Shown here: in pieces, positions 1-64,000 of the stretch | Layout: every line of letters begins with the position of its first letter | Numbering within the stretch: the first letter of the stretch is position 1 | Position numbers and translations under genes: made by a program | From: Verrucomicrobiota bacterium | GTDB lineage: Bacteria; Verrucomicrobiota; Verrucomicrobiia; Limisphaerales; SIBE01 | Length of the DNA stretch: 64,000 nt | Direction: 5' to 3' | Assembly: GCA_016209525.1 (NCBI GenBank) | Contig: JACQWK010000125.1 | Location: forward strand, 377-64,376 | The notes under the pieces: generated by a model | Told to the model about the DNA's origin: nothing | Database searches by the model: none | What the model saw: the letters and a program-made list of their open reading frames with translations, nothing else

Positions 1-61
1 GCGAGCCCTTTTTGTATCCTGACCCCGTTGTCCCGGCTGTGGGTCAGCTTGGTCGTTCGCC

Positions 62-652
62 ATGAAGTCCTCAATGCCATTTCTGCTGGCAGCCCTACTC
101 TGTAGCGGCCTTTCCTTCAGCTTGTGGGCCGCGGAAGCTTTCTTTCCACCCAAGACTTTTGACGGCGATACCTCCCTTCAGGTGCTTGAGGGCATGTACG
201 CACATGTCCTGAAGAGTCTCGGCGAGCGTCCGCTTCCACCGCTCGCTGCTGAGAGGAAGCATCACGTTTATCGTTTCACTTGCGTGCCTAGCTTCGAGCC
301 TCAGTTCTGTCTCGTTCTCACCGTTCATCCCGACGGCTCGGCCCGACTTAAGAGATTGATCAGACGTGTCGGTTCGATGCCCCTAAGAGGCACGTGCCCG
401 CAGGGTGAGCTTGTGTTAGGGAGGCAGCCGGTGGATAGATTTGTGAAAATGGTGGAAGAGCAGCGGTTGTGGCTTCTCAAGGCGACCGAGCCAACGGAGG
501 GCCTCGACGGCTCCCACTGGCTGATTGAGGCGGTTCGGGACGGAAGGTACCACCTGGTTGAGAGGTGGAGCCCGCGATCTTCGACAGCTTTAGGGAGGAT
601 TGGGAGAGATTTCTCAGAGTTGGCTGAGTGGAAGGTGCCGGTCGTTGATTGA
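62..652 (+). CDS. hypothetical secreted protein (196 aa)
   Basis: ATG at 62. Signal-peptide-like N-terminus 'MKSSMPFLLAALLCSGLSFSLWAAEA'. Coding-like composition. No family recognised. Confidence 0.5.
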   Translation: MKSSMPFLLAALLCSGLSFSLWAAEAFFPPKTFDGDTSLQVLEGMYAHVLKSLGERPLPPLAAERKHHVYRFTCVPSFEPQFCLVLTVHPDGSARLKRLIRRVGSMPLRGTCPQGELVLGRQPVDRFVKMVEEQRLWLLKATEPTEGLDGSHWLIEAVRDGRYHLVERWSPRSSTALGRIGRDFSELAEWKVPVVD

Positions 653-1241
653 TGGCGAACCATGCGCTGGACCCAACAGCCGTGAGCGTCTCCGACTTCA
701 TGCGGTTTGATTTTACTGAGTCCTTCTCATATCGTGCCCGCGCTGTCCCGGCTGTGGGTCAGCTTGGTCGTTCGGCATCGAGAACATGAAGTCCCGTCGG
801 CAATTGATTGCGAGTCGTTGTATTCGATCCAGTTCAGATAACGGGTGCCCGTATGACAGTGGCGCTGGTTAGTTTTCCGCGTTCATCTCGGATATAATGT
901 TTAACTGGCTTTCAAAGATTCTTACGAGGCGTGAGCACAAAGATGTTGCCGCCTCTCGCCCGAGTCTTCCGCAGTCACGGTCGGAGCGTCTGCAAAGTGC
1001 ACCAGAGATCCCGAAGCTTCCGAAGAGGATCGGTCCGTTCGAATACCATCTGAAGCAAAGAAAGAACAACCCCCTTTTCCCTCATATCGCCGCGTGGCGG
1101 TGCCACTCAACCCATCATGACATCTGAACAGCCGCCAGCCGTGGCGCGAGCCCACGCGTCCGGGTTGCCGAACGTCGGATTGTCTGCCGACGTTCACCGC
1201 CGGGCGGCTGTCCGTGAGCTTGTCGTTCGCTGACGAGCGGT

Positions 1242-1790
1242 TTGATGCATACGCTTCTTACCAGAACAGTTGGAGTAGCCGTTTTGGCCATCGTCGGAGC
1301 GACCGTGGGTTGCGGCGGAGAACGCAATACTGCGGAGAGTCTGCCCCCCTCGCAACGCGGGCCGACGATTTCGGAGATCCAGAACCAGGCCACCATTGAG
1401 GATGTAAGCAAGACGGTCGCCTTCACTGTGGGCGATCCAGACACCCCTTTGGAACAACTACGGCTATCCGCGCTCTCGAGCAATCCAGCCGTGGTGGCTA
1501 CCAATAGCATCATTTTCGAGGGAGTTGGAGCCGAACGCAAGGCGCTTATTCAGCCGACGCTTTACGCGTTCGGCCGGACCACCATCACGATCAGGGTCAG
1601 CGATGGTTTAGGGGAAACGAATCGCAGTTTTCAATTCGTGGTCTCGCCGGTTACCGAGCCCCCGATCTTCAACTCCAACGCTGTTTGGCAAAAAGTGGAG
1701 TTCAGCGAACCAGACGGTGCAGCGAACCGGAGCCAGCCGACTGGCGCACAGACAAATCAAACGTCAGCGGCGGCTGGCTCCGGTCGCTGA
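1242..1790 (+). CDS. putative lipoprotein with one cadherin-like/Ig-like beta-sandwich domain
   Basis: Lipobox-like 'LAIVGATVGCGG'. The segment 'PTISEIQNQATIEDVSKTVAFTVGDPDTPLEQLRLSALSSNPAVV...TITIRVSDGLGETNRSFQFVV' has the same pattern as the N-terminal domain of the giant protein at 37155-42971. Confidence 0.6.
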   Translation: MMHTLLTRTVGVAVLAIVGATVGCGGERNTAESLPPSQRGPTISEIQNQATIEDVSKTVAFTVGDPDTPLEQLRLSALSSNPAVVATNSIIFEGVGAERKALIQPTLYAFGRTTITIRVSDGLGETNRSFQFVVSPVTEPPIFNSNAVWQKVEFSEPDGAANRSQPTGAQTNQTSAAAGSGR

Positions 1791-1844
1791 CCTCGGTCGT
1801 TCGGTGAATTGACCACGCGCACGCGGTTGGTCATGTTGTGAGCC

Positions 1845-2033
1845 GTGCAGGTTCGAGAAGTGATGGATCGATTACACCGCGAAGGCTGGAGAATTGCGCG
1901 ACAGCGGGGAAGCCACCGACAGTTCGTTCATCCTGATTACCCGGCGCGGCGTGTTACGGTTGCAGGCCACCCTCATTTGGACCTTCCCAAAGGGACGTTG
2001 AACAGTATCTTTAAGCAGGCTGGCTGGAAATAG
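1845..2033 (+). CDS. hicA: HicA-family mRNA interferase toxin
   Basis: 62 aa. 'VREVMDRLHREGW...RGSHRQFVHP...VTVAGHPHLDLPKGTLNSIFKQAG' matches the HicA/YcfA pattern. GTG start. Lies 3 nt upstream of hicB. Confidence 0.85.
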   Translation: MQVREVMDRLHREGWRIARQRGSHRQFVHPDYPARRVTVAGHPHLDLPKGTLNSIFKQAGWK

Positions 2034-2036
2034 TAT

Positions 2037-2243
2037 ATGCGATACGCAGTTGTGATTGAGAAAAGTGACACGGGTTACGGGGCTTATGTCCCTGATTTGC
2101 CGGGTTGTGTTGCTGTCGGCGAGACTGTCGAAGAGACGAGTCGATTGATTAAAGAGGCCATCGAGTTTCATCTAGAGGGCATGCGCGAGGACGGATTGGC
2201 CGCGCCCGAGCCGACTTCGGTCACCGATTACGTTGAGGTGTGA
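2037..2243 (+). CDS. hicB: HicB-family antitoxin (short form, UPF0150-like)
   Basis: 68 aa. 'YAVVIEKSDTGYGAYVPDLPGCVAVGETVEETSRLIKEAIEFHLEG' is the typical HicB N-terminal fold motif. Adjacent to hicA. Confidence 0.85.
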   Translation: MRYAVVIEKSDTGYGAYVPDLPGCVAVGETVEETSRLIKEAIEFHLEGMREDGLAAPEPTSVTDYVEV

Positions 2244-2716
2244 GTTTTTCACCGAACCAACGGGTCGAGCGAACCGCCGCTGGGTGCTTCGGTTTCGGAG
2301 TTGGCTGGAGAATTCGGAGAGTTACGGTGCTTGCGTGAGCCCGTCTCCAGCGGCGGTCGCTCACCCTTTGCCTTCTGACTATGACAATCACACGGTCCAG
2401 GGCCATTGGTCGCCGGCTGTGCAGCCGAGCCGGGCTGGCGTTTCCTAGCGCGGTGGAGAGGTCATTTCGCGCAGAGATGGCGTTGGTTCCAGCTAACATC
2501 CATGGCTTGTTTTGACTGCTGGCCTCGAGAGATTCGCGGGGCTCGGCTTCCCTCTATCGGACCCCAGAGCCCTTTCCGACCCTTTGGTCACGGCCTGTTC
2601 TCTGCTCACCCGGCGGCTCTTCCCGGTTACTTTGCCCATGTTAGGAGCCTGTTCTGAAACTCCGGGTCACGGCGTTAGGGTGATTTCGGTATTCCAGGGC
2701 GGGGCGCGGACAGCAA

Positions 2717-3388
2717 TTGACCGGATTCACACCCGGGCCCTCTGCGGCGCGTTCGCGCGTTTGGGCGCTCGGCTTGCGAAACCCGTATCGAATGGCGCTG
2801 CGTCCGGGCACGGGCAGCTTCAACCGCGCCGATGCGGAACCGGGGTCCTCTACATTGGCGATGTCGGCTGGAATACGTGGGAGGAGATCAATGTCGCGAC
2901 GCGCGGCGGAATGAACTTTGGGTGGCCGTCGTTCGAAGGGATGATGCCGTGGAGATCAGTGGACTTGGGTGAGCCTCGAACCTGCGCCTGATTCCGGAAA
3001 GGTGGCGCACCAATTTGCGATTGCCGCCGAGTTGCACTACCACTACTTCACGGGCGCCGCAACCCCGCTTGAGGTCCTTCCGGGCGACAGTCTGGTGACG
3101 TTCGTTCTTCTCGACCCCGCGAACCTTCCTCAGGAAGTGATGCCGCAATGGTATGATGGCAATTCATGGGCACACGCCGCGTACTGGGGCGCGAACCTGA
3201 TCGCACGGGGCGCGAATGACACCGTGAGCCGCCGGTCCATGGGGGCGTTGCCGTCCGCAGGCCAATGGACCAAATTGGAAGTGCCGGCTGGCTTGGTTGG
3301 ATTGGACGGCCGAAGCGTCTCCGGAATGAACTTCGTCTTGTATGGCGGCCGAGCGATTTGGGACAGCAGCGGCAAATCCAGTCCGTAG
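2717..3388 (+). pseudogene. remnant of a PQQ-dependent sugar (glucose/sorbosone) dehydrogenase-like gene, 5'-truncated and frameshifted
   Basis: Frame 2 reads 'RVWALGLRNPYRMALRPGTGSFNRADAEPG'. Frame 1 then reads 'VLYIGDVGWNTWEEINVATRGGMNFGWPSFEG'. The reading returns to frame 2 for a 139-aa C-terminal domain (2969-3388). The roughly 250 aa normally found before the GLRNP motif are absent. Confidence 0.5.
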
Positions 3389-3553
3389 CGGCGGGCGTCC
3401 GCGCCTGCCGCAGTGGGTGGCATTCTGCTGCCCGGAACCAGGGTTCGACCCACTCGCTCACGCCGAGACTTTCGACGGCTTTGGAAGAGCCGCAGCTTCG
3501 CTCCGCCGGGCGAGACGCCCGGCTTTACGGCAGGCGAGGACGCCCGCCGCTAC
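3385..3553. repeat. 169-bp hairpin-rich element bounded by perfect 16-bp inverted repeats (MITE/REP-like)
   Basis: 'gtagcggcgggcgtcc' at 3385-3400 and its exact reverse complement 'ggacgcccgccgctac' at 3538-3553. It fills the gap between two convergent gene ends. Confidence 0.6.
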
Positions 3554-3566
3554 CTAAAAGGCAGGT

Positions 3567-4937
3567 TCAATCTTGCGCCAGCTCTTGCCACAAATGGGCG
3601 CTCATGGCCATGCCTTTGGCGAACACTTCGAGGTCAAACTTCTCGTTGGGTGAGTGCGCGTTGTCATCGGGCAAAGCGAGACCGAGCATCAGGCTATCGG
3701 CGTTAAGGATTTTCTTGAAGGCGTTGACGATGGGAATCGAGCCGCCTTCCCGCATGAGAACGGGTTCGCGGCCGAAGGCCTTCTTCAAGGCTCGCAAACC
3801 CGCTTGCGCGCCGCGGCTCTGAGGTGCGATGACGTAAGGTTCTCCGCCATGTTCGGCCCTGAATTCAAGGCCCACGGTCGGGGGACAGATCTTGCGGATG
3901 CGCCGGACAAACAGTTCCCGCACGCGCTCCGGCTTTTGGTTTGGAACCAGCCGCATGGTGATCTTCGCGCTTGCCCACGCCGGAATGATCGTCTTGCTGC
4001 CTTCGCCCTGATACCCGCTGGTCAAGCCGTTGATTTCGAGAGTCGGCCGCGCGCAGCGCTGTTCCACGGGGCTAAAGCCGCGCTCGCCCAGCAGCTTGGG
4101 GACTCCCAAAAACTTGCGGTAGGCGCGCTCCTGAAACGGCAGCCGGGCCAGTTGTTTGCGTTCAAACGAGGTCAGCGGTTCCACGTCGTCATAAAAACCA
4201 GGGACCGCGACGCGCCCCTTCTTGTCCCTCAATTGCGCGAGCAGTTGGCACAGAACCATCGCGGGATTATCCACTGTTCCACCAAAAATGCCCGAGTGCA
4301 GATCGCGCGACGGACCCGTGAGCTTCAGTTCCAGGGCTGCGATCCCCCTCAAGCCGTAGGTCAATGTCGGATGTTTCTTGCTCACGAGTCCCGTGTCGGA
4401 AATGACGATCCCATCGCAACGCAGGCGCGAGCGCTTGTCTCTCAGGAAATCCGACAGATGTTTGCTGCCGACTTCCTCTTCGCCTTCGATCACAAAGGTC
4501 AAGTCGCAAGGAAGTTCGGACCCGGTTTTCAAATACGCTTCGACGGCATTGAGATGGGCCAGGTGCTGTCCCTTGTTGTCGCTTGCGCCCCGGCCAAACA
4601 ATGAATTTCCTTGGACGCGGGGTTCAAAAGGCGGCGATCTCCAGAGATCGAAGGGCTCTGGGGGCTGAACGTCGTAGTGCCCGTAAATGAGATGGTGCGG
4701 CTTGCGGGAGGAGTTGCGCCTTGGGGTCGATGCCAGAACGATAGGATTGCCCGCCGTCGGCTGAAGTTCGGCCTGCAGTCCGATCTTTTGGCAGTGCTGA
4801 AACAGCCAGCGCGCGCATGCTTCCAAATCTTTTCGGTGCACGGGTTGCGCAGAGACGCTTGGGAAACGGACGTAATCACAAAGCTCGCGGATGAAGCGGG
4901 CTTTGTTGTCTTTAAGGTAATTCAAGATGTTCTGCAT
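3567..4937 (-). CDS. M20-family metallopeptidase (dipeptidase, ArgE/DapE/CPG2-like)
   Basis: 456 aa. Motifs 'IYGHYDVQPPEP' and 'LFGRGASDNKGQ'. Starts 3 nt after the upstream AsmA-like gene stop. Confidence 0.85.
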   Translation of the reverse strand: MQNILNYLKDNKARFIRELCDYVRFPSVSAQPVHRKDLEACARWLFQHCQKIGLQAELQPTAGNPIVLASTPRRNSSRKPHHLIYGHYDVQPPEPFDLWRSPPFEPRVQGNSLFGRGASDNKGQHLAHLNAVEAYLKTGSELPCDLTFVIEGEEEVGSKHLSDFLRDKRSRLRCDGIVISDTGLVSKKHPTLTYGLRGIAALELKLTGPSRDLHSGIFGGTVDNPAMVLCQLLAQLRDKKGRVAVPGFYDDVEPLTSFERKQLARLPFQERAYRKFLGVPKLLGERGFSPVEQRCARPTLEINGLTSGYQGEGSKTIIPAWASAKITMRLVPNQKPERVRELFVRRIRKICPPTVGLEFRAEHGGEPYVIAPQSRGAQAGLRALKKAFGREPVLMREGGSIPIVNAFKKILNADSLMLGLALPDDNAHSPNEKFDLEVFAKGMAMSAHLWQELAQD

Positions 4938-4940
4938 TTT

Positions 4941-7900
4941 TCATTTCTTTTTTCGCGGAAGCAAATCGAGCAAATCGAGCGGGCTCACGCGCGGCGGTTT
5001 GTTGGCGGGCGATGCTGGAATAATGTTTGTGCCCGGCGGGAGATTCGTTCCCAGTGGTGGACGTTGTCCGCCCAACAGCTCACCCAATCCTTGCAGAAGG
5101 TTTCCCGTCTTTTCGCCGACCTTGGGAAGGCTGCCAGCCGTTTGCAGAAGCACCCCGGAGATGACGAGCTTGTCAATCTCGGTTTTGGGGTCGCCCAAGG
5201 TTCCCGCCAACTTCGCAAAGGTCGGCAATTGGACATACGCGGCGTTCGTGGGCGTGCCGGCCCCAACCAAGCGGGCCTTTTCCGCGAGAGAGCGGCGCAG
5301 CGCGAGGGCCACGGGGATATCCAGAGGAGAATTCGTCAAGTCCGGCGCGATCCGAATCGTGCCTTGACCCTGGGCGAAAAAGGCCGGACTGAAGACCGAA
5401 AACTGGCTGAGGTTGATTTTCCCCTGGCCTAAATCCGCTTTTGCGCTGACCCATTCCAACGGCGTGAGCGTCAACTCGGGCACGCGCAAAACGAGGGCGA
5501 TCGGGTCCAGCAATGCTTTGGTTTTTTTGCCGACGATTTCGAGGTTCAAGTTTGTGAGGTTAAGCGAAATCTGGCCGCTCAAGTTTCTTTGCAGACTGGC
5601 GCCAGTCACTCCCGCGCCTCGAAGTTGGGCATCAGCCAAAAGAACGCCCCGAATCGAGCCGGACGATTGAGTTCCGAAACCGCTGGCCAGAGGATCAAGC
5701 GGCACTCGATCGGCCTTGAGCGCCACATCATATTTGTAGCCAGGAACGCTCAGATCCAAGATGGCGCTGCCGCTCACGGGCGCGCCATTGAGCGCGAATT
5801 GCAACGGTTTGAGCGCGACCTCGCTTCGGTTGAGCTTGGCCGTTGCTTGCAGATTCGTCAGCGCCACATCGCGGAGGAAGCAGCGATTGACCTTGAGTTC
5901 AGCGGTCAATTGTTGGATGGGCAACGTGACCGGTGCGGGTTCACTCTCTCGGGGAACGGCCGACTGAGCGCCTGTCTGAATCCGTGGGGCAGAAATCTTG
6001 GCTGCCGGTTCGAGCGGCATCTTGCCGCTTGAACCACGGGGCAAGGATGCCCCTTGAACCGGCAGGCTGAAAGCCTGCCTCACGGCTCGCGGCTTTGCCC
6101 CCGTCGGATTCGTGCTCGTGGTTCCGGCGAACAGCTCGTAATAAGGCGTCAGGTCCAGCGAGTCCGCTTGGAGCGTGAGTTGGCTGGGTCCTGCGTTGGT
6201 CGGACTCAAGTCCAGCCGGCCCTGCAACAGCAATTGGTTCTGGGCGCGATCCGTGGGAGACAACTTGAGCGCGAACTGCCGCAGTTCGACGGTTTGCGCG
6301 CGCACCGAGCTGTCCAACTGCATTTCCGCGCTCAGCGGCGCCCGCGGCAGTTTCCTTTGGGGATCTTCGACGACTAGATTCGCGACTTTCAACTCGGCTT
6401 TCACAGCCGAGTCTCCTTTCGCATTGAAACTGGCCGAGCCATTGCCGCTGAGGGCGGCGGAGGCCAGGCGATTTTCACCGAGAGACGGTTGGAGCAGGAG
6501 GCCGAGAACTGTTTGGTCGAAATCTGAGATCGTGAAGGAACCTGACCCCGCGTAGTTGGTGAGATTGAACTTGCCCTGCACATCCGCGTGTCCGGCGCTC
6601 TTGACGCCCTGGCGTATGTCGAGAACCAACTGCCGGACGTCGATTTCCGGATGCCGGAAGGAACCTTGGACTTGCAGCCGCGCGTCGAATGGCACCTGCG
6701 GAAATCGATTCTCCGGACCGGCCATCACGAGATTGTCCAGTTTGATTTCGCCTTTCACCGACGACTCGCCGTTGGGACTGTGGCTTGCCTCGCCCTGAGC
6801 GTTCAGCAAAACCGTCACCAACCTGGTGTTACCCAGGAATGCGCCCAGGAACGGCGCCATCAGCGTCTGATTGAATTGCGAGATACTGAAGGTTGCCTGC
6901 CCGGCCATGTTCGTGAGGTTGTGGCGGCCGGAGATTTGCAGGCTGCCGCAAGGTTGTCCGCCCTGGCCGAAGTTCGCGACCGCGCGTTGGATTTGAACCG
7001 TATTCTGCGCGAGATCAAGGTCGTAGTCCACAGACGTCCGAAAATCTTTGAACGCATATTCGCTGTAGCTTCCGGAGAAGCCGTCCAATTCGAGTTGCCC
7101 CGACGCGGTGCGACGTTCGCCGCTCTGACTGATCGTGGCGCTGCTCTTGATGCGTCCACTCGATACACTTAATCCAGCCACTGGGAACGGCTTGAGAACC
7201 TCCGGCAAGGAGGCCTCAGAATCCGACTTCAGCTTGAGTTCCCCTTTCGAGAGATCAAGCTGGGCCGAGCCGCGGCTGCTGGCGGCCATTTGATTCTTAA
7301 GGAGCAGTTCGAACCGATAGGCGTCGAGATCAACCATTTTCAGGTCGGTCATTCGACCGCTCAGTTCGAATCGGGCTTGCGCTTGTTCGATTTGGTTAGT
7401 GCCAACGCGCGCGGCCAAGTCCTGAATGCTGCCAGTGAGTTTCGTCGCGAGTTTCTTACCGTTCTGCTGGGCTTGGACGCTCATTTGGAGATCGACACGT
7501 CCGCCCGGCGCATTGGTTCCGATGAGCGATTGCCAGGCGGGGATCGAAAAATCCTTCAGGGAGAGCTGCAGGGTGGAGTCGGGAATGCTTGCTTGAGCGG
7601 CGCCCCAATTGAGCGCCATCGGACGGTCCAGGCTCACTTGGAGAAGGTCCTTTTGGCTTTCTTTTCCTGTCAGGCTGAGCTTCTCGACCACGGCGGTTTT
7701 TTGATCCAGGTTGACTTGGGCTTGATACGCCAAGGTCAAATCCAGGGGCGGAGTCGCTCCGCTGCGCTGGCGAACGCCGACTCGGCTTCCGGTCATATTC
7801 CCGTTCGCCGCGATGACCGAGCCGTTCTGCGTGACCTCGACGTTGCCCGACGCGTTCAAGATCGAGTCGCCAAAATCCCACCCGTGCGCTGCCCCAAAAA

Positions 7901-8873
7901 GATTCAAGACCTGCCGATCGATGGATTGCACTTCGACTTTCAGGCGAGTTTCCCGCTTTTCGAGGTTGAAGGGGCCGCTGGCCTGGAGGTTGCCCAGACT
8001 TTTTCCGGCGCGCTCAAAATGAAGCGAGAATTGCCGGATCTCAGCAGGCGAAGCGTCGGCCAGAAGAGTTCCACCCAAGCCTGCTGCGTCCTTGAAAGCC
8101 CCGTCGGCTTGCGCGAGATTGAAACGAAGGGAGCCTTTGACCGAGGCCGGCGTCAACTGCGGATCCAAGCCCAACTCGAAGTCTCCGCTCAATTTCGCTT
8201 GGGCACGATCCGTCCCGCCATCCTTGGCGTTCCCAGGCGTCTGCTCGAATTTCAAATCGGCCGACACCTTGGCCGTACCGTGGCCGCCATTCCGCAATTG
8301 ATCGAGCGCCAGGGTCATATTCTCCGCTGCGATCACCTGGGTGGCGCCATCTTTCTGTTTGGTGATCATGCGGAGGTTGGCATTCTTGAGGCTTAGATTT
8401 CTCGCGTCCAACCGGATCGGCTCGACGGACTCGGCGGTTCGGCCAGGCTGGGAAAGCTCCCTCTTGAGCAGAGGATCCAAATTGCTCGTTCCGTCAGCCT
8501 CCGTCACGATGTGAACTTGCGGCCCGACCAGCGAGACTTCTTGCAACTTCAAATCACCGCGCAGGATTGCGAAAAGATCGTATCGGATGTTGGCCTCGTC
8601 CGCGGTCAAAAGCGGTTCTGTGCCTCGAGTGTGAACTCTTACGTTTTGCAGAATGACCTGAGAAAACGGACTGAGGGAAAGATTGGCCACGGTGAGGTCT
8701 GCGCCAAGCGCCTTCCCCACGCGAGGCAGAACGAAGGATTTGACGAATGCAGAACTCGTTGCGACGAAGTATAAGACCACGATCAGAAAGGCCAGGCTGC
8801 CCGCGACAACGGCCAACTTCCGGAGCCAAGAGGATCGCTTGTGGCCCGCGTTGGATTTTGCGACTTCTGTCAT
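4941..8873 (-). CDS. AsmA/TamB-like giant envelope protein (N-terminal membrane anchor)
   Basis: 1310 aa. N-terminal TM 'LAVVAGSLAFLIVVLYFVA', followed by long repetitive beta-rich sequence typical of the AsmA family (DUF748/AsmA_2-like). Confidence 0.7.
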   Translation of the reverse strand: MTEVAKSNAGHKRSSWLRKLAVVAGSLAFLIVVLYFVATSSAFVKSFVLPRVGKALGADLTVANLSLSPFSQVILQNVRVHTRGTEPLLTADEANIRYDLFAILRGDLKLQEVSLVGPQVHIVTEADGTSNLDPLLKRELSQPGRTAESVEPIRLDARNLSLKNANLRMITKQKDGATQVIAAENMTLALDQLRNGGHGTAKVSADLKFEQTPGNAKDGGTDRAQAKLSGDFELGLDPQLTPASVKGSLRFNLAQADGAFKDAAGLGGTLLADASPAEIRQFSLHFERAGKSLGNLQASGPFNLEKRETRLKVEVQSIDRQVLNLFGAAHGWDFGDSILNASGNVEVTQNGSVIAANGNMTGSRVGVRQRSGATPPLDLTLAYQAQVNLDQKTAVVEKLSLTGKESQKDLLQVSLDRPMALNWGAAQASIPDSTLQLSLKDFSIPAWQSLIGTNAPGGRVDLQMSVQAQQNGKKLATKLTGSIQDLAARVGTNQIEQAQARFELSGRMTDLKMVDLDAYRFELLLKNQMAASSRGSAQLDLSKGELKLKSDSEASLPEVLKPFPVAGLSVSSGRIKSSATISQSGERRTASGQLELDGFSGSYSEYAFKDFRTSVDYDLDLAQNTVQIQRAVANFGQGGQPCGSLQISGRHNLTNMAGQATFSISQFNQTLMAPFLGAFLGNTRLVTVLLNAQGEASHSPNGESSVKGEIKLDNLVMAGPENRFPQVPFDARLQVQGSFRHPEIDVRQLVLDIRQGVKSAGHADVQGKFNLTNYAGSGSFTISDFDQTVLGLLLQPSLGENRLASAALSGNGSASFNAKGDSAVKAELKVANLVVEDPQRKLPRAPLSAEMQLDSSVRAQTVELRQFALKLSPTDRAQNQLLLQGRLDLSPTNAGPSQLTLQADSLDLTPYYELFAGTTSTNPTGAKPRAVRQAFSLPVQGASLPRGSSGKMPLEPAAKISAPRIQTGAQSAVPRESEPAPVTLPIQQLTAELKVNRCFLRDVALTNLQATAKLNRSEVALKPLQFALNGAPVSGSAILDLSVPGYKYDVALKADRVPLDPLASGFGTQSSGSIRGVLLADAQLRGAGVTGASLQRNLSGQISLNLTNLNLEIVGKKTKALLDPIALVLRVPELTLTPLEWVSAKADLGQGKINLSQFSVFSPAFFAQGQGTIRIAPDLTNSPLDIPVALALRRSLAEKARLVGAGTPTNAAYVQLPTFAKLAGTLGDPKTEIDKLVISGVLLQTAGSLPKVGEKTGNLLQGLGELLGGQRPPLGTNLPPGTNIIPASPANKPPRVSPLDLLDLLPRKKK
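5988..6083 (-). repeat. 96-nt four-hairpin repeat embedded in frame in the AsmA-like CDS
   Basis: The reverse complement matches 48102-48197 at 84 of 96 positions by my manual alignment, with no indels. It encodes 'VRQAFSLPVQGASLPRGSSGKMPLEPAAKISA'. Confidence 0.75.
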
Positions 8874-8951
8874 ATCAAGAGTTCAAAAGTAAACGTGCGC
8901 CTCTCACCCGGCCTTCCGCCTTCGCCAGGCCTATGGCGGACAAGTCTGCCA

Positions 8952-8993
8952 CCCTCTCCCCGCATCCGATGAGGCGAGAGGGCAGGGAGAGGG
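8952..8993. repeat. 'ccctctccc...gggagaggg' hairpin repeat (family A)
   Basis: Inverted arms at 8952-8960 and 8985-8993. The same stem motif recurs at 10999-11025, about 16382-16470, 19622-19728 and 49921-50046. Confidence 0.5.
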
Positions 8994-9059
8994 GCTTCAT
9001 CTCGAGTCATTTGTGAATTGTTTGGAAACATCGAACCAAAAACGATGGATGGCAGCTTG

Positions 9060-9992
9060 TCAGCCTGTTTTCCGTCCTTCCAGGATCGCCACGTAATCCG
9101 CGATACCTGCCGCCGGCGAGTATTCCGGAGTAAACTTTAATTCATTTTTCGCCAAAGTCATGTCGGCCTCGGTGTGCGGCTGGTAAAAGCTGTAAGGATT
9201 CTCGAAGTATTCGGGCTCCAACCGCGTTCCCAGGTTCTTATTCAGCTCGGTGATGACTTCGTTAAACGAGAACGCCTGGCCAGTACCGCAGTTGTAAAAG
9301 GTGCTCTCCGGCGCCCCCAGCGCTTGGATCGTCATGCGCGCGGCATCTTTGACATAGACGAAATCGCGCTTTTGCTCGCCCGTGCGGAAGACCCTCGGCC
9401 GCCGCCCCGCCTTCATTTGCAGGTAAAGCTGGTAAATCATGCTGGCCGCCGCTTTCTTGTGCGCTTCGTGTGGACCGAAAACGTTGAAGTAGCGGACGCC
9501 GACAATCCTCCAGGACGCGTGGTTCCGGCAGTAGATCCGGGCCAAGTTGTCCAACTGGACCTTGGAAAACGCATAGACATTTGCAGGTGCCGGAGGTTGG
9601 TCCTCCTTCATACGGGCTGAGGCGATCCCGTAGGTCGCGGCGGACGAGGCATAGACCACAGGGGTATGGGTCGCCGACGCAAACTCGAGCAAGCGACGGA
9701 AGCCTTCGACGTTGTCATGCACCTGGAGAAACTGGTCATGGATGGTGGTATCGGTGATGGACGCTTCGTGGAAGATGGCGTCGAAGACGTCGTCCTTGAA
9801 CTGGGCTTGCCAATCGAGACGTGAGATATCGCCCGCCACGATATCGCCCCGGTAACCTTGCAGGTTCGCAAAGCTGCCGGATCGAAAATCATCCGTGACG
9901 ACCAACCTCGCGTCCGGATACTTCGCCTGCAAGGCCAGGGCCAGATTCGACCCAATAAATCCAGCGCCACCCGTGATCAAAATGTTTCGCAC
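9060..9992 (-). CDS. hldD: ADP-L-glycero-D-manno-heptose 6-epimerase-like NAD-dependent epimerase
   Basis: 310 aa. Motifs 'ILITGGAGFIGSN', 'YASSAATYG', 'RYFNVFGPHEAHKKAAASM', 'KRDFVYVKD' and 'YNCGTGQAFSFNEV' are collinear with HldD/RfaD. GTG start. Confidence 0.75.
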   Translation of the reverse strand: MRNILITGGAGFIGSNLALALQAKYPDARLVVTDDFRSGSFANLQGYRGDIVAGDISRLDWQAQFKDDVFDAIFHEASITDTTIHDQFLQVHDNVEGFRRLLEFASATHTPVVYASSAATYGIASARMKEDQPPAPANVYAFSKVQLDNLARIYCRNHASWRIVGVRYFNVFGPHEAHKKAAASMIYQLYLQMKAGRRPRVFRTGEQKRDFVYVKDAARMTIQALGAPESTFYNCGTGQAFSFNEVITELNKNLGTRLEPEYFENPYSFYQPHTEADMTLAKNELKFTPEYSPAAGIADYVAILEGRKTG

Positions 9993-10287
9993 GGCGAGAG
10001 ACTATGGCTTTTGTCCGGTTCGTCACTAAAAAATCGCCCACTCCAAGCGCTTCGCGACAGTCTGGCTCATTCGCATTCCGGACGGAACGAAATCCGATTC
10101 GGAGGCGGTTCCGGCTGTGTCTCGTCGGTCGAGGAGGCTACACACGTCAACAACGCGCGTTCAACTTGCCGGATGGCTTCCAAGTGTTCCTCCGACTTCT
10201 CCCCGGCATCGGAAACGGTTCTCAAGATTTCGATCAAACTGACTGCATATTTGATCTTAAGTTCCGTGATCCGCCTTGTATGCACAA

Positions 10288-10302
10288 TGCATATCATATG
10301 CA
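10288..10302. promoter_or_regulatory. perfect 15-bp palindrome, candidate operator in a divergent promoter region
   Basis: 'tgcatatcatatgca', flanked by further ATGCA repeats ('tatgcacaatgcatatcatatgcaatatgcacacagaatgca'). Lies between hldD (-) and the XRE gene (+). Confidence 0.3.
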
Positions 10303-10508
10303 ATATGCACACAGAATGCAACCGAAATTCCCATTTTGGCTCGCGTGGAATTCCGGCTGTAGGGGGGTTTTCACGCCCAGGTCGGGACTGAAGCCGGGAC
10401 TACAAGCGGGTCTCGGTCGCGCCTGCCGTCAAAATCAGAATGGCGGTGAGGGCAAGACGAAATCGAGCAAAATTGACTTCGGGCCGCAAATGTGTGTTCT
10501 CATTGGGG

Positions 10509-10944
10509 AATGAGCGAGTTGGGCAACAAGATTAAGGCCCTTCGAGGAGTGCAATCTCAAATCGAATTCGCCAAGCACACGAAGCTAAGCCTGAGAACGA
10601 TCTGCAAACTCGAAGCCGGCGACTTGGTTCGTCTCGCGACGGTCCAGCAAATTGCCAAGGCGTGCAAATTGTCGGAACCCGATCGGCTGGACCTGATCGT
10701 CGCCTGGCTTAAGCTGGAAATCGGCGAGGACATTCAGAATCTGCAGGTGGAAGTCCAAGGGCAACCGCTCGCGGCTCGCGACGCGGAATATTTGCCGGCC
10801 AAAATCCAGGCGCTGGTCAGCACGACTCCTCGCAAATATCAGGAGCAAATCTGCCTGGCCCTCCAGCGGCCTGAGGTCCTCCGGTGCCTGTCGGCGTTGA
10901 ACGAACTCTACGACTCTCTGCACAAGAGCCGCGTGGAAGATTAG
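10509..10944 (+). CDS. XRE-family helix-turn-helix transcriptional regulator
   Basis: 'LGNKIKALRGVQSQIEFAKHTKLSLRTICKLEAGD' is a Cro/C1-type HTH. ATG at 10509 is preferred over the alternative start at 10492. Confidence 0.7.
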
Positions 10945-10998
10945 TTGCATCGAATACTCCAGAAAGTAAACCGACATGGAACATGCCCCTCACCCCGG

Positions 10999-11025
10999 CC
11001 CTCTCCCCATCCGATGGGGAGAGGG
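10999..11025. repeat. perfect hairpin repeat (family A)
   Basis: 'ccctctcccca tccga tggggagaggg', with an 11-bp perfect stem. Confidence 0.6.
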
Positions 11026-11118
11026 TGGCCGAAGGCTGGGTGGGAAGTGTATGCTTGCTTTTGAACTCATTAATCAGTCGCGGCTCAGTTTCTCATAGCT
11101 TTGGAGCGAAACCGACCG

Positions 11119-12012
11119 ATGAAAATCGTGATCAGCGGATCAACCGGCCTGATCGGTTCCGCCCTGGTTGCGCACTTCCGCAAGACAGGTCACGAAGTCG
11201 TCCGGCTCGTGAGGACCAATTCCGGTTCAGAGACGGACGCCTTGCGTTGGGATCCGGTTTCCGGCGTGCTCGAGAGCTCGCGGATGGAGGAAGCCGACGC
11301 TGTGATCCACCTGGCAGGACGCAATCTGACGGTCGGGCGGTGGACGAAAACGATCAAAGCCCAGATTCGGCACAGCCGTGTGCATTCCACGCAGTTCTTG
11401 TCTGAGACGCTGGGCCGTTTGCGGCGGCCTCCGAAAGTTTTGGCGTCGGCTTCCGGGATTGGGATTTATGGCCATCGAAATGCAGAGATTCTCACTGAAG
11501 AAAGCGCTTCAGGAACGGGCTTCTTGGCCGAAGTCTGCCAGCAATGGGAATCGGCTACCGCGCCCGCGTCCGAAGCGGGCATTCGCGTGGCGCACCTGCG
11601 GTTTGGCGTTGTCCTGAGTTCGCAAGGGGGGGCTTTGGCCAAGATGCTGTTGCCTTTCAAGCTCGGACTCGGCGGGACCATAGGGACGGGCGGGCAATAT
11701 TGGAGCTGGGTCTCAATTAACGACACGATCCGGGCAATTCAACACGTTCTCCTCACCGAAAAAGTGTCTGGCGCGGTCAACGTGGTCTCGCCGGAAGCTG
11801 TGACCAATCACCAATTCACCCGAACCCTAGGCTTCGTGCTCCGACGCCCGACTCTCCTGAGCATGCCGGCTGCGGTGGCGCGGATCGCTTTCGGTGAGAT
11901 GGCGGAGGCCGCTTTGCTCGCGAGCACGCGGGTCGTGCCCAAGAAATTGCTGAGCACTGGTTTTGTTTTCGAGCACACCGACCTTGCGGAAGCGCTGCGT
12001 GCGCTCCTGTGA
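11119..12012 (+). CDS. TIGR01777/YfcH-type SDR epimerase-family protein (DUF1731 C-terminus)
   Basis: 'MKIVISGSTGLIGSALVAHFRKTGHEVVRLVR' and C-terminal 'VPKKLLSTGFVFEHTDLAEALRALL'. ATG at 11119 is preferred over TTG at 11101. Confidence 0.8.
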   Translation: MKIVISGSTGLIGSALVAHFRKTGHEVVRLVRTNSGSETDALRWDPVSGVLESSRMEEADAVIHLAGRNLTVGRWTKTIKAQIRHSRVHSTQFLSETLGRLRRPPKVLASASGIGIYGHRNAEILTEESASGTGFLAEVCQQWESATAPASEAGIRVAHLRFGVVLSSQGGALAKMLLPFKLGLGGTIGTGGQYWSWVSINDTIRAIQHVLLTEKVSGAVNVVSPEAVTNHQFTRTLGFVLRRPTLLSMPAAVARIAFGEMAEAALLASTRVVPKKLLSTGFVFEHTDLAEALRALL

Positions 12013-12030
12013 AAGTGACTCGGTCTTTTT

Positions 12031-12135
12031 CATGAACCAAGGATTGACCCGGATCGCGGGCGGCTCGCCCGCACTTTCGGACGAGGTTGAGAGACTTGCG
12101 GGCGAGCCGCCTGCGCTCCGATCAGGCGGTTCATG
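12031..12135. repeat. about 105-bp REP-like element
   Basis: Terminal 'catgaacc' / 'ggttcatg', plus two internal copies of the palindromic unit 'gcgggcggctcgcccgc' / 'gcgggcgagccgcc'. Confidence 0.5.
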
Positions 12136-12209
12136 CAACCAAAGGCGAGTAAGCTGTATTTGCCAGCGTTCCGAATATCGGTAAGCTAAGCGAGTTCTGC
12201 CACTGAGCA

Positions 12210-12776
12210 ATGAATACCGCGGCTACGACGGCGCCATCGGACCAATGGCTGAAAAGGATGGTCATTGGGAGGAACCCGCGCTGGACGTTGGTGCGGGTGG
12301 CTATTTTCGTCGTCACGGTCATCATTCTGTTCAAGTTCATCTTTATTCCGATTCAAGTCGTTGGGATCAGCATGGCTCCGAACTACATCGAAGGGAAGAT
12401 CCGGCTGGTCAACAAGCTCTCCTACCGCAACGCCAGACCTCAGAGAGGAGACGTCGTCGCGGTGCGGATGAAGAGCGAGCATGTTGTCCTGCTCAAGCGG
12501 ATCATCGCGCTGCCCGGCGAGCGGGTTCAGTTTGTCCGGGAAAAAGGCCGTGGGAGGGGCAAAGTCCGGATTCTGATCAACGGCCAACCTCTGGAAGAAC
12601 CCTACATCAAGCTGCCCATCCATCGGTCCTGGGGGGAGACGTGGCCAAGGGATTGGGTGCTTGTGATCCCTAAGGGCCAATACTATCTGATTGGTGACAA
12701 CCGGTCCATGCCCTTCGTGGACCACTACCGTTATCTGGCGGAAAGAGATGAGATTCTTGGCAAAGTGTTGCACTGA
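12210..12776 (+). CDS. lepB: signal peptidase I (S26)
   Basis: N-terminal TM. Ser box 'GISMAPN', Lys box 'LLKRIIALPGERV' and 'YYLIGDNRSMPFVDH'. Confidence 0.85.
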   Translation: MNTAATTAPSDQWLKRMVIGRNPRWTLVRVAIFVVTVIILFKFIFIPIQVVGISMAPNYIEGKIRLVNKLSYRNARPQRGDVVAVRMKSEHVVLLKRIIALPGERVQFVREKGRGRGKVRILINGQPLEEPYIKLPIHRSWGETWPRDWVLVIPKGQYYLIGDNRSMPFVDHYRYLAERDEILGKVLH

Positions 12777-13008
12777 AAATTCCGCTTGCATGCGGCTTGG
12801 CCGGGACTATTTTAACCGCTCGCCTGAACGCCGCGAGTGCGGACGTTCGCTGAGGCTGAGAAATGAAAGTCAACGTAGTAACCTAACCGTTAACCCTCCG
12901 TTGCCAACGCAACGCTCGGTCGTTAGGCAATGGAGTCTTCGTCCGGCACACAAGGCCGGGCAAGCCTCCCCAGTTCTCGACACCAATTAGTCCCGTTATC
13001 CCCCAATT

Positions 13009-14670
13009 ATGCTGACCATGGAAGAAGCCCTGAGGCAGAGCACTGTCCGCTTTGTCGCAGGCGAGATCGTCAAAGGCACAATCATCGAAGTTCGTCCTAA
13101 GGAAGTTCTTGTCGATATCGGTTACAAGAGTGAAGGCGTCATCTCCGCCAATGAATTCGAAGACATCAAGAAAGTCAAAGTCGGCGATGAGATCGACGTC
13201 TTGATCGAAAAACTGGAGGACAAAGAGGGCATGGTGGTCCTCTCCCGCGAAAAGGCTGAATTCAAGAAGAACTGGGACAAAATCCTCACGATTTGCAACG
13301 AGGGCGGCACGATCTCCGGCAAAGTCAAATCCGTGGTCAAAGGCGGTTTGCTGGTCAACATTGGCGTCGAGGCGTTTCTGCCCGCGTCGCAGATCGATAT
13401 TGTCCCGCCCAAGAACCTGGCTGCTTTCGTCAACAACATCTACGACTTCAAGGTCGTAAAAATCAATCAGGAGCGCCAGAATATCGTCCTTTCCCGACGC
13501 GAATTGATCGAACAGGAACGCACTGAGAAACGCGCCAAGCTCCTGGCCGAAATGGTGCCCGGCGACATTCGCAAAGGCACGGTCAAGAACATCACTGACT
13601 TCGGCGCCTTCATTGACCTCAATGGCATCGACGGCTTGCTGCACATCACCGACATGAGCTGGGGACGGATCGGGCACCCGTCTGAACTGCTCAAAGTCGG
13701 CCAGGACATCGATGTCGTCGTCCTGGATATCAACAAAGAGAAGGAACGCGTCAGCCTCGGCCTCAAGCAGAAGCTCGCCAATCCTTGGGACAGCATCGAG
13801 CAGAAGTATCCCATCAGCGCTCGCGTCAAGGGCCGAGTGGTCAATCTGGTGCCCTATGGCGCGTTCGTGGAACTGGAACCGGGTGTGGAAGGCCTGGTGC
13901 ACGTCACCGAATTGTCCTGGACCAAACGCATTGCCAAGCCCTCGGACGTGCTGAAAGCCGACCAGGAGATTGAGGCTGTCGTCCTTGGAATCAACCGGGA
14001 AGAACAGAAAATCTCCCTGGGCATCCGCCAGCTTGAAACCAATCCGTGGGACAGGGCCCTGGAGAAATATCCTCCGGGAAGCCGCGTCAAAGGCCGCATT
14101 CGCAATCTGACCAGTTACGGCGCATTCGTAGAACTGGAGGATGGCCTGGATGGCATGATTCACGTCTCGGACATTTCCTGGACGCGCAAGATCAATCACC
14201 CCTCCGAGGTGTTGAAGAAGGGCGAAGAAGTGGAGGCTGCCGTGCTGGAAATTGACAAGGCCAACCAGCGCATTTCTCTCGGCGTCAAACAGCTCAGCGA
14301 CGATCCCTGGAACAACATCGACAAATACTACAAGGTGGGTGATTTGGTCACGGGCAAGGTTACAAAACTGGCGAGCTTCGGCGCTTTCGTCGGATTGCAG
14401 CACGATATCGACGGGTTGGTCCATATTTCCCAGGTCAGCGAAGAGCGCGTCGATAAGATCAAGAACGTGCTGAAAGTGGACCAGGAAGTCACGGCTCGCG
14501 TCATCAAAATCGACAAGTCGGAACGCCGGATCGGCCTGTCCATCAAAGCCGCGAACTACTCGCAGGAACAACTCAAAGCCGAGCAAGCCATGCTCGATTC
14601 ACTCAAACCGGGCGAAGATTTGGTGGCATTGCAGCACGCATTCGATGCGGCGGACGAGGCGAAGCAGTAG
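13009..14670 (+). CDS. rpsA: 30S ribosomal protein S1
   Basis: 553 aa with six S1 repeats ('G.V..I..FGAF..L..GI.GL.HISE/D.SW'). Confidence 0.95.
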   Translation: MLTMEEALRQSTVRFVAGEIVKGTIIEVRPKEVLVDIGYKSEGVISANEFEDIKKVKVGDEIDVLIEKLEDKEGMVVLSREKAEFKKNWDKILTICNEGGTISGKVKSVVKGGLLVNIGVEAFLPASQIDIVPPKNLAAFVNNIYDFKVVKINQERQNIVLSRRELIEQERTEKRAKLLAEMVPGDIRKGTVKNITDFGAFIDLNGIDGLLHITDMSWGRIGHPSELLKVGQDIDVVVLDINKEKERVSLGLKQKLANPWDSIEQKYPISARVKGRVVNLVPYGAFVELEPGVEGLVHVTELSWTKRIAKPSDVLKADQEIEAVVLGINREEQKISLGIRQLETNPWDRALEKYPPGSRVKGRIRNLTSYGAFVELEDGLDGMIHVSDISWTRKINHPSEVLKKGEEVEAAVLEIDKANQRISLGVKQLSDDPWNNIDKYYKVGDLVTGKVTKLASFGAFVGLQHDIDGLVHISQVSEERVDKIKNVLKVDQEVTARVIKIDKSERRIGLSIKAANYSQEQLKAEQAMLDSLKPGEDLVALQHAFDAADEAKQ

Positions 14671-14699
14671 GATTAAGCACTGCTGCTGAGATTGCGATT

Positions 14700-14732
14700 G
14701 GGCAGGCTGACGATAGCCTGCCCGATTTTTTT
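14700..14732 (+). terminator. rho-independent terminator of rpsA
   Basis: Stem 'gggcaggct' / 'agcctgccc' with a 6-nt loop, followed by a T7 tract at 14726-14732. Confidence 0.8.
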
Positions 14733-14814
14733 GGATTCAGATTTGATTCGGACGACCGGATTCGGATTCAGGATTCCATCTCAAGACTCTTGCCCCCGAT
14801 AACACCCTTGCCCA

Positions 14815-16095
14815 ATGAACATTTTTGACGAATTGCAGTGGCGCGGCTTGATCGCCGATTGCACGGATGCGAGCGAACTCATCAAGCGTCTGAGTGGAGG
14901 GCCGGCGACCCTTTATTGCGGCTTTGATCCAACCGCGGACAGTCTCCATGTGGGAAGCTTGGTTCCGTTGCTCGCCCTGCGCCGGTTTCAACTGGCCGGC
15001 CATCATCCTATCGCAGTCGCAGGGGGTGCCACCGGTTCCATCGGCGATCCCAGCGGCAAAACGGCCGAACGCCAGCTCCTCGGCAAAGACGTCCTGGCCG
15101 CGAACATCGCCGGCATGAAGACGCAACTTGCCCGCTGGCTTGACTTCGAGACCAGGATCAACCCAGCGCGGCTCGTCGATAACGCGGATTGGACCGTGCC
15201 GGTCAGTTACCTCGACTTCCTTCGCGACGTTGGGAAACATTTTTCCGTGAACATGATGGTGGCCAAGGAGAGTGTCCGCGCCCGCATGGAAGATCGCGAA
15301 GCGGGCATCAGCTACACGGAGTTCAGCTACATGCTGCTCCAGGCTTTTGACTTCTACGTGCTCTGTCGCGATTACAACTGCGAGCTGCAGATCGGCGGGA
15401 GCGACCAATGGGGAAATATTACCGCCGGCATCGACTTGTGCCGCAAGAAGCTGGGGAAAACAGTCTATGGGTTGACCGTCCCGCTTATCGCCAATGCCGA
15501 TGGCACCAAGTTCGGCAAAACCGAGGCCGGGGCCGTCTGGCTCGATTCAAAAAGGACCAGCGTTTATAGGTTCTATCAGTTTTGGATTCGCACCGACGAC
15601 CGCGACGCCATTCGTTATCTGAAATACTTCACATTTCTTTCGCGGGACGAGATTGAGTCGCTGGAAAAACAGCATGCGGAAAAACCCGAAGCGCGGCTTG
15701 CTCACAAAGCGCTGGCCAAGGCCGTGACCAGCCTAATTCACGGCGAAAGCGCCATGGCGGAAGCGGTCCGCGCCAGCGAGATTCTCTTTGGCGGCGGCCT
15801 GGACGGCATTTCGGAAGAGACGTTCAACGAAATCGTCGGCGAGGTGCCGTCCAGAACCATTGAGCGGTCCAAGTTTGAAGGTCAGGGCACGCCGCTGATT
15901 GAATTGTTCGTTTTCGCCAGCCTTTGTTCGAGCAAAGGCCAGGCCCGAAAGGACGTCGAAGGCGGAGGAATTTACGTCAACAACGTCCGGGAAAGCAACC
16001 CGCAACGCGTGGTGACCACCCATGACTTGTTGTTCGGAAAGCACACACTCCTGCGGAAAGGCAAACGAAACTACGCGGTGGTGACGGCGGTGTAG
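14815..16095 (+). CDS. tyrS: tyrosine--tRNA ligase
   Basis: 'LYCGFDPTADSLHVGSLV' (HIGH-type motif), 'KFGKTE' (KMSKS-type motif) and a C-terminal S4-like domain. Confidence 0.95.
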   Translation: MNIFDELQWRGLIADCTDASELIKRLSGGPATLYCGFDPTADSLHVGSLVPLLALRRFQLAGHHPIAVAGGATGSIGDPSGKTAERQLLGKDVLAANIAGMKTQLARWLDFETRINPARLVDNADWTVPVSYLDFLRDVGKHFSVNMMVAKESVRARMEDREAGISYTEFSYMLLQAFDFYVLCRDYNCELQIGGSDQWGNITAGIDLCRKKLGKTVYGLTVPLIANADGTKFGKTEAGAVWLDSKRTSVYRFYQFWIRTDDRDAIRYLKYFTFLSRDEIESLEKQHAEKPEARLAHKALAKAVTSLIHGESAMAEAVRASEILFGGGLDGISEETFNEIVGEVPSRTIERSKFEGQGTPLIELFVFASLCSSKGQARKDVEGGGIYVNNVRESNPQRVVTTHDLLFGKHTLLRKGKRNYAVVTAV

Positions 16096-16159
16096 TTGGA
16101 CGGCGTGTTGCGCCATCCCAGCTCGGACCAAGAGCTTGGAGGCCTGTCAATGAGGCTAG

Positions 16160-16470
16160 CCACCGCGCGCCAGCGTTTGGAGTGCGTGTGCTTGAGCACC
16201 GCTTTGTTAAGGCACTGCTGGCACCCTCGGCCAATCTCGTGGCCTCCGCTCCATCGAAAGCGGCGATAAATCGACCGCACTCCAAGCGCTTCGCGGCTTC
16301 TGATGCCTTGAAGGAGTCCGATGATCGCTGCTCGAATCCTAGAAATGTCGCTGTCGGGTTAAAACCGATAATTTATCTTCTCCCTCTTCCAGCGAAGGGG
16401 GAGAGGGCTCACTGGCGTGGTTTCGACGGCCCTCCTCTCCCCGACCCTTTCCTCCCAGTTCAGGGGAGAG
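16160..16470. repeat. cluster of intergenic repeats (family C motif plus family A hairpins)
   Basis: 'actccaagcgcttcgcg' at 16277-16293 is also present at 10043-10059. A related inverted copy sits near 16165-16185. Family A hairpins lie at about 16382-16407 and 16434-16470. Confidence 0.45.
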
Positions 16471-16513
16471 AGATGTTCTGGATCAAGTTGTAGCCAGATG
16501 CATCGTAACGATT

Positions 16514-17482
16514 CTACCTCCTGTGCCAGTTTAGCCAACCCTTCGCGCGCCTCGGCCAGAATTCGAACAACTGGTCCGCGGCATCGACATAAGCCTTGAC
16601 GAGGCGGGCCCGACGGCAGGTGAGGGTTTCGCGGAAGGCACGGAGTGTCTCGGCCTCGACTTTTCTTTTGGCCGCCAGTTTGTCCAAAAATGCCATGAGC
16701 ACCTCCAAATCTTGAATGTTGCCCATCATCGCTTGGTAATCGTGCATCGACTGGAGTTGACGGCGTCCCACACCCGAGAGCACGGGGCGAAGAGATTCAA
16801 CCATGTAGCGGAATCTTTTGAACGCCACGCGGACCCGATGGATCGTCGTCGTGTCCACCGGATCGATCTGGCGTCGGAGCCGCACGACCTCCGCATGGGA
16901 GACATCCACGGCGCTCAGCACCAGCAAAAACTGGCGAGTGTTCTCCATAGGATCGCTGAAGAGCGCGGCCAACTCCTTGCGCAGGGCCGCCATGAGCTCG
17001 GCCAGTTTGTCCGCCTTGAACCGCTTGATGCTCTTGGCCAACCGTTTGATGAACCGGCGTTCCCGGCCCTTGAGCCTTTGATAGAGCGCTGTCAACTCGG
17101 GATACTCACGGAGCATTTCTCCAACTTGCAGCAACTGTACTTGTGTATCGCGCAGACTGTCGAATTCATCCAACCGTTTCTTCAGATTCCGTTCCGCCTT
17201 TTTCAGACAAGCGCCTTGGAGAAGCGCGCTAAGGAGGTCAACTTTCGACAACAACCGGCGAGTCTGGACGCGCAGGAGGTGAACTGATTCTTCGGAAAAG
17301 TCCCGCTGGCAACGCTTCAACTTCTTGCGGTAACCCCGCCAGAGTTCTTTGATCGAAGCCATCAGGTGGTCGCCCAAGGCCGGGGCGCCCCCCAGTGCCG
17401 CCTGGGAGTTTTCGCTCTGCCGATCCACGACGCTCGGTTTCAAAAAGAAAAGGCGATGGCTCGCTGTGTTGTCGTCGAACAT
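16514..17482 (-). CDS. CHAD domain-containing protein
   Basis: Helical and rich in conserved R/H. 'VHLLRVQTRRLLS' and 'IHRVRVAFKRFRYMVESL' are typical CHAD motifs. Confidence 0.7.
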   Translation of the reverse strand: MFDDNTASHRLFFLKPSVVDRQSENSQAALGGAPALGDHLMASIKELWRGYRKKLKRCQRDFSEESVHLLRVQTRRLLSKVDLLSALLQGACLKKAERNLKKRLDEFDSLRDTQVQLLQVGEMLREYPELTALYQRLKGRERRFIKRLAKSIKRFKADKLAELMAALRKELAALFSDPMENTRQFLLVLSAVDVSHAEVVRLRRQIDPVDTTTIHRVRVAFKRFRYMVESLRPVLSGVGRRQLQSMHDYQAMMGNIQDLEVLMAFLDKLAAKRKVEAETLRAFRETLTCRRARLVKAYVDAADQLFEFWPRRAKGWLNWHRR

Positions 17483-17634
17483 GCCTGCATCCCGAAGTTA
17501 AGTCGAGCCTCACGACGCGCGGCCGGAGGTTAGAGCGGCGACCCGGCGCAACCCGTCTCAAGCAACATTAAAGACCAATCGACTCCCCCGCGTCTTGATG
17601 CAGATCAAGGCGGGAGGCCTGAACCGTGTCCTAT

Positions 17635-17775
17635 GAGCGTGTTTTGAAAATGGGTGGAACGGGCTACCAGCCCGTTGCCGGCGGCAACCTGCCGCCGAAA
17701 ATGGCGGCAGGCTGGTAGCCTGCCGTAACAGGCCAGTGGCCTGTTCCACCCGAAAGGCATTTTCAAAACACGCTC
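17635..17775. repeat. 141-bp MITE-like element with about 26-bp terminal inverted repeats and nested hairpins
   Basis: Left arm 'gagcgtgttttgaaaatgggtggaac'. Right arm 'gttccaccc(gaaaggc)attttcaaaacacgctc'. Internal hairpins include 'ggcggcaacctgccgcc', 'ggcaggctggtagcctgcc' and 'acaggccagtggcctgt'. Confidence 0.7.
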
Positions 17776-17806
17776 TAAATGGCCCTAACGGAAAAATGCG
17801 ATATTT

Positions 17807-19414
17807 ATGAAACCGGTCCACATCACACTGATAATCCTCGCCGCTAGCCTCTGCCGCGGCGATCAATCCACCTCGGATCCGCCGCGCTGGGCGATGGCTG
17901 GAGTTGCTGACACAAGCGGTGCCTCCAAGGCCGTGAGCGCTTCGCGTGAGGAGGCGGTGATTCTTACCCCGCCGCCGCCGCGCGCCCCGCGGATCAACGG
18001 CGCCAAAATTTTCGGCGTTCGTCCAGGCTCGCCATTTCTTTTCACAATCCCTGCGACCGGCGACCGGCCCATGGTTTTCGCCGTGGAAAACCTCCCGGCC
18101 GGTTTGAAGATGGACGCCCAGACGGGGCAAATCAGCGGCGTCGTGAGCAGCCGTGGCGAGTACACCGTTACCTTCAAGGCCTCCAATGCGCTGGGCCGCG
18201 CCGAACGCAAATTCAAAATCGTCTGCGGCGACACGCTGGCGCTGACGCCTCACATGGGGTGGAACAGTTGGTATGTGTGGGAGAATCATGTCACGGACAA
18301 AATCATGAGGGAGGCGGCCGATGCCATGGTCGCCAGCGGCATGATCAATCACGGCTACATGTACGTGAACATCGACGATTGCTGGTCGGTCAAGCCTGGC
18401 TCCAAAGATCCCAGCCTGGGCGGTGAACTTCGCGATGCTCAAGGCAAGGTCAACTCAAACCGCCGCTTCCCGGATATGAAGGCGTTGACGGACTACATCC
18501 ACTCAAAGGGTCTCAAAGCCGGCATCTACACATCGCCCGGACCGCTGACCTGCGCCGGGCATGTCGGCGCGTACGGACATGAAATTCAGGACGCGGAGCG
18601 ATTCGCCGAATGGGGTTTCGACTTCCTTAAGTACGACTGGTGTTCCTACGGGAAAATCGCGAAGAACAAGAGCCGCGGGGAACTGGAGAAACCTTATCGG
18701 CTGATCGGCGACATCCTCAAAAAACAGCCGCGGGACATCGTTTTGAACTTGTGCCAATACGGCATGGGCAGCGTCTGGGAATGGGGACAAGAGGTGGGCG
18801 GGCATAGCTGGCGCACGGCGGGCGATCTCGGCCTCTCCTTTGAAGGAATTGCCACGGCGCTGTTCCGAGACGGCTTCGATGTTTATTCGCGGAACGAGCT
18901 CCACAAGTTCGGCGGACCTGGCGCGTGGAATGATCCCGATTATCTTTTGCTCGGTTATCTCAGCAATTGGAAAGGCGCGACCGCGCCCACGCCGCTGACC
19001 CCGAACGAACAATACACTCACGTGTCGCTTTGGTGTCTTCTGGCGGCGCCGTTGATCTTCAGCGGCGACATCACCCGGCTCGACGCGTTCACTCTGAGCC
19101 TCCTTACCAACGACGAAGTCATCGAAGTCGATCAGGACCCGCTCGGCAAACCCGGACGCCGCGCGGCGAAGGAAGACAACCTTGAAGTCTGGGCCAAGGA
19201 AATGGAAGACGGCTCGAAAGCGGTCGGTCTGTTCAATCGCGGTGAAGTCGAAGCGAGGGTCACTGTGAAATGGCCGGACTTGGGGCTACGAGGCAAACAG
19301 ACGGTCCGCGACCTCTGGCGTCAGAAAGACCTCGGTACATTTGAAGGTCAATTCCAAACCTCAGTTCCCCGCCACGGGGTCGTCCTGGTGAAGATGGCGG
19401 CGCTCGCGCACTGA
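17807..19414 (+). CDS. GH27 alpha-galactosidase-like glycoside hydrolase with an N-terminal Ig/cadherin-like domain
   Basis: Signal peptide. 'HMGWNSWYVWENHV...GYMYVNIDDCW' and 'FLKYDWC' are GH27 hallmarks. Confidence 0.85.
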   Translation: MKPVHITLIILAASLCRGDQSTSDPPRWAMAGVADTSGASKAVSASREEAVILTPPPPRAPRINGAKIFGVRPGSPFLFTIPATGDRPMVFAVENLPAGLKMDAQTGQISGVVSSRGEYTVTFKASNALGRAERKFKIVCGDTLALTPHMGWNSWYVWENHVTDKIMREAADAMVASGMINHGYMYVNIDDCWSVKPGSKDPSLGGELRDAQGKVNSNRRFPDMKALTDYIHSKGLKAGIYTSPGPLTCAGHVGAYGHEIQDAERFAEWGFDFLKYDWCSYGKIAKNKSRGELEKPYRLIGDILKKQPRDIVLNLCQYGMGSVWEWGQEVGGHSWRTAGDLGLSFEGIATALFRDGFDVYSRNELHKFGGPGAWNDPDYLLLGYLSNWKGATAPTPLTPNEQYTHVSLWCLLAAPLIFSGDITRLDAFTLSLLTNDEVIEVDQDPLGKPGRRAAKEDNLEVWAKEMEDGSKAVGLFNRGEVEARVTVKWPDLGLRGKQTVRDLWRQKDLGTFEGQFQTSVPRHGVVLVKMAALAH

Positions 19415-19434
19415 TCGTAAGTATCCAAACGGAA

Positions 19435-19582
19435 ATGGGGAGCACACGCGCCTTCGCGTGTTCCGATCGGCGCCTCGCCGGTCGGAATGAGGGAGCGATT
19501 CACGCTTCCAACGATGACCTCTTTCTAAACTCGAGAGTGGCCGGCGGGGGCGCCGACCGCGGCAAGCGCGTGTGCTCCCCAT
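19435..19582. repeat. 148-bp MITE-like element with perfect 17-bp terminal inverted repeats
   Basis: 'atggggagcacacgcgc' at 19435-19451 and 'gcgcgtgtgctccccat' at 19566-19582. Confidence 0.7.
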
Positions 19583-19621
19583 CTGAACAGAATGCTTCCG
19601 CAGGGCTGCATCAAGCTCTCC

Positions 19622-19728
19622 ATCCTCTCCCCGCGAGGAACGAGTGGGGAGAGGATCGAGGAGAGGGGGAACCAACAAATACGCGCCTCCTCTCTCCAGC
19701 CCTCTCCTCCATCAGATGGAGGAGAGGG
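19622..19728. repeat. two family A hairpins in tandem
   Basis: 'atcctctcccc...ggggagaggat' at about 19622-19656 and 'ccctctcctccatcagatggaggagaggg' at 19700-19728. Confidence 0.6.
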
Positions 19729-19857
19729 AGGATTTCGCGAGCTTGATGCAGCCTTGATGCCTCCGGCTCAAAAAGAATTCTGTCGTGCGCCCTCAGGCGC
19801 GGAATGGTTCCCTTTCCTCTCGGTTCCGCCTCAGCAAACGTTTAAACTGCGGTTCTT

Positions 19858-20650
19858 ATGCAAGCCCGGTTCTGGTTTCCTCTACTCTGCGCCCTGAGCG
19901 CTCGCGGAGCCGATCTGTCCACCGCAAGCAACAGTTTCACGTTCGCCCTTTCGCCGCCGGCTGCCCCGAGCCTGCTTCTCCCCGACTCTCCGTTCGGCAT
20001 CAACACCGCCTTCAATCCCAGCGCATCCGATCTCGAGGCGCGCCTCCAGGCCATGCAGCAGGCCGGCCTCAAGTGGGGCCGGCAGGATTTCACGTGGCGG
20101 CGGATCGAGAAGACTCTGTTTCAACACGCACATCCATCCCTACGGCGTCTCGGAGTTGCGCCAGGCCGATCTGCTCGTGCGCTTTTACGTGCAGGCCATC
20201 GCGTCGCGAAAGATCGACAAGATTTTTTGGTGGACGCTCAAGGACGGCGGCGGCCAGCAGTTTGACGCGGCCGAAATGGTGGGCCTGATGCGTGCCGACC
20301 TCACCCCCAAATATGCTTACCAAGCTTACGCCGTGATGACTCGCATGCTCGAAGGCAAGAAATGGGTGCGCAATGACGCCTTTGGGCCGGACGTGTTCGC
20401 CTGCGTCTTCACGGACGAGGCGAAGGGCGAGGACACGATTGTGGCGTGGGCGAACAAGCCTTACGCCTACGCCCGGATCAATAATACCGAGCGCGGCCTG
20501 ACCCAATACGACGTGTTCGGCACCAAGCGAGTGGTCACCTACAACAAAGTGCGCACGGGCGCGAATCCGTTCCCGTTCGGCGAAAGCCCCATCTATATCG
20601 TGGGACCGAAAGGATTGAAGGTGAACGTGCACCCGGATCCCGGGTGGTAG
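19858..20650 (+). pseudogene. TIM-barrel glycoside hydrolase (GH39/GH5-like) with its catalytic core deleted
   Basis: Frame 1 encodes a signal peptide plus 'SPFGINTAF...AGLKWGRQDFTWRRIEK' and then degenerates. Frame 2 resumes at 'GVSELRQADLLVRFYVQAI...' and continues to the C-terminus. Only about 250 codons of recognisable sequence remain. Confidence 0.6.
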
Positions 20651-21457
20651 GCGCAGACTTCCTGGACCCGTGGAAAAGGAGTGATCCTCGGCCCGCAGAA
20701 TGCGCCGAACCCCCAGAAAACTTTTCGGCGTTATTCAGCGTATTCTGCGGCGTCTCAGACACGTTCCAGCGTTGAGAGACTTGTCAGCGCCCTGCCGATT
20801 AAAAATCGGCGATACGGCAGATTGGAAATTCGTTTTTTGCACTTTTCTGGGCCTTTCATTCGGTTTCTTCAGTACTCACCATTGCATGGATTCTATTGAT
20901 CTAAAAGGTCTTGTGGCCCGTCTATGTTGGCATTCCAAGAATTCCTCGAAAGTGGCACAATTTGTGGCACAAGCATCCCTGCCCCCGCCGACTGACGCTG
21001 CCGCTTCAACCGTTCTTTCCGCTTTCTTCTCATTCCGCGAATTGGTCCGGAGCCATCAGTTCTTCCCGTTAGAAGATGCTTTCCGATCCGTTCGAGATTG
21101 ACGAGACCTCTCACGAATTGATTGGGCCAGGCACAGCCCACAGCCTCGATTTGTTAAACCGAAAGACCGAGGCTTCTCAGTTTGTCCCGCCGTTCTGGAC
21201 TGTCCGACTGCTCCCTTGTAAGAGCAATACCAGGCCAGGCTGCCCGGATCACATTCATGACCGACCGATAATCCTCGACCTTCGTCCCAAGTTGAAATCG
21301 GGCCAATGGTGAACGTCTTCCCCAACACGGCGGCGCCGTCTCGTCGTTTTTGCCCCAGATTCGTCTTCACAGATTGCCTAATCGATTCGCCACGTCAGGG
21401 TCGGACCGATGCGTTTCAGCAGTGATGCGCTCAAACAATCCCAATCACTGATCCTTG

Positions 21458-23698
21458 TCACCGAGCGATGCGGTACTGGGGCAATCGGCGAAGAACCCAC
21501 CTGACAAAACTTGAACGAGGTTGAAGCTCTCTGATTACCCATTTTACGATGTCGGCGTGATTCGCGTGCTCGTATTTTCGATGATGGTAGTTCATCAACT
21601 TCTTTAGTTCGTTCGGGAGATTCCTCTCCTCAAGCAAGGGTTCCGTGACTGCGTTGACGATAATGATCGTACGGTCCGTGGCGAACGCCTGATTGATTTC
21701 CTGCCGTACCCAGTCCTCCGGATCGTGAAGCCGCTGGACTGCGTTGCCGGTCAACAGCAAGAGGAAATTCGGAGCATCTTGAATCTCGTGAAGCAAACGC
21801 TCAGGAAACTGCTCCGCCCCGATTTCCTTGTCCATTGATGCAGCCTTGCCTGCCAGTGCCAACTCAGCGTGGAAGGCATTGGCGAGCGCGCCGCCACTCG
21901 TGTGATGGTAGCTGATAAAGACGACCGGCCAACCAAGTTCGCGCCGGTTGATCCAGATCGCGGTTAACGTCGTCGCGAGCACGGGGAACTCCCAGACGGC
22001 GAGCCAATTGAACCAGACACCTAGCCATCGGTGTGTAAGCAGTCCGATAGCGACTCCCCCCAAACCGAGTGCGGCGCCGATCAGGAAAGCACATCCGGAT
22101 CGAAAACAGCAAAGGCTGAGAGCAAAGACCCCACCCGAGATGATTCCCAAAACGGTTTCCGTGTTTTTTCCTGGCCGGGAGAGCCAATCACCGCAAAGAA
22201 TATTGTCAAAGGCGGTCGCATGAATCTCGACGCCGGGCATGCGTTTCCCTCCGAACCTTGTCCACGGATTGCCGAAGATATCCATCGTCGCCCCCACCAC
22301 ACCAAGCGTACTATCGCCACCGACGAAAACTACTTTTCCCTGAAGCTCATCAATGTGGTTGGTGATCTCATGGAGGGCGACCTTCCTGAACACATCCCCG
22401 GGTCTACCCCGATAGTTCAGCCAAAGAGTGCCCGCTTGACTGGCTCTCTCCACCTTATTGCCGTCGAAAAACCTTGCCGCTTTCCAAATCAGAGTTGTGC
22501 GATCGGGAAGATCAACTACCGAGTCTTGATCAAATTCGATAAGCTTCCCGAACGTGCGGATTACGAAGTCGGGATCGATGGGCCTGAATGCGATCAGCCC
22601 AACTTGGTTGGATGGGATGCTGAGCGACGGAGACGGTGGCAGTGAGACGACTCGGATTGGGGGATCGCTCGCAGTTGGCGTTTCAATGTAGCCAGCACCC
22701 ACGAAGACTTCGCCCTGCCGGATCAACTCTCCCAATTTCCGATCAGTGTCCGCGTCTTGTATCTTGCTCGCGAGGACCAAGTCCATCACCACCAATTTCG
22801 GCTTTGCTTTCTCCAACGTATCCAACAAATGGACGAAATGCTTGCGGTCCAAGGTGCCATCGGGACCACGGTTGTAGTTGGGCTGTCGAAAGGTCTCGTC
22901 ATTTACGACCACTAATGCTATCTCATCGACCTTGACCGGCTGAGAGGTGACAAAAGGAAGATCGTAGCAGAACCTGGCAAGAATACTATCGTAGTTGGCC
23001 CACACAAAGCCCCCGGCGAAAACCGACAAAATCACGGCCGGCCAGTAGGCTTTCTGCAATCGACGTTCTAGTGCCAGTTTAAGACGCCTTCGCCGGTGGC
23101 CCAATTTCACCAGCCATGCCGCCACCTGCGAGAGTATGCTCTTGTCCTTGAGCACTTCAGATATCCGAGCTTCAACCACGCCAAGCTCTCTTAGGCGACC
23201 GGCGTCAAATGCATTCAGCAGCCGTTCAGCGTTGTCTGGGTCGACTTCCCAGCTCGGCGACGAACTCGTGGCCTCTTGTTCGTACCGACTGACTTTGGAC
23301 CCCGGACGGCAAAATGCCTTTAGAAAGTCCGATATTCTATTTTCATCTTCATCGGAAAAACTGGCTCGATCGCCCGATAGCTCTAGAGTTAGTCTTGCCA
23401 AAGGTTCCGAGTAGCGATTGAGCCGTTTGACCAGCTCGGTCCGAGCATGCCGAACCTCCTCCTCCGTAATGCCCTTAGCTTGTCGTGTTATCGAGTCGTA
23501 CTGATTATGATGACGCAAACAGAGAAAAACGAGGTTGTCTTCCGAGGCATTCGAAGGATCGTCATCGATGTGGGCGATCTGGCCGTCCTTTTGAGATTCG
23601 TCTCGTTCCAAGTGCGCGCACAGACAACATCTTCGCCGACAGGAAATGAGGACTCTGGCCTCCACAGCCTTAGGAATTGGCTTCCTTGGTTTTGGCAT
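21458..23698 (-). CDS. membrane protein: N-terminal HNH-like nuclease/zinc-finger domain, TM, periplasmic CHASE2 sensor, three TMs, C-terminal TIR domain
   Basis: 746 aa. HNH-like region at aa 20-67 ('CRRRCCLCAH...GQIAHIDDDPSNASEDNLVFLCLRHHNQYD'). CHASE2-like region at aa ~255-510 ('IALVVVNDETF...KLVVMDLVLAS...GVEIHATAFDNIL'). Three hydrophobic helices at aa ~515-585. TIR-like region at aa 592-746 ('VVFISYHH...FLLLLTGNAVQRLHDPEDWVRQEINQA'). SD-like 'GAAGGAA' upstream of the ATG. Confidence 0.8.
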   Translation of the reverse strand: MPKPRKPIPKAVEARVLISCRRRCCLCAHLERDESQKDGQIAHIDDDPSNASEDNLVFLCLRHHNQYDSITRQAKGITEEEVRHARTELVKRLNRYSEPLARLTLELSGDRASFSDEDENRISDFLKAFCRPGSKVSRYEQEATSSSPSWEVDPDNAERLLNAFDAGRLRELGVVEARISEVLKDKSILSQVAAWLVKLGHRRRRLKLALERRLQKAYWPAVILSVFAGGFVWANYDSILARFCYDLPFVTSQPVKVDEIALVVVNDETFRQPNYNRGPDGTLDRKHFVHLLDTLEKAKPKLVVMDLVLASKIQDADTDRKLGELIRQGEVFVGAGYIETPTASDPPIRVVSLPPSPSLSIPSNQVGLIAFRPIDPDFVIRTFGKLIEFDQDSVVDLPDRTTLIWKAARFFDGNKVERASQAGTLWLNYRGRPGDVFRKVALHEITNHIDELQGKVVFVGGDSTLGVVGATMDIFGNPWTRFGGKRMPGVEIHATAFDNILCGDWLSRPGKNTETVLGIISGGVFALSLCCFRSGCAFLIGAALGLGGVAIGLLTHRWLGVWFNWLAVWEFPVLATTLTAIWINRRELGWPVVFISYHHTSGGALANAFHAELALAGKAASMDKEIGAEQFPERLLHEIQDAPNFLLLLTGNAVQRLHDPEDWVRQEINQAFATDRTIIIVNAVTEPLLEERNLPNELKKLMNYHHRKYEHANHADIVKWVIRELQPRSSFVRWVLRRLPQYRIAR

Positions 23699-23726
23699 GG
23701 TTCTTATTCCTTCGAGAATTCGGCAT

Positions 23727-26700
23727 TCACAGATTCAGCCGAAGGCGCACGAAGAATACACGCTCGCGCGGCAGTTCCGACACGGCGCTCAAAGGCGCAA
23801 GTCTGTAGTCGTCGTCGAGCAGGTTCATCACTCCAAGCGAGAGTTCTCCGTATTGCCGAGGAAAGCGCCAACCGGCTTCGAGATCGAACTGCGCATGTTG
23901 TTCGTCGTGTTCCGCTGCAATCCGGGCGACTCCGTTGATCTCTCCCGAATCCTTCTGCCACCACCACAAAGCCATGGCCCGTCCGAACCAGCCGTTGGCC
24001 GCGTTGAACAACGCCTGCAAGCGCAGCGTGTGCATGTCGGCTTCCTCGGCCGACGTGAACGTCATCGACGGTATGTCTCGATCCAGTTGAGCGCGGCTGA
24101 GCTCGTACTTCCCGCCGAAAGACCAGTTTGCGCCGACCAGTTGATTGACTGTGAACTGGATCGCCTGTTCCTCGTATCGTAAGAATTCGATCGTCTGACC
24201 GGGTTGCCCAGGAGGGGCCCAACTGAAACTGGGGTCGAACTCGAACAGACCTAACGTCCGATCCACAGCCGACCGTGTGATGGTCGCTTGCGCGCCAAGG
24301 AAAGTCCGCGTCGGCAGCTTCACGTCGAGCGCCAGACCGCCAAGATCGAGCCGATGCCCGCTGACCGAACCGACGATTGACTCCGGAATCACCGTGCGAA
24401 ACGCCTGGCTGAAGCCGGCCAGTTGCACGGGTTCGAGTCGGTAGCTTTCGTCGAAGCTCACGCCACCGAGCGACTGAGCGAACATGCCGCGCACCGACAG
24501 TGAGTCCGTCGGACGCCAGATCAGCGCCGCCTTGGGCAGAAGACGCGACTGATCGACGCTGCCTCCGCTGATGGGGGGATGCCTGAAGTTCCGAGGTGAA
24601 TCGAGCGTATCATATTGAAGTCCCGCAGTGAACGATAGCCGTTCCAGTGCTTGCCAGGTGTCATAGGCGTACAAGGAAAGTCGCGAGAATTCCTCGCCGA
24701 TCACGGCGTCATGAAACACGCCGGTGCCCGCCGTATCACCGAAAAAAGAGGAAACCCTGGGATCGCCTGTGAGCCGGTCGCTGGTGGTGAACTCCCCTAC
24801 CTGAACGCGCCCACCCGCAACCAGCGTATTACTATTGAATTGGGCAATGTGGTTGAGTTCACCCATGTAGGTTTCGAAGCGCCCTCGATAAGCGAGGTCG
24901 AGGAGCAGGTCCTGTGGATTTGCCGGGCTGCCAACGAGCACCGTCTTCGTTGTCCCGAGATCCCGAAAGCGCTGGTCATTTTCAAGCCGGCCAGCCAGCG
25001 CCAACGTCTGGTGACCGGGCGACCACTCATGACGCCATATCCCGATGGCAATAGGTTCTTGCCTTTCATCAAATCGGAAGTGCGGCCGGGGGTTGGCGGG
25101 GTCGCGATACTGAAAATTGTCGCCCGATTCATAATCCTGGAACTTCGTCAGCAGGAGTGCCGTATCCGTTCGTGAGATCTGCTGTTTGATTTGCGCATAA
25201 ACCTCAATGCGCTCGAGATCGTTGTTCGGACGCACTCCATCGTTGTGCTGGAAATCCAGATCGACCGCGTAGGCCGAACGGCCAAACACTCCGCTTTGCG
25301 TGGCCAACTGACGAAACTGCCCGTCACTCCGAGCCTCGCCGAATGACGACAAAAAGAAGCCGTCACGCGCGAACAACCGGGTGTATTCCTGGTGCGTCAA
25401 GCCGGGGGATAGGATGCCGGAATCGACGGGTGCCAGCGCATTGGCCAGGAGCAGCTCGTTGAACCACGCGGTTTCGTAGCGCAGATTAAAGCGGGTTGGG
25501 TCACGAAGTGCGTTGAAACTATCCGCCAGAAAGAGATGCGCGGACGGATTCGCGTAGTCGTAAGACACGGCATGAGCGGCCTCGCGCAGCGCGACTTCGG
25601 GCATGCCTGCCCGCAGATAAAGCCGGGCAAGGCTTGTGGCACGGACGGCGCGGTCTTGATCCAGCAGCAACTGAGAACGGTAAACCGCGCGATTGTCGTT
25701 GAGCTTAAGCGAACGCTCCAGGTCAGCGATAGCCTCGTTGACTCGATTCTGCGCGTATAGATCAAGGGCAGAGTAAAGCCACGGAGTCGGATCATTTGGA
25801 TCCAATCCCCGGGCCAACTCAAGCTGCGCCTGGGCGTGCTTGATGTCGTAAGTTTCCGCAAAGGCCTTGCCGAGATAACTGCGCAAAAGAGATCGGTTGC
25901 CTCCCACCAGCGCAGCCGCCTGAATATCATCCAACCCCGCGCGCTTTTCCCCCGCGCGAAACCAGAGCAGTCCGCTCCCGAGCCAGCCTTCCGGCAGCAT
26001 GGGATCGAGGTCGCGCGCCTTATCGAAGCTCAGGCGCGCTTCGTCGATTCGGTTCTCCGCCGCCAACACGAAACCGCGCATCGCGTAAGCAGCGGCGTGC
26101 TCAGGGCTATTGGCCAAGGCTTTGTCCAGGGCCTCGCGCGCCCGACGCAGCCTACCGAGGCTGAATTCCAGCTCGGCGAGCCGAGCCAGGGCAAGGCCAT
26201 TGGTCGGCGAGTAGGCGACAGCCTGAAGCGCAGCGTCTCGAGCCAGTTCAAGGCGATTGGTCATGCCCGTTCGGGCCTGCAACCAAAACGACCGTCCCAG
26301 CCAGGCAGTCGCCGATTTTCCAGGGTCATTTGTGACCATGTCGGTGTGTGCCACCACGGCGATCAGCTCTCTCAGACCTCGGACCGTTGGAGAGTCCGCC
26401 TGCACTTGATTGAGGAGCGCCGAGGCGTCACCTGCCTCCCCGGCGGCCAGGCGCAACGCTGCGTAATAAGTCCTGCCGGCGTCCGTCAATTGGGGGAGAG
26501 TCGTGGGAAACTCTCGCCCTGCGGCACGCAGGTTGCCCCGCCGCCATGCGTCCAACGATTGGGCGAAGTTCGCCGCCTCATCCGGTGAAAACTGAAGTTC
26601 CCGCGTGTCGAGGATGGCCGGATAGTAAAGCCACCACTGGACTCGGTTCGTGGCCAGGAGTGCAAACTGCGGAGAAACTTGGTTGGTCTCCAGAATCCGT

Positions 26701-27137
26701 GGCGTTTGACCCTCTTCGGCAATCCCGACTTGGCCCGAGGCAACTTCCACCGTTCCGTTCGTATTCCACAGTCTCACCGTGCCATCAAAGACCCTCACCA
26801 GCGTCCGGCGTGGTCCATTGGATTCCACCAGAACTTCATACTCCGTGTTGATCGCTCCGGCGTTAGCGTAAGGAGTTTGAACCTGTGTGCCCGGCCTTCC
26901 CGTGGCAAACAAACTGACCGCCCCCCAAAACAATTCCATGAAGCTCGGCTTCTTGCGATCGGGCTTGTAGGAGCTTTGCTCGCGCACAACCGCAACAACA
27001 CGGTTCGTAGCCACCAGAACCTCGCGCTCTCCTATCCTGGTTTCCTGCTTGACCTCTTGTGAAACCACATCCAGGGAGATTACGAAGGAAATCACACAGG
27101 CGAAACGAGGCCACCCGAGGATGAATCGCGTCTTCAT
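23727..27137 (-). CDS. outer-membrane protein: signal peptide, FecR-like domain, TPR array, TonB-dependent-receptor-like beta-barrel
   Basis: 1136 aa. FecR-like region at aa ~80-145 ('TLVRVFDGTVRLWNTNGTVEVASGQVG'). About 350 aa of TPR-like helices. C-terminal barrel motifs ('LSFTAGLQYDTLDS', 'LPKAALIWRPTDSLSVRGMFAQS', terminal 'FFVRLRLNL'). The start codon overlaps the upstream stop as ATGA at 27134-27137. Confidence 0.75.
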   Translation of the reverse strand: MKTRFILGWPRFACVISFVISLDVVSQEVKQETRIGEREVLVATNRVVAVVREQSSYKPDRKKPSFMELFWGAVSLFATGRPGTQVQTPYANAGAINTEYEVLVESNGPRRTLVRVFDGTVRLWNTNGTVEVASGQVGIAEEGQTPRILETNQVSPQFALLATNRVQWWLYYPAILDTRELQFSPDEAANFAQSLDAWRRGNLRAAGREFPTTLPQLTDAGRTYYAALRLAAGEAGDASALLNQVQADSPTVRGLRELIAVVAHTDMVTNDPGKSATAWLGRSFWLQARTGMTNRLELARDAALQAVAYSPTNGLALARLAELEFSLGRLRRAREALDKALANSPEHAAAYAMRGFVLAAENRIDEARLSFDKARDLDPMLPEGWLGSGLLWFRAGEKRAGLDDIQAAALVGGNRSLLRSYLGKAFAETYDIKHAQAQLELARGLDPNDPTPWLYSALDLYAQNRVNEAIADLERSLKLNDNRAVYRSQLLLDQDRAVRATSLARLYLRAGMPEVALREAAHAVSYDYANPSAHLFLADSFNALRDPTRFNLRYETAWFNELLLANALAPVDSGILSPGLTHQEYTRLFARDGFFLSSFGEARSDGQFRQLATQSGVFGRSAYAVDLDFQHNDGVRPNNDLERIEVYAQIKQQISRTDTALLLTKFQDYESGDNFQYRDPANPRPHFRFDERQEPIAIGIWRHEWSPGHQTLALAGRLENDQRFRDLGTTKTVLVGSPANPQDLLLDLAYRGRFETYMGELNHIAQFNSNTLVAGGRVQVGEFTTSDRLTGDPRVSSFFGDTAGTGVFHDAVIGEEFSRLSLYAYDTWQALERLSFTAGLQYDTLDSPRNFRHPPISGGSVDQSRLLPKAALIWRPTDSLSVRGMFAQSLGGVSFDESYRLEPVQLAGFSQAFRTVIPESIVGSVSGHRLDLGGLALDVKLPTRTFLGAQATITRSAVDRTLGLFEFDPSFSWAPPGQPGQTIEFLRYEEQAIQFTVNQLVGANWSFGGKYELSRAQLDRDIPSMTFTSAEEADMHTLRLQALFNAANGWFGRAMALWWWQKDSGEINGVARIAAEHDEQHAQFDLEAGWRFPRQYGELSLGVMNLLDDDYRLAPLSAVSELPRERVFFVRLRLNL

Positions 27138-30100
27138 TCGGGAGGCAGGAGAATCGCACGTAAGAACGCCTGACCGGCGAGTTCTTGCACCGTCAAGGGG
27201 ACGGTCTGCGGGCTATTGGTCAGTGTCAGCGTACGCAGCGTCCGCCACGGTTCGGCCAACTCCAGCGAGTGCCGAATCTCGATTGCGTATTTCCAATCCA
27301 GAGCGCCCAAAAGCTCCAAGCTCTGCGCGGGGTTGAAACGCAAAATGGGCGGCCAGCCGTAACTCGCTCGGTAGGCCTGATCCTGTCCTGCGACCAAGTT
27401 AATCGTCGTGGTTTTTGGTGTCTGGTAGCCAGGCACTGGTTTGAACTCCAGGCTGTAGTCCACGCCAGTGGGCAGAATCCGGCTGGCTTGCACGGCATTC
27501 GTGAATTCCATCGACGGGATTTCTTTGAGATGCCAGGCAGCGCCAGCGGTTACCGCGGCAGCAGGTTCCAGTGTCACGCTTAGCGTCTGGAAGCCAAACG
27601 TGGCGGCACCAACAATCGGTGAATTGAAGACAAATACTCCGCCGCCCGTGAAGTTAGTTCCCAAATCGGCCGATGAGGCCGCCCGGTTGATCAGATCGGC
27701 GACCCGGCTGTCAATCGCACGAACCGTGGATCGTCCGTCGTGGGAACCGAGATAAACGGCCGCGGGGAAATACGTGCGATTGGTTGCGGGGAACGGGAGC
27801 ACGAAGAGCGGGCCTCCGCTGTTGCCCGGAAAACTGAGGAAATCCGCTGTTGAATAAAGGCATCCCCCTTCAGGAACAAAACCGTAGTTGCGAGCCTCCG
27901 TCTCAAACATACGTCCGTCAGCTTCGCCCGTGAGAGGATAACCTGCGAGGAACTTCTCTCCGGAGACGCCCTCTGGTCCCAACAACCATTCGTTTATCTC
28001 CGCATCAGATAATAAGAAGCCGCTTTCACCGTCGCGTGCCACGGGCTGGTCAAAATAAATCGCGGCGATATCCCATTGTTGTGAGGCTCGTGAGGAAACG
28101 CCAGGTTTCAACCCTTGTTCCCGCTCCTTCCGGCGCTCGATCAGATACTGGTCCATCACATACCATCCGAGCCCCCTCATTGGCCGGGATTCATAGTCAC
28201 CAGCGTGCCGTTCGTGGAACCACTCGACCGATGTCACGAAGTTCGTAGTCGAATCGTCAAAAAGAACGTGTGTTGCGGTGAGCACGACCTTCTTCCGAAC
28301 GGCAATGCCGCTTCCCCAGCCGAGAGGTGTTCGAAGCTGGCCAACCAACGGCAACGGACGCTTAAGCGTGGTCCTGGTCGCGAGCGCATCCTCAATCTCG
28401 GCGTAGCTGAGTACAGGCCGTGCGGTGCGCCTCCCTGGAGGAGGTGCAGGCTCATAATCCACACGGACGATATTGTCCACACCGGAAACGAGCGTGACCA
28501 GCCGAGCAGGTGGAGTCAGCCAGTCTCTCACCGGGCGACATTCGATAATGTTGGTGGCACCCGCTGGCAGTCCGGTCCACGGGTACCCACTGGGCAGATA
28601 GCCCAGCTCGCCTCGGAGCCGCCAACCTGCGTCCAACCTGTGCACCTCTGGGGGCTCAATCATGACGATCAGGGAGCCGCTATCCCGCGCCAGCCTACTG
28701 GCGTAGCGCGCGATGCGGCCTGTCACCTCTTTATTTAGGACCGGAATAATCGCAGCAGGTGGTTCGTCAAATCCGGCAATAGGGCGAAATTGAATCGCAT
28801 AATTCCCGACGTCGAGATTGCCGAGAGTCTGGCCGCTGGAATGCCACACCAGCTCCCACGGCAACCTCCAGCCCCCGCGTTCTGCTGCCGGAGCCTCGAT
28901 AGTCACCCTCAATGCGCCGCTTGCGGTGCGTGCATTCGGCGGCACGAGCCTCATGAACGATGTCGGCATCGCCGGCACTTCGTCGTCCGTGATGGAGACC
29001 GTGGCGATGCTTGGCGCGCCCAGCATCGCGCCGTTTGAAGGAGAACTAAGTGAAATCGTCAGTTCTCTGGTGCGATCAAGCACAAAGTTATCAAGCAGCC
29101 TGATTCGAATCTCCTTAGTGTCTTCGTTTCTGGCAAAATCCAAGCGGCCCGGCTCCAGGAGATAATCACGCCCGGGAACGGCAGTTCGGTCGCTCACAGC
29201 ATAACTCACACTGGCAACCGAGTTGCCGGTTCTCAGCACCGGGATTTTGAGCACACCCGCACTCTCGTTGGTTTGAAAGGAATCCTGACTGAAGCGAACA
29301 ATAACTGGATCGTTCACCTCCAGCTTCGCATCGGTGCTCGCGGCTGATCCGACCAGATTGCTTACAACTACACCATAGGTGCCACTCTCTGGTTTCTGCA
29401 CCTTCTTCAGCACGAGTGTCGAATTTGTCGCTCCGATGATGTCAACTCGGTCCCTTCGCCACTGATAGCTCAAAGGCAGCGTGCCGGTAGCCGCTACCGA
29501 GAAGGTAACATCCGAGTCCACCAGGACAGTTTGGCTTTGAGGCTGGACGGTAATTGAAACTGGAACCGCGTAATCTCCCAAGAGGCTGATGACATACGGA
29601 GATTGCGCCCAGTCGTTCGGCGTCTGCGCACCGATGCCGTAAAGCCGACCGTCGAGCTCCACAACGGAACTAAATCCGTGGGCCATTTGGAACGGGCTCT
29701 CTATCTTTCCTTCCGATGCTGGAAACATGCGGATCACTCCATTCCAGAGAGAGAGGAAGTAAGCCCGGCCTGTTTGAGAAAAGTAGTCCGAGCGGCCCGC
29801 GACGCCTTTTGATCCCCGCGGGTCAACGAAAGGAAGAGTCCAGTCCACGCCGTTGGTTGTGCTCCAAAGGCCCAACGACACCACGACCCGATCTGGAATC
29901 ATGACGGATGAAGCGTACAGATAGTCCTGCGTTGGTACAAAACCTTGGAGGGCGAATGGCTGAAAACCTCGAACCAAGCTCCAATTGATTCCATCGACCG
30001 TTCTAAAAAGCTCGGATGATCTGGAGATTTCCTCACTAGTCGCAACGTACAAATGCCCCTTCCACTCGGTCATCGCGACAATTAGTTTGTTTGGGCCACC

Positions 30101-32104
30101 GGAATCGATAGCTGTGTTGAACCGAAATTGGTACCCGTCTGAGGATTCATAAATTCTGCCGGCGCTGGTGCCGAAATACATCTTTCCGTTGAACTGAGCC
30201 ATAGCACGCACGTAGTTGCTGGGATTAAACGGCGTTGCTCTGACCGGTGTGAAGATGGTGCCATCATACTTCCAAATAACGCCGTCCGAATGGGACACAA
30301 ACAACTGACCTCCCATGGACGAGAGCGCCAAGAATTGCCCTGCTAGCTCAGTTAGCCCCGGGACATTGTTTGTCGTCGTTGGGTCGAAGCTATAGACTTT
30401 GGCGGGTCTTTCGCTTCCATCGCTGGAGATGGAATAGAAAATCCGGCCTGCATAAGCTTGCGCCAATGAAGTGCGGCCTTCTGCGGCGTGAATGCCGTTT
30501 CCTGTCACTAATACCGTGTCATAACGACTGGGATCAAAGGTCCCAAGGAGCTTCGACACCACGTTCAGCATTAGGGTGGCGTTGGAACTGGTCACACCGC
30601 CTGCCGCGTTGCTCACGAGCACGCTGTAGCTGCCAGCATCGCTCGATTGGACGTTGTCGAAGGTTAGGGTTTCGTTCGTGGCACCTTCGATACGAGCAAC
30701 GTTTTTCCGCCACTCGTAAATGAGCGGAGGAGAACCTGTCGCTTTGACAGTGAATGTGACGGTTGTACCCATAGTCACCATCTGGCTCTGAGGTTGGCTT
30801 ATGATCGTCGGTCCAATTACAGGAATGCCCTTTCGAATCGTGTTGTTACCGGTATCCGCAACATAGAGATTTCCAATGCTGTCCACTGCAACACCGTACG
30901 GCCGATTGAACCGCGCTGCATTTCCTGTCCCATCAGCGCTGCCGATTTCCCCCGCCCAACCTGCCACGGTGCTTACCTCGCCTCGTGGTGTGATCATCCG
31001 GATTGTATGGTTGAGAAGATCCGCCACATATAAGTTGCCCGTAGTGTCAACTGCTAGCCCCCACGGGGAATTGAACCGGGTCGCACTTCCAGTGCCGTCC
31101 ACGGGGCCAGATACGCCTTCCAGCCCTGCCAGTGTCCCGACCACTCCAACCGGCGTGATTCGTCGGATCGTATGGTTCGCATTATCCCCGACATAAACGT
31201 TCCCTTGGCTGTCCACCACCACACCACCTGGAAGGAAGAATCGTGCCTCACTCCCTGTCCCGTCCGAAAAACCTTGAACTGATCCTGCCAACGTGCTCAC
31301 AACTCCGTCGGGCGTGAGTTTGCGAATCCGGTTGTTGTTCAAATCGGCCACGAATACGTTTCCCGCACCATCCAGTGACACATCGCTCGGTAAATCGAAC
31401 CGTGCGGCGATTCCCGGTCCGTCAGTAATACCGTTAACTCCCGCTGAACCAGCCAGTGTGCTCACGGCTCCGCCCAGCGTGATTTTCCGAATTGTGTGAT
31501 TCCCCCCATCGGCGACATACACATTTCCTGCGCCATCCGCGGCCACGCCCGACGGGGAACGAAATCGCGCCACGCTCCCTGGACCATCCACACTGCCAGG
31601 GTTGCCCGCCAAGCCGGCCACCGTACTCACTACTCCGCCCGACGTGATCATACGAATTGTGTGGTTGAAGAGATCCGCGACATATACATTTCCACCACTG
31701 TCCACAGCCACGCCATCCGGTTTGTCGAACCGCGCCAGGGTCCCTATCCCGTCCGCACTGCCGGGCTGCCCCGCAACTCCTGCGAAAGTGGAGAATCTGT
31801 AAACGGTATCGGCTAAAGTCTGGAATGGTGAGTGGATCGCACCGATCACAAGCCAGACCCAGGACATCGTAAAGCACAGTCGTCGCGTCATTCGGTAGCT
31901 CATCACTCTCGACCGCTCGTAGGCTTGGTGAACACCCGAAGGGGTCGAGTGAATTTCATCTGCTCGCCACTGGTTGTGCTTTAAGCAATCGGGGCGCGTT
32001 CGCCTCGCTCCCTGACATTCGCGTAGTCCGGTCGCTGCCTGGAAGGCGCGCGAGTGTATCGCTCGGCTGTCACGTGCATTCCGGTTAGTTGCGAAAGTCT
32101 TCAT
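27134..32104 (-). CDS. giant secreted protein P1: NHL-repeat propeller, Ig I-set, second propeller-like region, Ig I-set, then the shared C-terminal module (Calx-beta, two beta-sandwich repeats, trypsin-like serine protease, beta-sandwich, C-terminal domain)
   Basis: NHL repeats ('NHTIRMIT..G.VSTVAG..G..GS.DG.G..ARF..P.GVA.D..GN.YVAD'). I-set domains ('QPQSQ.V..G..VTF.V.A.G..PL.Y.WR'). Calx-beta ('VRFSQDSFQTNESAGVLKIPVLRTG...VSYAV...GRDY'). Catalytic triad context 'LTATHVLF', 'QWDIAAIYF' and 'FPGNSGGPLFV'. The true start is probably M68 at 31903, which precedes a signal peptide ('MSYRMTRRLCFTMSWVWLVIGAI'). Confidence 0.85.
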   Translation of the reverse strand: MKTFATNRNARDSRAIHSRAFQAATGLRECQGARRTRPDCLKHNQWRADEIHSTPSGVHQAYERSRVMSYRMTRRLCFTMSWVWLVIGAIHSPFQTLADTVYRFSTFAGVAGQPGSADGIGTLARFDKPDGVAVDSGGNVYVADLFNHTIRMITSGGVVSTVAGLAGNPGSVDGPGSVARFRSPSGVAADGAGNVYVADGGNHTIRKITLGGAVSTLAGSAGVNGITDGPGIAARFDLPSDVSLDGAGNVFVADLNNNRIRKLTPDGVVSTLAGSVQGFSDGTGSEARFFLPGGVVVDSQGNVYVGDNANHTIRRITPVGVVGTLAGLEGVSGPVDGTGSATRFNSPWGLAVDTTGNLYVADLLNHTIRMITPRGEVSTVAGWAGEIGSADGTGNAARFNRPYGVAVDSIGNLYVADTGNNTIRKGIPVIGPTIISQPQSQMVTMGTTVTFTVKATGSPPLIYEWRKNVARIEGATNETLTFDNVQSSDAGSYSVLVSNAAGGVTSSNATLMLNVVSKLLGTFDPSRYDTVLVTGNGIHAAEGRTSLAQAYAGRIFYSISSDGSERPAKVYSFDPTTTNNVPGLTELAGQFLALSSMGGQLFVSHSDGVIWKYDGTIFTPVRATPFNPSNYVRAMAQFNGKMYFGTSAGRIYESSDGYQFRFNTAIDSGGPNKLIVAMTEWKGHLYVATSEEISRSSELFRTVDGINWSLVRGFQPFALQGFVPTQDYLYASSVMIPDRVVVSLGLWSTTNGVDWTLPFVDPRGSKGVAGRSDYFSQTGRAYFLSLWNGVIRMFPASEGKIESPFQMAHGFSSVVELDGRLYGIGAQTPNDWAQSPYVISLLGDYAVPVSITVQPQSQTVLVDSDVTFSVAATGTLPLSYQWRRDRVDIIGATNSTLVLKKVQKPESGTYGVVVSNLVGSAASTDAKLEVNDPVIVRFSQDSFQTNESAGVLKIPVLRTGNSVASVSYAVSDRTAVPGRDYLLEPGRLDFARNEDTKEIRIRLLDNFVLDRTRELTISLSSPSNGAMLGAPSIATVSITDDEVPAMPTSFMRLVPPNARTASGALRVTIEAPAAERGGWRLPWELVWHSSGQTLGNLDVGNYAIQFRPIAGFDEPPAAIIPVLNKEVTGRIARYASRLARDSGSLIVMIEPPEVHRLDAGWRLRGELGYLPSGYPWTGLPAGATNIIECRPVRDWLTPPARLVTLVSGVDNIVRVDYEPAPPPGRRTARPVLSYAEIEDALATRTTLKRPLPLVGQLRTPLGWGSGIAVRKKVVLTATHVLFDDSTTNFVTSVEWFHERHAGDYESRPMRGLGWYVMDQYLIERRKEREQGLKPGVSSRASQQWDIAAIYFDQPVARDGESGFLLSDAEINEWLLGPEGVSGEKFLAGYPLTGEADGRMFETEARNYGFVPEGGCLYSTADFLSFPGNSGGPLFVLPFPATNRTYFPAAVYLGSHDGRSTVRAIDSRVADLINRAASSADLGTNFTGGGVFVFNSPIVGAATFGFQTLSVTLEPAAAVTAGAAWHLKEIPSMEFTNAVQASRILPTGVDYSLEFKPVPGYQTPKTTTINLVAGQDQAYRASYGWPPILRFNPAQSLELLGALDWKYAIEIRHSLELAEPWRTLRTLTLTNSPQTVPLTVQELAGQAFLRAILLPPE

Positions 32105-32151
32105 CTCATGTTCTCTCTCATCTGGTGCCGGACTAGGCCGTCAGCGGCGAC

Positions 32152-35100
32152 TTATTGCTGCCATTTGGCTCGATAGTATCCGGCTGAGTCGGTCGGCCAA
32201 GGTGGACCAATCGCGAGGACCGGGTTCACCTCCAACGTAACCGTCTGGACTTTCGTCCATGCCGCCGCTGGACCTAGCACCGGCGTAAACTCAATCTCTA
32301 CGACTTTACCGACTGGACCGGAAACGAATATGCCGTTCCCTGTCGCCGTCAGAACCGGCGTGGTGCTTTCGTAGGTTACGGTTAGACCCGCGTCTTGCCC
32401 TTCGGGCAGATTGACCGGGAAATTCGTCGGCGTTAGCCAGCCGGGCACCGATTTGAATTCCACTGTGTAATTGGTGCCTGAAACCAGGTCCGTCGTTGCT
32501 TCGGGCAAACTGGTGAACGCGCCGCCTTTCTCACTGACTCGCCAGCCCGCGCCTGCAGCGACCGCCTCTTGTGGTTCCAGCCGGACGGTCAATTTCTGAA
32601 TCCCAAATCGGGCACCCGCCACCGCCGTGTTGAACACGAGCACGCCGCCGCCGGTAAAGTTTGTGCCGAGATCAGCCGATGAGGCGGCGCGCATGATCAG
32701 TTCAGCGGCCTGGCTATCGATGCTTCTGAAGACCGACAGTTTATCTGCGGTTCCCAGATAGACTGCGGCTGGGAAGTAGGTGAGTGAATTGGTGTAGAGA
32801 ACGCACAAAGGACCGCCGCTGTTGCCAGGAAAACTGCTGATTTCGGACGTCGAGAAGAGCTGGTTGCCGTCGTTAACGAACCGGTACTGGCGAGCCTCGG
32901 TGACGAAGAGTTTCCCGTCCTCATTTCTGCCCATTGGATAACCGGCCAGAAGCTTTTCGGAGTTACCTAGAATCCACTCGTTATCCAACGCGTCCGACAG
33001 AAGGAAGCCACTCCCGCCGTTTCGAGCAATCTGTTGGTCAAAGTAAATGGCTGCAATATCCCATTGCTGCGAGGCGCGAGTAGCAACCCATGAAGGTTTT
33101 CCCTCTTCTCGCTCCAATCGCCGTTGGCGCAGGTATTTTTCAAATACGTACCAGCCTTGGGCACGAATCGGGCGCGATTCATACTCCCCGACATGCAATT
33201 CAGGCAACCAATCAACCGACTCGACGAAATTGGTCGTCTCTTCGTCAAAAAGGACGTGCGCCGCCGTCAAGACAACCTTTTTTCGCACTGCGATTCCGCT
33301 GCCGAATCCAGCCTTGGAGCGAAGCTGTCCCACAAAGACAAGCGGTCGCCGAAGCGTCTCGTTCAGCGCTTCTCCTATTTCGACAAATCTCGGCACTGTT
33401 TGGGGAATGCGAGTCCCTGGTGCTAACGGAGAGGCGGGTTCATAAAACGCGGTCACGACGTTTTCCGCGTTGGGAAGAATAGTAACAAACCGTGGGGCAG
33501 GAGTGTACCAACCGTTCGTGGAGCGGAATTCCAAGATGTGATTAGTTCCGGAGAGCAAATCCGCAAGGCGAAAGCCGCTCGCTTGAAATTCGCTGTCGCC
33601 GCGTAAACGCCATCCCACTCCCGGCAACGCCTCATCTGGACCGAGACGGACGATCAGATTCCCTGTGGTCACTGCAGACAGAGCGCTAGTGTAGCGGACA
33701 GTTCGGCTCGTCGTTAATCTATCTTGAACAGGTGCTATAATCGCATTCGGCTGAACAAAGTTGGCGACCGCACGGAATTGAATTACGTAGAGCCCAACGT
33801 CGAGATTCGAAAGCGTGTGGCCACTCGAATGCCACGATAAATCCCAAGGCAGCCGCCACGCGGCCCCCGGTAATCCATTCGGCTCGATGGACACTCGAAC
33901 TGCGCCCAAACCGGATCGCGGTAGGGGCTCCCGAAGCATTGCAAATGACGTTGGAGTTAATGGCTCTTCATCGTCGCGAATCTCGATGATCGTCCTGTTT
34001 GGGGTGCCCAAAGTTGTTCCATTTGAAGGCAAACTCAGTTCGATCGTGAGTTGTCTGGGGCCGTCGAGAACAAGGTCATCCAGAAGCTTGACCTGAATCT
34101 CCCGGCTCTCTTCCTTGGCAGCAAAGTCCATGCGACCTTGTTCGAGGAGATAATCACGGCCCGGCTCGGCGGTTCCGCCGGTCACAGAATAACTCACGCT
34201 GGCTGGCTTGGCACCGGATTTCAGCACAGGAATTCTTAGCACGTGTGCATTTTCGTCAGCTCGAAATAAATCCTGGCTGAAGCGAAAGACATCTTCTGGA
34301 TTCGGTTTGGAACTGAGTGCGATGGTGCTAGAGGCTGTTCCAGCTCCCGCAGCCGTGTCGTTCACGGCGGAGACAACGGTGACGGAACCGTTGGCGGCCG
34401 TCAGATCGAAACGTAATCCGGCTTCACCTTGGGCGACCGTGATGAAGCTGCCTGCCGCGACTGGCAATTGACCATTCCCCAAGAACAAGTTGACATTGTT
34501 CGGTGCCCTAATGCGGAAGTGTGTCACTTCAAAACCATCGCGGGGATTTCGCCGAATAGTCAATGTGGATGATGTGTCGTGACTCGCGACCGGGGCGGCG
34601 ACGGTGGGAAGGAAAGCGAAGCTTGTTAGCGGGAGGCCACCAATCCTCACAGGGTAGCCGCTGTCTTCCCTTTCTTCCCCAAGGTGGTTACCGATCGTGG
34701 TGAAACTGCCCCCTGCATAGAGATCATCCCCGACGACGAGTAGGGCGGTCACACCAGAATCGGCCGTATTCGCAGTACCGGCGGGATGCGGGGCAAACGA
34801 CGGGTCGTAAGAACCATCGGTCTTGCTGAGCCTAATCAAGCCTCCACCTTCATTCTGAAGTTCGTAGCCCCCGATGAAGACATTTGTTTCGTTCACACCT
34901 AGTGCATAGATCAAATTAAGGGTGACGTTAGGTGCGAAGAGAGGGTCCGCCTCACCCGCCCCAAACTTATTGAGCTTGGCGATCGCCCTCCGCTGTTGTC
35001 CTCCGATGACGTCGAACGAACCTGCGCAAAAGACATAGTTCTCGCCGACTACCAACGAATAGACATGGCCTGCACTATCTCGGAACAGATCCCAAGGCCG

Positions 35101-37161
35101 GGGATCCCACATTGGATCAACCGCAATAGGTGCGGAAATACTAATTCTGGCGAGGTTGGTGCGGGGAACGCCCCCAATCGACTCAAAGAAGCCACCGACG
35201 TAGAGGTTCGTTCCATCCACGGCGAGTGCGCTTGCTGCCGAGCCACCACCAGTCATCGGGGTCCACAACGGATCAGCGCTGCCATTCCCCTCTGTGTTGA
35301 TCTTTACCAATTCTCCCAAGTTCATTCCACCAACGGTGCCAAGACTTCCGGCGATGAACAGGTTAGTGCCACTCAATGCAATGCTAAGAATTTCAAATTC
35401 CGACATTCGCCTTGAGATTTTAGGGTTCCAGGCAGGGTCGGAACGATCTGATACGAGCGAATCGAATTTCGCGACCGCGTTTCTCGAATTGCCGCCGATT
35501 GTAGCAAACGCTCCGGCTACAAAGAATGCCGATTCATTGCCGACAATGGCGGTGACAACACCGTTGGGATCTGGTCGCCAGTTGGAATCGAGCCTCCCGT
35601 CAGTATTGATTCGCGCGAGATGAAGGCGTTTCAGACCTTGGGCACTAAGGAAATCACCCCCGACTACAATCTTGCCGTCGGGTTGTCTATAGATCGCGTT
35701 CACTCTCCCCGGAGACTCTACTTGGGTTGGAAATGACGAATCATACCTGCCGGTGACGGAATCCAGCTTCGCGAACCCTAGCACTTGCAGATCGTCCACC
35801 TCCGTAAACTGTCCCCCAGCAGCTATTAACGAGCCACTGGACGCGATCGTCTGAACGCCGGACAGTCTCGGCATCCACTTGTCGTCTGCAACTCCTGAGC
35901 CTGTGGTGCCGATTCGTGCGATGTTGGTCAGGCTCCGCCCGCCGATTTGAACATAGTTACCGATTACAATCAGATTTGTCCCTGAAATGGAGAGGAGCCA
36001 CACATCTCCGGTAGAACGATATTCATCCTTTGGCTGGGGATCCCAGGCGGAATCGAGTGAACCGCTGCCGGTGGTCGAGACCTTTGCAAGATTTCGACGG
36101 TTCTGCCCGGCAATGCTCCCAAAATACCCCGCGACATATAGATTGTCCGCATCCGATGCAATGGAATTGACCTCATGGTAGAATCCTCCTGGAGTGAATG
36201 GATTTGGTACCCAAAGAATGTCAGCAGCCCCGGTACCTCCAGCACTCAGCTTGGCAAGGTTCGTTCGAGCTCTTCCACCGATGAAGTCGAAATTCCCTCC
36301 AACGAAAAGGTTCGAGCCAACGAGAGCGAGCGAGTTGATTCTGGGAATTACATATCCGCTTTCACCTGGCTTGGAAAAGACGGCTGGATTTGGTTTCCAG
36401 ATAGGATCGGTAGCTCCGACACCTTGCAAGGCCACTTTGGCGAGGTTTGTGACAGAATTCTGACCTCCGATTTCCAAGAAATACCCGCCCACGTAGAGGG
36501 AGTCTTTGTCGGCGATCATGCAGTAAATCTCAGCCGATGCAGGTTGCCCTCCGATTGGATTCGGTGCCCAGTTCGGATCTGACTCTCCACGGCCCCCGAT
36601 GGAGACTTTGGCCAACCCATTACGGATTGCACCCTGAACGCTTCGAAAACTGCCTCCCACGTAAAGATTGGTGCTGACTAGGGCCATGCAATTCACCGTC
36701 CCACTGCCACCCCCGCCCGAAATGCCACTAAGGCCCGGATCCCACGTAGCGTCCATGGAACCATCCTGATTGAGGCGCGCCAGATTACGGCGCGGCACGC
36801 CACTCACGGTAAAGAAATCGCCACCAATGATCATCTGCCCATCGGGTTGAATCACGATGGCCTTCACGACCCCGCCTTTGGACAGATTCAGATTCGGTAA
36901 CGTTGATGGATGTGTTTGTGCCGAAGCGGCTCCGTTCGAGAATATGAACCACGCAACGAGGGTCAATCGAACTGCGTGCAACGCCAACGCGCGAAAGCAC
37001 GCGAGTTGTGACCGCGCAATCCGTTTACCGACCGCAAGGTAGCTTAACGTGGATCCTAGACGAATTGAGCAACTGGCCGAATCTCGAGGTAATGCTCTCA
37101 TTTCACTGTCCCCTTTGGGTTGCCGTGGCTGGACACGAGTTGTGATGCTCATTCTCACCAT
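32152..37161 (-). CDS. giant secreted protein P2: delta-60/DUF5122-type beta-propeller repeats plus the shared Calx-beta / beta-sandwich / serine-protease C-terminal module
   Basis: Repeats such as 'GGDFFTVSGVPRRNLARLNQDGSMDATWDP'. Same C-terminal module as P1 and P3 ('LTAAHVLF', 'QWDIAAIYF', 'FPGNSGGPLCV'). Candidate starts at 37161 (overlaps the P3 stop), 37152 or 37101. The hydrophobic signal region is 'LTLVAWFIFSNGAASA'. Confidence 0.85.
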   Translation of the reverse strand: MVRMSITTRVQPRQPKGDSEMRALPRDSASCSIRLGSTLSYLAVGKRIARSQLACFRALALHAVRLTLVAWFIFSNGAASAQTHPSTLPNLNLSKGGVVKAIVIQPDGQMIIGGDFFTVSGVPRRNLARLNQDGSMDATWDPGLSGISGGGGSGTVNCMALVSTNLYVGGSFRSVQGAIRNGLAKVSIGGRGESDPNWAPNPIGGQPASAEIYCMIADKDSLYVGGYFLEIGGQNSVTNLAKVALQGVGATDPIWKPNPAVFSKPGESGYVIPRINSLALVGSNLFVGGNFDFIGGRARTNLAKLSAGGTGAADILWVPNPFTPGGFYHEVNSIASDADNLYVAGYFGSIAGQNRRNLAKVSTTGSGSLDSAWDPQPKDEYRSTGDVWLLSISGTNLIVIGNYVQIGGRSLTNIARIGTTGSGVADDKWMPRLSGVQTIASSGSLIAAGGQFTEVDDLQVLGFAKLDSVTGRYDSSFPTQVESPGRVNAIYRQPDGKIVVGGDFLSAQGLKRLHLARINTDGRLDSNWRPDPNGVVTAIVGNESAFFVAGAFATIGGNSRNAVAKFDSLVSDRSDPAWNPKISRRMSEFEILSIALSGTNLFIAGSLGTVGGMNLGELVKINTEGNGSADPLWTPMTGGGSAASALAVDGTNLYVGGFFESIGGVPRTNLARISISAPIAVDPMWDPRPWDLFRDSAGHVYSLVVGENYVFCAGSFDVIGGQQRRAIAKLNKFGAGEADPLFAPNVTLNLIYALGVNETNVFIGGYELQNEGGGLIRLSKTDGSYDPSFAPHPAGTANTADSGVTALLVVGDDLYAGGSFTTIGNHLGEEREDSGYPVRIGGLPLTSFAFLPTVAAPVASHDTSSTLTIRRNPRDGFEVTHFRIRAPNNVNLFLGNGQLPVAAGSFITVAQGEAGLRFDLTAANGSVTVVSAVNDTAAGAGTASSTIALSSKPNPEDVFRFSQDLFRADENAHVLRIPVLKSGAKPASVSYSVTGGTAEPGRDYLLEQGRMDFAAKEESREIQVKLLDDLVLDGPRQLTIELSLPSNGTTLGTPNRTIIEIRDDEEPLTPTSFAMLREPLPRSGLGAVRVSIEPNGLPGAAWRLPWDLSWHSSGHTLSNLDVGLYVIQFRAVANFVQPNAIIAPVQDRLTTSRTVRYTSALSAVTTGNLIVRLGPDEALPGVGWRLRGDSEFQASGFRLADLLSGTNHILEFRSTNGWYTPAPRFVTILPNAENVVTAFYEPASPLAPGTRIPQTVPRFVEIGEALNETLRRPLVFVGQLRSKAGFGSGIAVRKKVVLTAAHVLFDEETTNFVESVDWLPELHVGEYESRPIRAQGWYVFEKYLRQRRLEREEGKPSWVATRASQQWDIAAIYFDQQIARNGGSGFLLSDALDNEWILGNSEKLLAGYPMGRNEDGKLFVTEARQYRFVNDGNQLFSTSEISSFPGNSGGPLCVLYTNSLTYFPAAVYLGTADKLSVFRSIDSQAAELIMRAASSADLGTNFTGGGVLVFNTAVAGARFGIQKLTVRLEPQEAVAAGAGWRVSEKGGAFTSLPEATTDLVSGTNYTVEFKSVPGWLTPTNFPVNLPEGQDAGLTVTYESTTPVLTATGNGIFVSGPVGKVVEIEFTPVLGPAAAWTKVQTVTLEVNPVLAIGPPWPTDSAGYYRAKWQQ

Positions 37162-40100
37162 TTGGCTCGGTAGTATCCGGCTGGGTTGGGCGTCCAAGGC
37201 GGCCCGATGACGAAAACAGGGTTTGCTTCCAGCGTAACCGTCCGGACTTTCGTCCATGACGCCAGCGCACCCAGAGCTGGGGTAAACTCAATGTCCACCA
37301 CTATACCGACCGCACCGGAAACAAAAAGGCCGGATGAAGAAGCAATCCATCGGACGGGCAGTGCTGACGGGTCGCGTTCGTACGTCACCGTCAGTTCGGC
37401 ATCCTGGCCCTCAGGCAAATTTACGCTGAAATTCGTGGGAATTAGCCATCCGGGGACCGATTTGAATTCCACGGTGTAATTGACGCCGGATACCAGGTCT
37501 GTTGTCGCCTCGGGCATACCGGTGAATGCGCCGCCTTTCTCACTGACTCGCCACCCAGCGCCCGCGGCGACTGCCTCTCGAGGTTGCAGGCGGATGGTCA
37601 ATTTCTGAACCCCAAACCGCACACCCGGCACCGGCGGGTTGAGCACAAGCACACCGCCACCGGTGAAGTTCGTGCCGAGTTCCGCTGAAGAAGCGGCACG
37701 ATTGATCAGTTGCGCCACCTCGCTGTCGATGGCGCGAACGACGGATCTGTCATCCAAGTTCCCAAGATAGACGGCCGCTGGGTAAAATGTGGGATCACCC
37801 ACTGGCCCCGCGAGCACGCAGAGCGGTCCGCCGCTGTTGCCCGGATAGCTGACAAATTGAGAAGATGAAAACAAGCGGCCACTCGCGCGGGCAAACAGGT
37901 ACTTACGCGACTCGATTGCATGAAGCCGGTTGTCCGCTTGTCCAGTGAGCGGATAGCCTCCGAGGAAACTGACCTTCGCGGTGGCCAGCCATTCGTTGTC
38001 GGTCGTGTCCGAGAGCAGGAAACCGCTTTCGCCGTGCAGAGCGATATCCTGGCCGAAGTAAATTGCGGCGACGTCCCATTGTTGCGAAGCTGGAGTGGGC
38101 CCGCTCGGAGGAATCCGTTCGCGTTCCGACCGGCGCTGCTTGAGGTACTCCTCAAACACAGCCCATCCTATCGCGCGAATAGGACGTGGATCGTAGTCGC
38201 CTGCGTGGAGTTCGTGGTGCCAAGTGATTTCGGAAACGAGATTCGTCGTGCTTTCATCGAAGAGCACATGGGCAGCCGTAAGAACGACTCGCTTCCGCAC
38301 GGCGATGCCGCTGCCATAACCGGCGGCAGACCTTAGCTGTCCCATCAGTGACAGCGGACGGCGCAACGGCTCACTCACACCATCCTCGATGGCCTGGTAG
38401 GTGCGGAGAGGGACTGGCTGGTACACTTCAGGGGCGACCGGCTGCGCGGGGGAATAGGTGGCGGTGACCACGTTGTCTAGATTCGCCAGCACGGTAACGA
38501 GCCGTGCGGGTGGAGTGGTCCAGTCTCTCACGGCCTGGAACTCCAAAATGTAATTCGTGCCCGGTGGAAGATTCCCTAGCCGGTAGGCGTTCGTGAAAAA
38601 GCTTCTTTCGCCGCGAAGCCGCCAACCTGGGCCGGGCACGGGCGCGTGCAGGACTTCCGGTGGGCCGATGCGAACCACCAAGCTACCCGATGGCCGCGCC
38701 GCGTCGCGCCGGTAAAGGAATGTGCGGACCGTGGGATCACGCTGGTTGAGCACCGGAATTTCCTCGCTGATCTCCGGCTCACGATAGTCTGCGATGGGCC
38801 GGAATTCGAGCGGGTAATTGCCTACATCGAGGTTGCCAAGGATTTCGCCGCTTTCGTGCCAAACCAGTTCCCAAGGCAACCGCCACGCGGCATTGGTGGC
38901 GACTGTGGGCTCAAGATAAACCTGTAATCGGCCAGTTGCCTTCCGGTCCTCGGGGAGAATCAACTGGGCAAACAATGTCGGCGTCACAGGCTTTTCGTCG
39001 TCGATGATGAAAATGGTGGCGACATACGGCATGCCCAGCGTGGCGCCATTCGAAGGTGAGGTAAGCGTGATGGTCAGTTGCTTTGTCCCGTCGAGGATGA
39101 AGTCATCAAGGAGCGTGAGCAGAATATCCCGGCTCTCTTCATTGGCGCCGAAGTTCAGCCGCCCCGGTTCGAGGCGATAGTCGCGGCCAGGTTCAGCGGT
39201 CCCGATGGTCACCGAGTAACTGACCGCGGCCACCGCAGCACCGACCTTGTGCACGGGGATTCTGAGCAAGCTTGCGTCTTCAGTTGTTTCCAGCACGTCC
39301 TGACTGAAGCGAAAAACAACATTCACCTCCAAGCTCGCGTCGGCGCTTGTGACTTGCCCTGCGGAATTGCTAACAACGACGCTGTAATTGCCGGCGTCCG
39401 TTTTCTGTACGCTCGGCAATATGAGTGTCGCGCTCCTCGCGTCTGGAATATTGACCCCGTCCTTGCGCCACTGGTAGCTCAATGGCAGCGCGCTCGTAGC
39501 CGTGACAGTGAGCGTGACATTGGTTCCCGCAGGAACCATCTTGCCTTGCGGCTGGGCCGTGATCGTCGGTGGCCCGAAAACTGTAATCGAGATCGGAGCT
39601 GATGTTCTGGTCACGCCAGAATCATCCGTTGCCGCCACCGTCAAAGTGTGAGAACCAGCCGGCGCATTAGTCCAGGCATTGGTGTAAGTGCCGCTCACAC
39701 TTGCGTTGGTCGCGATGCTAATCAGATTGGACGTGGAATTGGTCGCAGCGAAGAATTCGACTCGCGTAACTCTCCCGTCGGAATCTGAGGCGGACGCGGC
39801 GATGGGAATCGCTTGTCCGACGAAGAAGGTCTCGCCATTCGTGGGTGCGACAATGCGGACGATCGGGGCCAAGTTGGTCGGCCACGCTGGCACCGCGGGT
39901 CCAATCAGCCGCCAGGTTCCCTCCACCGTCAACGGTTTCGACCCCGCCCGGATAACCAGATTCGTTCCCTCCAGAAATCGAAACTCCACTGATTGGTCCG
40001 AGCGCTGCACCACCAAGTCCATCTTCTTATCTCCGTCCATGTCCAACGGTCGAACCACCTGCCAATTCCCATCCGCCGCCTCCACGGGCTTCAACCAGAT

Positions 40101-42971
40101 ACTCTCCACCCACTTTGTCCCCTCCATCCTCCAAATCGCCAAGCTCCGGTCTTTGCCCGCCAACAAAATGTCGTCCCGGCCATCTCCACTGAAATCCGCC
40201 ACCCCCACTGCAATCAGCCCCGCCTCTGGAACGCTCGGATTGGTCAGGGTCGCATTCGTGAGCGTCATCCCTTCCATTAGCCACACCGCCAAAGTCCCGT
40301 CCTCATGCTGAAACAGCAGGTCGGTCTTGCTGTCCAGATTGAAATCCCCCGTCCCTGCCACCCGCCAACGCTGGTCCCCTGGATTCCGGGGCTCTATCAG
40401 CCCGCCCGTCCTCTGCCTCGTCTGATTCATCAACCATATCGCCAACGTCCCCTCCTCATCCTGAAACAGCAAGTCCGGCCGCAAATCCTGGTTGAAGTCT
40501 CCCGTCCCCACCAGCCGATAGCTCGCATCGCTCTTGTCCGGCACAAGGAACCCTCCTGAAGCCCGATTGGTCCCGTTCATCAGCCAGACCCCAAGGTAAT
40601 TCTCCGCATCTTGAAATACCAAATCCGACAACCCGTCCAGGTTGAAATCGTCTTTGGTTTCCGAATTGACTTTCAACTCAAACGCACTGCTCGCCTTCGC
40701 AAGCCCGTCGCTCACGGTAACGGTAATCCTGACAGTGCCCTTCTGCTGGGGAGCCGGATTGATGATCATCGTCCGGTTGGTCCCGTTCCCCAGCACAACG
40801 ATGTTCGTGCTCGGGACAAGCTGCGGGTTGGAGGATATGCTCGCCACGACCAGGTTGGTGACCGGCGTGTCTGCGTCGGCCACGGTAAAGCCAATCTCTT
40901 TCGTCGCTTTGTCCACATAGGTAATCTGATCTGGGATGAAGGAAATCCTCGGCCAAACATTGGTCGGAAAAGCCGGTCCAATCAGCCGCCAGGTTCCCTC
41001 CACCGTCAGCGGTTTCGACCCCGGTCGGCTAACCAGGTTCGTTCCTTCCAGAAATCGAAACTCCAGCGATTGGTCCGAGCGCTGCACGACTAAGTCCGTC
41101 TTCTTGTCTCCGTCCATGTCCAACGGTCGAACCACCTGCCAATCCCCATCCCCCGCCGCCACGGGCTTCAGCCATACAGTCCCTACCCGGTTGGTCCCCT
41201 CCATCTTCCAAATCGCCATGCTCCGGTCTTTTCCCGCCAACAGAATCTCGTCCCGGCTCTCCCCGGTAAAATCACCCACCCCGACCGCAAACAAACTCTC
41301 CTCCGGAATGCTCGGATTGGTCAATGATGCATTCGTGAGCTTCGTCCCGTCCATGAACCACACCGCCAGCGTCCCGTCCTCATGCTGAAATAGCAGATCC
41401 GTCTTGCTGTCCAGATCGAAATCCCCTGTCCCCGCCACCCGCCAACGCTGGTCCCCAGGGTTGCCTGGCGCCAGAAATGATCGACTCATCCGGTTGGTTC
41501 CCTGCATGAACCAGACCTCCAGAGTTCCGTCTCCAAGGTGCAAGAGAAGGTCGGGCTGTAGATCCTGGTTGAAGTCTCCCGTCCCCACCAGCCGATAGCT
41601 CGCATCGCTCTTGTCCGGCACAAGGAACCCTCCTGAAGCCCGATTGGTCCTGTTCATCAGCCAGACCCCAAGGTAATTCTCCGCATCTTGAAATACTAAA
41701 TCCGACAACCCGTCCAGGTTGAAATCGTCTTTCGGACCAGGAACAATCGTAAGCTTCGCAGCTTGGCTCATGGCTCCTCCGGCGTTATTCCTAACACTCA
41801 CAATGTAATCACCCGAGTCCGCCTTCTTCACCCCCGTCATGGTCAGTATGGAGTTCGTCGCTCCAGGGACATCGCTACCATTGAATTGCCACTGATAGCC
41901 CAAAGGCGGCAAGCCCAAGGCCGTCACGTACAAAGTCACGTTTGCTCCCCGGACAGCGGTCTGGCTTTCCGGTTGAAAAGAGATTGTCGGCGATTGCGCG
42001 GATACGCTCACAGCGTAAACTGTCGCGCCAAAGTTCGCTGGCGTGCCGCCGTCAATCACGATCAGGGACGCTGACCAGGTGCCGTCGATCTTGCGGATCC
42101 AAAAATCATCAGGGCTTGATCCGGTTGCAGGAGTGCTAGCGAGGAGCAGGCCCATGTCCTCGTTGGTATCGATGCCAGTAAACACGACCGTCCAAGTGAA
42201 CGTGTCTGGCACCGTCAGCGAAAGTCCCGCCGCACGTTCGGAGGAGAAGCCCTTTTTCAGCGAGAACGCACTGCTTTTGTAGATCGGCGCGGAACCTGGT
42301 CTCCCATCAGGGCCATCGTTTGGATAGATTCGAAGTTCGCCGCGTTCGTCACCATTGGCGTTGTCGCTGAGGTAGTAATCGAAGAGAAAGTCGGTAACTC
42401 GCCACCGCCCAGTCCCCTTACCCGAAAGGAAGACTTGATCTCCAAATTCGAAGCCGTTCCCCAGAGAAAAGTAGTTCTTAGGTGGGATGCTCTGGTTCTC
42501 ATAAACGACCTGGGGACCAATCGGGGGTCTTTCGACTATCGTAACCTCAAAACTGACATTGGTACTCAGAGATCCGTCTGAGACTGAAACCATGATCTTC
42601 GCCGAGCCGGTTTGGCGCGGGGCGGGGACGATGGTGATGGTTCGATAGGTGCCCAAACCACCGAACGTGATGTTGCCATCGGGAATCATGTTAGGATTCG
42701 AGGATGTGCCGCTTAAAGTCAGTTCCTGCGGCGGAGTCGCATCGTCGCCGACTCTTACCAGTGCGACCGCAATGTCATCTACGGTGATGACTTTATCTGC
42801 GACAGGAGTGATCGTCGGCGGAGAGTTATTTCTGGAGGCGCCACGACTCGGCAGGCATAGGTTTTGAAGGACGATCAGGGCGATGATCAGACCAAACAAA
42901 GCTAGCCTTCTGGCAGTATCCGGCCAGTCTCTGGCCCGAACCACAACCGTGTGTGATGAGTCCCTTCTCAT
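37155..42971 (-). CDS. giant secreted protein P3: cadherin-like domains, Ig, two FG-GAP/VCBS-type repeat blocks, Ig I-set, plus the shared Calx-beta / beta-sandwich / serine-protease C-terminal module
   Basis: 1938 aa. N-terminal anchor or signal 'RRLALFGLIIALIVLQNL'. FG-GAP-like repeats ('DFNLDGLSDLVFQD..G.L.VW'). Protease triad context 'LTAAHVLF', 'QWDVAAIYF' and 'YPGNSGGPLCV'. SD-like 'TGAGGC' about 9 nt upstream of the ATG. Confidence 0.85.
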   Translation of the reverse strand: MRRDSSHTVVVRARDWPDTARRLALFGLIIALIVLQNLCLPSRGASRNNSPPTITPVADKVITVDDIAVALVRVGDDATPPQELTLSGTSSNPNMIPDGNITFGGLGTYRTITIVPAPRQTGSAKIMVSVSDGSLSTNVSFEVTIVERPPIGPQVVYENQSIPPKNYFSLGNGFEFGDQVFLSGKGTGRWRVTDFLFDYYLSDNANGDERGELRIYPNDGPDGRPGSAPIYKSSAFSLKKGFSSERAAGLSLTVPDTFTWTVVFTGIDTNEDMGLLLASTPATGSSPDDFWIRKIDGTWSASLIVIDGGTPANFGATVYAVSVSAQSPTISFQPESQTAVRGANVTLYVTALGLPPLGYQWQFNGSDVPGATNSILTMTGVKKADSGDYIVSVRNNAGGAMSQAAKLTIVPGPKDDFNLDGLSDLVFQDAENYLGVWLMNRTNRASGGFLVPDKSDASYRLVGTGDFNQDLQPDLLLHLGDGTLEVWFMQGTNRMSRSFLAPGNPGDQRWRVAGTGDFDLDSKTDLLFQHEDGTLAVWFMDGTKLTNASLTNPSIPEESLFAVGVGDFTGESRDEILLAGKDRSMAIWKMEGTNRVGTVWLKPVAAGDGDWQVVRPLDMDGDKKTDLVVQRSDQSLEFRFLEGTNLVSRPGSKPLTVEGTWRLIGPAFPTNVWPRISFIPDQITYVDKATKEIGFTVADADTPVTNLVVASISSNPQLVPSTNIVVLGNGTNRTMIINPAPQQKGTVRITVTVSDGLAKASSAFELKVNSETKDDFNLDGLSDLVFQDAENYLGVWLMNGTNRASGGFLVPDKSDASYRLVGTGDFNQDLRPDLLFQDEEGTLAIWLMNQTRQRTGGLIEPRNPGDQRWRVAGTGDFNLDSKTDLLFQHEDGTLAVWLMEGMTLTNATLTNPSVPEAGLIAVGVADFSGDGRDDILLAGKDRSLAIWRMEGTKWVESIWLKPVEAADGNWQVVRPLDMDGDKKMDLVVQRSDQSVEFRFLEGTNLVIRAGSKPLTVEGTWRLIGPAVPAWPTNLAPIVRIVAPTNGETFFVGQAIPIAASASDSDGRVTRVEFFAATNSTSNLISIATNASVSGTYTNAWTNAPAGSHTLTVAATDDSGVTRTSAPISITVFGPPTITAQPQGKMVPAGTNVTLTVTATSALPLSYQWRKDGVNIPDARSATLILPSVQKTDAGNYSVVVSNSAGQVTSADASLEVNVVFRFSQDVLETTEDASLLRIPVHKVGAAVAAVSYSVTIGTAEPGRDYRLEPGRLNFGANEESRDILLTLLDDFILDGTKQLTITLTSPSNGATLGMPYVATIFIIDDEKPVTPTLFAQLILPEDRKATGRLQVYLEPTVATNAAWRLPWELVWHESGEILGNLDVGNYPLEFRPIADYREPEISEEIPVLNQRDPTVRTFLYRRDAARPSGSLVVRIGPPEVLHAPVPGPGWRLRGERSFFTNAYRLGNLPPGTNYILEFQAVRDWTTPPARLVTVLANLDNVVTATYSPAQPVAPEVYQPVPLRTYQAIEDGVSEPLRRPLSLMGQLRSAAGYGSGIAVRKRVVLTAAHVLFDESTTNLVSEITWHHELHAGDYDPRPIRAIGWAVFEEYLKQRRSERERIPPSGPTPASQQWDVAAIYFGQDIALHGESGFLLSDTTDNEWLATAKVSFLGGYPLTGQADNRLHAIESRKYLFARASGRLFSSSQFVSYPGNSGGPLCVLAGPVGDPTFYPAAVYLGNLDDRSVVRAIDSEVAQLINRAASSAELGTNFTGGGVLVLNPPVPGVRFGVQKLTIRLQPREAVAAGAGWRVSEKGGAFTGMPEATTDLVSGVNYTVEFKSVPGWLIPTNFSVNLPEGQDAELTVTYERDPSALPVRWIASSSGLFVSGAVGIVVDIEFTPALGALASWTKVRTVTLEANPVFVIGPPWTPNPAGYYRAKW
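39870..41733 (-). repeat. internal tandem duplication inside P3 (two FG-GAP blocks of about 780 bp, period about 1078 bp)
   Basis: Blocks at about 39870-40655 and 40951-41733. Stretches such as 40560-40655 and 41639-41733 are nearly identical by eye. Confidence 0.7.
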
Positions 42972-43700
42972 TGATTCGCCTCAATTTAGGACCCGTCCAA
43001 GAGCAGGGGGGGCCGTCGGTTTATCGTGAGGAGTCGCTGTGGGAGTGCACTCTCCGGGGAAGCGACTTTCGCGCCACGCCGCCAATTCAGGGACGAAGTG
43101 GACTCGATCACACCGCAAGGGGTTTTGCCTGATCTGCCGGGCGGGAGTGGTGCCCAGAACAAGGGGCTGTGGGTTAAGTCTTGCGTGGACGAAGGGTATC
43201 CCTCCCTGCAACCGTGAATTGTTGGATCCCTTCTTCGCATCGCTCCAGACCTCTTACGCACGACTATGCCTCGAATGGCGTCTTTATATCAAAGACGCCA
43301 AGATAGGCAAAAAGAAAACTCGATGGCGGCGCGGCCGAACCTCCAGCGAACTTGGAGCGAGGACGGCCTCATCTCCCTGCGGGTTTCGCGAACCGCGCTC
43401 TGGTTCCCGTTCGTTCCGCCATGACACGAACAAGCGATGTTTGAGTCAGTCGCTAATGATTCCAATGCTTGCAGCTCCAATCGGGTCAGGTAAATTGAGA
43501 CGACGACATAATTCCAGTACGAACTTTGGCGGCAACGGCGGAAGACTTTTCATGAAGCGTGCGACCGAACCTAACCATACGTGTTTGAGATTCTACCTGA
43601 CCGACCGCGCTTGTGAGGTGCGATTGTCGGGACGATCCGCGGCTGTCACTTCCACGGTCAACGGACCACTCTCAGGCGCTTCGCTGGTCGTTCGATATTG

Positions 43701-44120
43701 CTATTCCCCACGGTCCGGGGCGAATTGAGCTGCCATGCCAGCTTCGATCAGACGGCCCGCAGCATCCTTGATCTTTACCTCGACCTGTACCACCTCGAAA
43801 TCGTCGGAGGCGCGAATCTGGATTTTTTCGCCGGCTCGTTCCGAATAGCCCGACAGATCAATGTCGTCCACGGTCGGAGAATGGCAGAAGTCGCTGATGA
43901 GCACGGCGAACAGCGTGCGCGATTGCGCGGTGGCCCGGGCCATGTAAGCGGTCTTCGTTTCGGGGTCAGCCAAGGCGGTCTTCCCGTAGGCGATGGCCTC
44001 CGCAAAGCGCTGGCACTGCGCCCTCTGTCCTCCACTCAGTTCACTTGCTAGGGAGAGCAGTACTGATGAGCCCTGCAAGTCATCGAACCCGGTCTGGCGC
44101 TGTACACACTGACTCTTCAA
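43701..44120 (-). CDS. hypothetical protein, possibly frameshifted (Ig-like C-terminal part continues in another frame to about 43590)
   Basis: 'IQIRASDDFEVVQVEVKIKDAAGRLIEAGMAAQ' is followed, in a different frame, by 'SGPLTVEVTAADRPDNRTSQ'. The start is uncertain (TTG at 44120). Confidence 0.3.
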   Translation of the reverse strand: MKSQCVQRQTGFDDLQGSSVLLSLASELSGGQRAQCQRFAEAIAYGKTALADPETKTAYMARATAQSRTLFAVLISDFCHSPTVDDIDLSGYSERAGEKIQIRASDDFEVVQVEVKIKDAAGRLIEAGMAAQFAPDRGE

Positions 44121-44135
44121 GCAACCCCGCGGGGC

Positions 44136-44167
44136 CAGGGTGGGGCGCGCGCGCGCGCCCCACCCTG
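44136..44167. repeat. perfect 32-bp GC-rich palindrome
   Basis: 'cagggtggggcgcgcgcgcgcgccccaccctg', flanked by 'ccccgcgggg' and 'ccccgccgggg'. Confidence 0.85.
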
Positions 44168-44345
44168 ACCCCGCCGGGGACCCCTCTTGTTTCACACCGC
44201 GTCCGGACATGCAAGCTGGCCATGCCAGCTCCGTCGGCCCTCGCTCCGCAGCGTTTCCGGGAAGAACCTTCCCTTCTATCCGCAGGAGGTTCGGACTCCT
44301 GCCTTGGCTGTTTCGCATTCCTGCCGTCTTTTCAGTGTGTCAGGC

Positions 44346-44855
44346 TCAACAGTGTCTCAGCACAACGATCCGCCGACCCCCTACCACACGAGCGAGCGAA
44401 TTACTGAGCGTCACCTCGGCCCCTCGGAGAGCGAATTTGGAGCCTTCGTAAAAGTTTCCCCCCAGGCCGTCACCCAGTGCCGATCCTGACAAACACTTCG
44501 TGACATATTCGACCCCGTTTAACCGGGGATCAGACTGATGATTCCTGGAGAACCCGCACTTGGGCAGACGGTCCCAAAGGGCATTAAGCCGGAACATGTC
44601 CGCCAACGTCGGGTTCCACTCTTCCGCGCCGATCAACCAATGGTAGTGCTCGCGTCCGGTCTTTTCGCCAACCTCGTGCCGCGTAGCCCACACGAGACGA
44701 CGGAACGGGATACCTGCCATTTTTGCTGTCTCATACAGGAACGCGAACAGCAGCTTGCGCTGTTGATTCGGGCCAGGCACAACGGGGGAACACCACGTTC
44801 CGGTCCCAAAAACTCGCCAGCACCGATAACGGCTCAGGATTATGGATTCAGGTAA
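44346..44855 (-). CDS. HUH-superfamily rolling-circle replication initiator (Rep), start unclear
   Basis: Motif I-like 'FGTGTW', motif II 'REHYHWLIG' and motif III 'VEYVTKCL'. Context 'RRLVWATRHEVGEKTGREHYH'. Motif I lies upstream of the only GTG start (44780), and no ATG is available. Confidence 0.6.
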   Translation of the reverse strand, partial: LPESIILSRYRCWRVFGTGTWCSPVVPGPNQQRKLLFAFLYETAKMAGIPFRRLVWATRHEVGEKTGREHYHWLIGAEEWNPTLADMFRLNALWDRLPKCGFSRNHQSDPRLNGVEYVTKCLSGSALGDGLGGNFYEGSKFALRGAEVTLSNSLARVVGGRRIVVLRHC

Positions 44856-44992
44856 TCAAACGTCTGCTTGAGCTTCAAGCCCTCGTGCGCCCCACGATCC
44901 AGGCAATTGAGCAAGGTGACTTGCCGCTCATCGCGGCTGCCGCGAAACCACACGTCCCGAAAGACGCCGGCGACATGGATTTCCATTTTCAT
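44840..44992 (-). CDS. small ORF (50 aa) coupled to the upstream HTH gene
   Basis: The ATG at 44992 overlaps the upstream stop as ATGA (44989-44992). Sequence 'MKMEIHVAGVFRDVWFRGSRDERQVTLLNCL...'. It may be the displaced N-terminus of Rep. Confidence 0.35.
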   Translation of the reverse strand: MKMEIHVAGVFRDVWFRGSRDERQVTLLNCLDRGAHEGLKLKQTFDYLNP

Positions 44993-45315
44993 TTCCGGCT
45001 CCTTTCCATTTCTTCGTCCCGGCCAGCCGTGGGCCGTTGTCCCGCCCATGCTGAACCTCTCCTTGGCCCTTTGGCTTCAGGTGTGAATTCACCCCGCTGG
45101 GCGCGCGCGTTGAACTCGGCGATGGCTTCCTGGCTCAGATACAATCGGCCGTAGATGTTCGTGACGCGGAGCATGCCTCTTTTCCGCCAGCGCCAGACGG
45201 TGCAGGCGCCCACGCCCATTTGTTCCATCCACCACGAGAGACTGACCATCGGCGAGGCCCGATACGGTGTCGCTGAGCCTGCTTCTGGCCCCATTTGGCT
45301 TGGTTCAGTTTTCAT
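44989..45315 (-). CDS. excisionase/AlpA/MerR-like helix-turn-helix protein
   Basis: 'SWWMEQMGVGACTVWRWRKRGMLRVTNIYGRLYLSQEAIAEF'. The start is taken at M84 of the 191-aa ORF. Confidence 0.55.
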   Translation of the reverse strand: MKTEPSQMGPEAGSATPYRASPMVSLSWWMEQMGVGACTVWRWRKRGMLRVTNIYGRLYLSQEAIAEFNARAQRGEFTPEAKGPRRGSAWAGQRPTAGRDEEMERSRK

Positions 45316-46196
45316 GGCCGGAACCTTGCCCAACGATTGGCCGCGAAAACAGTTGAGGATAGCCAACGTTTTCCACCCAGCCCCGATTCCTGTCGCTTCG
45401 CAAAACTTGTCATGCCGACACCATGCCCGAAGCCCACGACTCAAAAAAGTTGGAGCTTGATAACAATTACTCAGGATCACGCAGGACCAGTTCAGTTCTC
45501 GCGGGGCATGGTCCAGAGCACTCGCCAATTCCGGATCACACTTCGCGAAGGCTTCGGTTTGCATGGCCGAAAGCTAGCCCCGGACCACCGCAGCTTCCAC
45601 GATGGAACTCGTCCTGACTGCACTTTTTAGGACAATTGTGTCCTATGCCTCGCCGAGCCGCCAGAACCCATCGGTTGTGCGACTTTCCCAACTCGCTGTT
45701 CGCAATGTGAAAAGGCTGGTCGAAGAACTCACCACCGTTCCCCGCGCTCCGATGCGTGTGCGTCAAGACGCCTGCTGAACCAAGGCCAGGCCACTTGCCG
45801 CACTCCCAGCGTCGCGCCCCAACATCAGTCTTACCGTCCGGCGCTGATTGTCCGCTGCGGTCCGTTCCGGCGACCCTCATAAGCACCGACACCTTCACTG
45901 CCCTTCGCAGACTCCACACCGGACCGTAAGAATTCCCACCACCGCTCACGCTGACTTTAGTCAGTGTCGTTTTCAGGTCCTTTCTCTGCCTCGGCTTTCA
46001 CTCTCTCGCCCTCACCAGCCCGGCTTCATAGGGGACCGGACGCGGTGCCCTCTGAAGATCACTCCCGTTGGCCGCCCGGTTGCGCGGGCTTTTTGGGTGA
46101 AGGGCGAGAGACCGAAACCGAACAGCAGAGCACAAAAAAAAAAGACCATGAAAACAACAAGACAGAATTCGAAACTCTGCCCTACGAAGAATTCTG

Positions 46197-46370
46197 CCCT
46201 GCGCCTTGGACTTGAGCGGGGTCAAAGCCGAGCTGGCTGGACGCTGGTTCAATCCCCACGATGGCACTTCGGACGAATGGTTCATGGCGGCGGACGGCGG
46301 GCCAGCTAAGTTCAAGCCTCCGGATGCCGCCGACTGGGTGCCGGAGTTGCGCGTGCGCGCCAAATCGTAG
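46197..46370 (+). pseudogene. 3'-terminal remnant of a DUF4038/collagen-binding-domain-type glycosidase gene
   Basis: 'LDLSGVKAELAGRWFNPHDGTSDEWFMAADGGPAKFKPPDAADWVPELRVRAKS*' resembles the C-terminal region of the partial gene at 62279-64000 ('SEWFRAHDGVIQAG...'). No upstream coding sequence and no start codon. Confidence 0.5.
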
Positions 46371-46381
46371 GAGCCGTTTGT

Positions 46382-46431
46382 AGTCCCGGCTTTAGCCGGC
46401 TTTCTCGTGCCAGCCGGCTAAAGCCGGGACT
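46382..46431. repeat. perfect 20-bp inverted repeat with a 10-nt loop (REP/terminator-like)
   Basis: 'agtcccggctttagccggct' at 46382-46401 and 'agccggctaaagccgggact' at 46412-46431. A related 'gggactgaagccgggactacaagcggg' motif occurs near 10383-10410. Confidence 0.8.
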
Positions 46432-46514
46432 CCGTACGCCCCGAGTGAGAATTGCTGGATCCGGCTTGGAGTTAGGATTCGGCAGAATCGGCCTCAGCGT
46501 CCGCAAGCACTGTT

Positions 46515-49500
46515 ATGAATGCAAACCTGCTTCCGCCTGCGATTACGATCCGCCGAGCTATCGCCAGAGTCTGGCCGGCAGCTCTTCTCTGCACGCTGCC
46601 CTTAAGCCCCTCCGGCCCCGCCGCAGAACCGCTTCAACCGCTCTGGCAGATTGGCCAAAGCGACAACCGCGCCGCCGAGTTTGCCTTGGCCCCAACCAAC
46701 CACGCGCAGTTCCTGTTGCACTTCGGCAGCCCGGATCACGCCTACTACGTCGGTCTCTCGAAGCCGGAGAGCGATTGGCCTTACGTGTTGCCCGGGCCTT
46801 TCGATGAGTGGGCCGGCAGCGGACAAGGCGGACGCTGGGACCAGATGAATACGCTGCCGATTGGGTTTGTCCTGGAACAAGTTTCGGCCAGCGGCCAGTG
46901 CGCGCTTACGCTGGACCTCTGCGACACCCACCCGCAGCGCCCGCCCCGGCTGCGGGTCACGGTCAACGGCGCCAACTTCGAGCGCGATCTGGACAAAGGC
47001 GCGAGCGATGACTCGATGCGTGGCAATTGGGCGTCAGGAAAGGAGCAGGTGGTGCGCGTGGAGTTCCCAGCCTTGATGTTGCGCCCCGGCTACAACGAGA
47101 TCGCGCTGCGCAACACCCGCGGGAGCTGGCTGGTGTTTGACGCGCTTCGATTGGAAGTGCCGCGCGGAGTGAAGCTGGCTGCGCCGGCCAACACTGTCAT
47201 CCGCTCAGTGTCGTCGGCGCCGTACGCCGTCTCTTCGAGCAGGAGAACGCCAGCGACAGTCCGAGTGGAGGTCTTCCGCGCCGGTTCGCCAGGAAAACTG
47301 AACGTAGAAATTGAACCGGGTGGAAGCCGAGAACTGATGATCCAACCCGGCGTGCAAGTGTTCGAAATCGCCGCCCCGGCCTCGCCCGCGAACAAGACCA
47401 CGCACATTCGTCTCAGCGCCGATGGACGGCTGCTCTACGAAACGCGGCTGAGCTTGCGACCGTCTCCGCTCGCGACCCCGGCCGATTACGTGGACGTCTT
47501 CAAGGGGACGGCGCATTCCCGCTGGATGATCGCGCCCGGACCTTGGATGCCCTTCAGCATGGTGAAGATTTCGCCGGACAACCAGACACAAGGCTGGTGC
47601 GCCGGCTACGACTACACCATCGAGGCCATTGACTGCTTCAGCCACATCCACGAATGGACCATGGCCGGCTTGGGCATGATGCCCACGATCGGCCCGCTCC
47701 GCACCAAGCCTGGCCTGGACGGCGCGGGCTACAGCTCGCGGTTCGACAAGGCCACCGAGCGCGGCGGCATCGGCTTTTACGAAGTGTTGCTGAAAGACAG
47801 CGGCATCAAGGTGGAACTGGCCGCCACGACGCGCGCGAGTTTGCAGCGCTACACCTTTCCGGCCAGCGACCCGGCGCGCGTGTTGTTCGATTTCCTGCTG
47901 CCGACTGAGTATGCCATGAAGGTGCTCGGCGCGAAGGTGCGGCGCACAGGGCCTGCCGAGATCGACGGCACCGTCGAGACGCATCACCCCGAACTTCATT
48001 ACAATGGCGACCAGCGGTACGATCTGCACTTCGTCGTCCAGTTCAACAGGCCCTTTGATACGCTCGGTGGTTGGCAGGGCGAGCAAATCGTGTCTGCCAA
48101 CGTTAGGCAGGCTTCCAGCCTTCCGGTTAGCGGGGCATCCTCGCCCCGTGGTTCAGGCGGCAGGATGCCGCCCGAACCGGCAGACAAGATGTCTGCCCCA
48201 CAGACTTCTGCCCAACAGATCGCCGTGTCAGGCGATTGTGGCACTTTCGTGGAATTCAAGACGCGCGCGGGCGAGACGATTCTGGTTCGCGCGGGCATCT
48301 CGTTGGTCAGCGTCGCCAACGCGCGGCTGAATCTGGAACGCGAACTGGCGAGGCCGTTCCAATGGAACTTCGACGCGGTCGTCCAAAACCAGCGGCGCGT
48401 GTGGAACGAATTGTTGAGTCGCGTGGAAATCGAGACACCCGACGCCCGCGAGAAAACTCGTTTCTATTCGAACCTCTACCGCGCTTTGGTGGGCCGGAAC
48501 ATTTGGAGCGACGTCAACGGCGAGTGGATCGACCCTGAAGAGCGCCTCCAGAAGTTGGCCGACCCTGACGTGGTCATGCTCGGTTGCGACGCGTTTTGGA
48601 ACACGTTCTGGAACTTGAACCAAGTGATGAACCTCCTGGCGCCCGAATGGTCGGCGCGCTGGGTGAAATCGCAGTTGGCGATGTACGACAAAGGCGGCTG
48701 GCTGTCGAAGGGTCCGGCCGGGTTGGAATACATCAGCGTCATGGTCGCCGAGCATGAGATCGCGTTGCTTGTTGCCGCGCACCAGCACGGCGTGAAAGGA
48801 CTCGACGCGGCAAAAATCCTGGAAGCCATCGTCAAGATGCAGACGGCCCTTCCCCGGAAACATCCCGGCGGCGGCTGGGTGGGCAACGAAAACCTGGAGA
48901 ATTATCTCAAACACGGTTACGTGGCGTCGGACGGCTCAACCGTGGGCCAAGGCACGAAGGCGGAATGGCGCGCCGCGTTGACCTCGAACACCTTTGAGTA
49001 TGCGTATGACGATTGGTGTGTCGCCCAGATGGCGCTGGCTCTCGGACGCAAGGACCTCGCCGAGCAGTTCCTCAAACGCTCACAGAGCTGGCGGAACGTG
49101 TTCGATGCCGGCACTGGCTTCGCGCGCCCGCGCAAGGCCAACGGCGAATGGGTCAGCCCCTTTGACCCGTTTCACACGCGAGGCTTTGTCGAGGGCAACG
49201 CCTGGCAATACACTTGGTTCGTGCCGCAAGATGTGCCGGGCCTGGTCAACGCGATGGGCCGCGAGCGTTTTTTGAGCCGGCTCAACGAGGCATTCGAGAA
49301 ATCGGCGCCGACGCGTTTCAACGCCGCCGGTGAGCGCATGGACCTGTTTCCGATCAATCACGGCAACCAGCCCAGCATGCAGGCATCCTGGCTGTTCAAT
49401 TGGGCCGGCCAGCCATCGCTGAGCCAGAAGTGGGTCCGCGACATCCTCGACGCCTACTACGGCCACAACCCTGCCGACGCGTACTTGGGCGACGAAGATC

Positions 49501-49838
49501 AGGGCCAAATGAGCGCGTGGTTCATCATGTCCGCCTTGGGTTTGTTCCAGACGGATGGCGGCTGCCGCGTGAATCCGATCTACGAACTGGGCAGTCCGCT
49601 TTATCCGAAAATCGTCCTGCATCTCTCCAAGGAACATTACGGCGGCAAGACCTTCACAATCGAAACGCGCAACGCTTCGCGCGAAAACCGCTACATCCAG
49701 TCGGCGAAACTCAACGGCCAGGCGCTGGACCGTTGGTGGCTCCGGCAAAAGGAGATCGTCAAGGGCGGACGCCTGGAAGTCGAACTTGGTCCCGTGCCGA
49801 ATCACGAATGGGCACGAGGATGTTCCCTGCCACAGTGA
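46515..49838 (+). CDS. GH92 alpha-mannosidase-like glycoside hydrolase with an N-terminal accessory (CBM/lyase-like) domain
   Basis: 1107 aa with a signal peptide. 'FPINHGNQPSMQASWLFNWAGQPSLSQKWVRDIL' is a GH92-type motif. Confidence 0.8.
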   Translation: MNANLLPPAITIRRAIARVWPAALLCTLPLSPSGPAAEPLQPLWQIGQSDNRAAEFALAPTNHAQFLLHFGSPDHAYYVGLSKPESDWPYVLPGPFDEWAGSGQGGRWDQMNTLPIGFVLEQVSASGQCALTLDLCDTHPQRPPRLRVTVNGANFERDLDKGASDDSMRGNWASGKEQVVRVEFPALMLRPGYNEIALRNTRGSWLVFDALRLEVPRGVKLAAPANTVIRSVSSAPYAVSSSRRTPATVRVEVFRAGSPGKLNVEIEPGGSRELMIQPGVQVFEIAAPASPANKTTHIRLSADGRLLYETRLSLRPSPLATPADYVDVFKGTAHSRWMIAPGPWMPFSMVKISPDNQTQGWCAGYDYTIEAIDCFSHIHEWTMAGLGMMPTIGPLRTKPGLDGAGYSSRFDKATERGGIGFYEVLLKDSGIKVELAATTRASLQRYTFPASDPARVLFDFLLPTEYAMKVLGAKVRRTGPAEIDGTVETHHPELHYNGDQRYDLHFVVQFNRPFDTLGGWQGEQIVSANVRQASSLPVSGASSPRGSGGRMPPEPADKMSAPQTSAQQIAVSGDCGTFVEFKTRAGETILVRAGISLVSVANARLNLERELARPFQWNFDAVVQNQRRVWNELLSRVEIETPDAREKTRFYSNLYRALVGRNIWSDVNGEWIDPEERLQKLADPDVVMLGCDAFWNTFWNLNQVMNLLAPEWSARWVKSQLAMYDKGGWLSKGPAGLEYISVMVAEHEIALLVAAHQHGVKGLDAAKILEAIVKMQTALPRKHPGGGWVGNENLENYLKHGYVASDGSTVGQGTKAEWRAALTSNTFEYAYDDWCVAQMALALGRKDLAEQFLKRSQSWRNVFDAGTGFARPRKANGEWVSPFDPFHTRGFVEGNAWQYTWFVPQDVPGLVNAMGRERFLSRLNEAFEKSAPTRFNAAGERMDLFPINHGNQPSMQASWLFNWAGQPSLSQKWVRDILDAYYGHNPADAYLGDEDQGQMSAWFIMSALGLFQTDGGCRVNPIYELGSPLYPKIVLHLSKEHYGGKTFTIETRNASRENRYIQSAKLNGQALDRWWLRQKEIVKGGRLEVELGPVPNHEWARGCSLPQ
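48102..48197 (+). repeat. 96-nt four-hairpin repeat embedded in frame in the GH92 CDS
   Basis: Exactly 32 codons, 'VRQASSLPVSGASSPRGSGGRMPPEPADKMSA'. Matches the reverse complement of 5988-6083 at 84 of 96 positions. Confidence 0.75.
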
Positions 49839-49920
49839 GCAAACTCGATTTCTACTGTTTTGAATGGCCGACGCATCTCTCACTTGCCAGGCCAACTGGC
49901 CGATGTTCGCTCCCTTTCCT

Positions 49921-50046
49921 CTCACCCCGGCCCTCTCCCCAAGGAGAGGGAATTACGCATGACGTTGCGGACAAATCTAGCGCGGGAATTGTACGCCGAC
50001 GCGGGAGACGGTTCTCCCTCTCCCCAAGGGAGAGGGTCGGGGTGAG
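49921..50046. repeat. 126-bp element with about 30-bp terminal inverted repeats (family A hairpin at each end)
   Basis: 'ctcaccccggccctctccccaaggagaggg' at 49921-49950 and 'ccctctccccaagggagagggtcggggtgag' at 50016-50046. Confidence 0.7.
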
Positions 50047-50074
50047 AATTCACCGACCTAAGCTCATGCTTTGT

Positions 50075-50140
50075 CCCCATGAACCGACCGTCGGTGGGGC
50101 AAACCTGCAGGTTTGCCCTACCGACGGTCGGTTCATGGGG
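50075..50140. repeat. 66-bp near-perfect palindrome
   Basis: 'ccccatgaaccgaccgtcggtggggcaaacctgcaggtttgccctaccgacggtcggttcatgggg'. Confidence 0.8.
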
Positions 50141-50211
50141 AGGGGAAACAGCGCGTTCGAACTTCCACGACGCAGCCACTGGAAGTAGCGAAGAACCAAA
50201 CGAGAACTATT

Positions 50212-51418
50212 ATGCGAAACAACTCCATCACTCTGCTGTGTTGCGCCGTTGTCGCCGTGGGCTTTGGCGCGAGGTCGCTGGACGCCCAGACAGCGCGGAG
50301 CCCGGCCGGCAAAATCGTCAACCATGCGCGGCCCGTCGAACCCGCAGTCAAGACCGCATTCCTGCCGCTGCCGCCCGGCGCCGTCGAACCGGCGGGTTGG
50401 TTGCGCGACTGGGCGTTGGCCGCGCGCCACGGCATCACGGGACACCTGGACGAATGGCATCCGACTTTCGCGGACGGCTGGAAAGGCATTCCGATCAAGG
50501 CGCCGGGCGCGAACACGAACGCCACCGGCTGGCCCATCGAACAGAGCTCCTATTGGCTGGACGGCGCGCTGCGGCTCGGCTTGGTCCTGCACGACGAAAG
50601 CCTGATCAAGAAAATCCGCGCCCGGCTCGATCCTGTGGTGGAGGGCGTGAACAAAACGCCGTTCGGCACTTCGTTCATCCATTGGAGACAGGGATACAAG
50701 CCCCAGGGATTCGACAGTTGGGCTCATTCGCAGATGGGCCGCGCGCTGGTGGCGCTTTACGAGGGCACGGGCGACGAGCGTGTGCTCGAGGCGCTGGTCA
50801 AGGTGTATGCCGATTATCCGGTGCCGATGGGGCACGTGAGTTTTTCCGATGTGACCGGGCTGTGCAACCTTGACCCGATGCTCGAAACCTATTCCTACAG
50901 CGGTGACGAGCGCATCTTCCAGCGCGCGATGCAGGCAATCGCTCAACCCGATGTGGCCAGGGACATCCAAGCTTGGAGCGAAGGCCGCCTCGCCCCTGGC
51001 CACATGGTCATCACTTACGAGAACATCCGCCTGCCCGCGGTGGTGTACCCGTGGTCCGGCAATCCGCACCATCTCCAGGCCACATTGGGCGCCTTCAGAT
51101 GGCTGGACGAACATCATACGCTTCCCTATGGCGTGGCCTCCGGCGAAGAATACGCCTCGGGCATCGGCGCCTTTCGCAAGACCGAAACGTGCGACGTTAC
51201 GGCCATGCTCCTGGCCGCCTCGTGGATGTACCGCATCCTGGGCGATAACGATTGGGGCGACCGCATGGAGCGCGCTTTCTTCAACGCCGGTAACGGGAAG
51301 CGCGCCCGAAATCGTTCGCCTCGTGCCTTACGGTTGCGCTAAGTTTCGAATCTCGATGTTCCCCGTGACAGCCCGCGCCTGGGCGCAGGTCAGCCGGCCT
51401 GAAGGGCGAACGAACTGA
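50212..51418 (+). pseudogene. (alpha/alpha)6 glycoside hydrolase, GH127/GH146 (DUF1680)-like, with an internal out-of-frame deletion
   Basis: Signal peptide and 'LPLPPGAVEPAGWLRDWALAARHGITGHLDEW...' continue to 'MERAFFNAG', then junk and a stop at 51342. A different frame carries the family-typical extreme C-terminus 'EIVRLVPYGCAKFRISMFPVT', ending at 51418. Confidence 0.55.
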
Positions 51419-51443
51419 CCCGACTGAATTCAGGAGAACAACT

Positions 51444-52772
51444 ATGCAAAGCAGAACCACGAACGCATTGCGCAATTCAAGACCGAACCGGATTGGCCGT
51501 CGGCTGTTCCTCGCCCGCTTGGCCGCTGTGGGTGGAGCTACCGCGTCGGTTCCGGGGCTAGACTTCATCTTTGCCGCTGAACCGCTGCCGAATTCTGGAT
51601 CCTCCCCAACCACTCCGGCCGCACGAAACCGGGGCAAGGTCCAGAAAGTCGGCAACGAAATCAAAGAGTACAAAGATCCCAAGACCGGCGCGCGCGTTCG
51701 CCGGCTAACCGGCGACGGCTCGAACAACGTGCATCCCTACTTCACCTCGTGGGCTTTCGTGGGCGACAGCGCCGATCACACCATTTTCGTCTCCAACCGC
51801 ACTGGAGCTTACCAGTGGCACCTGCTGGACATTCCCGCCGCGCGCCTGGTGCAACTGACGGACGGCGAGAAGATCTCAGCCAACATGGCCTGCGTGGCGC
51901 GGAGTGGTCGGCTGTTCTACTTCGACGGCCCGTCGCTCCGTTCGATCAAGACAGACACGCTCGAAGACCGCGAGCTTTACCGCGTGCCGCCCGGCTTCAA
52001 ACCGGCTCTGCCCACCTGCACCGCCGATGGCCGCTACGTGGCCTTCGCCTATTGCCAGGAGACGGCGCTCAGCACGGAGACCGGCCGCATCTACTCCTCG
52101 ATGCACGAGCGCTATTACCAACACCCGCACTCGGTCGTCATGCGCATCGACACTGAGAGCGGCGAAGCGGTGGCAGGCTGGGGCGAAGCCGCGTGGATCA
52201 GCCATGTCTTGATCCATCCCACCCAGCCCAACCTGATTCTCTTCTGCCACGAAGGCGGCGGAACGTGCGTCAAGCAGCGGATGTGGATCGTTAACCTGGA
52301 CGACAAGCAAATGCGGCAAGCCGTGCCGCTCTATCCGCAGCGGCCGGGCGAGTCGTGCGTCCACGAATATTTCACGCAGCAAGGCGACGTGGGATTTCAG
52401 TATTCGCTCGACCGCGGGAAGGCGCGCGAGGAGTACAACGCTTTCATCCGCCCCGACGGAACGTGGATTCGCCAATACCTCTTTCCCGGCCCGCGCCCCG
52501 GCCATATCCAGTCGAACTCGGGCAACACTTTGCTGGTCGGTGATCGGGCGCACCTCAGTCCCGACGACAAGGAAGGCGGCCAGTATATTGGTCTGATGAC
52601 GCACATCAATGGTCGCGTGCAAATCCGCCGCCTGGCGTGGCATGGCACGTCCTGGCGCACGCAAGCGAGCCACGGCCACCCGAGCTTCAGCCCGGACGAC
52701 CGCTGGGTGATCTATAACTCCGACGCCGAGAAGAGCGACAACGTGTACATGGCGGAGGTGCCAAGCATCTGA
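51444..52772 (+). CDS. oligogalacturonide lyase (PL22)-like / TolB-like beta-propeller protein with a Tat-type signal
   Basis: 'RRLFLARLAAVGGATA' twin-arginine leader. 'KEYKDPKTGARVRRLTGDGSNNVHPYFTS', 'HEGGG' and 'HPSFSPDDRWVIYNSD'. AGGAG SD at 51432-51436. Confidence 0.65.
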   Translation: MQSRTTNALRNSRPNRIGRRLFLARLAAVGGATASVPGLDFIFAAEPLPNSGSSPTTPAARNRGKVQKVGNEIKEYKDPKTGARVRRLTGDGSNNVHPYFTSWAFVGDSADHTIFVSNRTGAYQWHLLDIPAARLVQLTDGEKISANMACVARSGRLFYFDGPSLRSIKTDTLEDRELYRVPPGFKPALPTCTADGRYVAFAYCQETALSTETGRIYSSMHERYYQHPHSVVMRIDTESGEAVAGWGEAAWISHVLIHPTQPNLILFCHEGGGTCVKQRMWIVNLDDKQMRQAVPLYPQRPGESCVHEYFTQQGDVGFQYSLDRGKAREEYNAFIRPDGTWIRQYLFPGPRPGHIQSNSGNTLLVGDRAHLSPDDKEGGQYIGLMTHINGRVQIRRLAWHGTSWRTQASHGHPSFSPDDRWVIYNSDAEKSDNVYMAEVPSI

Positions 52773-53210
52773 CTTCGGTCTCTCGGGCAAGTTGGCGGTC
52801 TGCGAGGCCAGGCATGCCTTCTACTCGGTCGGCAGCGAGCTTCTTGCCGGTGAATCTCGAATTGTCTCGCATGGATCAATTGCGATTCGAAGAAACCCAT
52901 TACTCCTGTAGTAATTGTGCGCTCTGCTCGCGATCGGATTCGGCGCGACGGCCCTGCTTGCCCAAAGCGCTCCGTCGGAAACCCATTGCCGCCGTTTGCC
53001 CACGTTCGGTAGGCTACCGAAGAAACCGATGCCAAGCCGCCGTTCTGTCAAAGCCGACGTCAGCTTCCATCAGCGGCCCCTTCGCCAGCGACAACGGCTG
53101 CGTCTTCCCGTCGGACCTCATCCAGACGACCGAGAGCAAGTCCGAGAACTATGGAACGTGGTTCGCAATCTTCTCGCTTCGGCGACCCGGAAATGTAATG
53201 CTCATCGCAC

Positions 53211-53879
53211 ATGGACCTCAAAGACATCTCCCAGAGGATTGAAAGCGAGCTGACTGAGCTGTTTGAGGAACTCCGCTCTGGGATTTCCGCGAGGGAAGAT
53301 TCGCGCGCTTTCGGGGCCCTGATCGAACACCGGATCAAGCAGAACTGGGAGGCCATCTGTTCTCGATGCGGTTTTGTGCCCGTTGACCTACCTGGCCGCA
53401 GAACAATATTCGACTTCGGTTTCAAAATTGAGGAACGGATCGTGGGCATCGACGTCAAGACCAAGGACCTCGACACGACGAAATATTCCGACGGCGGCAT
53501 TTGCGCGGTCGGGAATCTCCTGAAGTTCCTCGCCAACGACCGCGGCCAGTTCATCATCGCGGAGTATGGCCACAACCAGTCGTCAACCGATTCTGGAGCG
53601 AGGGATCTCGAGTACATCCGAGTGGCTCCATTCACTTGTCTGCCCGTAAACGCTTACCGGATCGAGAACCTTGGCACCGGCCAGGTCCGCCTCAACTACA
53701 CGATCAATCAGGTCTGGGAGGAGATCGATTGGGAGCGGGACAATAACCGGTTCTACGATTACTTCACCGACCTCGCCATCCAGCACTACCAGCGCGTAGG
53801 CCGTGACGCGCAGCGGCGACTCCAAGCGATTCAAGCCTTCCGACAGGGCGGATATGCGCACTTCCAATTCATACGCTAG
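53211..53879 (+). CDS. putative type II restriction endonuclease (PD-(D/E)xK)
   Basis: 'RTIFDFGFKIEERIVGIDVKTKD' fits the D...(D/E)xK pattern. The 3' end overlaps the methyltransferase gene by 26 nt. Confidence 0.55.
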   Translation: MDLKDISQRIESELTELFEELRSGISAREDSRAFGALIEHRIKQNWEAICSRCGFVPVDLPGRRTIFDFGFKIEERIVGIDVKTKDLDTTKYSDGGICAVGNLLKFLANDRGQFIIAEYGHNQSSTDSGARDLEYIRVAPFTCLPVNAYRIENLGTGQVRLNYTINQVWEEIDWERDNNRFYDYFTDLAIQHYQRVGRDAQRRLQAIQAFRQGGYAHFQFIR

Positions 53880-55383
53880 GCCGCTTGGCGCTGTCTTCAC
53901 ACCGCTCCGCTGGGCCAAGTGGCTGGTGCGTGAATTTGGTTTGGCTCAGAAGTGGATGCGCGGTGCGACGGTCTGTGACCCGACGGCCGGCGAGGGTGTG
54001 TTCATCCATGCGCTCATGGACGTAATTGTGGAGATGGACATCGCGGTTGATGACCAGATGCTCTCCCGCCTGTTCGTCATCGAGCGCGAAACCGCGTTTC
54101 TCCAAGCTTTCCATGCATCATTCCGCTTGAAATACAGCCGTGAATTCCCGCGCGAAAACAGCCTTTGCGCTGACGTGGTTCTGCGGAACCCCGGAATCAA
54201 GTTTGACGTGCTTCTTGGCAACCCACCGTGGGCCAACTTCAACGACCTGCCTGCGCCCTACAAGGAAACGCTGAAGAGCGCGTTCCTCGAATTCGGACTG
54301 GTGGAGGATCCCCAATCCTTGCTGCTAGGGCGGGCACGGGTGGATTTTTCCGCCTTGGTGGTTTCCGTCGTCCTCAACCGGAATCTCGCTCCGCACGGCG
54401 AGGCCATTTTCTTCCTCCCACTCTCCCTCTTCCTGAACGACGGGGCGCACTCCGGTTTCCGGCGGTACTCGCTCAATGACTCGACGTTCCAACTCGCCGA
54501 ACTTTGGGACTTCAAACAGACGCGGATCTTCCCGGATATCGCGACGCGCTTCGGTGTAGCCCGCTTTCAGCGTGACGCCCAAACGCAGTTCCCGATTCCC
54601 TATCGCATCGAAACCACGAACGGATGGATTTCCCGCATGGCGGCTCCGGTCGGCGAACCTTCCGCCCCGCTCTCCGTCTTCGATTCGCAGGCGGAGTACG
54701 CGGAACTCACCCGCCCTGTCGCCATCGAAGTGCGTGAGAACCAGAAACCGCGCCAGGGCGTGAACACATGTGGCGCCAACCGAGTCTTCATCTTCGATTC
54801 CCTGCCTGAAGGTCTGCCCGGCGAATTCCTCTTTCCGCTCATCACCAGCGAGTGCTTCCGCAACGGCGACACCTCGCCGCGGCGACACGTCCTACTGCCC
54901 TACGACACCACCACCGGCAAGCCGCTGACCGAAACAGCCCTCTGTCACCACCCCGCGCTCTGGACCTACCTGCTCGCCCACAGGGACGAACTGCTGGCCC
55001 GCAAAGGCACGATGCTGAACACATGGCTCAAGCGCGGCCTCTGGTGGGCGCTCCTCGGCGTCGGCGACTACAGCTTCGCCCCCTTCAAAGTCGTCTGGGA
55101 AGCGTACGGCAAAGACACGTTCAACCCGCGCGTCTTCTCCGCCCACAACGGCAAACCGTGGCAAGCCAACCAGGCGATGCACGCCTTCATCCCGTGCGCG
55201 ACGCGCGCCGAGGCTGAACGGCTCCTGGACCAACTGGCCAGTTCCAGGATCGAACGCTACCTCCGGTCCATGAGCATGGAAGGCACCTGCAACTGGGCGC
55301 AACCCGGGCGGATCAAACGATTCTTGAAGTTTGTGAAGTCTGGCGACTCCCCTGCGTGCGAGTTGCCGCTGTTCGCTAGCTGA
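53854..55383 (+). CDS. N6-adenine DNA methyltransferase (gamma-class, TaqI/Eco57I-like)
   Basis: 'LGAVFTP', motif I 'VCDPTAGEGVF' and motif IV 'LLGNPPWANF'. Confidence 0.85.
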   Translation: MRTSNSYARPLGAVFTPLRWAKWLVREFGLAQKWMRGATVCDPTAGEGVFIHALMDVIVEMDIAVDDQMLSRLFVIERETAFLQAFHASFRLKYSREFPRENSLCADVVLRNPGIKFDVLLGNPPWANFNDLPAPYKETLKSAFLEFGLVEDPQSLLLGRARVDFSALVVSVVLNRNLAPHGEAIFFLPLSLFLNDGAHSGFRRYSLNDSTFQLAELWDFKQTRIFPDIATRFGVARFQRDAQTQFPIPYRIETTNGWISRMAAPVGEPSAPLSVFDSQAEYAELTRPVAIEVRENQKPRQGVNTCGANRVFIFDSLPEGLPGEFLFPLITSECFRNGDTSPRRHVLLPYDTTTGKPLTETALCHHPALWTYLLAHRDELLARKGTMLNTWLKRGLWWALLGVGDYSFAPFKVVWEAYGKDTFNPRVFSAHNGKPWQANQAMHAFIPCATRAEAERLLDQLASSRIERYLRSMSMEGTCNWAQPGRIKRFLKFVKSGDSPACELPLFAS

Positions 55384-55388
55384 ATCGG

Positions 55389-56114
55389 GTGCCAACGGAA
55401 AACTATAACTCACCTGGACGCCCATGTGATTTTTCGCATGATCGCTCTATGAATTCGCCGGCAACACCATCCGCGGCATCGGGTGCTGGATCAGCTCAAT
55501 CAACTCCGACGGTCACCAAGTCTGACTTTCTGGCGGCAGAAGAGATCAAGGGAATCCTGCAAGGTCGGGAGAAAGCCGAACAGGAGAGAATAATCCGGTG
55601 GGTAACCGAGAGCCTCGGCTTGATGATCATGGCTCCCGAAGCCAGCGCGCACGCTGCTACCCGGCCAGCGCCGACACCGGCCCAGTCATTCGTGCATCTC
55701 GGAGAATCTTCTGCTCCAACGCCGGCAAGTGCCAAGAACATCAAGTCGTTCGTTGGAGAAAGGAAACCAAAGAGCGATATGCAGTTTGCGGCTGTCGCAG
55801 CCTACTTTCATCGCTTTGAGTCGCCAGATCGTAAAGACACAATTAATGCTGCCGACTTGCAGGAGGCGTCTCGTCTTGCGCGAGGCTACGGATTCAAGAA
55901 ACCTTTGGTGACGCTGAACAACTCAGTCCGTCAAGGGTATTTTGATCGCGCAAGCCGAGGACAGTTCAGGCTAAATGCAGTTGGGGAAAACTTAGTAGCG
56001 ATGGCGCTTCCGGGCACGGGTGGAGAGCTGCCGCCAAATACTACGCGCCGATCGGGGCGAAATCAGGCAAGGAAACGTCGGAAGATGCAAAGCAAGAAAA
56101 CGAATGTATCCTGA
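55389..56114 (+). CDS. hypothetical protein (disordered Ala/Pro/Ser-rich centre, possible winged-helix C-terminal domain, basic tail)
   Basis: Starts 6 nt after the methyltransferase stop (GTG 55389, alternative ATG 55449). 'FAAVAAYFHRFESPDRKDTINAADLQEASRLARGYGF...GYFDRASRGQFRLN'. Confidence 0.5.
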   Translation: MPTENYNSPGRPCDFSHDRSMNSPATPSAASGAGSAQSTPTVTKSDFLAAEEIKGILQGREKAEQERIIRWVTESLGLMIMAPEASAHAATRPAPTPAQSFVHLGESSAPTPASAKNIKSFVGERKPKSDMQFAAVAAYFHRFESPDRKDTINAADLQEASRLARGYGFKKPLVTLNNSVRQGYFDRASRGQFRLNAVGENLVAMALPGTGGELPPNTTRRSGRNQARKRRKMQSKKTNVS

Positions 56115-56117
56115 CGT

Positions 56118-56957
56118 ATGGACGATGCGTGCGCGGAGATCGACGCCTCGATTGTCGAGGTTACAAAGGCACGCCAAGCGGTCGCCAGAGGGAAGTCCAA
56201 GCAGGTTTACTTGGCTGATGAGATCGATCGGCTAAAGGCTGTGGCCTACGCGTGGTTCCAAACACACCGGCCCCGTGTTCTGCCCCATCCGTCACGGCCG
56301 GATCTTCAAGAAGTCGATGCCGCCTACCAAACCGTGTTGCAAGCGACCGGGCGGCACGCTGCAAGGAGCACCTATGCGCTGGCCCTTCTACGGGCTAAGC
56401 GTTCTCTGGTGGCTCTGCGGAGCCTCGTCGCGGCAATGCCCGCTACACTCTCCACACAAATGGCTTCCCCCGCTCCCCTCCCGAACTCCGATGCACCGCC
56501 AAGTTTCGCGCCGTTGGCGCCTGATTTGAAAATGCAGGAAATAATGGCGCAGCGCTGGAGCGAAGTTCAGCAATGCATTGGATCACATGCCCACCTTGCA
56601 GCCACGGTGATGATGGGTGGTCTTCTGGAATCACTTCTCCTCGCGCGGATCAACTCTAGTCCAAACCAGCGTGCTGTGTTTACGGCGGCCAATGCTCCAC
56701 GTGATAGGACTCGGCGAACGCTGCCGTTGGCCGAATGGAAACTAGTCAAGATGGTCGAGGTCGCTCACGAACTCGGCTGGATCTCGAGATCGGCAAAGGA
56801 CGTTGGGAATGTGCTACGGGATTTCCGCAACTACATCCATCCGCACAAGGAATACACCGATGGCGTTGCGATCTCCCAAGACGATGCTTGCATGTTCTGG
56901 GAGGTCACAAAGGCGATCAGTCGTCAAGTGCTCACTTCTGTAGGGAAGTCTCCTTGA
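56118..56957 (+). CDS. hypothetical protein with a HEPN-like C-terminal domain
   Basis: Starts 4 nt after the upstream stop. Helical C-terminal domain 'LAATVMMGGLLESLLLARI...MVEVAHELGWIS...VLRDFRNYIHPHKE' fits the Rx4-6H HEPN signature. Confidence 0.5.
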   Translation: MDDACAEIDASIVEVTKARQAVARGKSKQVYLADEIDRLKAVAYAWFQTHRPRVLPHPSRPDLQEVDAAYQTVLQATGRHAARSTYALALLRAKRSLVALRSLVAAMPATLSTQMASPAPLPNSDAPPSFAPLAPDLKMQEIMAQRWSEVQQCIGSHAHLAATVMMGGLLESLLLARINSSPNQRAVFTAANAPRDRTRRTLPLAEWKLVKMVEVAHELGWISRSAKDVGNVLRDFRNYIHPHKEYTDGVAISQDDACMFWEVTKAISRQVLTSVGKSP

Positions 56958-57110
56958 CTGTTCACCGGTGTTCATTCGGCGACCATAACAGCGGTGACTG
57001 TCACAGCGACGTCTCTCTCCAGCGCCTTGGCAGTGACCGAGATAGTCATCCTGGTGGAACCGCCCCTGTAGGTTCTGCCCAACGCGCAGTCTCGCGCCAG
57101 TCATTCTCGG

Positions 57111-57833
57111 TTATTTCCTGGAACGGGCCGGCGATACGCGGTGCTTGATCTGAGACGGCGCGGATATTTTCCGGTCGCGGAGGTACGGCACCAGATGGCT
57201 GCTGGGGTACGACAGGAACCCAGGGCGCTGGTGATGCAGAATTCCGTGCAGGCAGGCCATCAGGAACTGGTTGCCGGGCCGACGACGGATCGACGCGAAA
57301 TTCAACACCTCGCGGAGCGTGTCGGGATGGTAAAACCGGCGAACCCAAGGCGGAACCTCACGCAAATCCGGTTTGGCGAAGCACCCCGCTTCTGCCAACG
57401 CTCGTTCAGCGAGGCTCAAAGCAGCGCCCAAGGAACGGGGCGCGGCCAATTTGGCTTTCGACAGAATTCGCGCGTACGGACTGATGTCAGCAGCCAAGAC
57501 CCGTCGGCCCCGCGAGGCAGCCTCAAAGGGAATCGTCCCTGCGCCGGCGAACGGATCCACTACCAACTCGCCTGGTTTCGAGAACCGCTCGACTAACTCG
57601 ACGGCAATGCTGTTCTTCATCTTGCCGATGTACGGCGACAACTGGTGCAGGGAGCAGTCGGTGCTTGCGCAAGGCTGCTTCCAGCGCGCGGGAGCCGACT
57701 CAACCGCGACGCCGGCAAACGACCATCCATCGGCTTTCCTCGTTTTCAACGCGGTGCAGGCGTTTTCACTTCTCCGGCAACTCCTCCAATCGCACGAATG
57801 CTTCGCGGTGGGCCTGCCGCCTCGATTCCGCAA
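57111..57833 (-). pseudogene. 3'-truncated SAM-dependent DNA methyltransferase-like gene
   Basis: 'SLHQLSPYIGKMKNSIAVELVERFSKPGELVVDPFAGAGTIPFEAASRGRRVLAADISP' covers motifs X and I. No (D/N)PPY/W motif appears before the stop. The ORF ends where the convergent HEPN-like gene ends. Confidence 0.45.
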
Positions 57834-58014
57834 TGCGCTTCAGGAACCGCTCGTCGTGTTCCAGCCGATAGTCAAACCAGTCGTCTTCATCCGCGAAGCC
57901 AATCAGGATAGCCGCGGGTTTGCCGTGCCGGGTGATGAGCACTTCGTCTTTCGCCGCTTTCTTCACGTAATCAGAAAGCGCATCCTTCACTTCTGCCAAG
58001 GGGACTTTAATCAT
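57766..58014 (-). CDS. Phd/YefM-family antitoxin
   Basis: 82 aa. 'MIKVPLAEVKDALSDYVKKAAKDEVLITRHGKPAAILIGF'. ATG at 58014. Confidence 0.8.
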   Translation of the reverse strand: MIKVPLAEVKDALSDYVKKAAKDEVLITRHGKPAAILIGFADEDDWFDYRLEHDERFLKRIAESRRQAHREAFVRLEELPEK

Positions 58015-58037
58015 AACTCTTCTCCGTATCGGGCCAG

Positions 58038-58304
58038 TCATTCGTCGGCGCGGTCTTTCGGCACGATTCCGAGCACGTTCACATGGTCGCCTTCGATGTC
58101 GTAATAGACCCGAATGTCCGCCACGCGGAGCCGGTACTGCGGCTGACGCAGGCCGCGCAGTCGCTTGAGGCGGCTCTTGCTTTCCTTCGCCGGTCCGTGG
58201 CGCAGGTTCGTCTCCATCGTGGCCTTGACCGCCGACCGCCAGCGTGCGTCCAGGGCCGAGAGATCGTCTCGCGCGTTGTCGGTGACCCGGATTTCGCAGG
58301 CCAT
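58038..58304 (-). CDS. RelE/ParE-family toxin
   Basis: 88 aa. 'RLKRLRGLRQPQYRLRVADIRVYYDIEGDHVNVLGIV' is typical of this family. Confidence 0.7.
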   Translation of the reverse strand: MACEIRVTDNARDDLSALDARWRSAVKATMETNLRHGPAKESKSRLKRLRGLRQPQYRLRVADIRVYYDIEGDHVNVLGIVPKDRADE

Positions 58305-58499
58305 TTCTGGCCAGAATATGGCCAGAGCGCAACCTGGCTGTCAACGCACGAAACAGCCGCGCGATGAGCCACCTGCTCACGAGCCAATCGTGAGGCTGCC
58401 ATTGGAGGCGTAGGCGCCATTCTGCAAGATCTTTCTCTCGTCTTCAGTGAAGCCGCAGCTCCCACAGGCGCTTCGGACGTGCTTCAGACATTTTCTCGG

Positions 58500-58788
58500 T
58501 TACGGCGCCAGGTGCCGCGAGAGGTTTGTGGGCAGCCGGCGATGTCGCTCCGGCGAGATCGAGCCGATGCGGCCCATGATTTTCCGCAACGGTACGGTCT
58601 GCGGAACCCCAACCGGATGACGGAAGCCTGCACGAGACCGCTGCTGGCGAAGTCCGGTCGCCGCTGGCAAGCGTCTCGTCGAAGCCGGGAACACACTGGT
58701 GCGACTGCGTGCTGATGCCGCAGACCAGCCAGTCGCCGAAACCGGGCAACTCACGGAGCACGACGGCTGGGCGCGGATGGCAATGAAG
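58500..58788 (-). pseudogene. MazF/PemK-family toxin remnant (5'-truncated, at least two frameshifts)
   Basis: Three frames carry successive pieces: 'HPRPAVVLRELPGFGDWLVCGISTQS...', then 'GLVQASVIRLGF', then 'LRKIMGRIGSISPERHRRL'. These are collinear with MazF ('HRPAVVLSP...CVPCTTQS...'). Confidence 0.5.
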
Positions 58789-58985
58789 CTATGTTGAGTG
58801 AGTTGGTTCTTATCGGCGTGATCCGCGTAATCCGCGGTCTCTTAGGTTGCGGTTTTCCCGCGCTGTGCTCTGTTCGGCCGCCGCGGCTGATCTCTTCGTC
58901 CATCCCGGCACAGGAGCCAAGCCACTCGCCACGATCCAGAAGAGATGAACCTGAAGTGAACCCGCAAGAATTCGTCTAAGTCCAT

Positions 58986-60269
58986 ATGAGAAAATGCCTG
59001 AACCCGGTATTCCGGATCGTTTTGATGTCTGCCCTGCCTCTCGTGGACAATGCCCCTGCGGCGGAGACGATCGTGAAATCAACGCACGCTCCCCCAGACA
59101 CGCCGGAAATTGCTGCGATTTATTTCCCTGGCTTTCATCGCGACCGCCACATGGACCAATGGCTCGGCGAGGGCTTCACCGAGTGGAAGCTGCTCCTGGA
59201 CGCCAAACCGCGCTTTCCCGGCCATCGGCTCTTCCGGCCGGAATGGGGGCCGTTTGATGAAGCCGACCCGGTGTGGATGGAGAGACAGATTGACCTCGCC
59301 GCCGCGCACGGCATCCGCGTGTTCGTGTTTGATTGGTATTGGTATGACGGCGTGAAGATTCTTTACCGCCCGCTGGAAGAAGGTTTCCTCAAGGCGCGCA
59401 ATCGCGCGAAGCTGAAGTACGCGTTGATGTGGGCCAACCACGATTGGCGCAATTGTTTTCCCGCGCCGCTTGACAACCAGCAGACGGTCTGGCTGCCGAG
59501 CCGCGCCACGCCGCAAGATTTCGAACGGCTCATCGCGCACTGCATCACGACCCACTTCAACCGATCCAATTACTGGCGCGTGGATGGCGGGCTGTATTTC
59601 AGCGTGTTTGCGGCGGAGGCCTTCGTGAAACAACTGGGTGGGCCGAAGCAGGCAAAGCTTTTGACGGAAGCAGCGCGGAGGCAGGTCGAAGCCGCCAGCC
59701 TCGGACGGTTGCACCTCGCCGCCTTTACCGGCTCGCCGACTGCGGTCAATGACCTGCACGCCGCCGGCTTCGACAGTCTGACGACCTACAACGTGACCGC
59801 CAGCGGCAAGGCCCGGCTCCCGGATAATCCGCTTGACGAATACTCAGACCTGATTGCGCGCCACGAGGCGTTCTGGAAAGAGATGGACACCGGCATCCTG
59901 CCCTATGCGCCGGTCGTCACCGTGGGCTGGGATTGCACGCCGCGCTGGGCCAAGGATGGCCCGTGGCCGCCATCGCCGAGCCTGGGCTATCCCTACACCC
60001 CCGTCGTCGTGAACAACACGCCGGAGTTGTTCGGCGAGTTGTGCCGCAAGGCGCGGCGGCGCGTCGAGTCCAGCAAACTGCGCCCGGCGATGATCCTGAT
60101 CAATGCCTGGAACGAGTGGACCGAAGGCAGTGCCTTGCTGCCCGAGCGCGAATACGAGACGCGTTTCTTGGAGGAAGCCCAAAAGGCGTTCTCGTCCGAG
60201 GCGATTTCAAAACCTCGAAGCCGCGTCTCCCCAAGAGGAGATCGTCAAGGGCGGACGCCTGGAAACTGA
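58986..60269 (+). CDS. WbsX-family / GH99-like domain protein
   Basis: Signal peptide. 'IAAIYFPGFH...EGFTEW', 'GIRVFVFDWYWYDG' and 'INAWNEWTEGSALLPE'. The last roughly 12 codons read out of frame through a foreign gene remnant. Confidence 0.75.
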   Translation: MRKCLNPVFRIVLMSALPLVDNAPAAETIVKSTHAPPDTPEIAAIYFPGFHRDRHMDQWLGEGFTEWKLLLDAKPRFPGHRLFRPEWGPFDEADPVWMERQIDLAAAHGIRVFVFDWYWYDGVKILYRPLEEGFLKARNRAKLKYALMWANHDWRNCFPAPLDNQQTVWLPSRATPQDFERLIAHCITTHFNRSNYWRVDGGLYFSVFAAEAFVKQLGGPKQAKLLTEAARRQVEAASLGRLHLAAFTGSPTAVNDLHAAGFDSLTTYNVTASGKARLPDNPLDEYSDLIARHEAFWKEMDTGILPYAPVVTVGWDCTPRWAKDGPWPPSPSLGYPYTPVVVNNTPELFGELCRKARRRVESSKLRPAMILINAWNEWTEGSALLPEREYETRFLEEAQKAFSSEAISKPRSRVSPRGDRQGRTPGN

Positions 60270-60315
60270 ACTTGGCCCAACGCCGAACGAACGCTGGGCG
60301 GAAAACTGCGCGTGA
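60232..60315 (+). pseudogene. 3'-terminal remnant of a GH92 paralog
   Basis: 'QEEIVKGGRLETELGPTPNERWAENCA*' versus the GH92 C-terminus 'QKEIVKGGRLEVELGPVPNHEWARGCSLPQ*'. The DNA shares the 28-nt identical run 'ggagatcgtcaagggcggacgcctggaa' with 49751-49778. Confidence 0.6.
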
Positions 60316-60413
60316 CCCGAGTGGAGAACGTCAGCGCGAGACAAGAGCCGATGATACGACGGTGGATCCTAACGTTGCACACAATGAGCATGTGCTCTTC
60401 CCATGGACCGCAA

Positions 60414-60489
60414 GGTAGGGCGCGTCACTCCGTGCGTGCCGCTTCCTTCGTGAACCAGACCCGGCGCGCGCGGAGTGACGCGCCCTACC
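60414..60489. repeat. 76-bp element with perfect 19-bp inverted repeats
   Basis: 'ggtagggcgcgtcactccg' at 60414-60432 and 'cggagtgacgcgccctacc' at 60471-60489. Confidence 0.8.
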
Positions 60490-60524
60490 TGGTTCATGGG
60501 CTCAAAGACGATTCTGGAAACATT

Positions 60525-62156
60525 ATGAGGACGATTTCGCTATCATGCCTGGCCGCTTTCGCCGCGCTTTGCGCGACAGGCGCGATGGGCGATCGGCACA
60601 TGGCCGCCGCAGCCACCCCGCCGGCGCCGACACGCATTGGACCGGCGCTCGGTTCGCAGCTCGGCTCCGTTGTGCTTCGAATCGACTTTGAGGACTCTGC
60701 CGAACGCGCCAAGTGGTCTCAAACCCCACGAACACGATGGGTGAACGAGGGTCACGGAGGCGGCACAGCGTTGCGCGTCGAGGCGCCGGCGACGGAAAAG
60801 AGCCCCACGGCCATGGTTAGTCGGGCGTTGGACCTGACGGCCTACCGCGGGATGCAACTGCATTTCACTTGCAAGGCCAAGGCGGAGAAAGTCACCCAGC
60901 CGCCCGAGCCTTACAACGGCGTGAAGTTCATGCTGCACTTCAAATCTCCATCGCTCGGCCCGCGTTGGTGCAACGTCAGCCAGGTCCACGGGACGTTCGA
61001 CTGGAAAGAGCTATCGTTTGTCGCCGCGATCTCCGACGATGCCGAGGATGGGGAGCTCGATCTGGGCTTGCAGAACTCGACCGGCACGGTGTGGTTCGAC
61101 GACATTGCAGGGGTCGTGGCGCGCGGCGCGCCGCCCCGGCGACCAGCCCCAATGGCCAACGCACCGCCGCCGTTCAAAGGCCACGAGCTGCCCCGGCTGC
61201 GCGGCGTAATGTCGCCGAACACATTTCGAGACGAGGACCTGCGTGTGCTTGGCGTCGAATGGCGCGCCAACCTGATCCGATGGCAGATCACACGGAATTG
61301 GGGGAAGCCCAACACGGACCTGGACCTCGCCGACTACGATCGGTGGATCGAGAGTGAGTTGGCCGACCTCGACCAAGCTCTCGCGGCGTGCGGCCGCTAT
61401 GGAATCAAAGCGGTCGTGGACCTCCACTCGCCTCCCGGCGGACGCTATGAAGACAACAGCGTGCGGATGTTTCACGAGGCGCTTTACCAGGAACATTTCG
61501 TGCAGGTCTGGGAGAAGATTGCGCGCCGCTATAAAGGCCACGCTGCGGTCTGGGGCTACGACCTCGTCAACGAGCCCGTTCAAGGGGCGCCATCGCCGCC
61601 GGGCATCGCCGACTGGCTTGGCGCACAGGTCAAGGCCGCCAAAGCGATACGCGCGATTGACCGCGAAACACCGATCATCATCGAGGCCGACGACTGGGAC
61701 TCGCCCGCTGGTTTCCGGTACCTCATGCCGGTGGACGTGCCGCGGGTCATCTATCAGGTCCACATGTACTGGCCTCACAGCTTCACGCACCAAGGCGTGC
61801 ATGGCTCGCGGACAGGCATTGCGTATCCGGGCGTGATCGATGGCCGGCCGTGCGACCGGGAGGCCTTGCGTCGATACCTCCAGCCCGTGCGCGAGTTTCA
61901 ACTCGCCTATAACGCGCACATTTATTGCGGAGAGTTCAGCGCCATTCGCTGGGCGCCCGGCGCCGCGCAATACCTGAAGGACTGCATTGATCTGTTCGAA
62001 CGATACGATTGGGATTGGTCGTATCATGCCTACCGCGAATGGGACGGCTGGAGTCTCGAGCACGGTCCAGACCCGAAGGATCACAGGCCCACGGCCACGC
62101 CGACCGACCGGAAGGGGCTGTTATTGGACTGGTTCGCAAAGAACAAGAAACCGTGA
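60525..62156 (+). CDS. GH5 glycoside hydrolase (cellulase family) with an N-terminal CBM-like domain
   Basis: Signal peptide from the ATG at 60525. 'AVWGYDLVNEP' (acid/base Glu) and 'IYCGEFSA' (nucleophile Glu). Confidence 0.8.
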   Translation: MRTISLSCLAAFAALCATGAMGDRHMAAAATPPAPTRIGPALGSQLGSVVLRIDFEDSAERAKWSQTPRTRWVNEGHGGGTALRVEAPATEKSPTAMVSRALDLTAYRGMQLHFTCKAKAEKVTQPPEPYNGVKFMLHFKSPSLGPRWCNVSQVHGTFDWKELSFVAAISDDAEDGELDLGLQNSTGTVWFDDIAGVVARGAPPRRPAPMANAPPPFKGHELPRLRGVMSPNTFRDEDLRVLGVEWRANLIRWQITRNWGKPNTDLDLADYDRWIESELADLDQALAACGRYGIKAVVDLHSPPGGRYEDNSVRMFHEALYQEHFVQVWEKIARRYKGHAAVWGYDLVNEPVQGAPSPPGIADWLGAQVKAAKAIRAIDRETPIIIEADDWDSPAGFRYLMPVDVPRVIYQVHMYWPHSFTHQGVHGSRTGIAYPGVIDGRPCDREALRRYLQPVREFQLAYNAHIYCGEFSAIRWAPGAAQYLKDCIDLFERYDWDWSYHAYREWDGWSLEHGPDPKDHRPTATPTDRKGLLLDWFAKNKKP

Positions 62157-62278
62157 GTAGGCACACGATTTTCCGGCCCATCCGGGACGGGAATATCTCG
62201 TGACTCGGGGTATTCTCTTTTCAGACCGTGCGAAAGATGAATTGTGCCAAGCCGGCCCTTTTTTTTATTATTCGTGCC

Positions 62279-64000
62279 ATGAAACGGTTGACTCTCTCGC
62301 CTAACCTCTTCATCGCCTGCACTCTCGTGTTTGCCAGCAGCCGCTGCTTTGCCCAGCAGCCGACTCAATCAACGCCGGCGCCATCGCCGAATTTCTCAAC
62401 GGGCTCAGCGCCCGCCGCCAAGTTCGGCGTGCATGAGATCGTTTTGAGCGGCAACGGCGCGGTTGTGAGTCCATTCGACACGATTGCGACGGTGAAGTTC
62501 GTTCCGCCTTCGGGCGAGACGCACGCGAAGATCGTCCATGCTTTCTATGATGGCGGGAACACCTGGCGCGCTCGACTCTATGTTTCGGAGTCCGGGAAAT
62601 GGATGTGGTCCTCGCAGTCGGAAAACGACTCGGCGTTGCACGGGCAGACAGGGACTTTCCTCTCCAAAGAGTCGCTCCTGCGCGGGATGCTCCGCCCCCA
62701 CCGGTCGAATCCGCGCGCGTGGATGACCGACGACGGTCGCTGGTTCTGCAACGTCAGCGACACCGCTTACCGGCTCTTCCACGCGAAGCATGCGAGCCTG
62801 TGGCAGGATTTCGTGCGCGAGGATGCGGGCCTTGGCATCACCTGCCTGCGCGCGGCAGCGCTGGGAGGCTGGGGTGGAACGCCTGGCGCGGCGCGTGACG
62901 ACAACAACACGTGGATCTGGAACGACCCTTGGCTCGGCGGCGCTACGCCTGACCCTTCGCGCTTCGATCTCGACAAGTTCCGCAACACCGAGGAAAGGCT
63001 GATTTGGATCTTGAACCGATACCCGGAACTTTACCTCCAGATGATCCTCTTCAGTTTCAAAGGTTACGGCACCGAGGGGACCGGGAAGCATTGGTTCGCG
63101 CTCCCGGAAGGCGCCCGGAGGCGCACCATGCAATACATGATCGCGCGCTGGGCTGCTTTCCCAAACGTATTCTGGCTCATCGTGAACGACATGCATTCCG
63201 ACGAGAAATTCCCGAACAACCGTGCTTTCGTGCGCGAGGTGGGAAACTTTTTCGCGACTAATGATCCGTGGAACCACCTCCTCTCCACGGGGCCGAACCG
63301 ACGCGCGGGATTCGCCTTCACCGGCTCGGACGACCTGAGATGGTGCAGCTACATCTACATCGAGGACGCCTATACTTTGGGAGCGGACGAGATCCCGAAA
63401 TACGGCTTCGACAAAATTCCCCGCCACGTCTGGATGGGCGAAGATTACTACGAGCAAGACCACGGACGTTGGACCAACCCGCGCTATTTCTACAGGTGGC
63501 TCTTCTGGTCTTGGCTCCTGTCCGGCGGTTCGGCAAACTACTGCGGCCGCTGGGGTCCGATCCATCCCTACTCTCAAACGAGCCGGCCAGACTTGTTCTG
63601 GAAAGGAATCGACCGCAAGACGGATTACACGGGCGAGGCCTTGGTCGGGCTCGATTCGGTGCGATACATCTGGCCGTACCTTCGGGACCGCAGGATAGAC
63701 CTCGCGCTGTTCCAGCCCAATGACACCCGAGTGCAGGACCTGGACGGTCGAAGTGGACGGCTGCGCCCCAAGCTCATGGAACGCGGCCACGAGGAATTTC
63801 TGCTCTACCATCCCAACGCTTCTGCTGAAGGCAAAACCGCGCAAGTGGACGCCGCAAGAACGGCCCGGCTGCGCATCGATCTCTCCCAGGCGCCGGGGAC
63901 TTTTGAGTCGGAATGGTTCCGCGCCCACGACGGCGTCATCCAAGCCGGTCCGGAGGTCACGGGCGGCGCTTCACGCGACCTGTCCGCGCCGTGGCCGGGC
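62279..64000 (+). CDS. DUF5060 + DUF4038 (GH140-like) glycosidase, 3'-partial at the window edge
   Basis: Not in the supplied ORF track because it has no stop in the window. My own translation from the ATG at 62279 gives 'MKRLTLSPNLFIACTLVFASSRCFAQQ...AKFGVHEIVLSG...HAFYDGGNTWRARLYVSESGKWMW...'. The frame is open for 574 codons to position 64000. Confidence 0.75.
   Translation, partial: MKRLTLSPNLFIACTLVFASSRCFAQQPTQSTPAPSPNFSTGSAPAAKFGVHEIVLSGNGAVVSPFDTIATVKFVPPSGETHAKIVHAFYDGGNTWRARLYVSESGKWMWSSQSENDSALHGQTGTFLSKESLLRGMLRPHRSNPRAWMTDDGRWFCNVSDTAYRLFHAKHASLWQDFVREDAGLGITCLRAAALGGWGGTPGAARDDNNTWIWNDPWLGGATPDPSRFDLDKFRNTEERLIWILNRYPELYLQMILFSFKGYGTEGTGKHWFALPEGARRRTMQYMIARWAAFPNVFWLIVNDMHSDEKFPNNRAFVREVGNFFATNDPWNHLLSTGPNRRAGFAFTGSDDLRWCSYIYIEDAYTLGADEIPKYGFDKIPRHVWMGEDYYEQDHGRWTNPRYFYRWLFWSWLLSGGSANYCGRWGPIHPYSQTSRPDLFWKGIDRKTDYTGEALVGLDSVRYIWPYLRDRRIDLALFQPNDTRVQDLDGRSGRLRPKLMERGHEEFLLYHPNASAEGKTAQVDAARTARLRIDLSQAPGTFESEWFRAHDGVIQAGPEVTGGASRDLSAPWPG

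Follow-up and report, generated by a model that had tools for sequence, protein, structure and literature searches.

A predicted S1 protease module carried on variable propeller heads and encoded in one operon with an NsrA-like outer-membrane protein and a CHASE2-TIR receptor in a Verrucomicrobiota bacterium

The CHASE2 sensor domain is widespread in bacteria, and its ligands are described as unknown (PMC10581220). Its only worked example is the NsrA-CyaK system of Sinorhizobium meliloti, which perceives a protease-sensitive protein signal (PMC7529298). NsrA acts as an outer-membrane receptor together with CHASE2 adenylate cyclases (PMC7529298, PMC13001267), and its barrel is placed at amino acids 600-1200 (PMC7529298). 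A related arrangement is reported in Campylobacterota, where the genes for a FecR outer-membrane protein, a TPR protein and a CHASE2 cyclase are clustered, along with a phosphodiesterase (PMC9239204).

The locus analysed here comes from a Verrucomicrobiota bacterium (GCA_016209525.1) and lies in a window, meaning the whole stretch of DNA that was analysed, of 64,000 nt (JACQWK010000125.1, positions 377 to 64,376). Five co-directional genes on a single strand encode the proteins P3, P2 and P1, the NsrA-like protein P0 and a CHASE2 receptor (Table 1). The start of P0 and the stop of P1 overlap by 4 nt (ATGA), and the CHASE2 gene lies 28 nt downstream of P0; P3-P2-P1 are the upstream part of an operon that continues into P0 and the CHASE2-TIR receptor. 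Because the 5' end of the P2 ORF overlaps the end of P3, the start of P2 was placed inside the ORF, probably at Met33 (37161) or Met53 (37101). P1 probably starts at Met68 or Met72 (31903 or 31891), ahead of its signal peptide. A promoter/terminator scan of 20500-24000 gave counts not above those of shuffled sequence. An operon that includes an outer-membrane receptor and a membrane sensor is more suggestive of signalling than of a simple family of proteases, and we tentatively propose, with a probability of roughly 0.45, that P1-P3 are the variable extracellular arm of a trans-envelope sensing system of the NsrA/CHASE2 type.

Table 1. Positions of the genes, modules and domains of the operon within the window.
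Feature	Position	Strand	Evidence or detail
P3 ORF, 1938 aa	37155-42971	minus	ORF call, Pfam, translation
P2 ORF, 1701 aa	32152-37257	minus	ORF call, Pfam, NCBIfam
P1 ORF, 1656 aa	27134-32104	minus	ORF call, Pfam
P0, 1136 aa, NsrA-like outer-membrane protein	23727-27137	minus	Pfam, AF2, Foldseek
CHASE2 receptor ORF, 746 aa	21458-23698	minus	Pfam; PDB phmmer
P1 constant module	27137-29296	minus	His 28268-70, Asp 28070-72, Ser 27818-20
P2 constant module, Calx-beta to end	32155-34284	minus	His 33256-58, Asp 33058-60, Ser 32818-20
P3 constant module, 720 aa	37158-39317	minus	His 38268-70, Asp 38073-75, Ser 37833-35
P3 Calx-beta	38988-39317	minus	
P3 sandwich 1	38703-38954	minus	
P3 sandwich 2	38442-38702	minus	
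P3 S1 protease	37674-38420	minus	
P3 sandwich 3	37368-37622	minus	
P3 tail	37158-37367	minus	
Tandem duplication in P3 head, FG-GAP propeller unit	39895-41732	minus	period 1077 nt, families D2, D4

P0 has the architecture of NsrA, with FecR, TPR and a C-terminal barrel of ~550 aa in a single protein. A signal peptide is followed by a FecR beta-sandwich (~30-150), a TPR superhelix (~185-570) and the beta-barrel (593-1136), and the AF2 model reaches a pLDDT of 87.5. The likeness extends to the gene neighbourhood, as an Ensifer/Sinorhizobium FecR-TPR-barrel protein of 1222 aa is encoded directly upstream of a CHASE2 cyclase; both the window and the NsrA-CyaK/CyaD1/CyaD2 systems place a FecR-TPR-barrel protein of ~1150-1220 aa (barrel ~550-600 aa) directly upstream of a CHASE2 receptor to which it is coupled. 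Sequence identity between P0 and the Ensifer/Sinorhizobium protein is just 22% over 425 aa (BLASTP, E 2e-8), in an alignment confined to the repeat-rich FecR/TPR region that leaves the barrel unaligned. A tblastn search of P0 against PLSDB gave TPR-level matches only, one of which, H1, falls in an NsrA-type gene. The window also differs from the rhizobial locus (L078) in its giant propeller-protease array, which has no counterpart there.

The P0 barrel was matched by Foldseek to Fiu, FptA, FpvA, FecA and OprC (E 1e-14, ~600 columns) with TM-scores, normalised to the target, of 0.45-0.56. The model points to a barrel that resembles TonB-dependent transporters and may, by template match, be of the 22-strand type. 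This resemblance is a starting point for reading the operon as a nutrient acquisition locus, comparable to a PUL for proteins, in which the heads hold proteinaceous or glycoprotein substrates on the cell surface, the S1 domain degrades them, peptides enter by the barrel and CHASE2 reports availability so that metabolism can be adjusted. Glycoside hydrolases are plentiful in the window (GH92, alpha-galactosidase), and a FecR-like domain next to a barrel of this kind recalls FecA/FecR, a trans-envelope nutrient signalling system. We nevertheless regard this reading as unlikely. P0 has no Plug domain (PF07715) at E 0.01, the region N-terminal to the barrel being FecR plus TPR, and in the 77 related loci that we compared, genes for TonB/ExbBD, peptide permeases or peptidases are not among the recurrent ones. 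A nutrient sensor would also be an odd place for a SARM1-like TIR and an HNH-like N-domain that other effectors share, and the S. meliloti counterpart acts as a signal receptor and not a transporter (PMC7529298).

The CHASE2 receptor comprises an N-domain (residues 1 to ~180), a transmembrane helix, the periplasmic CHASE2 domain (233-513), three transmembrane helices and a TIR domain (~590-735); the database gene call has 573 aa and carries CHASE2 and TIR_2 (precomputed Pfam). The TIR matches the TIR domains of SARM1 and TIR-1 in the PDB (phmmer, E 2e-13), and 'EDWVRQE' in the window aligns with SARM1 'KDWVHKE', whose Glu we take to be the catalytic E642. On this alignment the domain is predicted to be a SARM1-type TIR that keeps the conserved catalytic Glu in 'DWVRQE', and its output is presumably NADase activity. 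The N-domain is cytoplasmic and has HNH-like Cys/His residues, with Pfam HNH_3 at E 0.049 and no match in PDB or NCBIfam; it shares 42% identity with the N-terminal part of a metallophosphatase protein. A catalogued defence system was considered for the locus and rejected, since PADLOC, run on the module, P0 and the CHASE2 protein, returned only marginal ThsB-like TIR matches (E ~0.03-0.05).

The output of the receptor differs from that of the rhizobial system, where a cyclase takes the place of the SARM1-like TIR and HNH-like N-domain; the window receptor has no cyclase, and a TIR stands at its end. Outputs vary in the same way across 19 CHASE2 proteins that we scanned (17 from related loci, that of the window and one from Ensifer): nine carry a cyclase, six a kinase and two a Pfam TIR, and the window TIR, used as a jackhmmer query, was found in L043, L046 and L056. 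A constant periplasmic input with a swappable output is what a sensor looks like.

An earlier note on this DNA had described a collinear C-terminal block of about 725 aa shared by P1, P2 and P3. BLASTP bears this out, with a block of ~720 aa at 50-60% identity and a boundary within ~15 nt of the earlier coordinates. P1 and P2 align over 751 aa (50% identity, 662 bits), P1 and P3 over 809 aa (51%, 748 bits) and P2 and P3 over 722 aa (60%, 822 bits), all with E = 0. Because these scores were obtained with the low-complexity filter off, the idea that the block reflects low-complexity similarity is ruled out. The block starts at the Calx-beta motif 'RFSQD' (29294-96 in P1, 34282-84 in P2 and 39309-11 in P3) and runs through Calx-beta, two Trp-rich sandwiches, the S1 protease, a third sandwich and a tail. 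Modelled with AF2, the 720-aa module reaches a pLDDT of 88.8. The Calx-beta assignment is supported in all three proteins by Pfam PF03160 (74.3, 58.7 and 53.0 bits, cut-off 27) and in the model by a Foldseek match to the integrin beta4 Calx-beta domain 3fq4 (TMt 0.89). The three Trp-rich sandwiches proved to be true repeats of one another (hhalign probability 99.0-99.7%), as had been claimed, and are unrelated by hhalign to either Calx-beta or the tail. At E 10 Pfam gave nothing credible for the sandwiches and no match at all for the tail, whose length is ~70 aa by the model (module residues 651-720) and not the ~110 aa first suggested.

The same note held that His, Asp and Ser are intact in each protease copy, which agrees with the canonical triad motifs TA[AT]HV, WD[IV]AA and PGNSGGP in P1, P2 and P3 and with the invariance of H350/D415/S495 (module numbering) in 62 aligned family members. 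A PDB sequence search with the protease domain found no meaningful match, so the fold was established via AF2 and Foldseek. The module model matched E. coli YdgD (7uxg), S. epidermidis Esp (6pym) and Bacillus glutamyl endopeptidase (1p3c, TM 0.74) with probability 1.0 and TMt 0.64-0.74, and further matches included factor XIIa and hepsin. As modelled, the domain is a V8/YdgD-like member of peptidase family S1 (clan PA) with a chymotrypsin-type double beta-barrel, so the triad had not been misassigned. Judged by its motifs, the module looks catalytically competent. Scores against Pfam Trypsin_2 (PF13365) stay below the gathering threshold of 27.6 (P2 25.4 bits, P3 22.8 bits, P1 no match), indicating a divergent S1 subfamily. 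At the sixth position ahead of the catalytic Ser the proteins have Leu, Ile or Val, and the specificity is therefore predicted not to be trypsin-like.

The domain thus shares with the S1B enzymes (V8, Esp, glutamyl endopeptidase) and YdgD the His-Asp-Ser order, the TAAHV and GNSGGP motifs and the double beta-barrel. It differs from them in its setting between three Trp-rich sandwiches and after Calx-beta, in scoring below the Trypsin_2 threshold and in lacking a PDB sequence match. V8-type enzymes use a free N-terminus for activation, whereas the window protease has none.

Upstream of this constant part the proteins diverge. P1 consists of a signal peptide, a six-repeat NHL propeller, an Ig domain, a beta-rich region and an I-set Ig ahead of the module. 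The NHL propeller had been recognized before; the second propeller named alongside it draws a weak signal (Reg_prop, E 0.002-0.07), and the beta-rich region between the Ig domains may be one. In P2 the signal peptide is followed by DUF5122/delta-60 propeller repeats, as previously assigned and now found with both Pfam and NCBIfam, and then by the module. P3 begins with a signal peptide, a Big_9-type Ig, a region without a domain call, an Ig and an FG-GAP propeller and continues with Big_9, a second FG-GAP propeller, Big_7 and an I-set Ig before the module. Pfam finds seven FG-GAP_3 repeats in this head, in keeping with the FG-GAP part of the former description, while the domain taken for a cadherin is a bacterial Ig (Big_9). 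The three heads had also been called mutually unrelated. This is right for NHL, DUF5122 and FG-GAP and not for the I-set Ig, which P1 and P3 both carry upstream of Calx-beta, so that the boundary of the shared block varies by pair. The tandem copies in the P3 head are recent and 88-90% identical, and a near-identical peptide block, 'KDDFNLDGLSDLVFQDAENYLGVWLMN...', occurs twice in the P3 translation.

The description of a constant enzyme with a variable head is correct and holds family-wide. Among 50 homologues, the sequence ahead of the module contained NHL (25), DUF5122 (10), RCC1 (5) or FG-GAP (3) and also Calx-beta, Big_7 and Flg_new_2; an LVIVD head was found in L080, and the median head length in the family is 987 aa. 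The topology of the module tree does not follow head type. The P1 module is sister to that of P0001, whose N-terminus appears FG-GAP-like by eye (FDLDGRPD motif), its Pfam matches being Ig and Calx-beta only. Sister modules with differing heads and an incongruent tree support the swapping of heads among modules in evolution. The heads would bind ligands, and in that case one activity might be targeted to three ligands, as the earlier note suggested.

The constant block is itself a mosaic between P2 and P3. Over the last ~180 aa (~550 nt) their nucleotides are mostly 73-84% identical, with one window at 66%, compared with mostly 45-63% over the rest of the block, where the Calx-beta domain reaches as much as 72%. 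This pattern indicates either gene conversion or a 3' end of recent common origin. Repeat-search families D3 and D5 cover this 3' similarity. The third sandwich and tail of P1 are divergent, with 17-40% amino acid identity to P2 and P3. At their C-termini P1-P3 read ...AGYYRAKW or ...FLRAILLPPE, with a family consensus of '...FYRAxxLP' and no TM-plus-Arg tail, and Pfam and NCBIfam detected no C-terminal sorting signal (PEP-CTERM, T9SS CTD, autotransporter barrel).

The Sec-type signal peptide is the only export signal visible in the module proteins. P1-P3 would thereby be exported beyond the inner membrane, and as no outer-membrane secretion or anchoring signal was found in them, they could be periplasmic. 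This leads to the idea of regulatory proteases of the site-1 type that remain in the periplasm, whose propellers monitor envelope or periplasmic ligands and whose S1 domain switches the receptor on by cutting either P0, in its FecR/TPR part, or the ectodomain of CHASE2. FecR-family signalling is controlled elsewhere by regulated proteolysis, the top structural match is YdgD, a periplasmic protein (the hit is annotated as a putative serine protease), and the genes are coupled in an operon with P0 and CHASE2. Against this, proteins of the cell surface or the extracellular space are typically the ones with Calx-beta, I-set Ig, FG-GAP, NHL and Big domains and with sizes of up to >5000 aa, and a single cleavage event needs no set of at least three paralogues with differing heads. 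We consider such a role improbable.

Beyond the window, the module defines a large, unnamed family that is essentially restricted to Verrucomicrobiota. The best 150 representatives of 50%-identity clusters all lie below E 1e-188; most are ~1100-5400 aa long (some shorter ones are probably partial), and the module is mostly C-terminal in them. Altogether 4864 such representatives below E 1e-30 carry the module, and 230 relatives were found among GTDB species genomes, nearly all of them in Verrucomicrobiota. All ORFs of 77 loci were clustered without bias, and the only recurrent real families were the module proteins, P0-like proteins, CHASE2 proteins and a family of ~390 aa, fam4. Of 22 loci with full 10-kb flanks, 12 (55%) contain a P0-like gene, 12 fam4, ten at least two module genes and seven a CHASE2 gene. 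The fam4 family has no Pfam assignment and is absent from the window (tblastn, HMM). Outer-membrane protein, protease and CHASE2 genes form tightly packed operons in, for example, L011, L020, L035 and L064, and the closest relative, L080, has the same order of protease, P0 and CHASE2-TIR. Starting in reverse from P0 homologues, CHASE2 was immediately downstream in three of three cases and a module protein was present in two of three. As in Campylobacterota (PMC9239204), a CHASE2 receptor goes with a FecR outer-membrane protein and TPR. The differences are that FecR, TPR and barrel are fused in P0, that the window has no phosphodiesterase, and that in Verrucomicrobiota the cluster gains protease paralogues and fam4 and has a variable output.

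These counts also bear on whether the adjacency to P0 and CHASE2 has any functional meaning at all, P1-P3 being in that case ordinary paralogous secreted proteases. P0 and CHASE2 are missing within 10 kb in ~40% of the fully flanked module loci, and the P0 family, with at least 2868 homologues, is far larger than the 83 module matches first retrieved. Together with the one of three sampled P0/CHASE2 pairs without a module protein, the ~40% of loci without the pair imply that the proteases are not obligatory partners. Chance adjacency appears very improbable to us all the same, given that the genes occur together within 10 kb in 55% of cases across many genera, that a start and a stop codon overlap, that in several operons the protease gene sits between the outer-membrane protein and CHASE2 genes, and that L080 has the identical gene order.

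A further possibility is that P1-P3 are secreted or surface effectors, adhesin-proteases directed against competitors, predators, phage or host matrices, with P0 as their dedicated outer-membrane exporter or anchor, its TPR domain as a docking scaffold in the periplasm and CHASE2 regulating deployment. TPR plus a C-terminal barrel, as in P0, is the layout of the outer-membrane export scaffolds PgaA, BcsC and PelB, P1 and P0 are translationally coupled, and the tail could be an export or docking tag; swapped heads, gene conversion and paralogue arrays resemble diversifying surface and effector families. The tail, however, is not constant (P1 is 17-40% identical to P2/P3), many module genes are nowhere near a P0 gene, and the tight, universal pair is P0 with CHASE2 and not P0 with the protease. 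The P0 barrel, moreover, resembles transporter and receptor barrels, and its characterised counterpart NsrA is a receptor (PMC7529298). On balance an effector role seems unlikely as well.

A comparison with polymorphic toxins, including CDI and Rhs systems, serves by contrast only. Like P1-P3, these are giant modular proteins that are exported, occur as arrays of paralogues and recombine where two domains meet. The polarity, as pointed out before and as BLASTP confirms, is reversed: the N-terminus of P1-P3 varies and the C-terminus is constant, and the constant part is an ordinary hydrolase. Pfam and NCBIfam gave no match to a toxin domain or a T5/T6/T7 delivery domain in P1-P3, and no small ORF follows P1, P2 or P3, P1 running directly into P0.

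The conserved operon with P0 and CHASE2-TIR moves the likely role of P1-P3 from free-standing targeted proteases to a component of trans-envelope signalling. In the sensing system that we propose, the heads, with their beta-propellers and Ig-like domains, would give binding specificity and capture differing extracellular or surface targets, and the constant module would supply the chemistry, its protease cutting the target, itself or a co-factor. The cut would yield a protein or peptide cue, which the barrel-FecR-TPR protein might then relay to CHASE2 in the periplasm; CHASE2 would turn on the cytoplasmic effector, a TIR here and a nucleotide cyclase or Ser/Thr kinase in sister loci. An array of paralogues, swapped heads, gene conversion and the internal duplication could widen the sensed range while the signalling interface stays constant. 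That the rhizobial signal is protease-sensitive fits this link to proteolysis. We infer the direction of the signal, from protease to P0 to CHASE2; synteny does not fix it, and the receptor could equally regulate the proteases or respond to envelope damage.

A bolder version of the proposal, which we regard as doubtful, would be a surveillance system of Verrucomicrobiota, with propeller heads as pattern-recognition units, S1 proteolysis, an NsrA-like transducer, CHASE2 and a TIR NADase, amounting to a one-step analogue of Toll or clotting cascades. Drosophila Toll/Spaetzle offers an analogy only: recognition modules go together with extracellular S1 proteases, and a membrane receptor carries a cytoplasmic TIR. 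The systems are not homologous, the window ectodomain is CHASE2 and not LRR, and its TIR is of the SARM1-like enzyme type and not the adaptor type. If the surveillance reading were true, CHASE2 would gain its first defined class of natural inputs. For the present, head-swappable proteases genetically linked to P0/CHASE2 provide a testable idea on the source of the CHASE2 signal.

The literature that we searched held nothing matching this system on CHASE2 with a protease, TIR or Verrucomicrobia, nor on Calx-beta/NHL/trypsin-like proteins in Verrucomicrobia. The locus encodes a transmembrane receptor that joins a periplasmic sensor domain to a SARM1-like TIR and would thus tie envelope sensing to NAD+-based outputs, which are usually discussed in anti-phage defence. 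It also defines a multi-domain module that has no name yet and contains a new Trp-rich sandwich repeat; thousands of giant proteins of Verrucomicrobiota carry this module under the labels 'hypothetical' or 'NHL repeat'.

Upstream of P3, the interval 43000-46500 contains no tRNA and just a weak HTH match and a weak IS607-like match. Elsewhere in the window glycoside hydrolases are abundant by Pfam, with GH92 at 46515-49838 and an alpha-galactosidase at 17807-19414.

Judged from its sequence, the locus reads as an NsrA/CHASE2 system that carries a protease arm and signals through a TIR output; at its core is a multi-domain module not described before. Five genes, all on the minus strand, run in one direction over 21458-42971: three that encode proteins with unlike N-terminal heads and a common C-terminal protease module (P1, P2 and P3), one for the NsrA-like FecR-TPR-barrel protein P0, and one for a CHASE2-TIR receptor, the CHASE2 protein. 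The P2 ORF begins inside the 3' end of P3, so the true P2 start is probably Met33 or Met53; for P1 the likely start is Met68 or Met72, immediately before a hydrophobic signal sequence. The P1 stop and the P0 start overlap by 4 nt, and 28 nt separate P0 from the CHASE2 gene. The genes around the array are those of a typical glycan-degrading Verrucomicrobiota genome.

Genes of the array and neighbouring genes, with the heads of P1, P2 and P3
Feature	Coordinates	Strand	ORF (aa)	Head
P3	37155-42971	-	1938	seven FG-GAP_3 repeats, Big_9, Big_7, Ig (Pfam)
P2	32152-37257	-	1701	DUF5122 (Pfam), delta-60 repeat (NCBIfam)
P1	27134-32104	-	1656	six NHL repeats, Ig (Pfam)
P0	23727-27137	-	1136	
CHASE2 protein	21458-23698	-	746	
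AsmA/DUF748 protein	4941-8873	-		
CHAD-domain protein	16514-17482	-		
He_PIG-alpha-galactosidase	17807-19414	+		
CBM-GH92 mannosidase	46515-49838	+		

The collinear C-terminal block proposed in the earlier note is common to all three proteins. BLASTP with the low-complexity filter off gave E = 0 for each pair, at 50% identity over 751 aa (P1/P2), 51% over 809 aa (P1/P3) and 60% over 722 aa (P2/P3). The block starts with the Calx-beta 'RFSQD' motif at 29294 in P1, 34282 in P2 and 39309 in P3, in agreement with the extent first assigned to it, and the Calx-beta domain scores well over the Pfam threshold in each. Profile-profile comparison (hhalign) relates the two Trp-rich sandwiches before the protease to the one after it with a probability of 99.0-99.7%, making them true repeats, and found no relation of the tail or Calx-beta to them. 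Neither sandwich nor tail matched a Pfam family; the sandwich is a repeat domain in its own right, as yet without a name.

The protease motifs TA[AT]HV, WD[IV]AA and PGNSGGP occur alike in P1, P2 and P3, and His, Asp and Ser are invariant across a 62-sequence alignment, so the triad is intact in each copy, as had been read. A PDB sequence search with the protease domain gave no match, and Pfam Trypsin_2 scored slightly under threshold. AlphaFold2 modelled the 720-aa module with confidence (pLDDT 88.8, pTM 0.74), and Foldseek matched this model to YdgD, Esp/V8 and glutamyl-endopeptidase-type S1 proteases (TM to target 0.64-0.74, probability 1.0) and to Calx-beta domains (TM 0.89). Given the unfiltered BLASTP scores and the S1 fold of the model, neither low-complexity similarity nor a missing protease fold accounts for the block.

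The heads had been called unrelated, and overall they are, but Ig domains are common to P1 and P3, which share an extra I-set Ig before Calx-beta; this was the sole head similarity found by BLASTP. A word-indexed search returned 83 relatives of the module with mixed N-terminal Pfam content. Searched exhaustively with a profile, 1.84 billion cluster representatives yielded 4864 proteins with E below 1e-30. The top 150 of these 4864 all lie below E 1e-188, and nearly all of the 150 carry the full module, mostly C-terminally, in proteins of ~1100-5400 aa. Scanning one genome per GTDB species confirmed 230 relatives, often several per genome and almost all in Verrucomicrobiota MAGs (Pedosphaera, Chthoniobacteraceae, Verrucomicrobiaceae, Opitutales, Haloferula, Luteolibacter). 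The median length before the module is 987 aa. Propellers in 50 head regions were NHL (25), DUF5122 (10), RCC1 (5) and FG-GAP (3), next to Calx-beta (21/50), Big_7 (13/50) and Flg_new_2 (8/50). Thus the pairing of a constant enzyme with a variable head, drawn at first from three proteins, holds family-wide; the interpretation built on it, one activity that may be aimed at three ligands, is supported in part and missed the signalling context of P0 and CHASE2. Sandwich and Calx-beta units also form tandem arrays of 10-58 copies in other giant proteins, P0204, P0215, P0228 and P0316 among them, with up to ~23 stretches in sandwich-region and up to 58 in Calx-beta-region arrays. In three related loci (L060, L062, L073) a single polypeptide, up to 5027 aa long, appears to contain the protease module twice.

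In a neighbour-joining tree of modules, P1, P2, P3 and the database protein P0001 form one clade, with P1 sister to P0001. The P0001 N-terminus is, by eye, FG-GAP-like and not NHL-like, which argues that heads and modules have recombined. The last ~180 aa of P2 and P3 (third sandwich and tail) are mostly 73-84% identical in nucleotides, with one stretch at 66%; elsewhere the two are mostly at 45-63%, rising to 72% within Calx-beta. P1 shows just 17-40% amino-acid identity over these last ~180 aa. The P2/P3 pattern suggests either gene conversion or a 3' segment that the two came to share recently. Inside the P3 head lies a 1077-nt tandem duplication with copies 88-90% identical.

By Pfam, P0 combines FecR, TPR repeats and a barrel like that of TonB-dependent receptors; no Plug domain was found. 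Its AlphaFold2 model (pLDDT 87.5) runs from a signal helix through a FecR sandwich (~30-150) and a TPR superhelix (~185-570) to a large barrel (593-1136), which by structure match resembles those of Fiu, FptA, FpvA, FecA and OprC. The CHASE2 domain occupies residues 233-513 of its protein, and the C-terminal domain matches the TIR domains of SARM1 and TIR-1 (PDB phmmer, E 2e-13), with the Glu of 'DWVRQE' aligned to that of SARM1 'DWVHKE', which we take to be catalytic E642. The database gene call is shorter (573 aa, CHASE2 + TIR_2) and omits residues 1 to ~180, a Cys/His-rich, HNH-like N-domain ('CRRRCCLC...QIAHIDDDPSNASEDNLVFLCLRHHNQYDS'). This N-domain is 42% identical to the N-terminus of the metallophosphatase-domain protein P0343 and 35% identical to P0346, so that it is real coding sequence common to different effector proteins; it resembles a mobile domain that serves as an adaptor or goes with effectors. 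Hydrophobic segments read by eye suggest that N-domain and TIR are cytoplasmic and CHASE2 periplasmic.

Follow-up of a weak tblastn match uncovered a gene on an Ensifer megaplasmid that encodes a FecR-TPR protein of 1222 aa. The stop of this gene overlaps the start of one that encodes a CHASE2 cyclase, and its orthologue, 68% identical, lies on pSymB of S. meliloti 1021. Garnerone et al. 2018 reportedly placed nsrA directly upstream of cyaK, an order that fits this locus on rhizobial replicons. NsrA is an outer-membrane beta-barrel receptor (barrel aa 600-1200); perception of a protein signal that is sensitive to protease requires it together with the CHASE2 cyclases CyaK, CyaD1 and CyaD2, and ribosomal protein uL2 is a candidate for that signal (PMC7529298, PMC13001267). 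In Campylobacterota, a CHASE2 cyclase, an outer-membrane protein with a FecR domain and a TPR protein are encoded together (PMC9239204), and in Burkholderia a LysM-FecR protein adjoins a CHASE2 histidine kinase (PMC5192318). Based on these parallels, P0 and the CHASE2 protein represent one version of a trans-envelope signalling pair that is known but poorly understood, and to which the window adds the protease arm and TIR output. Our literature search found no paper tying the CHASE2 pair to proteases or TIR output, and none describing the module family.

The constant part of P1, P2 and P3 is most likely the part that touches constant partners, and propellers are well-established binding platforms. 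Within the operon, the partners are an outer-membrane protein of receptor type and a sensor whose outputs can be swapped; in the only homologous system studied so far (NsrA; PMC7529298), a protein serves as the cue. Taken together, these points make it most economical to see the array as the variable arm with which an NsrA/CHASE2-type sensing system recognizes and cleaves outside the cell (probability about 0.45): the propeller heads would recognize extracellular targets, the module would cleave these targets, a co-factor or itself, and a SARM1-like TIR would give the output. Against this, P0 is like rhizobial NsrA in architecture but not in strong sequence identity, and P1-P3 show a Sec signal with no further secretion signal visible. 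With the same Sec signal, P1-P3 could be periplasmic regulatory proteases cutting P0 or CHASE2, which we consider improbable given their large variable heads. That they are surface effectors exported or anchored by P0 is a somewhat better but still doubtful proposal. A PUL-like protein-foraging locus would suit the TonB-dependent-receptor-like barrel and glycan-degrading neighbourhood; it is unlikely, though the likeliest of the alternatives.

Linkage was assessed by searching the ORFs of 77 related loci, many on truncated contigs, with the window proteins. Of these loci, 27 held P0-like genes and 17 held CHASE2 genes. Where the 10-kb flanks were complete (22 loci), 12 had P0-like genes, seven CHASE2, 13 either, and 10 two or more module genes. 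Compact operons of outer-membrane protein, protease and CHASE2 occur in L011, L020, L035 and L064. In the reverse check from P0 homologues, CHASE2 lay directly downstream in 3/3 and a module protein was present in 2/3. About 40% of fully flanked module loci are without the P0/CHASE2 pair, which counts against the sensing arm; that the protease genes stand next to P0/CHASE2 by chance would suit these loci, and is very improbable beside the recurrent operons. Among 19 CHASE2 proteins (17 from the loci, the window's and Ensifer's), outputs were cyclase in nine, Ser/Thr kinase in six and Pfam TIR in two; jackhmmer found the window-type TIR in L043, L046 and L056. The closest relative, L080, keeps the order protease, P0, CHASE2-TIR, with LVIVD repeats as protease head. 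After its CHASE2-TIR gene lies a RyR/TPR-S/guanylate-cyclase protein (L080:15178-17526) without window counterpart, a possible partner acting downstream of the TIR output.

When all ORFs of the 77 loci were clustered against one another, four recurrent real families remained: module proteins, P0-like, CHASE2 and a ~390-aa family, fam4; the remaining recurrent clusters were shadow ORFs. Present in 25 loci (12/22 of those fully flanked; L014:117-1301, L080:562-1698, L034:5916-7136 and 22 others), fam4 has an N-terminal TM segment, then a helical region, and could not be assigned to Pfam. Its usual place is between P0-like and protease genes, in divergent orientation, and a search of the window found no copy. 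The 3.5 kb upstream of P3 (43000-46500) have strongly negative GC skew and no convincing long gene; a 144-aa ORF (44346-44780, minus strand) has a Rep-like 'EHYHWLI' motif, and a 191-aa ORF (44989-45564, minus strand) weak matches to HTH and IS607-like. This stretch may be a decayed mobile element at the place held by fam4 in sister loci. Just past the CHASE2-TIR gene, at 19858-20650 on the plus strand, ORFs 19858-20265 and 20156-20650 overlap in different frames and may be one frameshifted gene, either a pseudogene or a sequencing frameshift.

Follow-up and report, generated by a model that had tools for sequence, protein, structure and literature searches.

Do four tightly packed genes in a Verrucomicrobiota genome constitute a single defense system, or do they belong to separate modules that lie next to one another? 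We examined this question in a 64,000-nt stretch of DNA (hereafter the window). As reported in a preliminary description of the locus, an open reading frame search of the window found four tightly packed genes on the + strand, and these are not chance reading frames because each of them has hundreds of conserved homologues. Gene 1 (R; 53211-53879, 222 aa) encodes a putative type II restriction endonuclease and gene 2 (M; from GTG 53803 or ATG 53854 to 55383) a gamma-class N6-adenine DNA methyltransferase. Gene 3 (A; 55389-56114) encodes a protein with a predicted winged helix, and gene 4 (B; 56118-56957, 279 aa) a predicted HEPN-like RNase effector or toxin. Of the spacings first given (-26, +5 and +3 nt), the +3 nt between A and B holds and the other two depend on the start codon. 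R and M are spaced by -26 nt with ATG 53854 and by -77 nt with GTG 53803, which opens the longest reading frame (526 aa). Similarly, A begins +5 nt after M with GTG 55389 (241 aa) and +65 nt after it with ATG 55449 (221 aa; P0124), the probable true start, which is favored by the database gene call and by the homologue alignment.

The locus forms a small islet inside a cluster of CAZyme genes, as had been proposed: genes for GH92, GH127-like and oligogalacturonate-lyase proteins lie on the 5' side, and WbsX/GH99-like and GH5 genes lie further 3'. The G+C content is 0.575-0.585 over 52.5-57.5 kb compared to 0.60-0.64 in the flanks. Pfam matches also confirmed the convergent genes described directly past gene 4, namely a truncated DNA methyltransferase (57111-57833, - strand; partial matches only, to MethyltransfD12 and N6_N4_Mtase), a Phd/YefM antitoxin (57766-58014, - strand; PhdYeFM_antitox, 3.3e-10) and a ParE-family toxin (58038-58304, - strand; ParE_toxin, 7.4e-5, above the cut-off). 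The methyltransferase remnant is part of the islet and of neither of the two cassettes discussed below, and ParE and Phd/YefM are a third, unrelated addiction module of the islet.

Genes 1 and 2 make up a type II restriction-modification (R-M) pair of an ordinary kind, conserved as a unit. The protein R presents a PD-(D/E)xK-like signature (D68 ... D81-V-K83), every residue of which is invariant in the alignment of its homologues. No match to R was found in Pfam, NCBIfam, PADLOC, PHROG or PDB sequences, and it is its motif and its pairing with M that suggest a nuclease. The translation of M contains an LLGNPPW motif and matches the PADLOC models REase_MTase_IIG (2e-29) and MTase_II (1.5e-8); its matches to Pfam Eco57I (0.0047) and to TIGR02987 are under the cut-off. 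A homologue of M was found directly downstream of the R homologue in 73 of the 74 metagenome loci that were seeded on gene 1 and had room for M. This adjacency, together with the NPPW motif and the type II/IIG methyltransferase models, upholds the R-M assignment made in the preliminary description. As in known type II systems with a gamma-class NPPW N6-adenine methyltransferase (an Eco57I-like methylase module), the nuclease and methylase genes overlap, and the pair is kept together and scattered across phyla. It differs from these systems in that its nuclease family matches no described model and is unusually conserved: the approximately 630 homologues of R, found across phyla, share 62-92% identity, compared to 41-84% for the methylases encoded downstream of them.

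The core of the earlier reading of this locus was that all four genes form one integrated, co-inherited system, with R-M as a DNA layer and the HEPN protein as an RNA layer. The four genes are indeed co-directional and tightly packed, some R-M operons have embedded HEPN genes (PMC3710099), and the order R-M-A-B is found on a second contig (L089/L090/L099) with 82-85% nucleotide identity and different flanks. Nevertheless, co-occurrence counts largely refute this model. R was absent from all 79 genome loci seeded on B, two of which had weak, distant and non-adjacent matches to M, and the nuclease was found in 0 of the 68 genomes with full-length B. Conversely, A-B lies downstream of the R-M pair in one of the 38 loci seeded on that pair, and the closest R-M relative (L096; R 92% identical) extends 754 nt past M with no A. 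This sole joint relative among the 38 loci (L089) presents an R with a nonsense codon at residue 158 and an M interrupted at residue 377 through a deletion of 517 bp, and the adjacent A and B are intact and open. Elsewhere, the R-M pair stands without A-B between folB and rpsP (L091), and A-B stands without R-M after clpB (L087). Using blastn, window positions 55382-56958 matched L087 and positions 55451-56975 matched L089, so that DNA homology to relatives in other genomic contexts bounds A-B as a transferable unit at 55382-56975. The two-layer unit is therefore unsupported, and we consider a single four-gene system highly improbable. The preliminary description would have given up the coupling if the last two genes proved independent of R-M genes elsewhere and also had confident housekeeping annotations. 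The former was observed in the loci surveyed; the latter was not, since neither gene carries a housekeeping annotation. The R-M pair and A-B are two independent mobile two-gene cassettes that lie side by side.

What is the A-B cassette? Of 68 species-representative genomes of many phyla that have full-length B, 67 have A immediately upstream of it; spacers in most loci range between -4 and about +30 nt, and many pairs overlap by 4 nt. In pairwise comparisons, the identity of A rises and falls with that of B (r = 0.67), and A and B alone recur when all neighbors are clustered. The distribution is patchy: the pair was present in five of 301 genomes of the phylum and, among the window's own genome and 60 relatives, in the window's own genome only (1/61). 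Housekeeping genes make up most of the 148 neighbors collected at 45 loci, alongside a few genes for methylase, MADS, HEPN and NYN proteins, and enrichment in defense islands is therefore weak. B was not found in phage records, and the plasmid collection contained only distant relatives of its C-terminal domain. The preliminary description had recommended a PADLOC search; system models were matched by M, as given above, and by neither A (P0003) nor B (P0004) in PADLOC-DB v2 at E up to 1. A-B is thus a strictly paired, separate, self-contained and widespread module that has had no name so far. Like type II toxin-antitoxin and abortive-infection modules, it is a tight co-directional gene pair that is inherited as a unit and patchily distributed.

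From its N-terminus onward, the protein A has a segment of two helices, a disordered Pro/Ala/Ser linker, the winged helix and a tail rich in Lys and Arg. The N-terminal segment is non-DNA-binding and strongly conserved in the homologue alignment. The AlphaFold model reaches a pLDDT > 90 over the winged helix (residues 98-184), and the top Foldseek matches of A were all winged-helix DNA-binding domains (among them Rok, MarR, TubR and IclR) at E 0.03 or weaker, the best being the DNA-binding domain of Rok; full-length queries of both A and B gave E-values that were all > 0.1. This suggests that A is a DNA-binding partner of B, either a regulator or an antitoxin, and its predicted winged helix would provide the DNA-binding domain that is expected of an antitoxin partner. 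The region upstream of A yielded no shared operator, and inverted repeats there are marginally longer than in shuffled sequence (6.08 vs 5.51 bp).

The protein B belongs to a family of 3151 clusters and consists of an N-terminal four-helix domain (1-106), a disordered linker with a conserved PPxFxxL..D..MQ motif, and a C-terminal domain (about 137-274) that we predict to be a divergent DUF4145-like HEPN. All 66 aligned sequences share R237, N238, H241 and P242, and > 90% of them have R234. In the structural model (pLDDT 80), R234-x6-H241 falls at the end of helix 224-239 (helix 3) and in the following loop, before helix 254-274. This position matches that described for the Rx4-6H motif of HEPN domains (PMC3710099). 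Foldseek found local matches of B to the HEPN structures 2q00 (probability 0.99, TM 0.70 on target), 7ae9, 6m6w, 1wwp and 1ylm, all at E > 0.1. Csm2 bundles score as well as HEPN structures against the model.

Sequence searches with B itself (P0004) returned no Pfam, PADLOC, NCBIfam, PHROG or PDB match. It falls below the gathering score of Pfam DUF4145 (PF13643; 23.1 bits), with no hit, and a scan of the window's own genome with PF13643 picks a different gene. Nine of 66 family members match PF13643 weakly (best 4e-4), and a Streptomyces relative does so at 1e-3. When the B family was compared to DUF4145 (five true members) with hhalign, the match was sub-threshold (E 0.034, low probability) and aligned AATVMMGGLLE with AAxxMRRxLE and RDYRNY-IHP with IKxxGNxAxHP. 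The Rx6H reading relies on R234, which is conserved in most sequences and not in all, because the invariant RN-x2-H falls one residue short of the DUF4145 signature. Taken together, the conserved motif, the model, the fold matches and the weak DUF4145 hits favor the HEPN-like character first ascribed to gene 4, and they are consistent with a predicted RNase.

The two domains of B do not always occur together. Its C-terminal domain is also fused to AbiTii (4e-9), HNH_repeat and winged-helix-like heads. In three loci from two phyla (L177, L183 and L184), genes resembling A stand upstream of proteins in which the N-terminal domain of B is joined to pP_pnuc_1 (PF18165), and the N-terminal domains of the two kinds of proteins match at 95% with hhalign (E 2.7e-8). 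This sister module has the same partner architecture, a homologous adaptor domain, and the same gene order and spacing as A-B, and it differs in its effector, which is a 'predicted pPIWI-associating nuclease' of Pfam rather than a DUF4145-like HEPN. A therefore stays with the N-terminal domain of B also where this domain carries another effector, and the relatives of A-B display the head and effector swapping typical of conflict systems. We found no experimental study of A-B or of the sister module in the literature consulted.

These results lead us to an explanation that we consider probable: two unrelated cassettes, the R-M pair and an autonomous conflict module in which A would hold the RNase effector B in check, came together in a small islet gained by horizontal transfer. 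The A-B pair itself most likely acts as a toxin-antitoxin-like or abortive-infection module. We infer that the C-terminal HEPN of B dimerizes and cuts RNA with R234-x6-H241, that its N-terminal helical domain serves as an adaptor, and that A keeps B inactive through this domain. A may also repress the A-B operon. Loss or titration of A, for example when a phage or plasmid invades, host expression is shut off or the element is lost, would then free B to degrade RNA, leading to a stop in growth or an aborted infection. More tentatively, it is possible that A works together with the N-terminal domain of B as a conserved sensor-adaptor pair with interchangeable nucleases (DUF4145-like HEPN or pP_pnuc_1), and hence an undescribed modular two-gene family directed against mobile elements. 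There, A, with its basic tail and a Rok- or linker-histone-like winged helix, might tether the nuclease to DNA and cage it until displacement by an invader.

Alternatively, A could be a transcriptional regulator only, similar to the BrxR/CapW or C-protein switches that control defense operons, and B a self-contained RAZR-like abortive-infection sensor-effector whose N-terminal domain senses an invader protein, with no neutralization by A at the protein level. A winged helix followed by a basic tail would suit such a regulator; moreover, the validated DUF4145 defense systems each consist of a single gene, and the heads of their proteins detect the triggers, and the C-terminal domain of B occurs with many other heads and without A. 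We nonetheless hold this to be fairly unlikely: the replacement of the effector while A is kept, the near-obligate pairing (67/68, many with 4-nt overlaps) and the conserved non-DNA-binding N-terminus of A fit a protein-protein partnership, and the search for a conserved operator came up empty. It is also unlikely, in our judgment, that A-B is a purely selfish type II toxin-antitoxin module that acts by post-segregational killing and has no role in defense. The gene order (partner first, toxin second), the tight coupling, the patchy and horizontally transferred distribution, the many loci that are insertions amid housekeeping genes and the presence of ParE/Phd in the same islet would all agree with addiction. 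However, A-B is missing from phages and nearly so from the plasmid collection, and the shuffling of heads and effectors with AbiTii and pP_pnuc_1 is typical of defense effectors. Defense and selfish addiction are not mutually exclusive roles.

Finally, A-B might be no conflict system at all. A would then be a nucleoid-associated protein or xenogeneic silencer with an oligomerization helix, a linker and a Rok-like winged helix, and B a regulatory or non-catalytic helical partner. Rok provides the best fold match of A, whose architecture we take to resemble that of H-NS/Rok-type silencers, and the HEPN evidence for B is sub-threshold. Such a role is very unlikely given that R, N and H never vary at the HEPN catalytic position of B, that the pair occurs in < 2% of genomes and is absent from close relatives, and that its own relatives carry nuclease and Abi domains.

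As a conflict module, A-B can be compared with several known systems. DUF4145 domains are active defense RNases in RAZR/PD-T7-4 (PMC13017515) and are also present in BxaP (PMC10799925) and Ishtar1 (bioRxiv 10.64898/2026.07.06.735840). As is predicted for B, these proteins have a divergent DUF4145-type HEPN, a conserved Arg...His site and a patchy distribution, and RNA cleavage or abortive infection is the predicted output of all of them. In RAZR the HEPN domain follows a variable head and is C-terminal, as predicted for B, and in BxaP and Ishtar it is N-terminal. All three are single-gene systems, whereas B has an obligate upstream winged-helix partner. In addition, the N-terminal domain of B bears no relation to the zinc-finger, HEAT-like or beta-rich parts of these proteins, B lies under the PF13643 threshold unlike this group, and its motif (R-x2-R-N-x2-H-P) is one residue shorter than that of DUF4145 (R-x2-G-N-x3-H-P).

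The predicted organization of A-B is shared with HepT-MntA (HEPN/MNT, type II/VII toxin-antitoxin), a two-gene operon with the partner first and a HEPN RNase toxin second, and the HepT structures 7ae9 and 6m6w are among the fold matches of B. In contrast to MntA, A is a predicted winged-helix protein rather than a nucleotidyltransferase that AMPylates the toxin, and B is twice the size of HepT, with an extra N-terminal domain. AbiE likewise encodes a winged-helix partner (the antitoxin AbiEi) upstream of a toxic effector (AbiEii); its toxin is a nucleotidyltransferase, and no sequence relation was detected between A-B and AbiEi/AbiEii. Lastly, HEPN proteins of the AbiJ/AbiTii type (PMC3710099) are single genes, unlike A-B, and they would resemble B in carrying a HEPN effector behind interchangeable N-terminal heads; indeed, one relative of the C-terminal domain of B bears an AbiTii head.

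Four genes run in the same direction at 53211-53879 (R, a putative nuclease, protein P0001), from 53803 or 53854 to 55383 (M, an N6-adenine methyltransferase), at 55389-56114 (A, a winged-helix protein, P0003) and at 56118-56957 (B, a HEPN-like protein of 279 aa, P0004). The preliminary description gave their spacings as -26, +5 and +3 nt, which holds if M starts at ATG 53854 and A at GTG 55389. For A, these values no longer apply when translation starts at ATG 55449 (221 aa), the start preferred by both the database gene call and the alignment of homologues, which leaves a gap of 65 nt behind M. The surroundings were described correctly: GH92, GH127-like and oligogalacturonate-lyase genes are found upstream and WbsX-like and GH5 genes downstream, and a truncated methyltransferase, a Phd/YefM antitoxin and a ParE toxin are encoded on the opposite strand just past B. 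G+C content is lower by about 3-5 points across 52.5-57.5 kb. An insertion could not be demonstrated by empty-site comparison because genomes of the same genus or family yielded no orthologues of the CAZyme genes on either side; the source assembly comprises 10 Mb in 764 contigs. A scan of the islet for promoters and terminators returned counts at the level expected by chance.

The 438 nt separating the oligogalacturonate-lyase gene from the nuclease gene (52773-53210) contain a single ORF of 142 aa (52814-53242) with no Pfam match, and homology to R-M relatives at the DNA level starts exactly at 53211. At the other end (57766-58304, minus strand), the usual order of antitoxin and toxin genes is reversed, with the ParE-family toxin first and the Phd/YefM antitoxin second. 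At its 3' end the antitoxin gene overlaps with the longest reading frame of the truncated methyltransferase (57111-57833).

R and M form a true R-M pair, as had been proposed. Scanning metagenome contigs with the R family yielded 80 loci, 74 of them with room for a second gene, and M was found directly behind the R homologue in 73 of these 74. M contains the motif LLGNPPW and is matched by models of type II/IIG methyltransferases. The sequence of R had no match in Pfam, NCBIfam, PADLOC, PHROGs or PDB searches, and its family comprises more than 600 strongly conserved proteins in which D68 and D81-V-K83 are invariant. In L091/L092 the R-M pair is found by itself, flanked by folB and rpsP. The pair is routine, and the interest of the islet rests with A and B. 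We also observed that the putative endonuclease is better conserved than the methyltransferase across the same loci (62-92% vs 41-84% identity; window 53211-55383 and L096-L175), which is the opposite of the usual R-M pattern, and its family has no described relatives.

The boundaries of DNA homology place the R-M cassette from 53211/53223 to about 55331-55383 and the A-B cassette from 55382/55451 to 56958/56975, with homology to relatives ending sharply at the cassette edges. An origin from integron cassettes or a transposon was considered as a possible source of such edges. The order R-M-A-B was found in one further lineage (loci L089, L090 and L099) at 82-85% nucleotide identity and with other flanks. 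There, the nuclease gene is interrupted by a stop at codon 158. The methylase has lost its final 150 codons to a deletion of 517 bp (window 54934-55450) that extends as far as the start codon of A, and A and B are still open reading frames. The closest intact relative of the R-M pair (L096, R 92% identical) has no A gene within 754 nt downstream. Together, these results show that the juxtaposition is lineage-specific and that A-B was retained without a working R-M pair. The four genes had been proposed to form a coupled, two-layer unit of R-M and HEPN RNase, and this proposal failed the test of co-occurrence: no R homologue was found in any of the 79 loci seeded with B, and M was matched in only two, weakly and at non-adjacent positions. 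The islet simply stacks two sharply bounded cassettes. Close packing and probable co-transcription within a defence islet are not proof of functional coupling, which calls for caution in annotation.

At L089 (6950-12840), the islet seems to be located within a broken DEAD/ResIII helicase gene, of which two fragments (245 and 121 aa) precede a remainder of 923 aa. Also in the islet are a different N6_N4 methylase, accompanied by a 231-aa protein and an HTH gene, and a ParE toxin pair. Different addiction and defence cassettes have accumulated at one site.

The A-B pair is widespread as a module of its own. Close homologues number about 990 for B and about 490 for A, every one annotated as hypothetical, and their hosts include Verrucomicrobiota, Planctomycetota, Chloroflexota, Acidobacteriota, Myxococcota, Proteobacteria, Bacteroidota and others. 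We scanned one genome per species and obtained 79 loci, 68 of which encode a full-length B; A lies directly upstream in 67 of the 68, mostly with spacers of -4 to +30 nt, and sequence identity in A rises and falls with that in B (r = 0.67). The sole full-length B without a detectable upstream A gene (L045, 7986-8798, 270 aa) may be an orphan or have a divergent partner. All-against-all clustering of 1,213 neighbourhood ORFs identified only A and B as recurring neighbours. The 148 neighbours tallied with Pfam and PADLOC at 45 loci are heterogeneous (e.g., PGK, FBP aldolase, GyrB, LptF/G) and include a few methylase, MADS, HEPN and NYN genes. The distribution is patchy: of 301 genomes in the phylum, 5 carry the B family, and among the window's own genome and 60 relatives it was found in that genome only. 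A profile search of 1.84 billion representatives returned 3,151 clusters (50% identity) at E up to 1e-3. P0003 and P0004 had no match in Pfam, NCBIfam, PADLOC or PHROGs, nor did sequence and profile searches of the PDB return any; B had no match in phage genomes by tblastn and nothing meaningful among viral structures by Foldseek. A search for operators in the 200 nt upstream of A at 59 loci revealed no common motif, and the best inverted repeats hardly exceeded those of shuffled sequence (6.08 vs 5.51 bp). In the closest stand-alone relatives of the pair (L087 2638-7347, L088 and L001 1400-1738), A-B lies directly behind a complete clpB gene (868 aa), and a ClpB (AAA_2) fragment of 112 aa comes next; the cassette may have brought along part of a second clpB copy, or displaced it.

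The structure model of B (pLDDT 80) comprises a four-helix N-terminal domain (1-106), a disordered linker with a conserved PPxFxxL..D..MQ motif and a helical C-terminal domain (137-274). Fifteen residues are invariant across 66 sequences (R146, E149, C153, V164, M165, G167, G168, E171, W207, L209, W221, R237, N238, H241 and P242), and R234 is conserved in more than 90% of them. The model places R234-x6-H241 across the last part of the third core helix and the loop behind it, which is where the Rx4-6H motif of HEPN domains is located (PMC3710099). Local Foldseek matches were obtained to the HEPN structures 2q00, 7ae9, 6m6w, 1wwp and 1ylm (E above 0.1), weak matches to PF13643 (DUF4145) were found for 9 of the 66 family members and for a Streptomyces relative, and hhalign aligned both signature blocks with five true DUF4145 domains (E 0.034). 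In addition, one relative of the C-terminal domain carries a head of AbiTii, a known HEPN partner (PMC3710099). Since P0004 itself fell below every threshold in family searches, including that of PF13643, and given these E-values, we call the domain a DUF4145-like HEPN and not a member of PF13643.

For A, the model and alignment indicate two conserved helices at residues 26-56 (consensus KSDFMAAEEIK..L.G....EQERIIRWV.ESLGL), then a disordered linker, a modelled winged helix at 98-184 (pLDDT above 90) and a Lys/Arg-rich tail. Its top fold matches are all winged-helix DNA-binding domains (Rok, MarR, TubR and IclR), with E-values of 0.03 or weaker because a large part of the chain is disordered.

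The C-terminal domain of B and its linker motif also occur behind other heads: AbiTii (P0511), two HNH_repeat units (P0453), winged-helix-like segments (L076/P0447, P0503 and P0506) and a 340-aa region of unknown nature (P0443). A is absent beside these proteins wherever the context is visible. Conversely, at three loci from two phyla (L177, L183 and L184) a divergent A-like gene precedes a protein whose N-terminal domain is homologous to that of B (hhalign 95% probability, E 2.7e-8, HMM positions 1-110) and whose C-terminal domain is PF18165 (pP_pnuc_1), a "predicted pPIWI-associating nuclease". A thus accompanies the N-terminal domain of B while the warhead is exchangeable, which points to an interaction between A and this domain and to the logic of a conflict system.

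We consider it probable that A-B is a toxin-antitoxin-like or abortive-infection module. The HEPN domain of B would cleave RNA, and the conserved N-terminal helices of A would bind the N-terminal domain of B and hold it inactive; A may also use its winged helix and basic tail to bind DNA, whether in autoregulation or as a tether, and its loss or displacement would release B. The validated DUF4145 effectors RAZR (PD-T7-4; PMC13017515), BxaP (PMC10799925) and Ishtar (Ishtar1; bioRxiv 10.64898/2026.07.06.735840) make RNase-based defence by A-B plausible by analogy. Alternatively, A might merely regulate while B senses by itself, a reading that we find rather unlikely, and it is likewise unlikely that the pair is a purely selfish addiction module. 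A nucleoid or regulatory pair with no role in conflict appears quite improbable, and the integrated four-gene system first proposed is hardly credible given the co-occurrence counts.

The general kind, in which a DNA-binding protein partners a HEPN effector, is already known; the parts, the pairing of A with the N-terminal domain of B and the warhead swap are new. Our literature search found no description of a two-gene system of winged-helix and DUF4145 or DUF4145-like proteins, and nothing on PF18165/pP_pnuc_1. As a toxin-antitoxin-like or abortive-infection module, A-B would add a two-gene design to the recently validated DUF4145 HEPN effectors, which are single-gene systems. With about 3,150 clusters at 50% identity the A-B family is large; it spans phyla and is absent from Pfam, PADLOC, NCBIfam and PHROGs. 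The recognizable pattern of DNA-binding partner, adaptor domain and swappable nuclease makes A-B a ready candidate for the toxin-antitoxin and abortive-infection catalogue.

Several other arrangements resemble this design. L076 (7398-8459), P0447, P0503 and P0506 are single proteins of 330-353 aa in which an N-terminal region with a winged-helix-like segment is joined to the linker motif and HEPN-like C-terminal domain seen in B; they lack an upstream A gene and may represent the two-gene design in fused form. L085 (643-1839) and L086 (1438-2631), which belong to relatives of the window's genome, encode true DUF4145 proteins (about 252 aa) whose N-terminal domains are helical. A gene for 139-144 aa precedes each of them, and its product comprises one helix region at the N-terminus, a linker and a C-terminus that resembles a winged helix. 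The L085 and L086 pairs are homologous to one another (E 3e-21 and 8e-27). No homology to A was detected for these upstream partners (hhalign E 0.3) or for the head of the L076 fusion (hhalign E 0.55), and in sequence terms they are architectural parallels only. On megaplasmids, distant relatives of the C-terminal domain of B lie next to an integrase and a PIN gene, or next to TIGR02679/TIGR02680-family genes, which we take to be Wadjet-type. Finally, the sister module of L177 (1286-3359, genome G218) is preceded by a gene for a DUF6338 membrane protein and followed after 29 nt by hsdS, the specificity gene of a type I R-M system.
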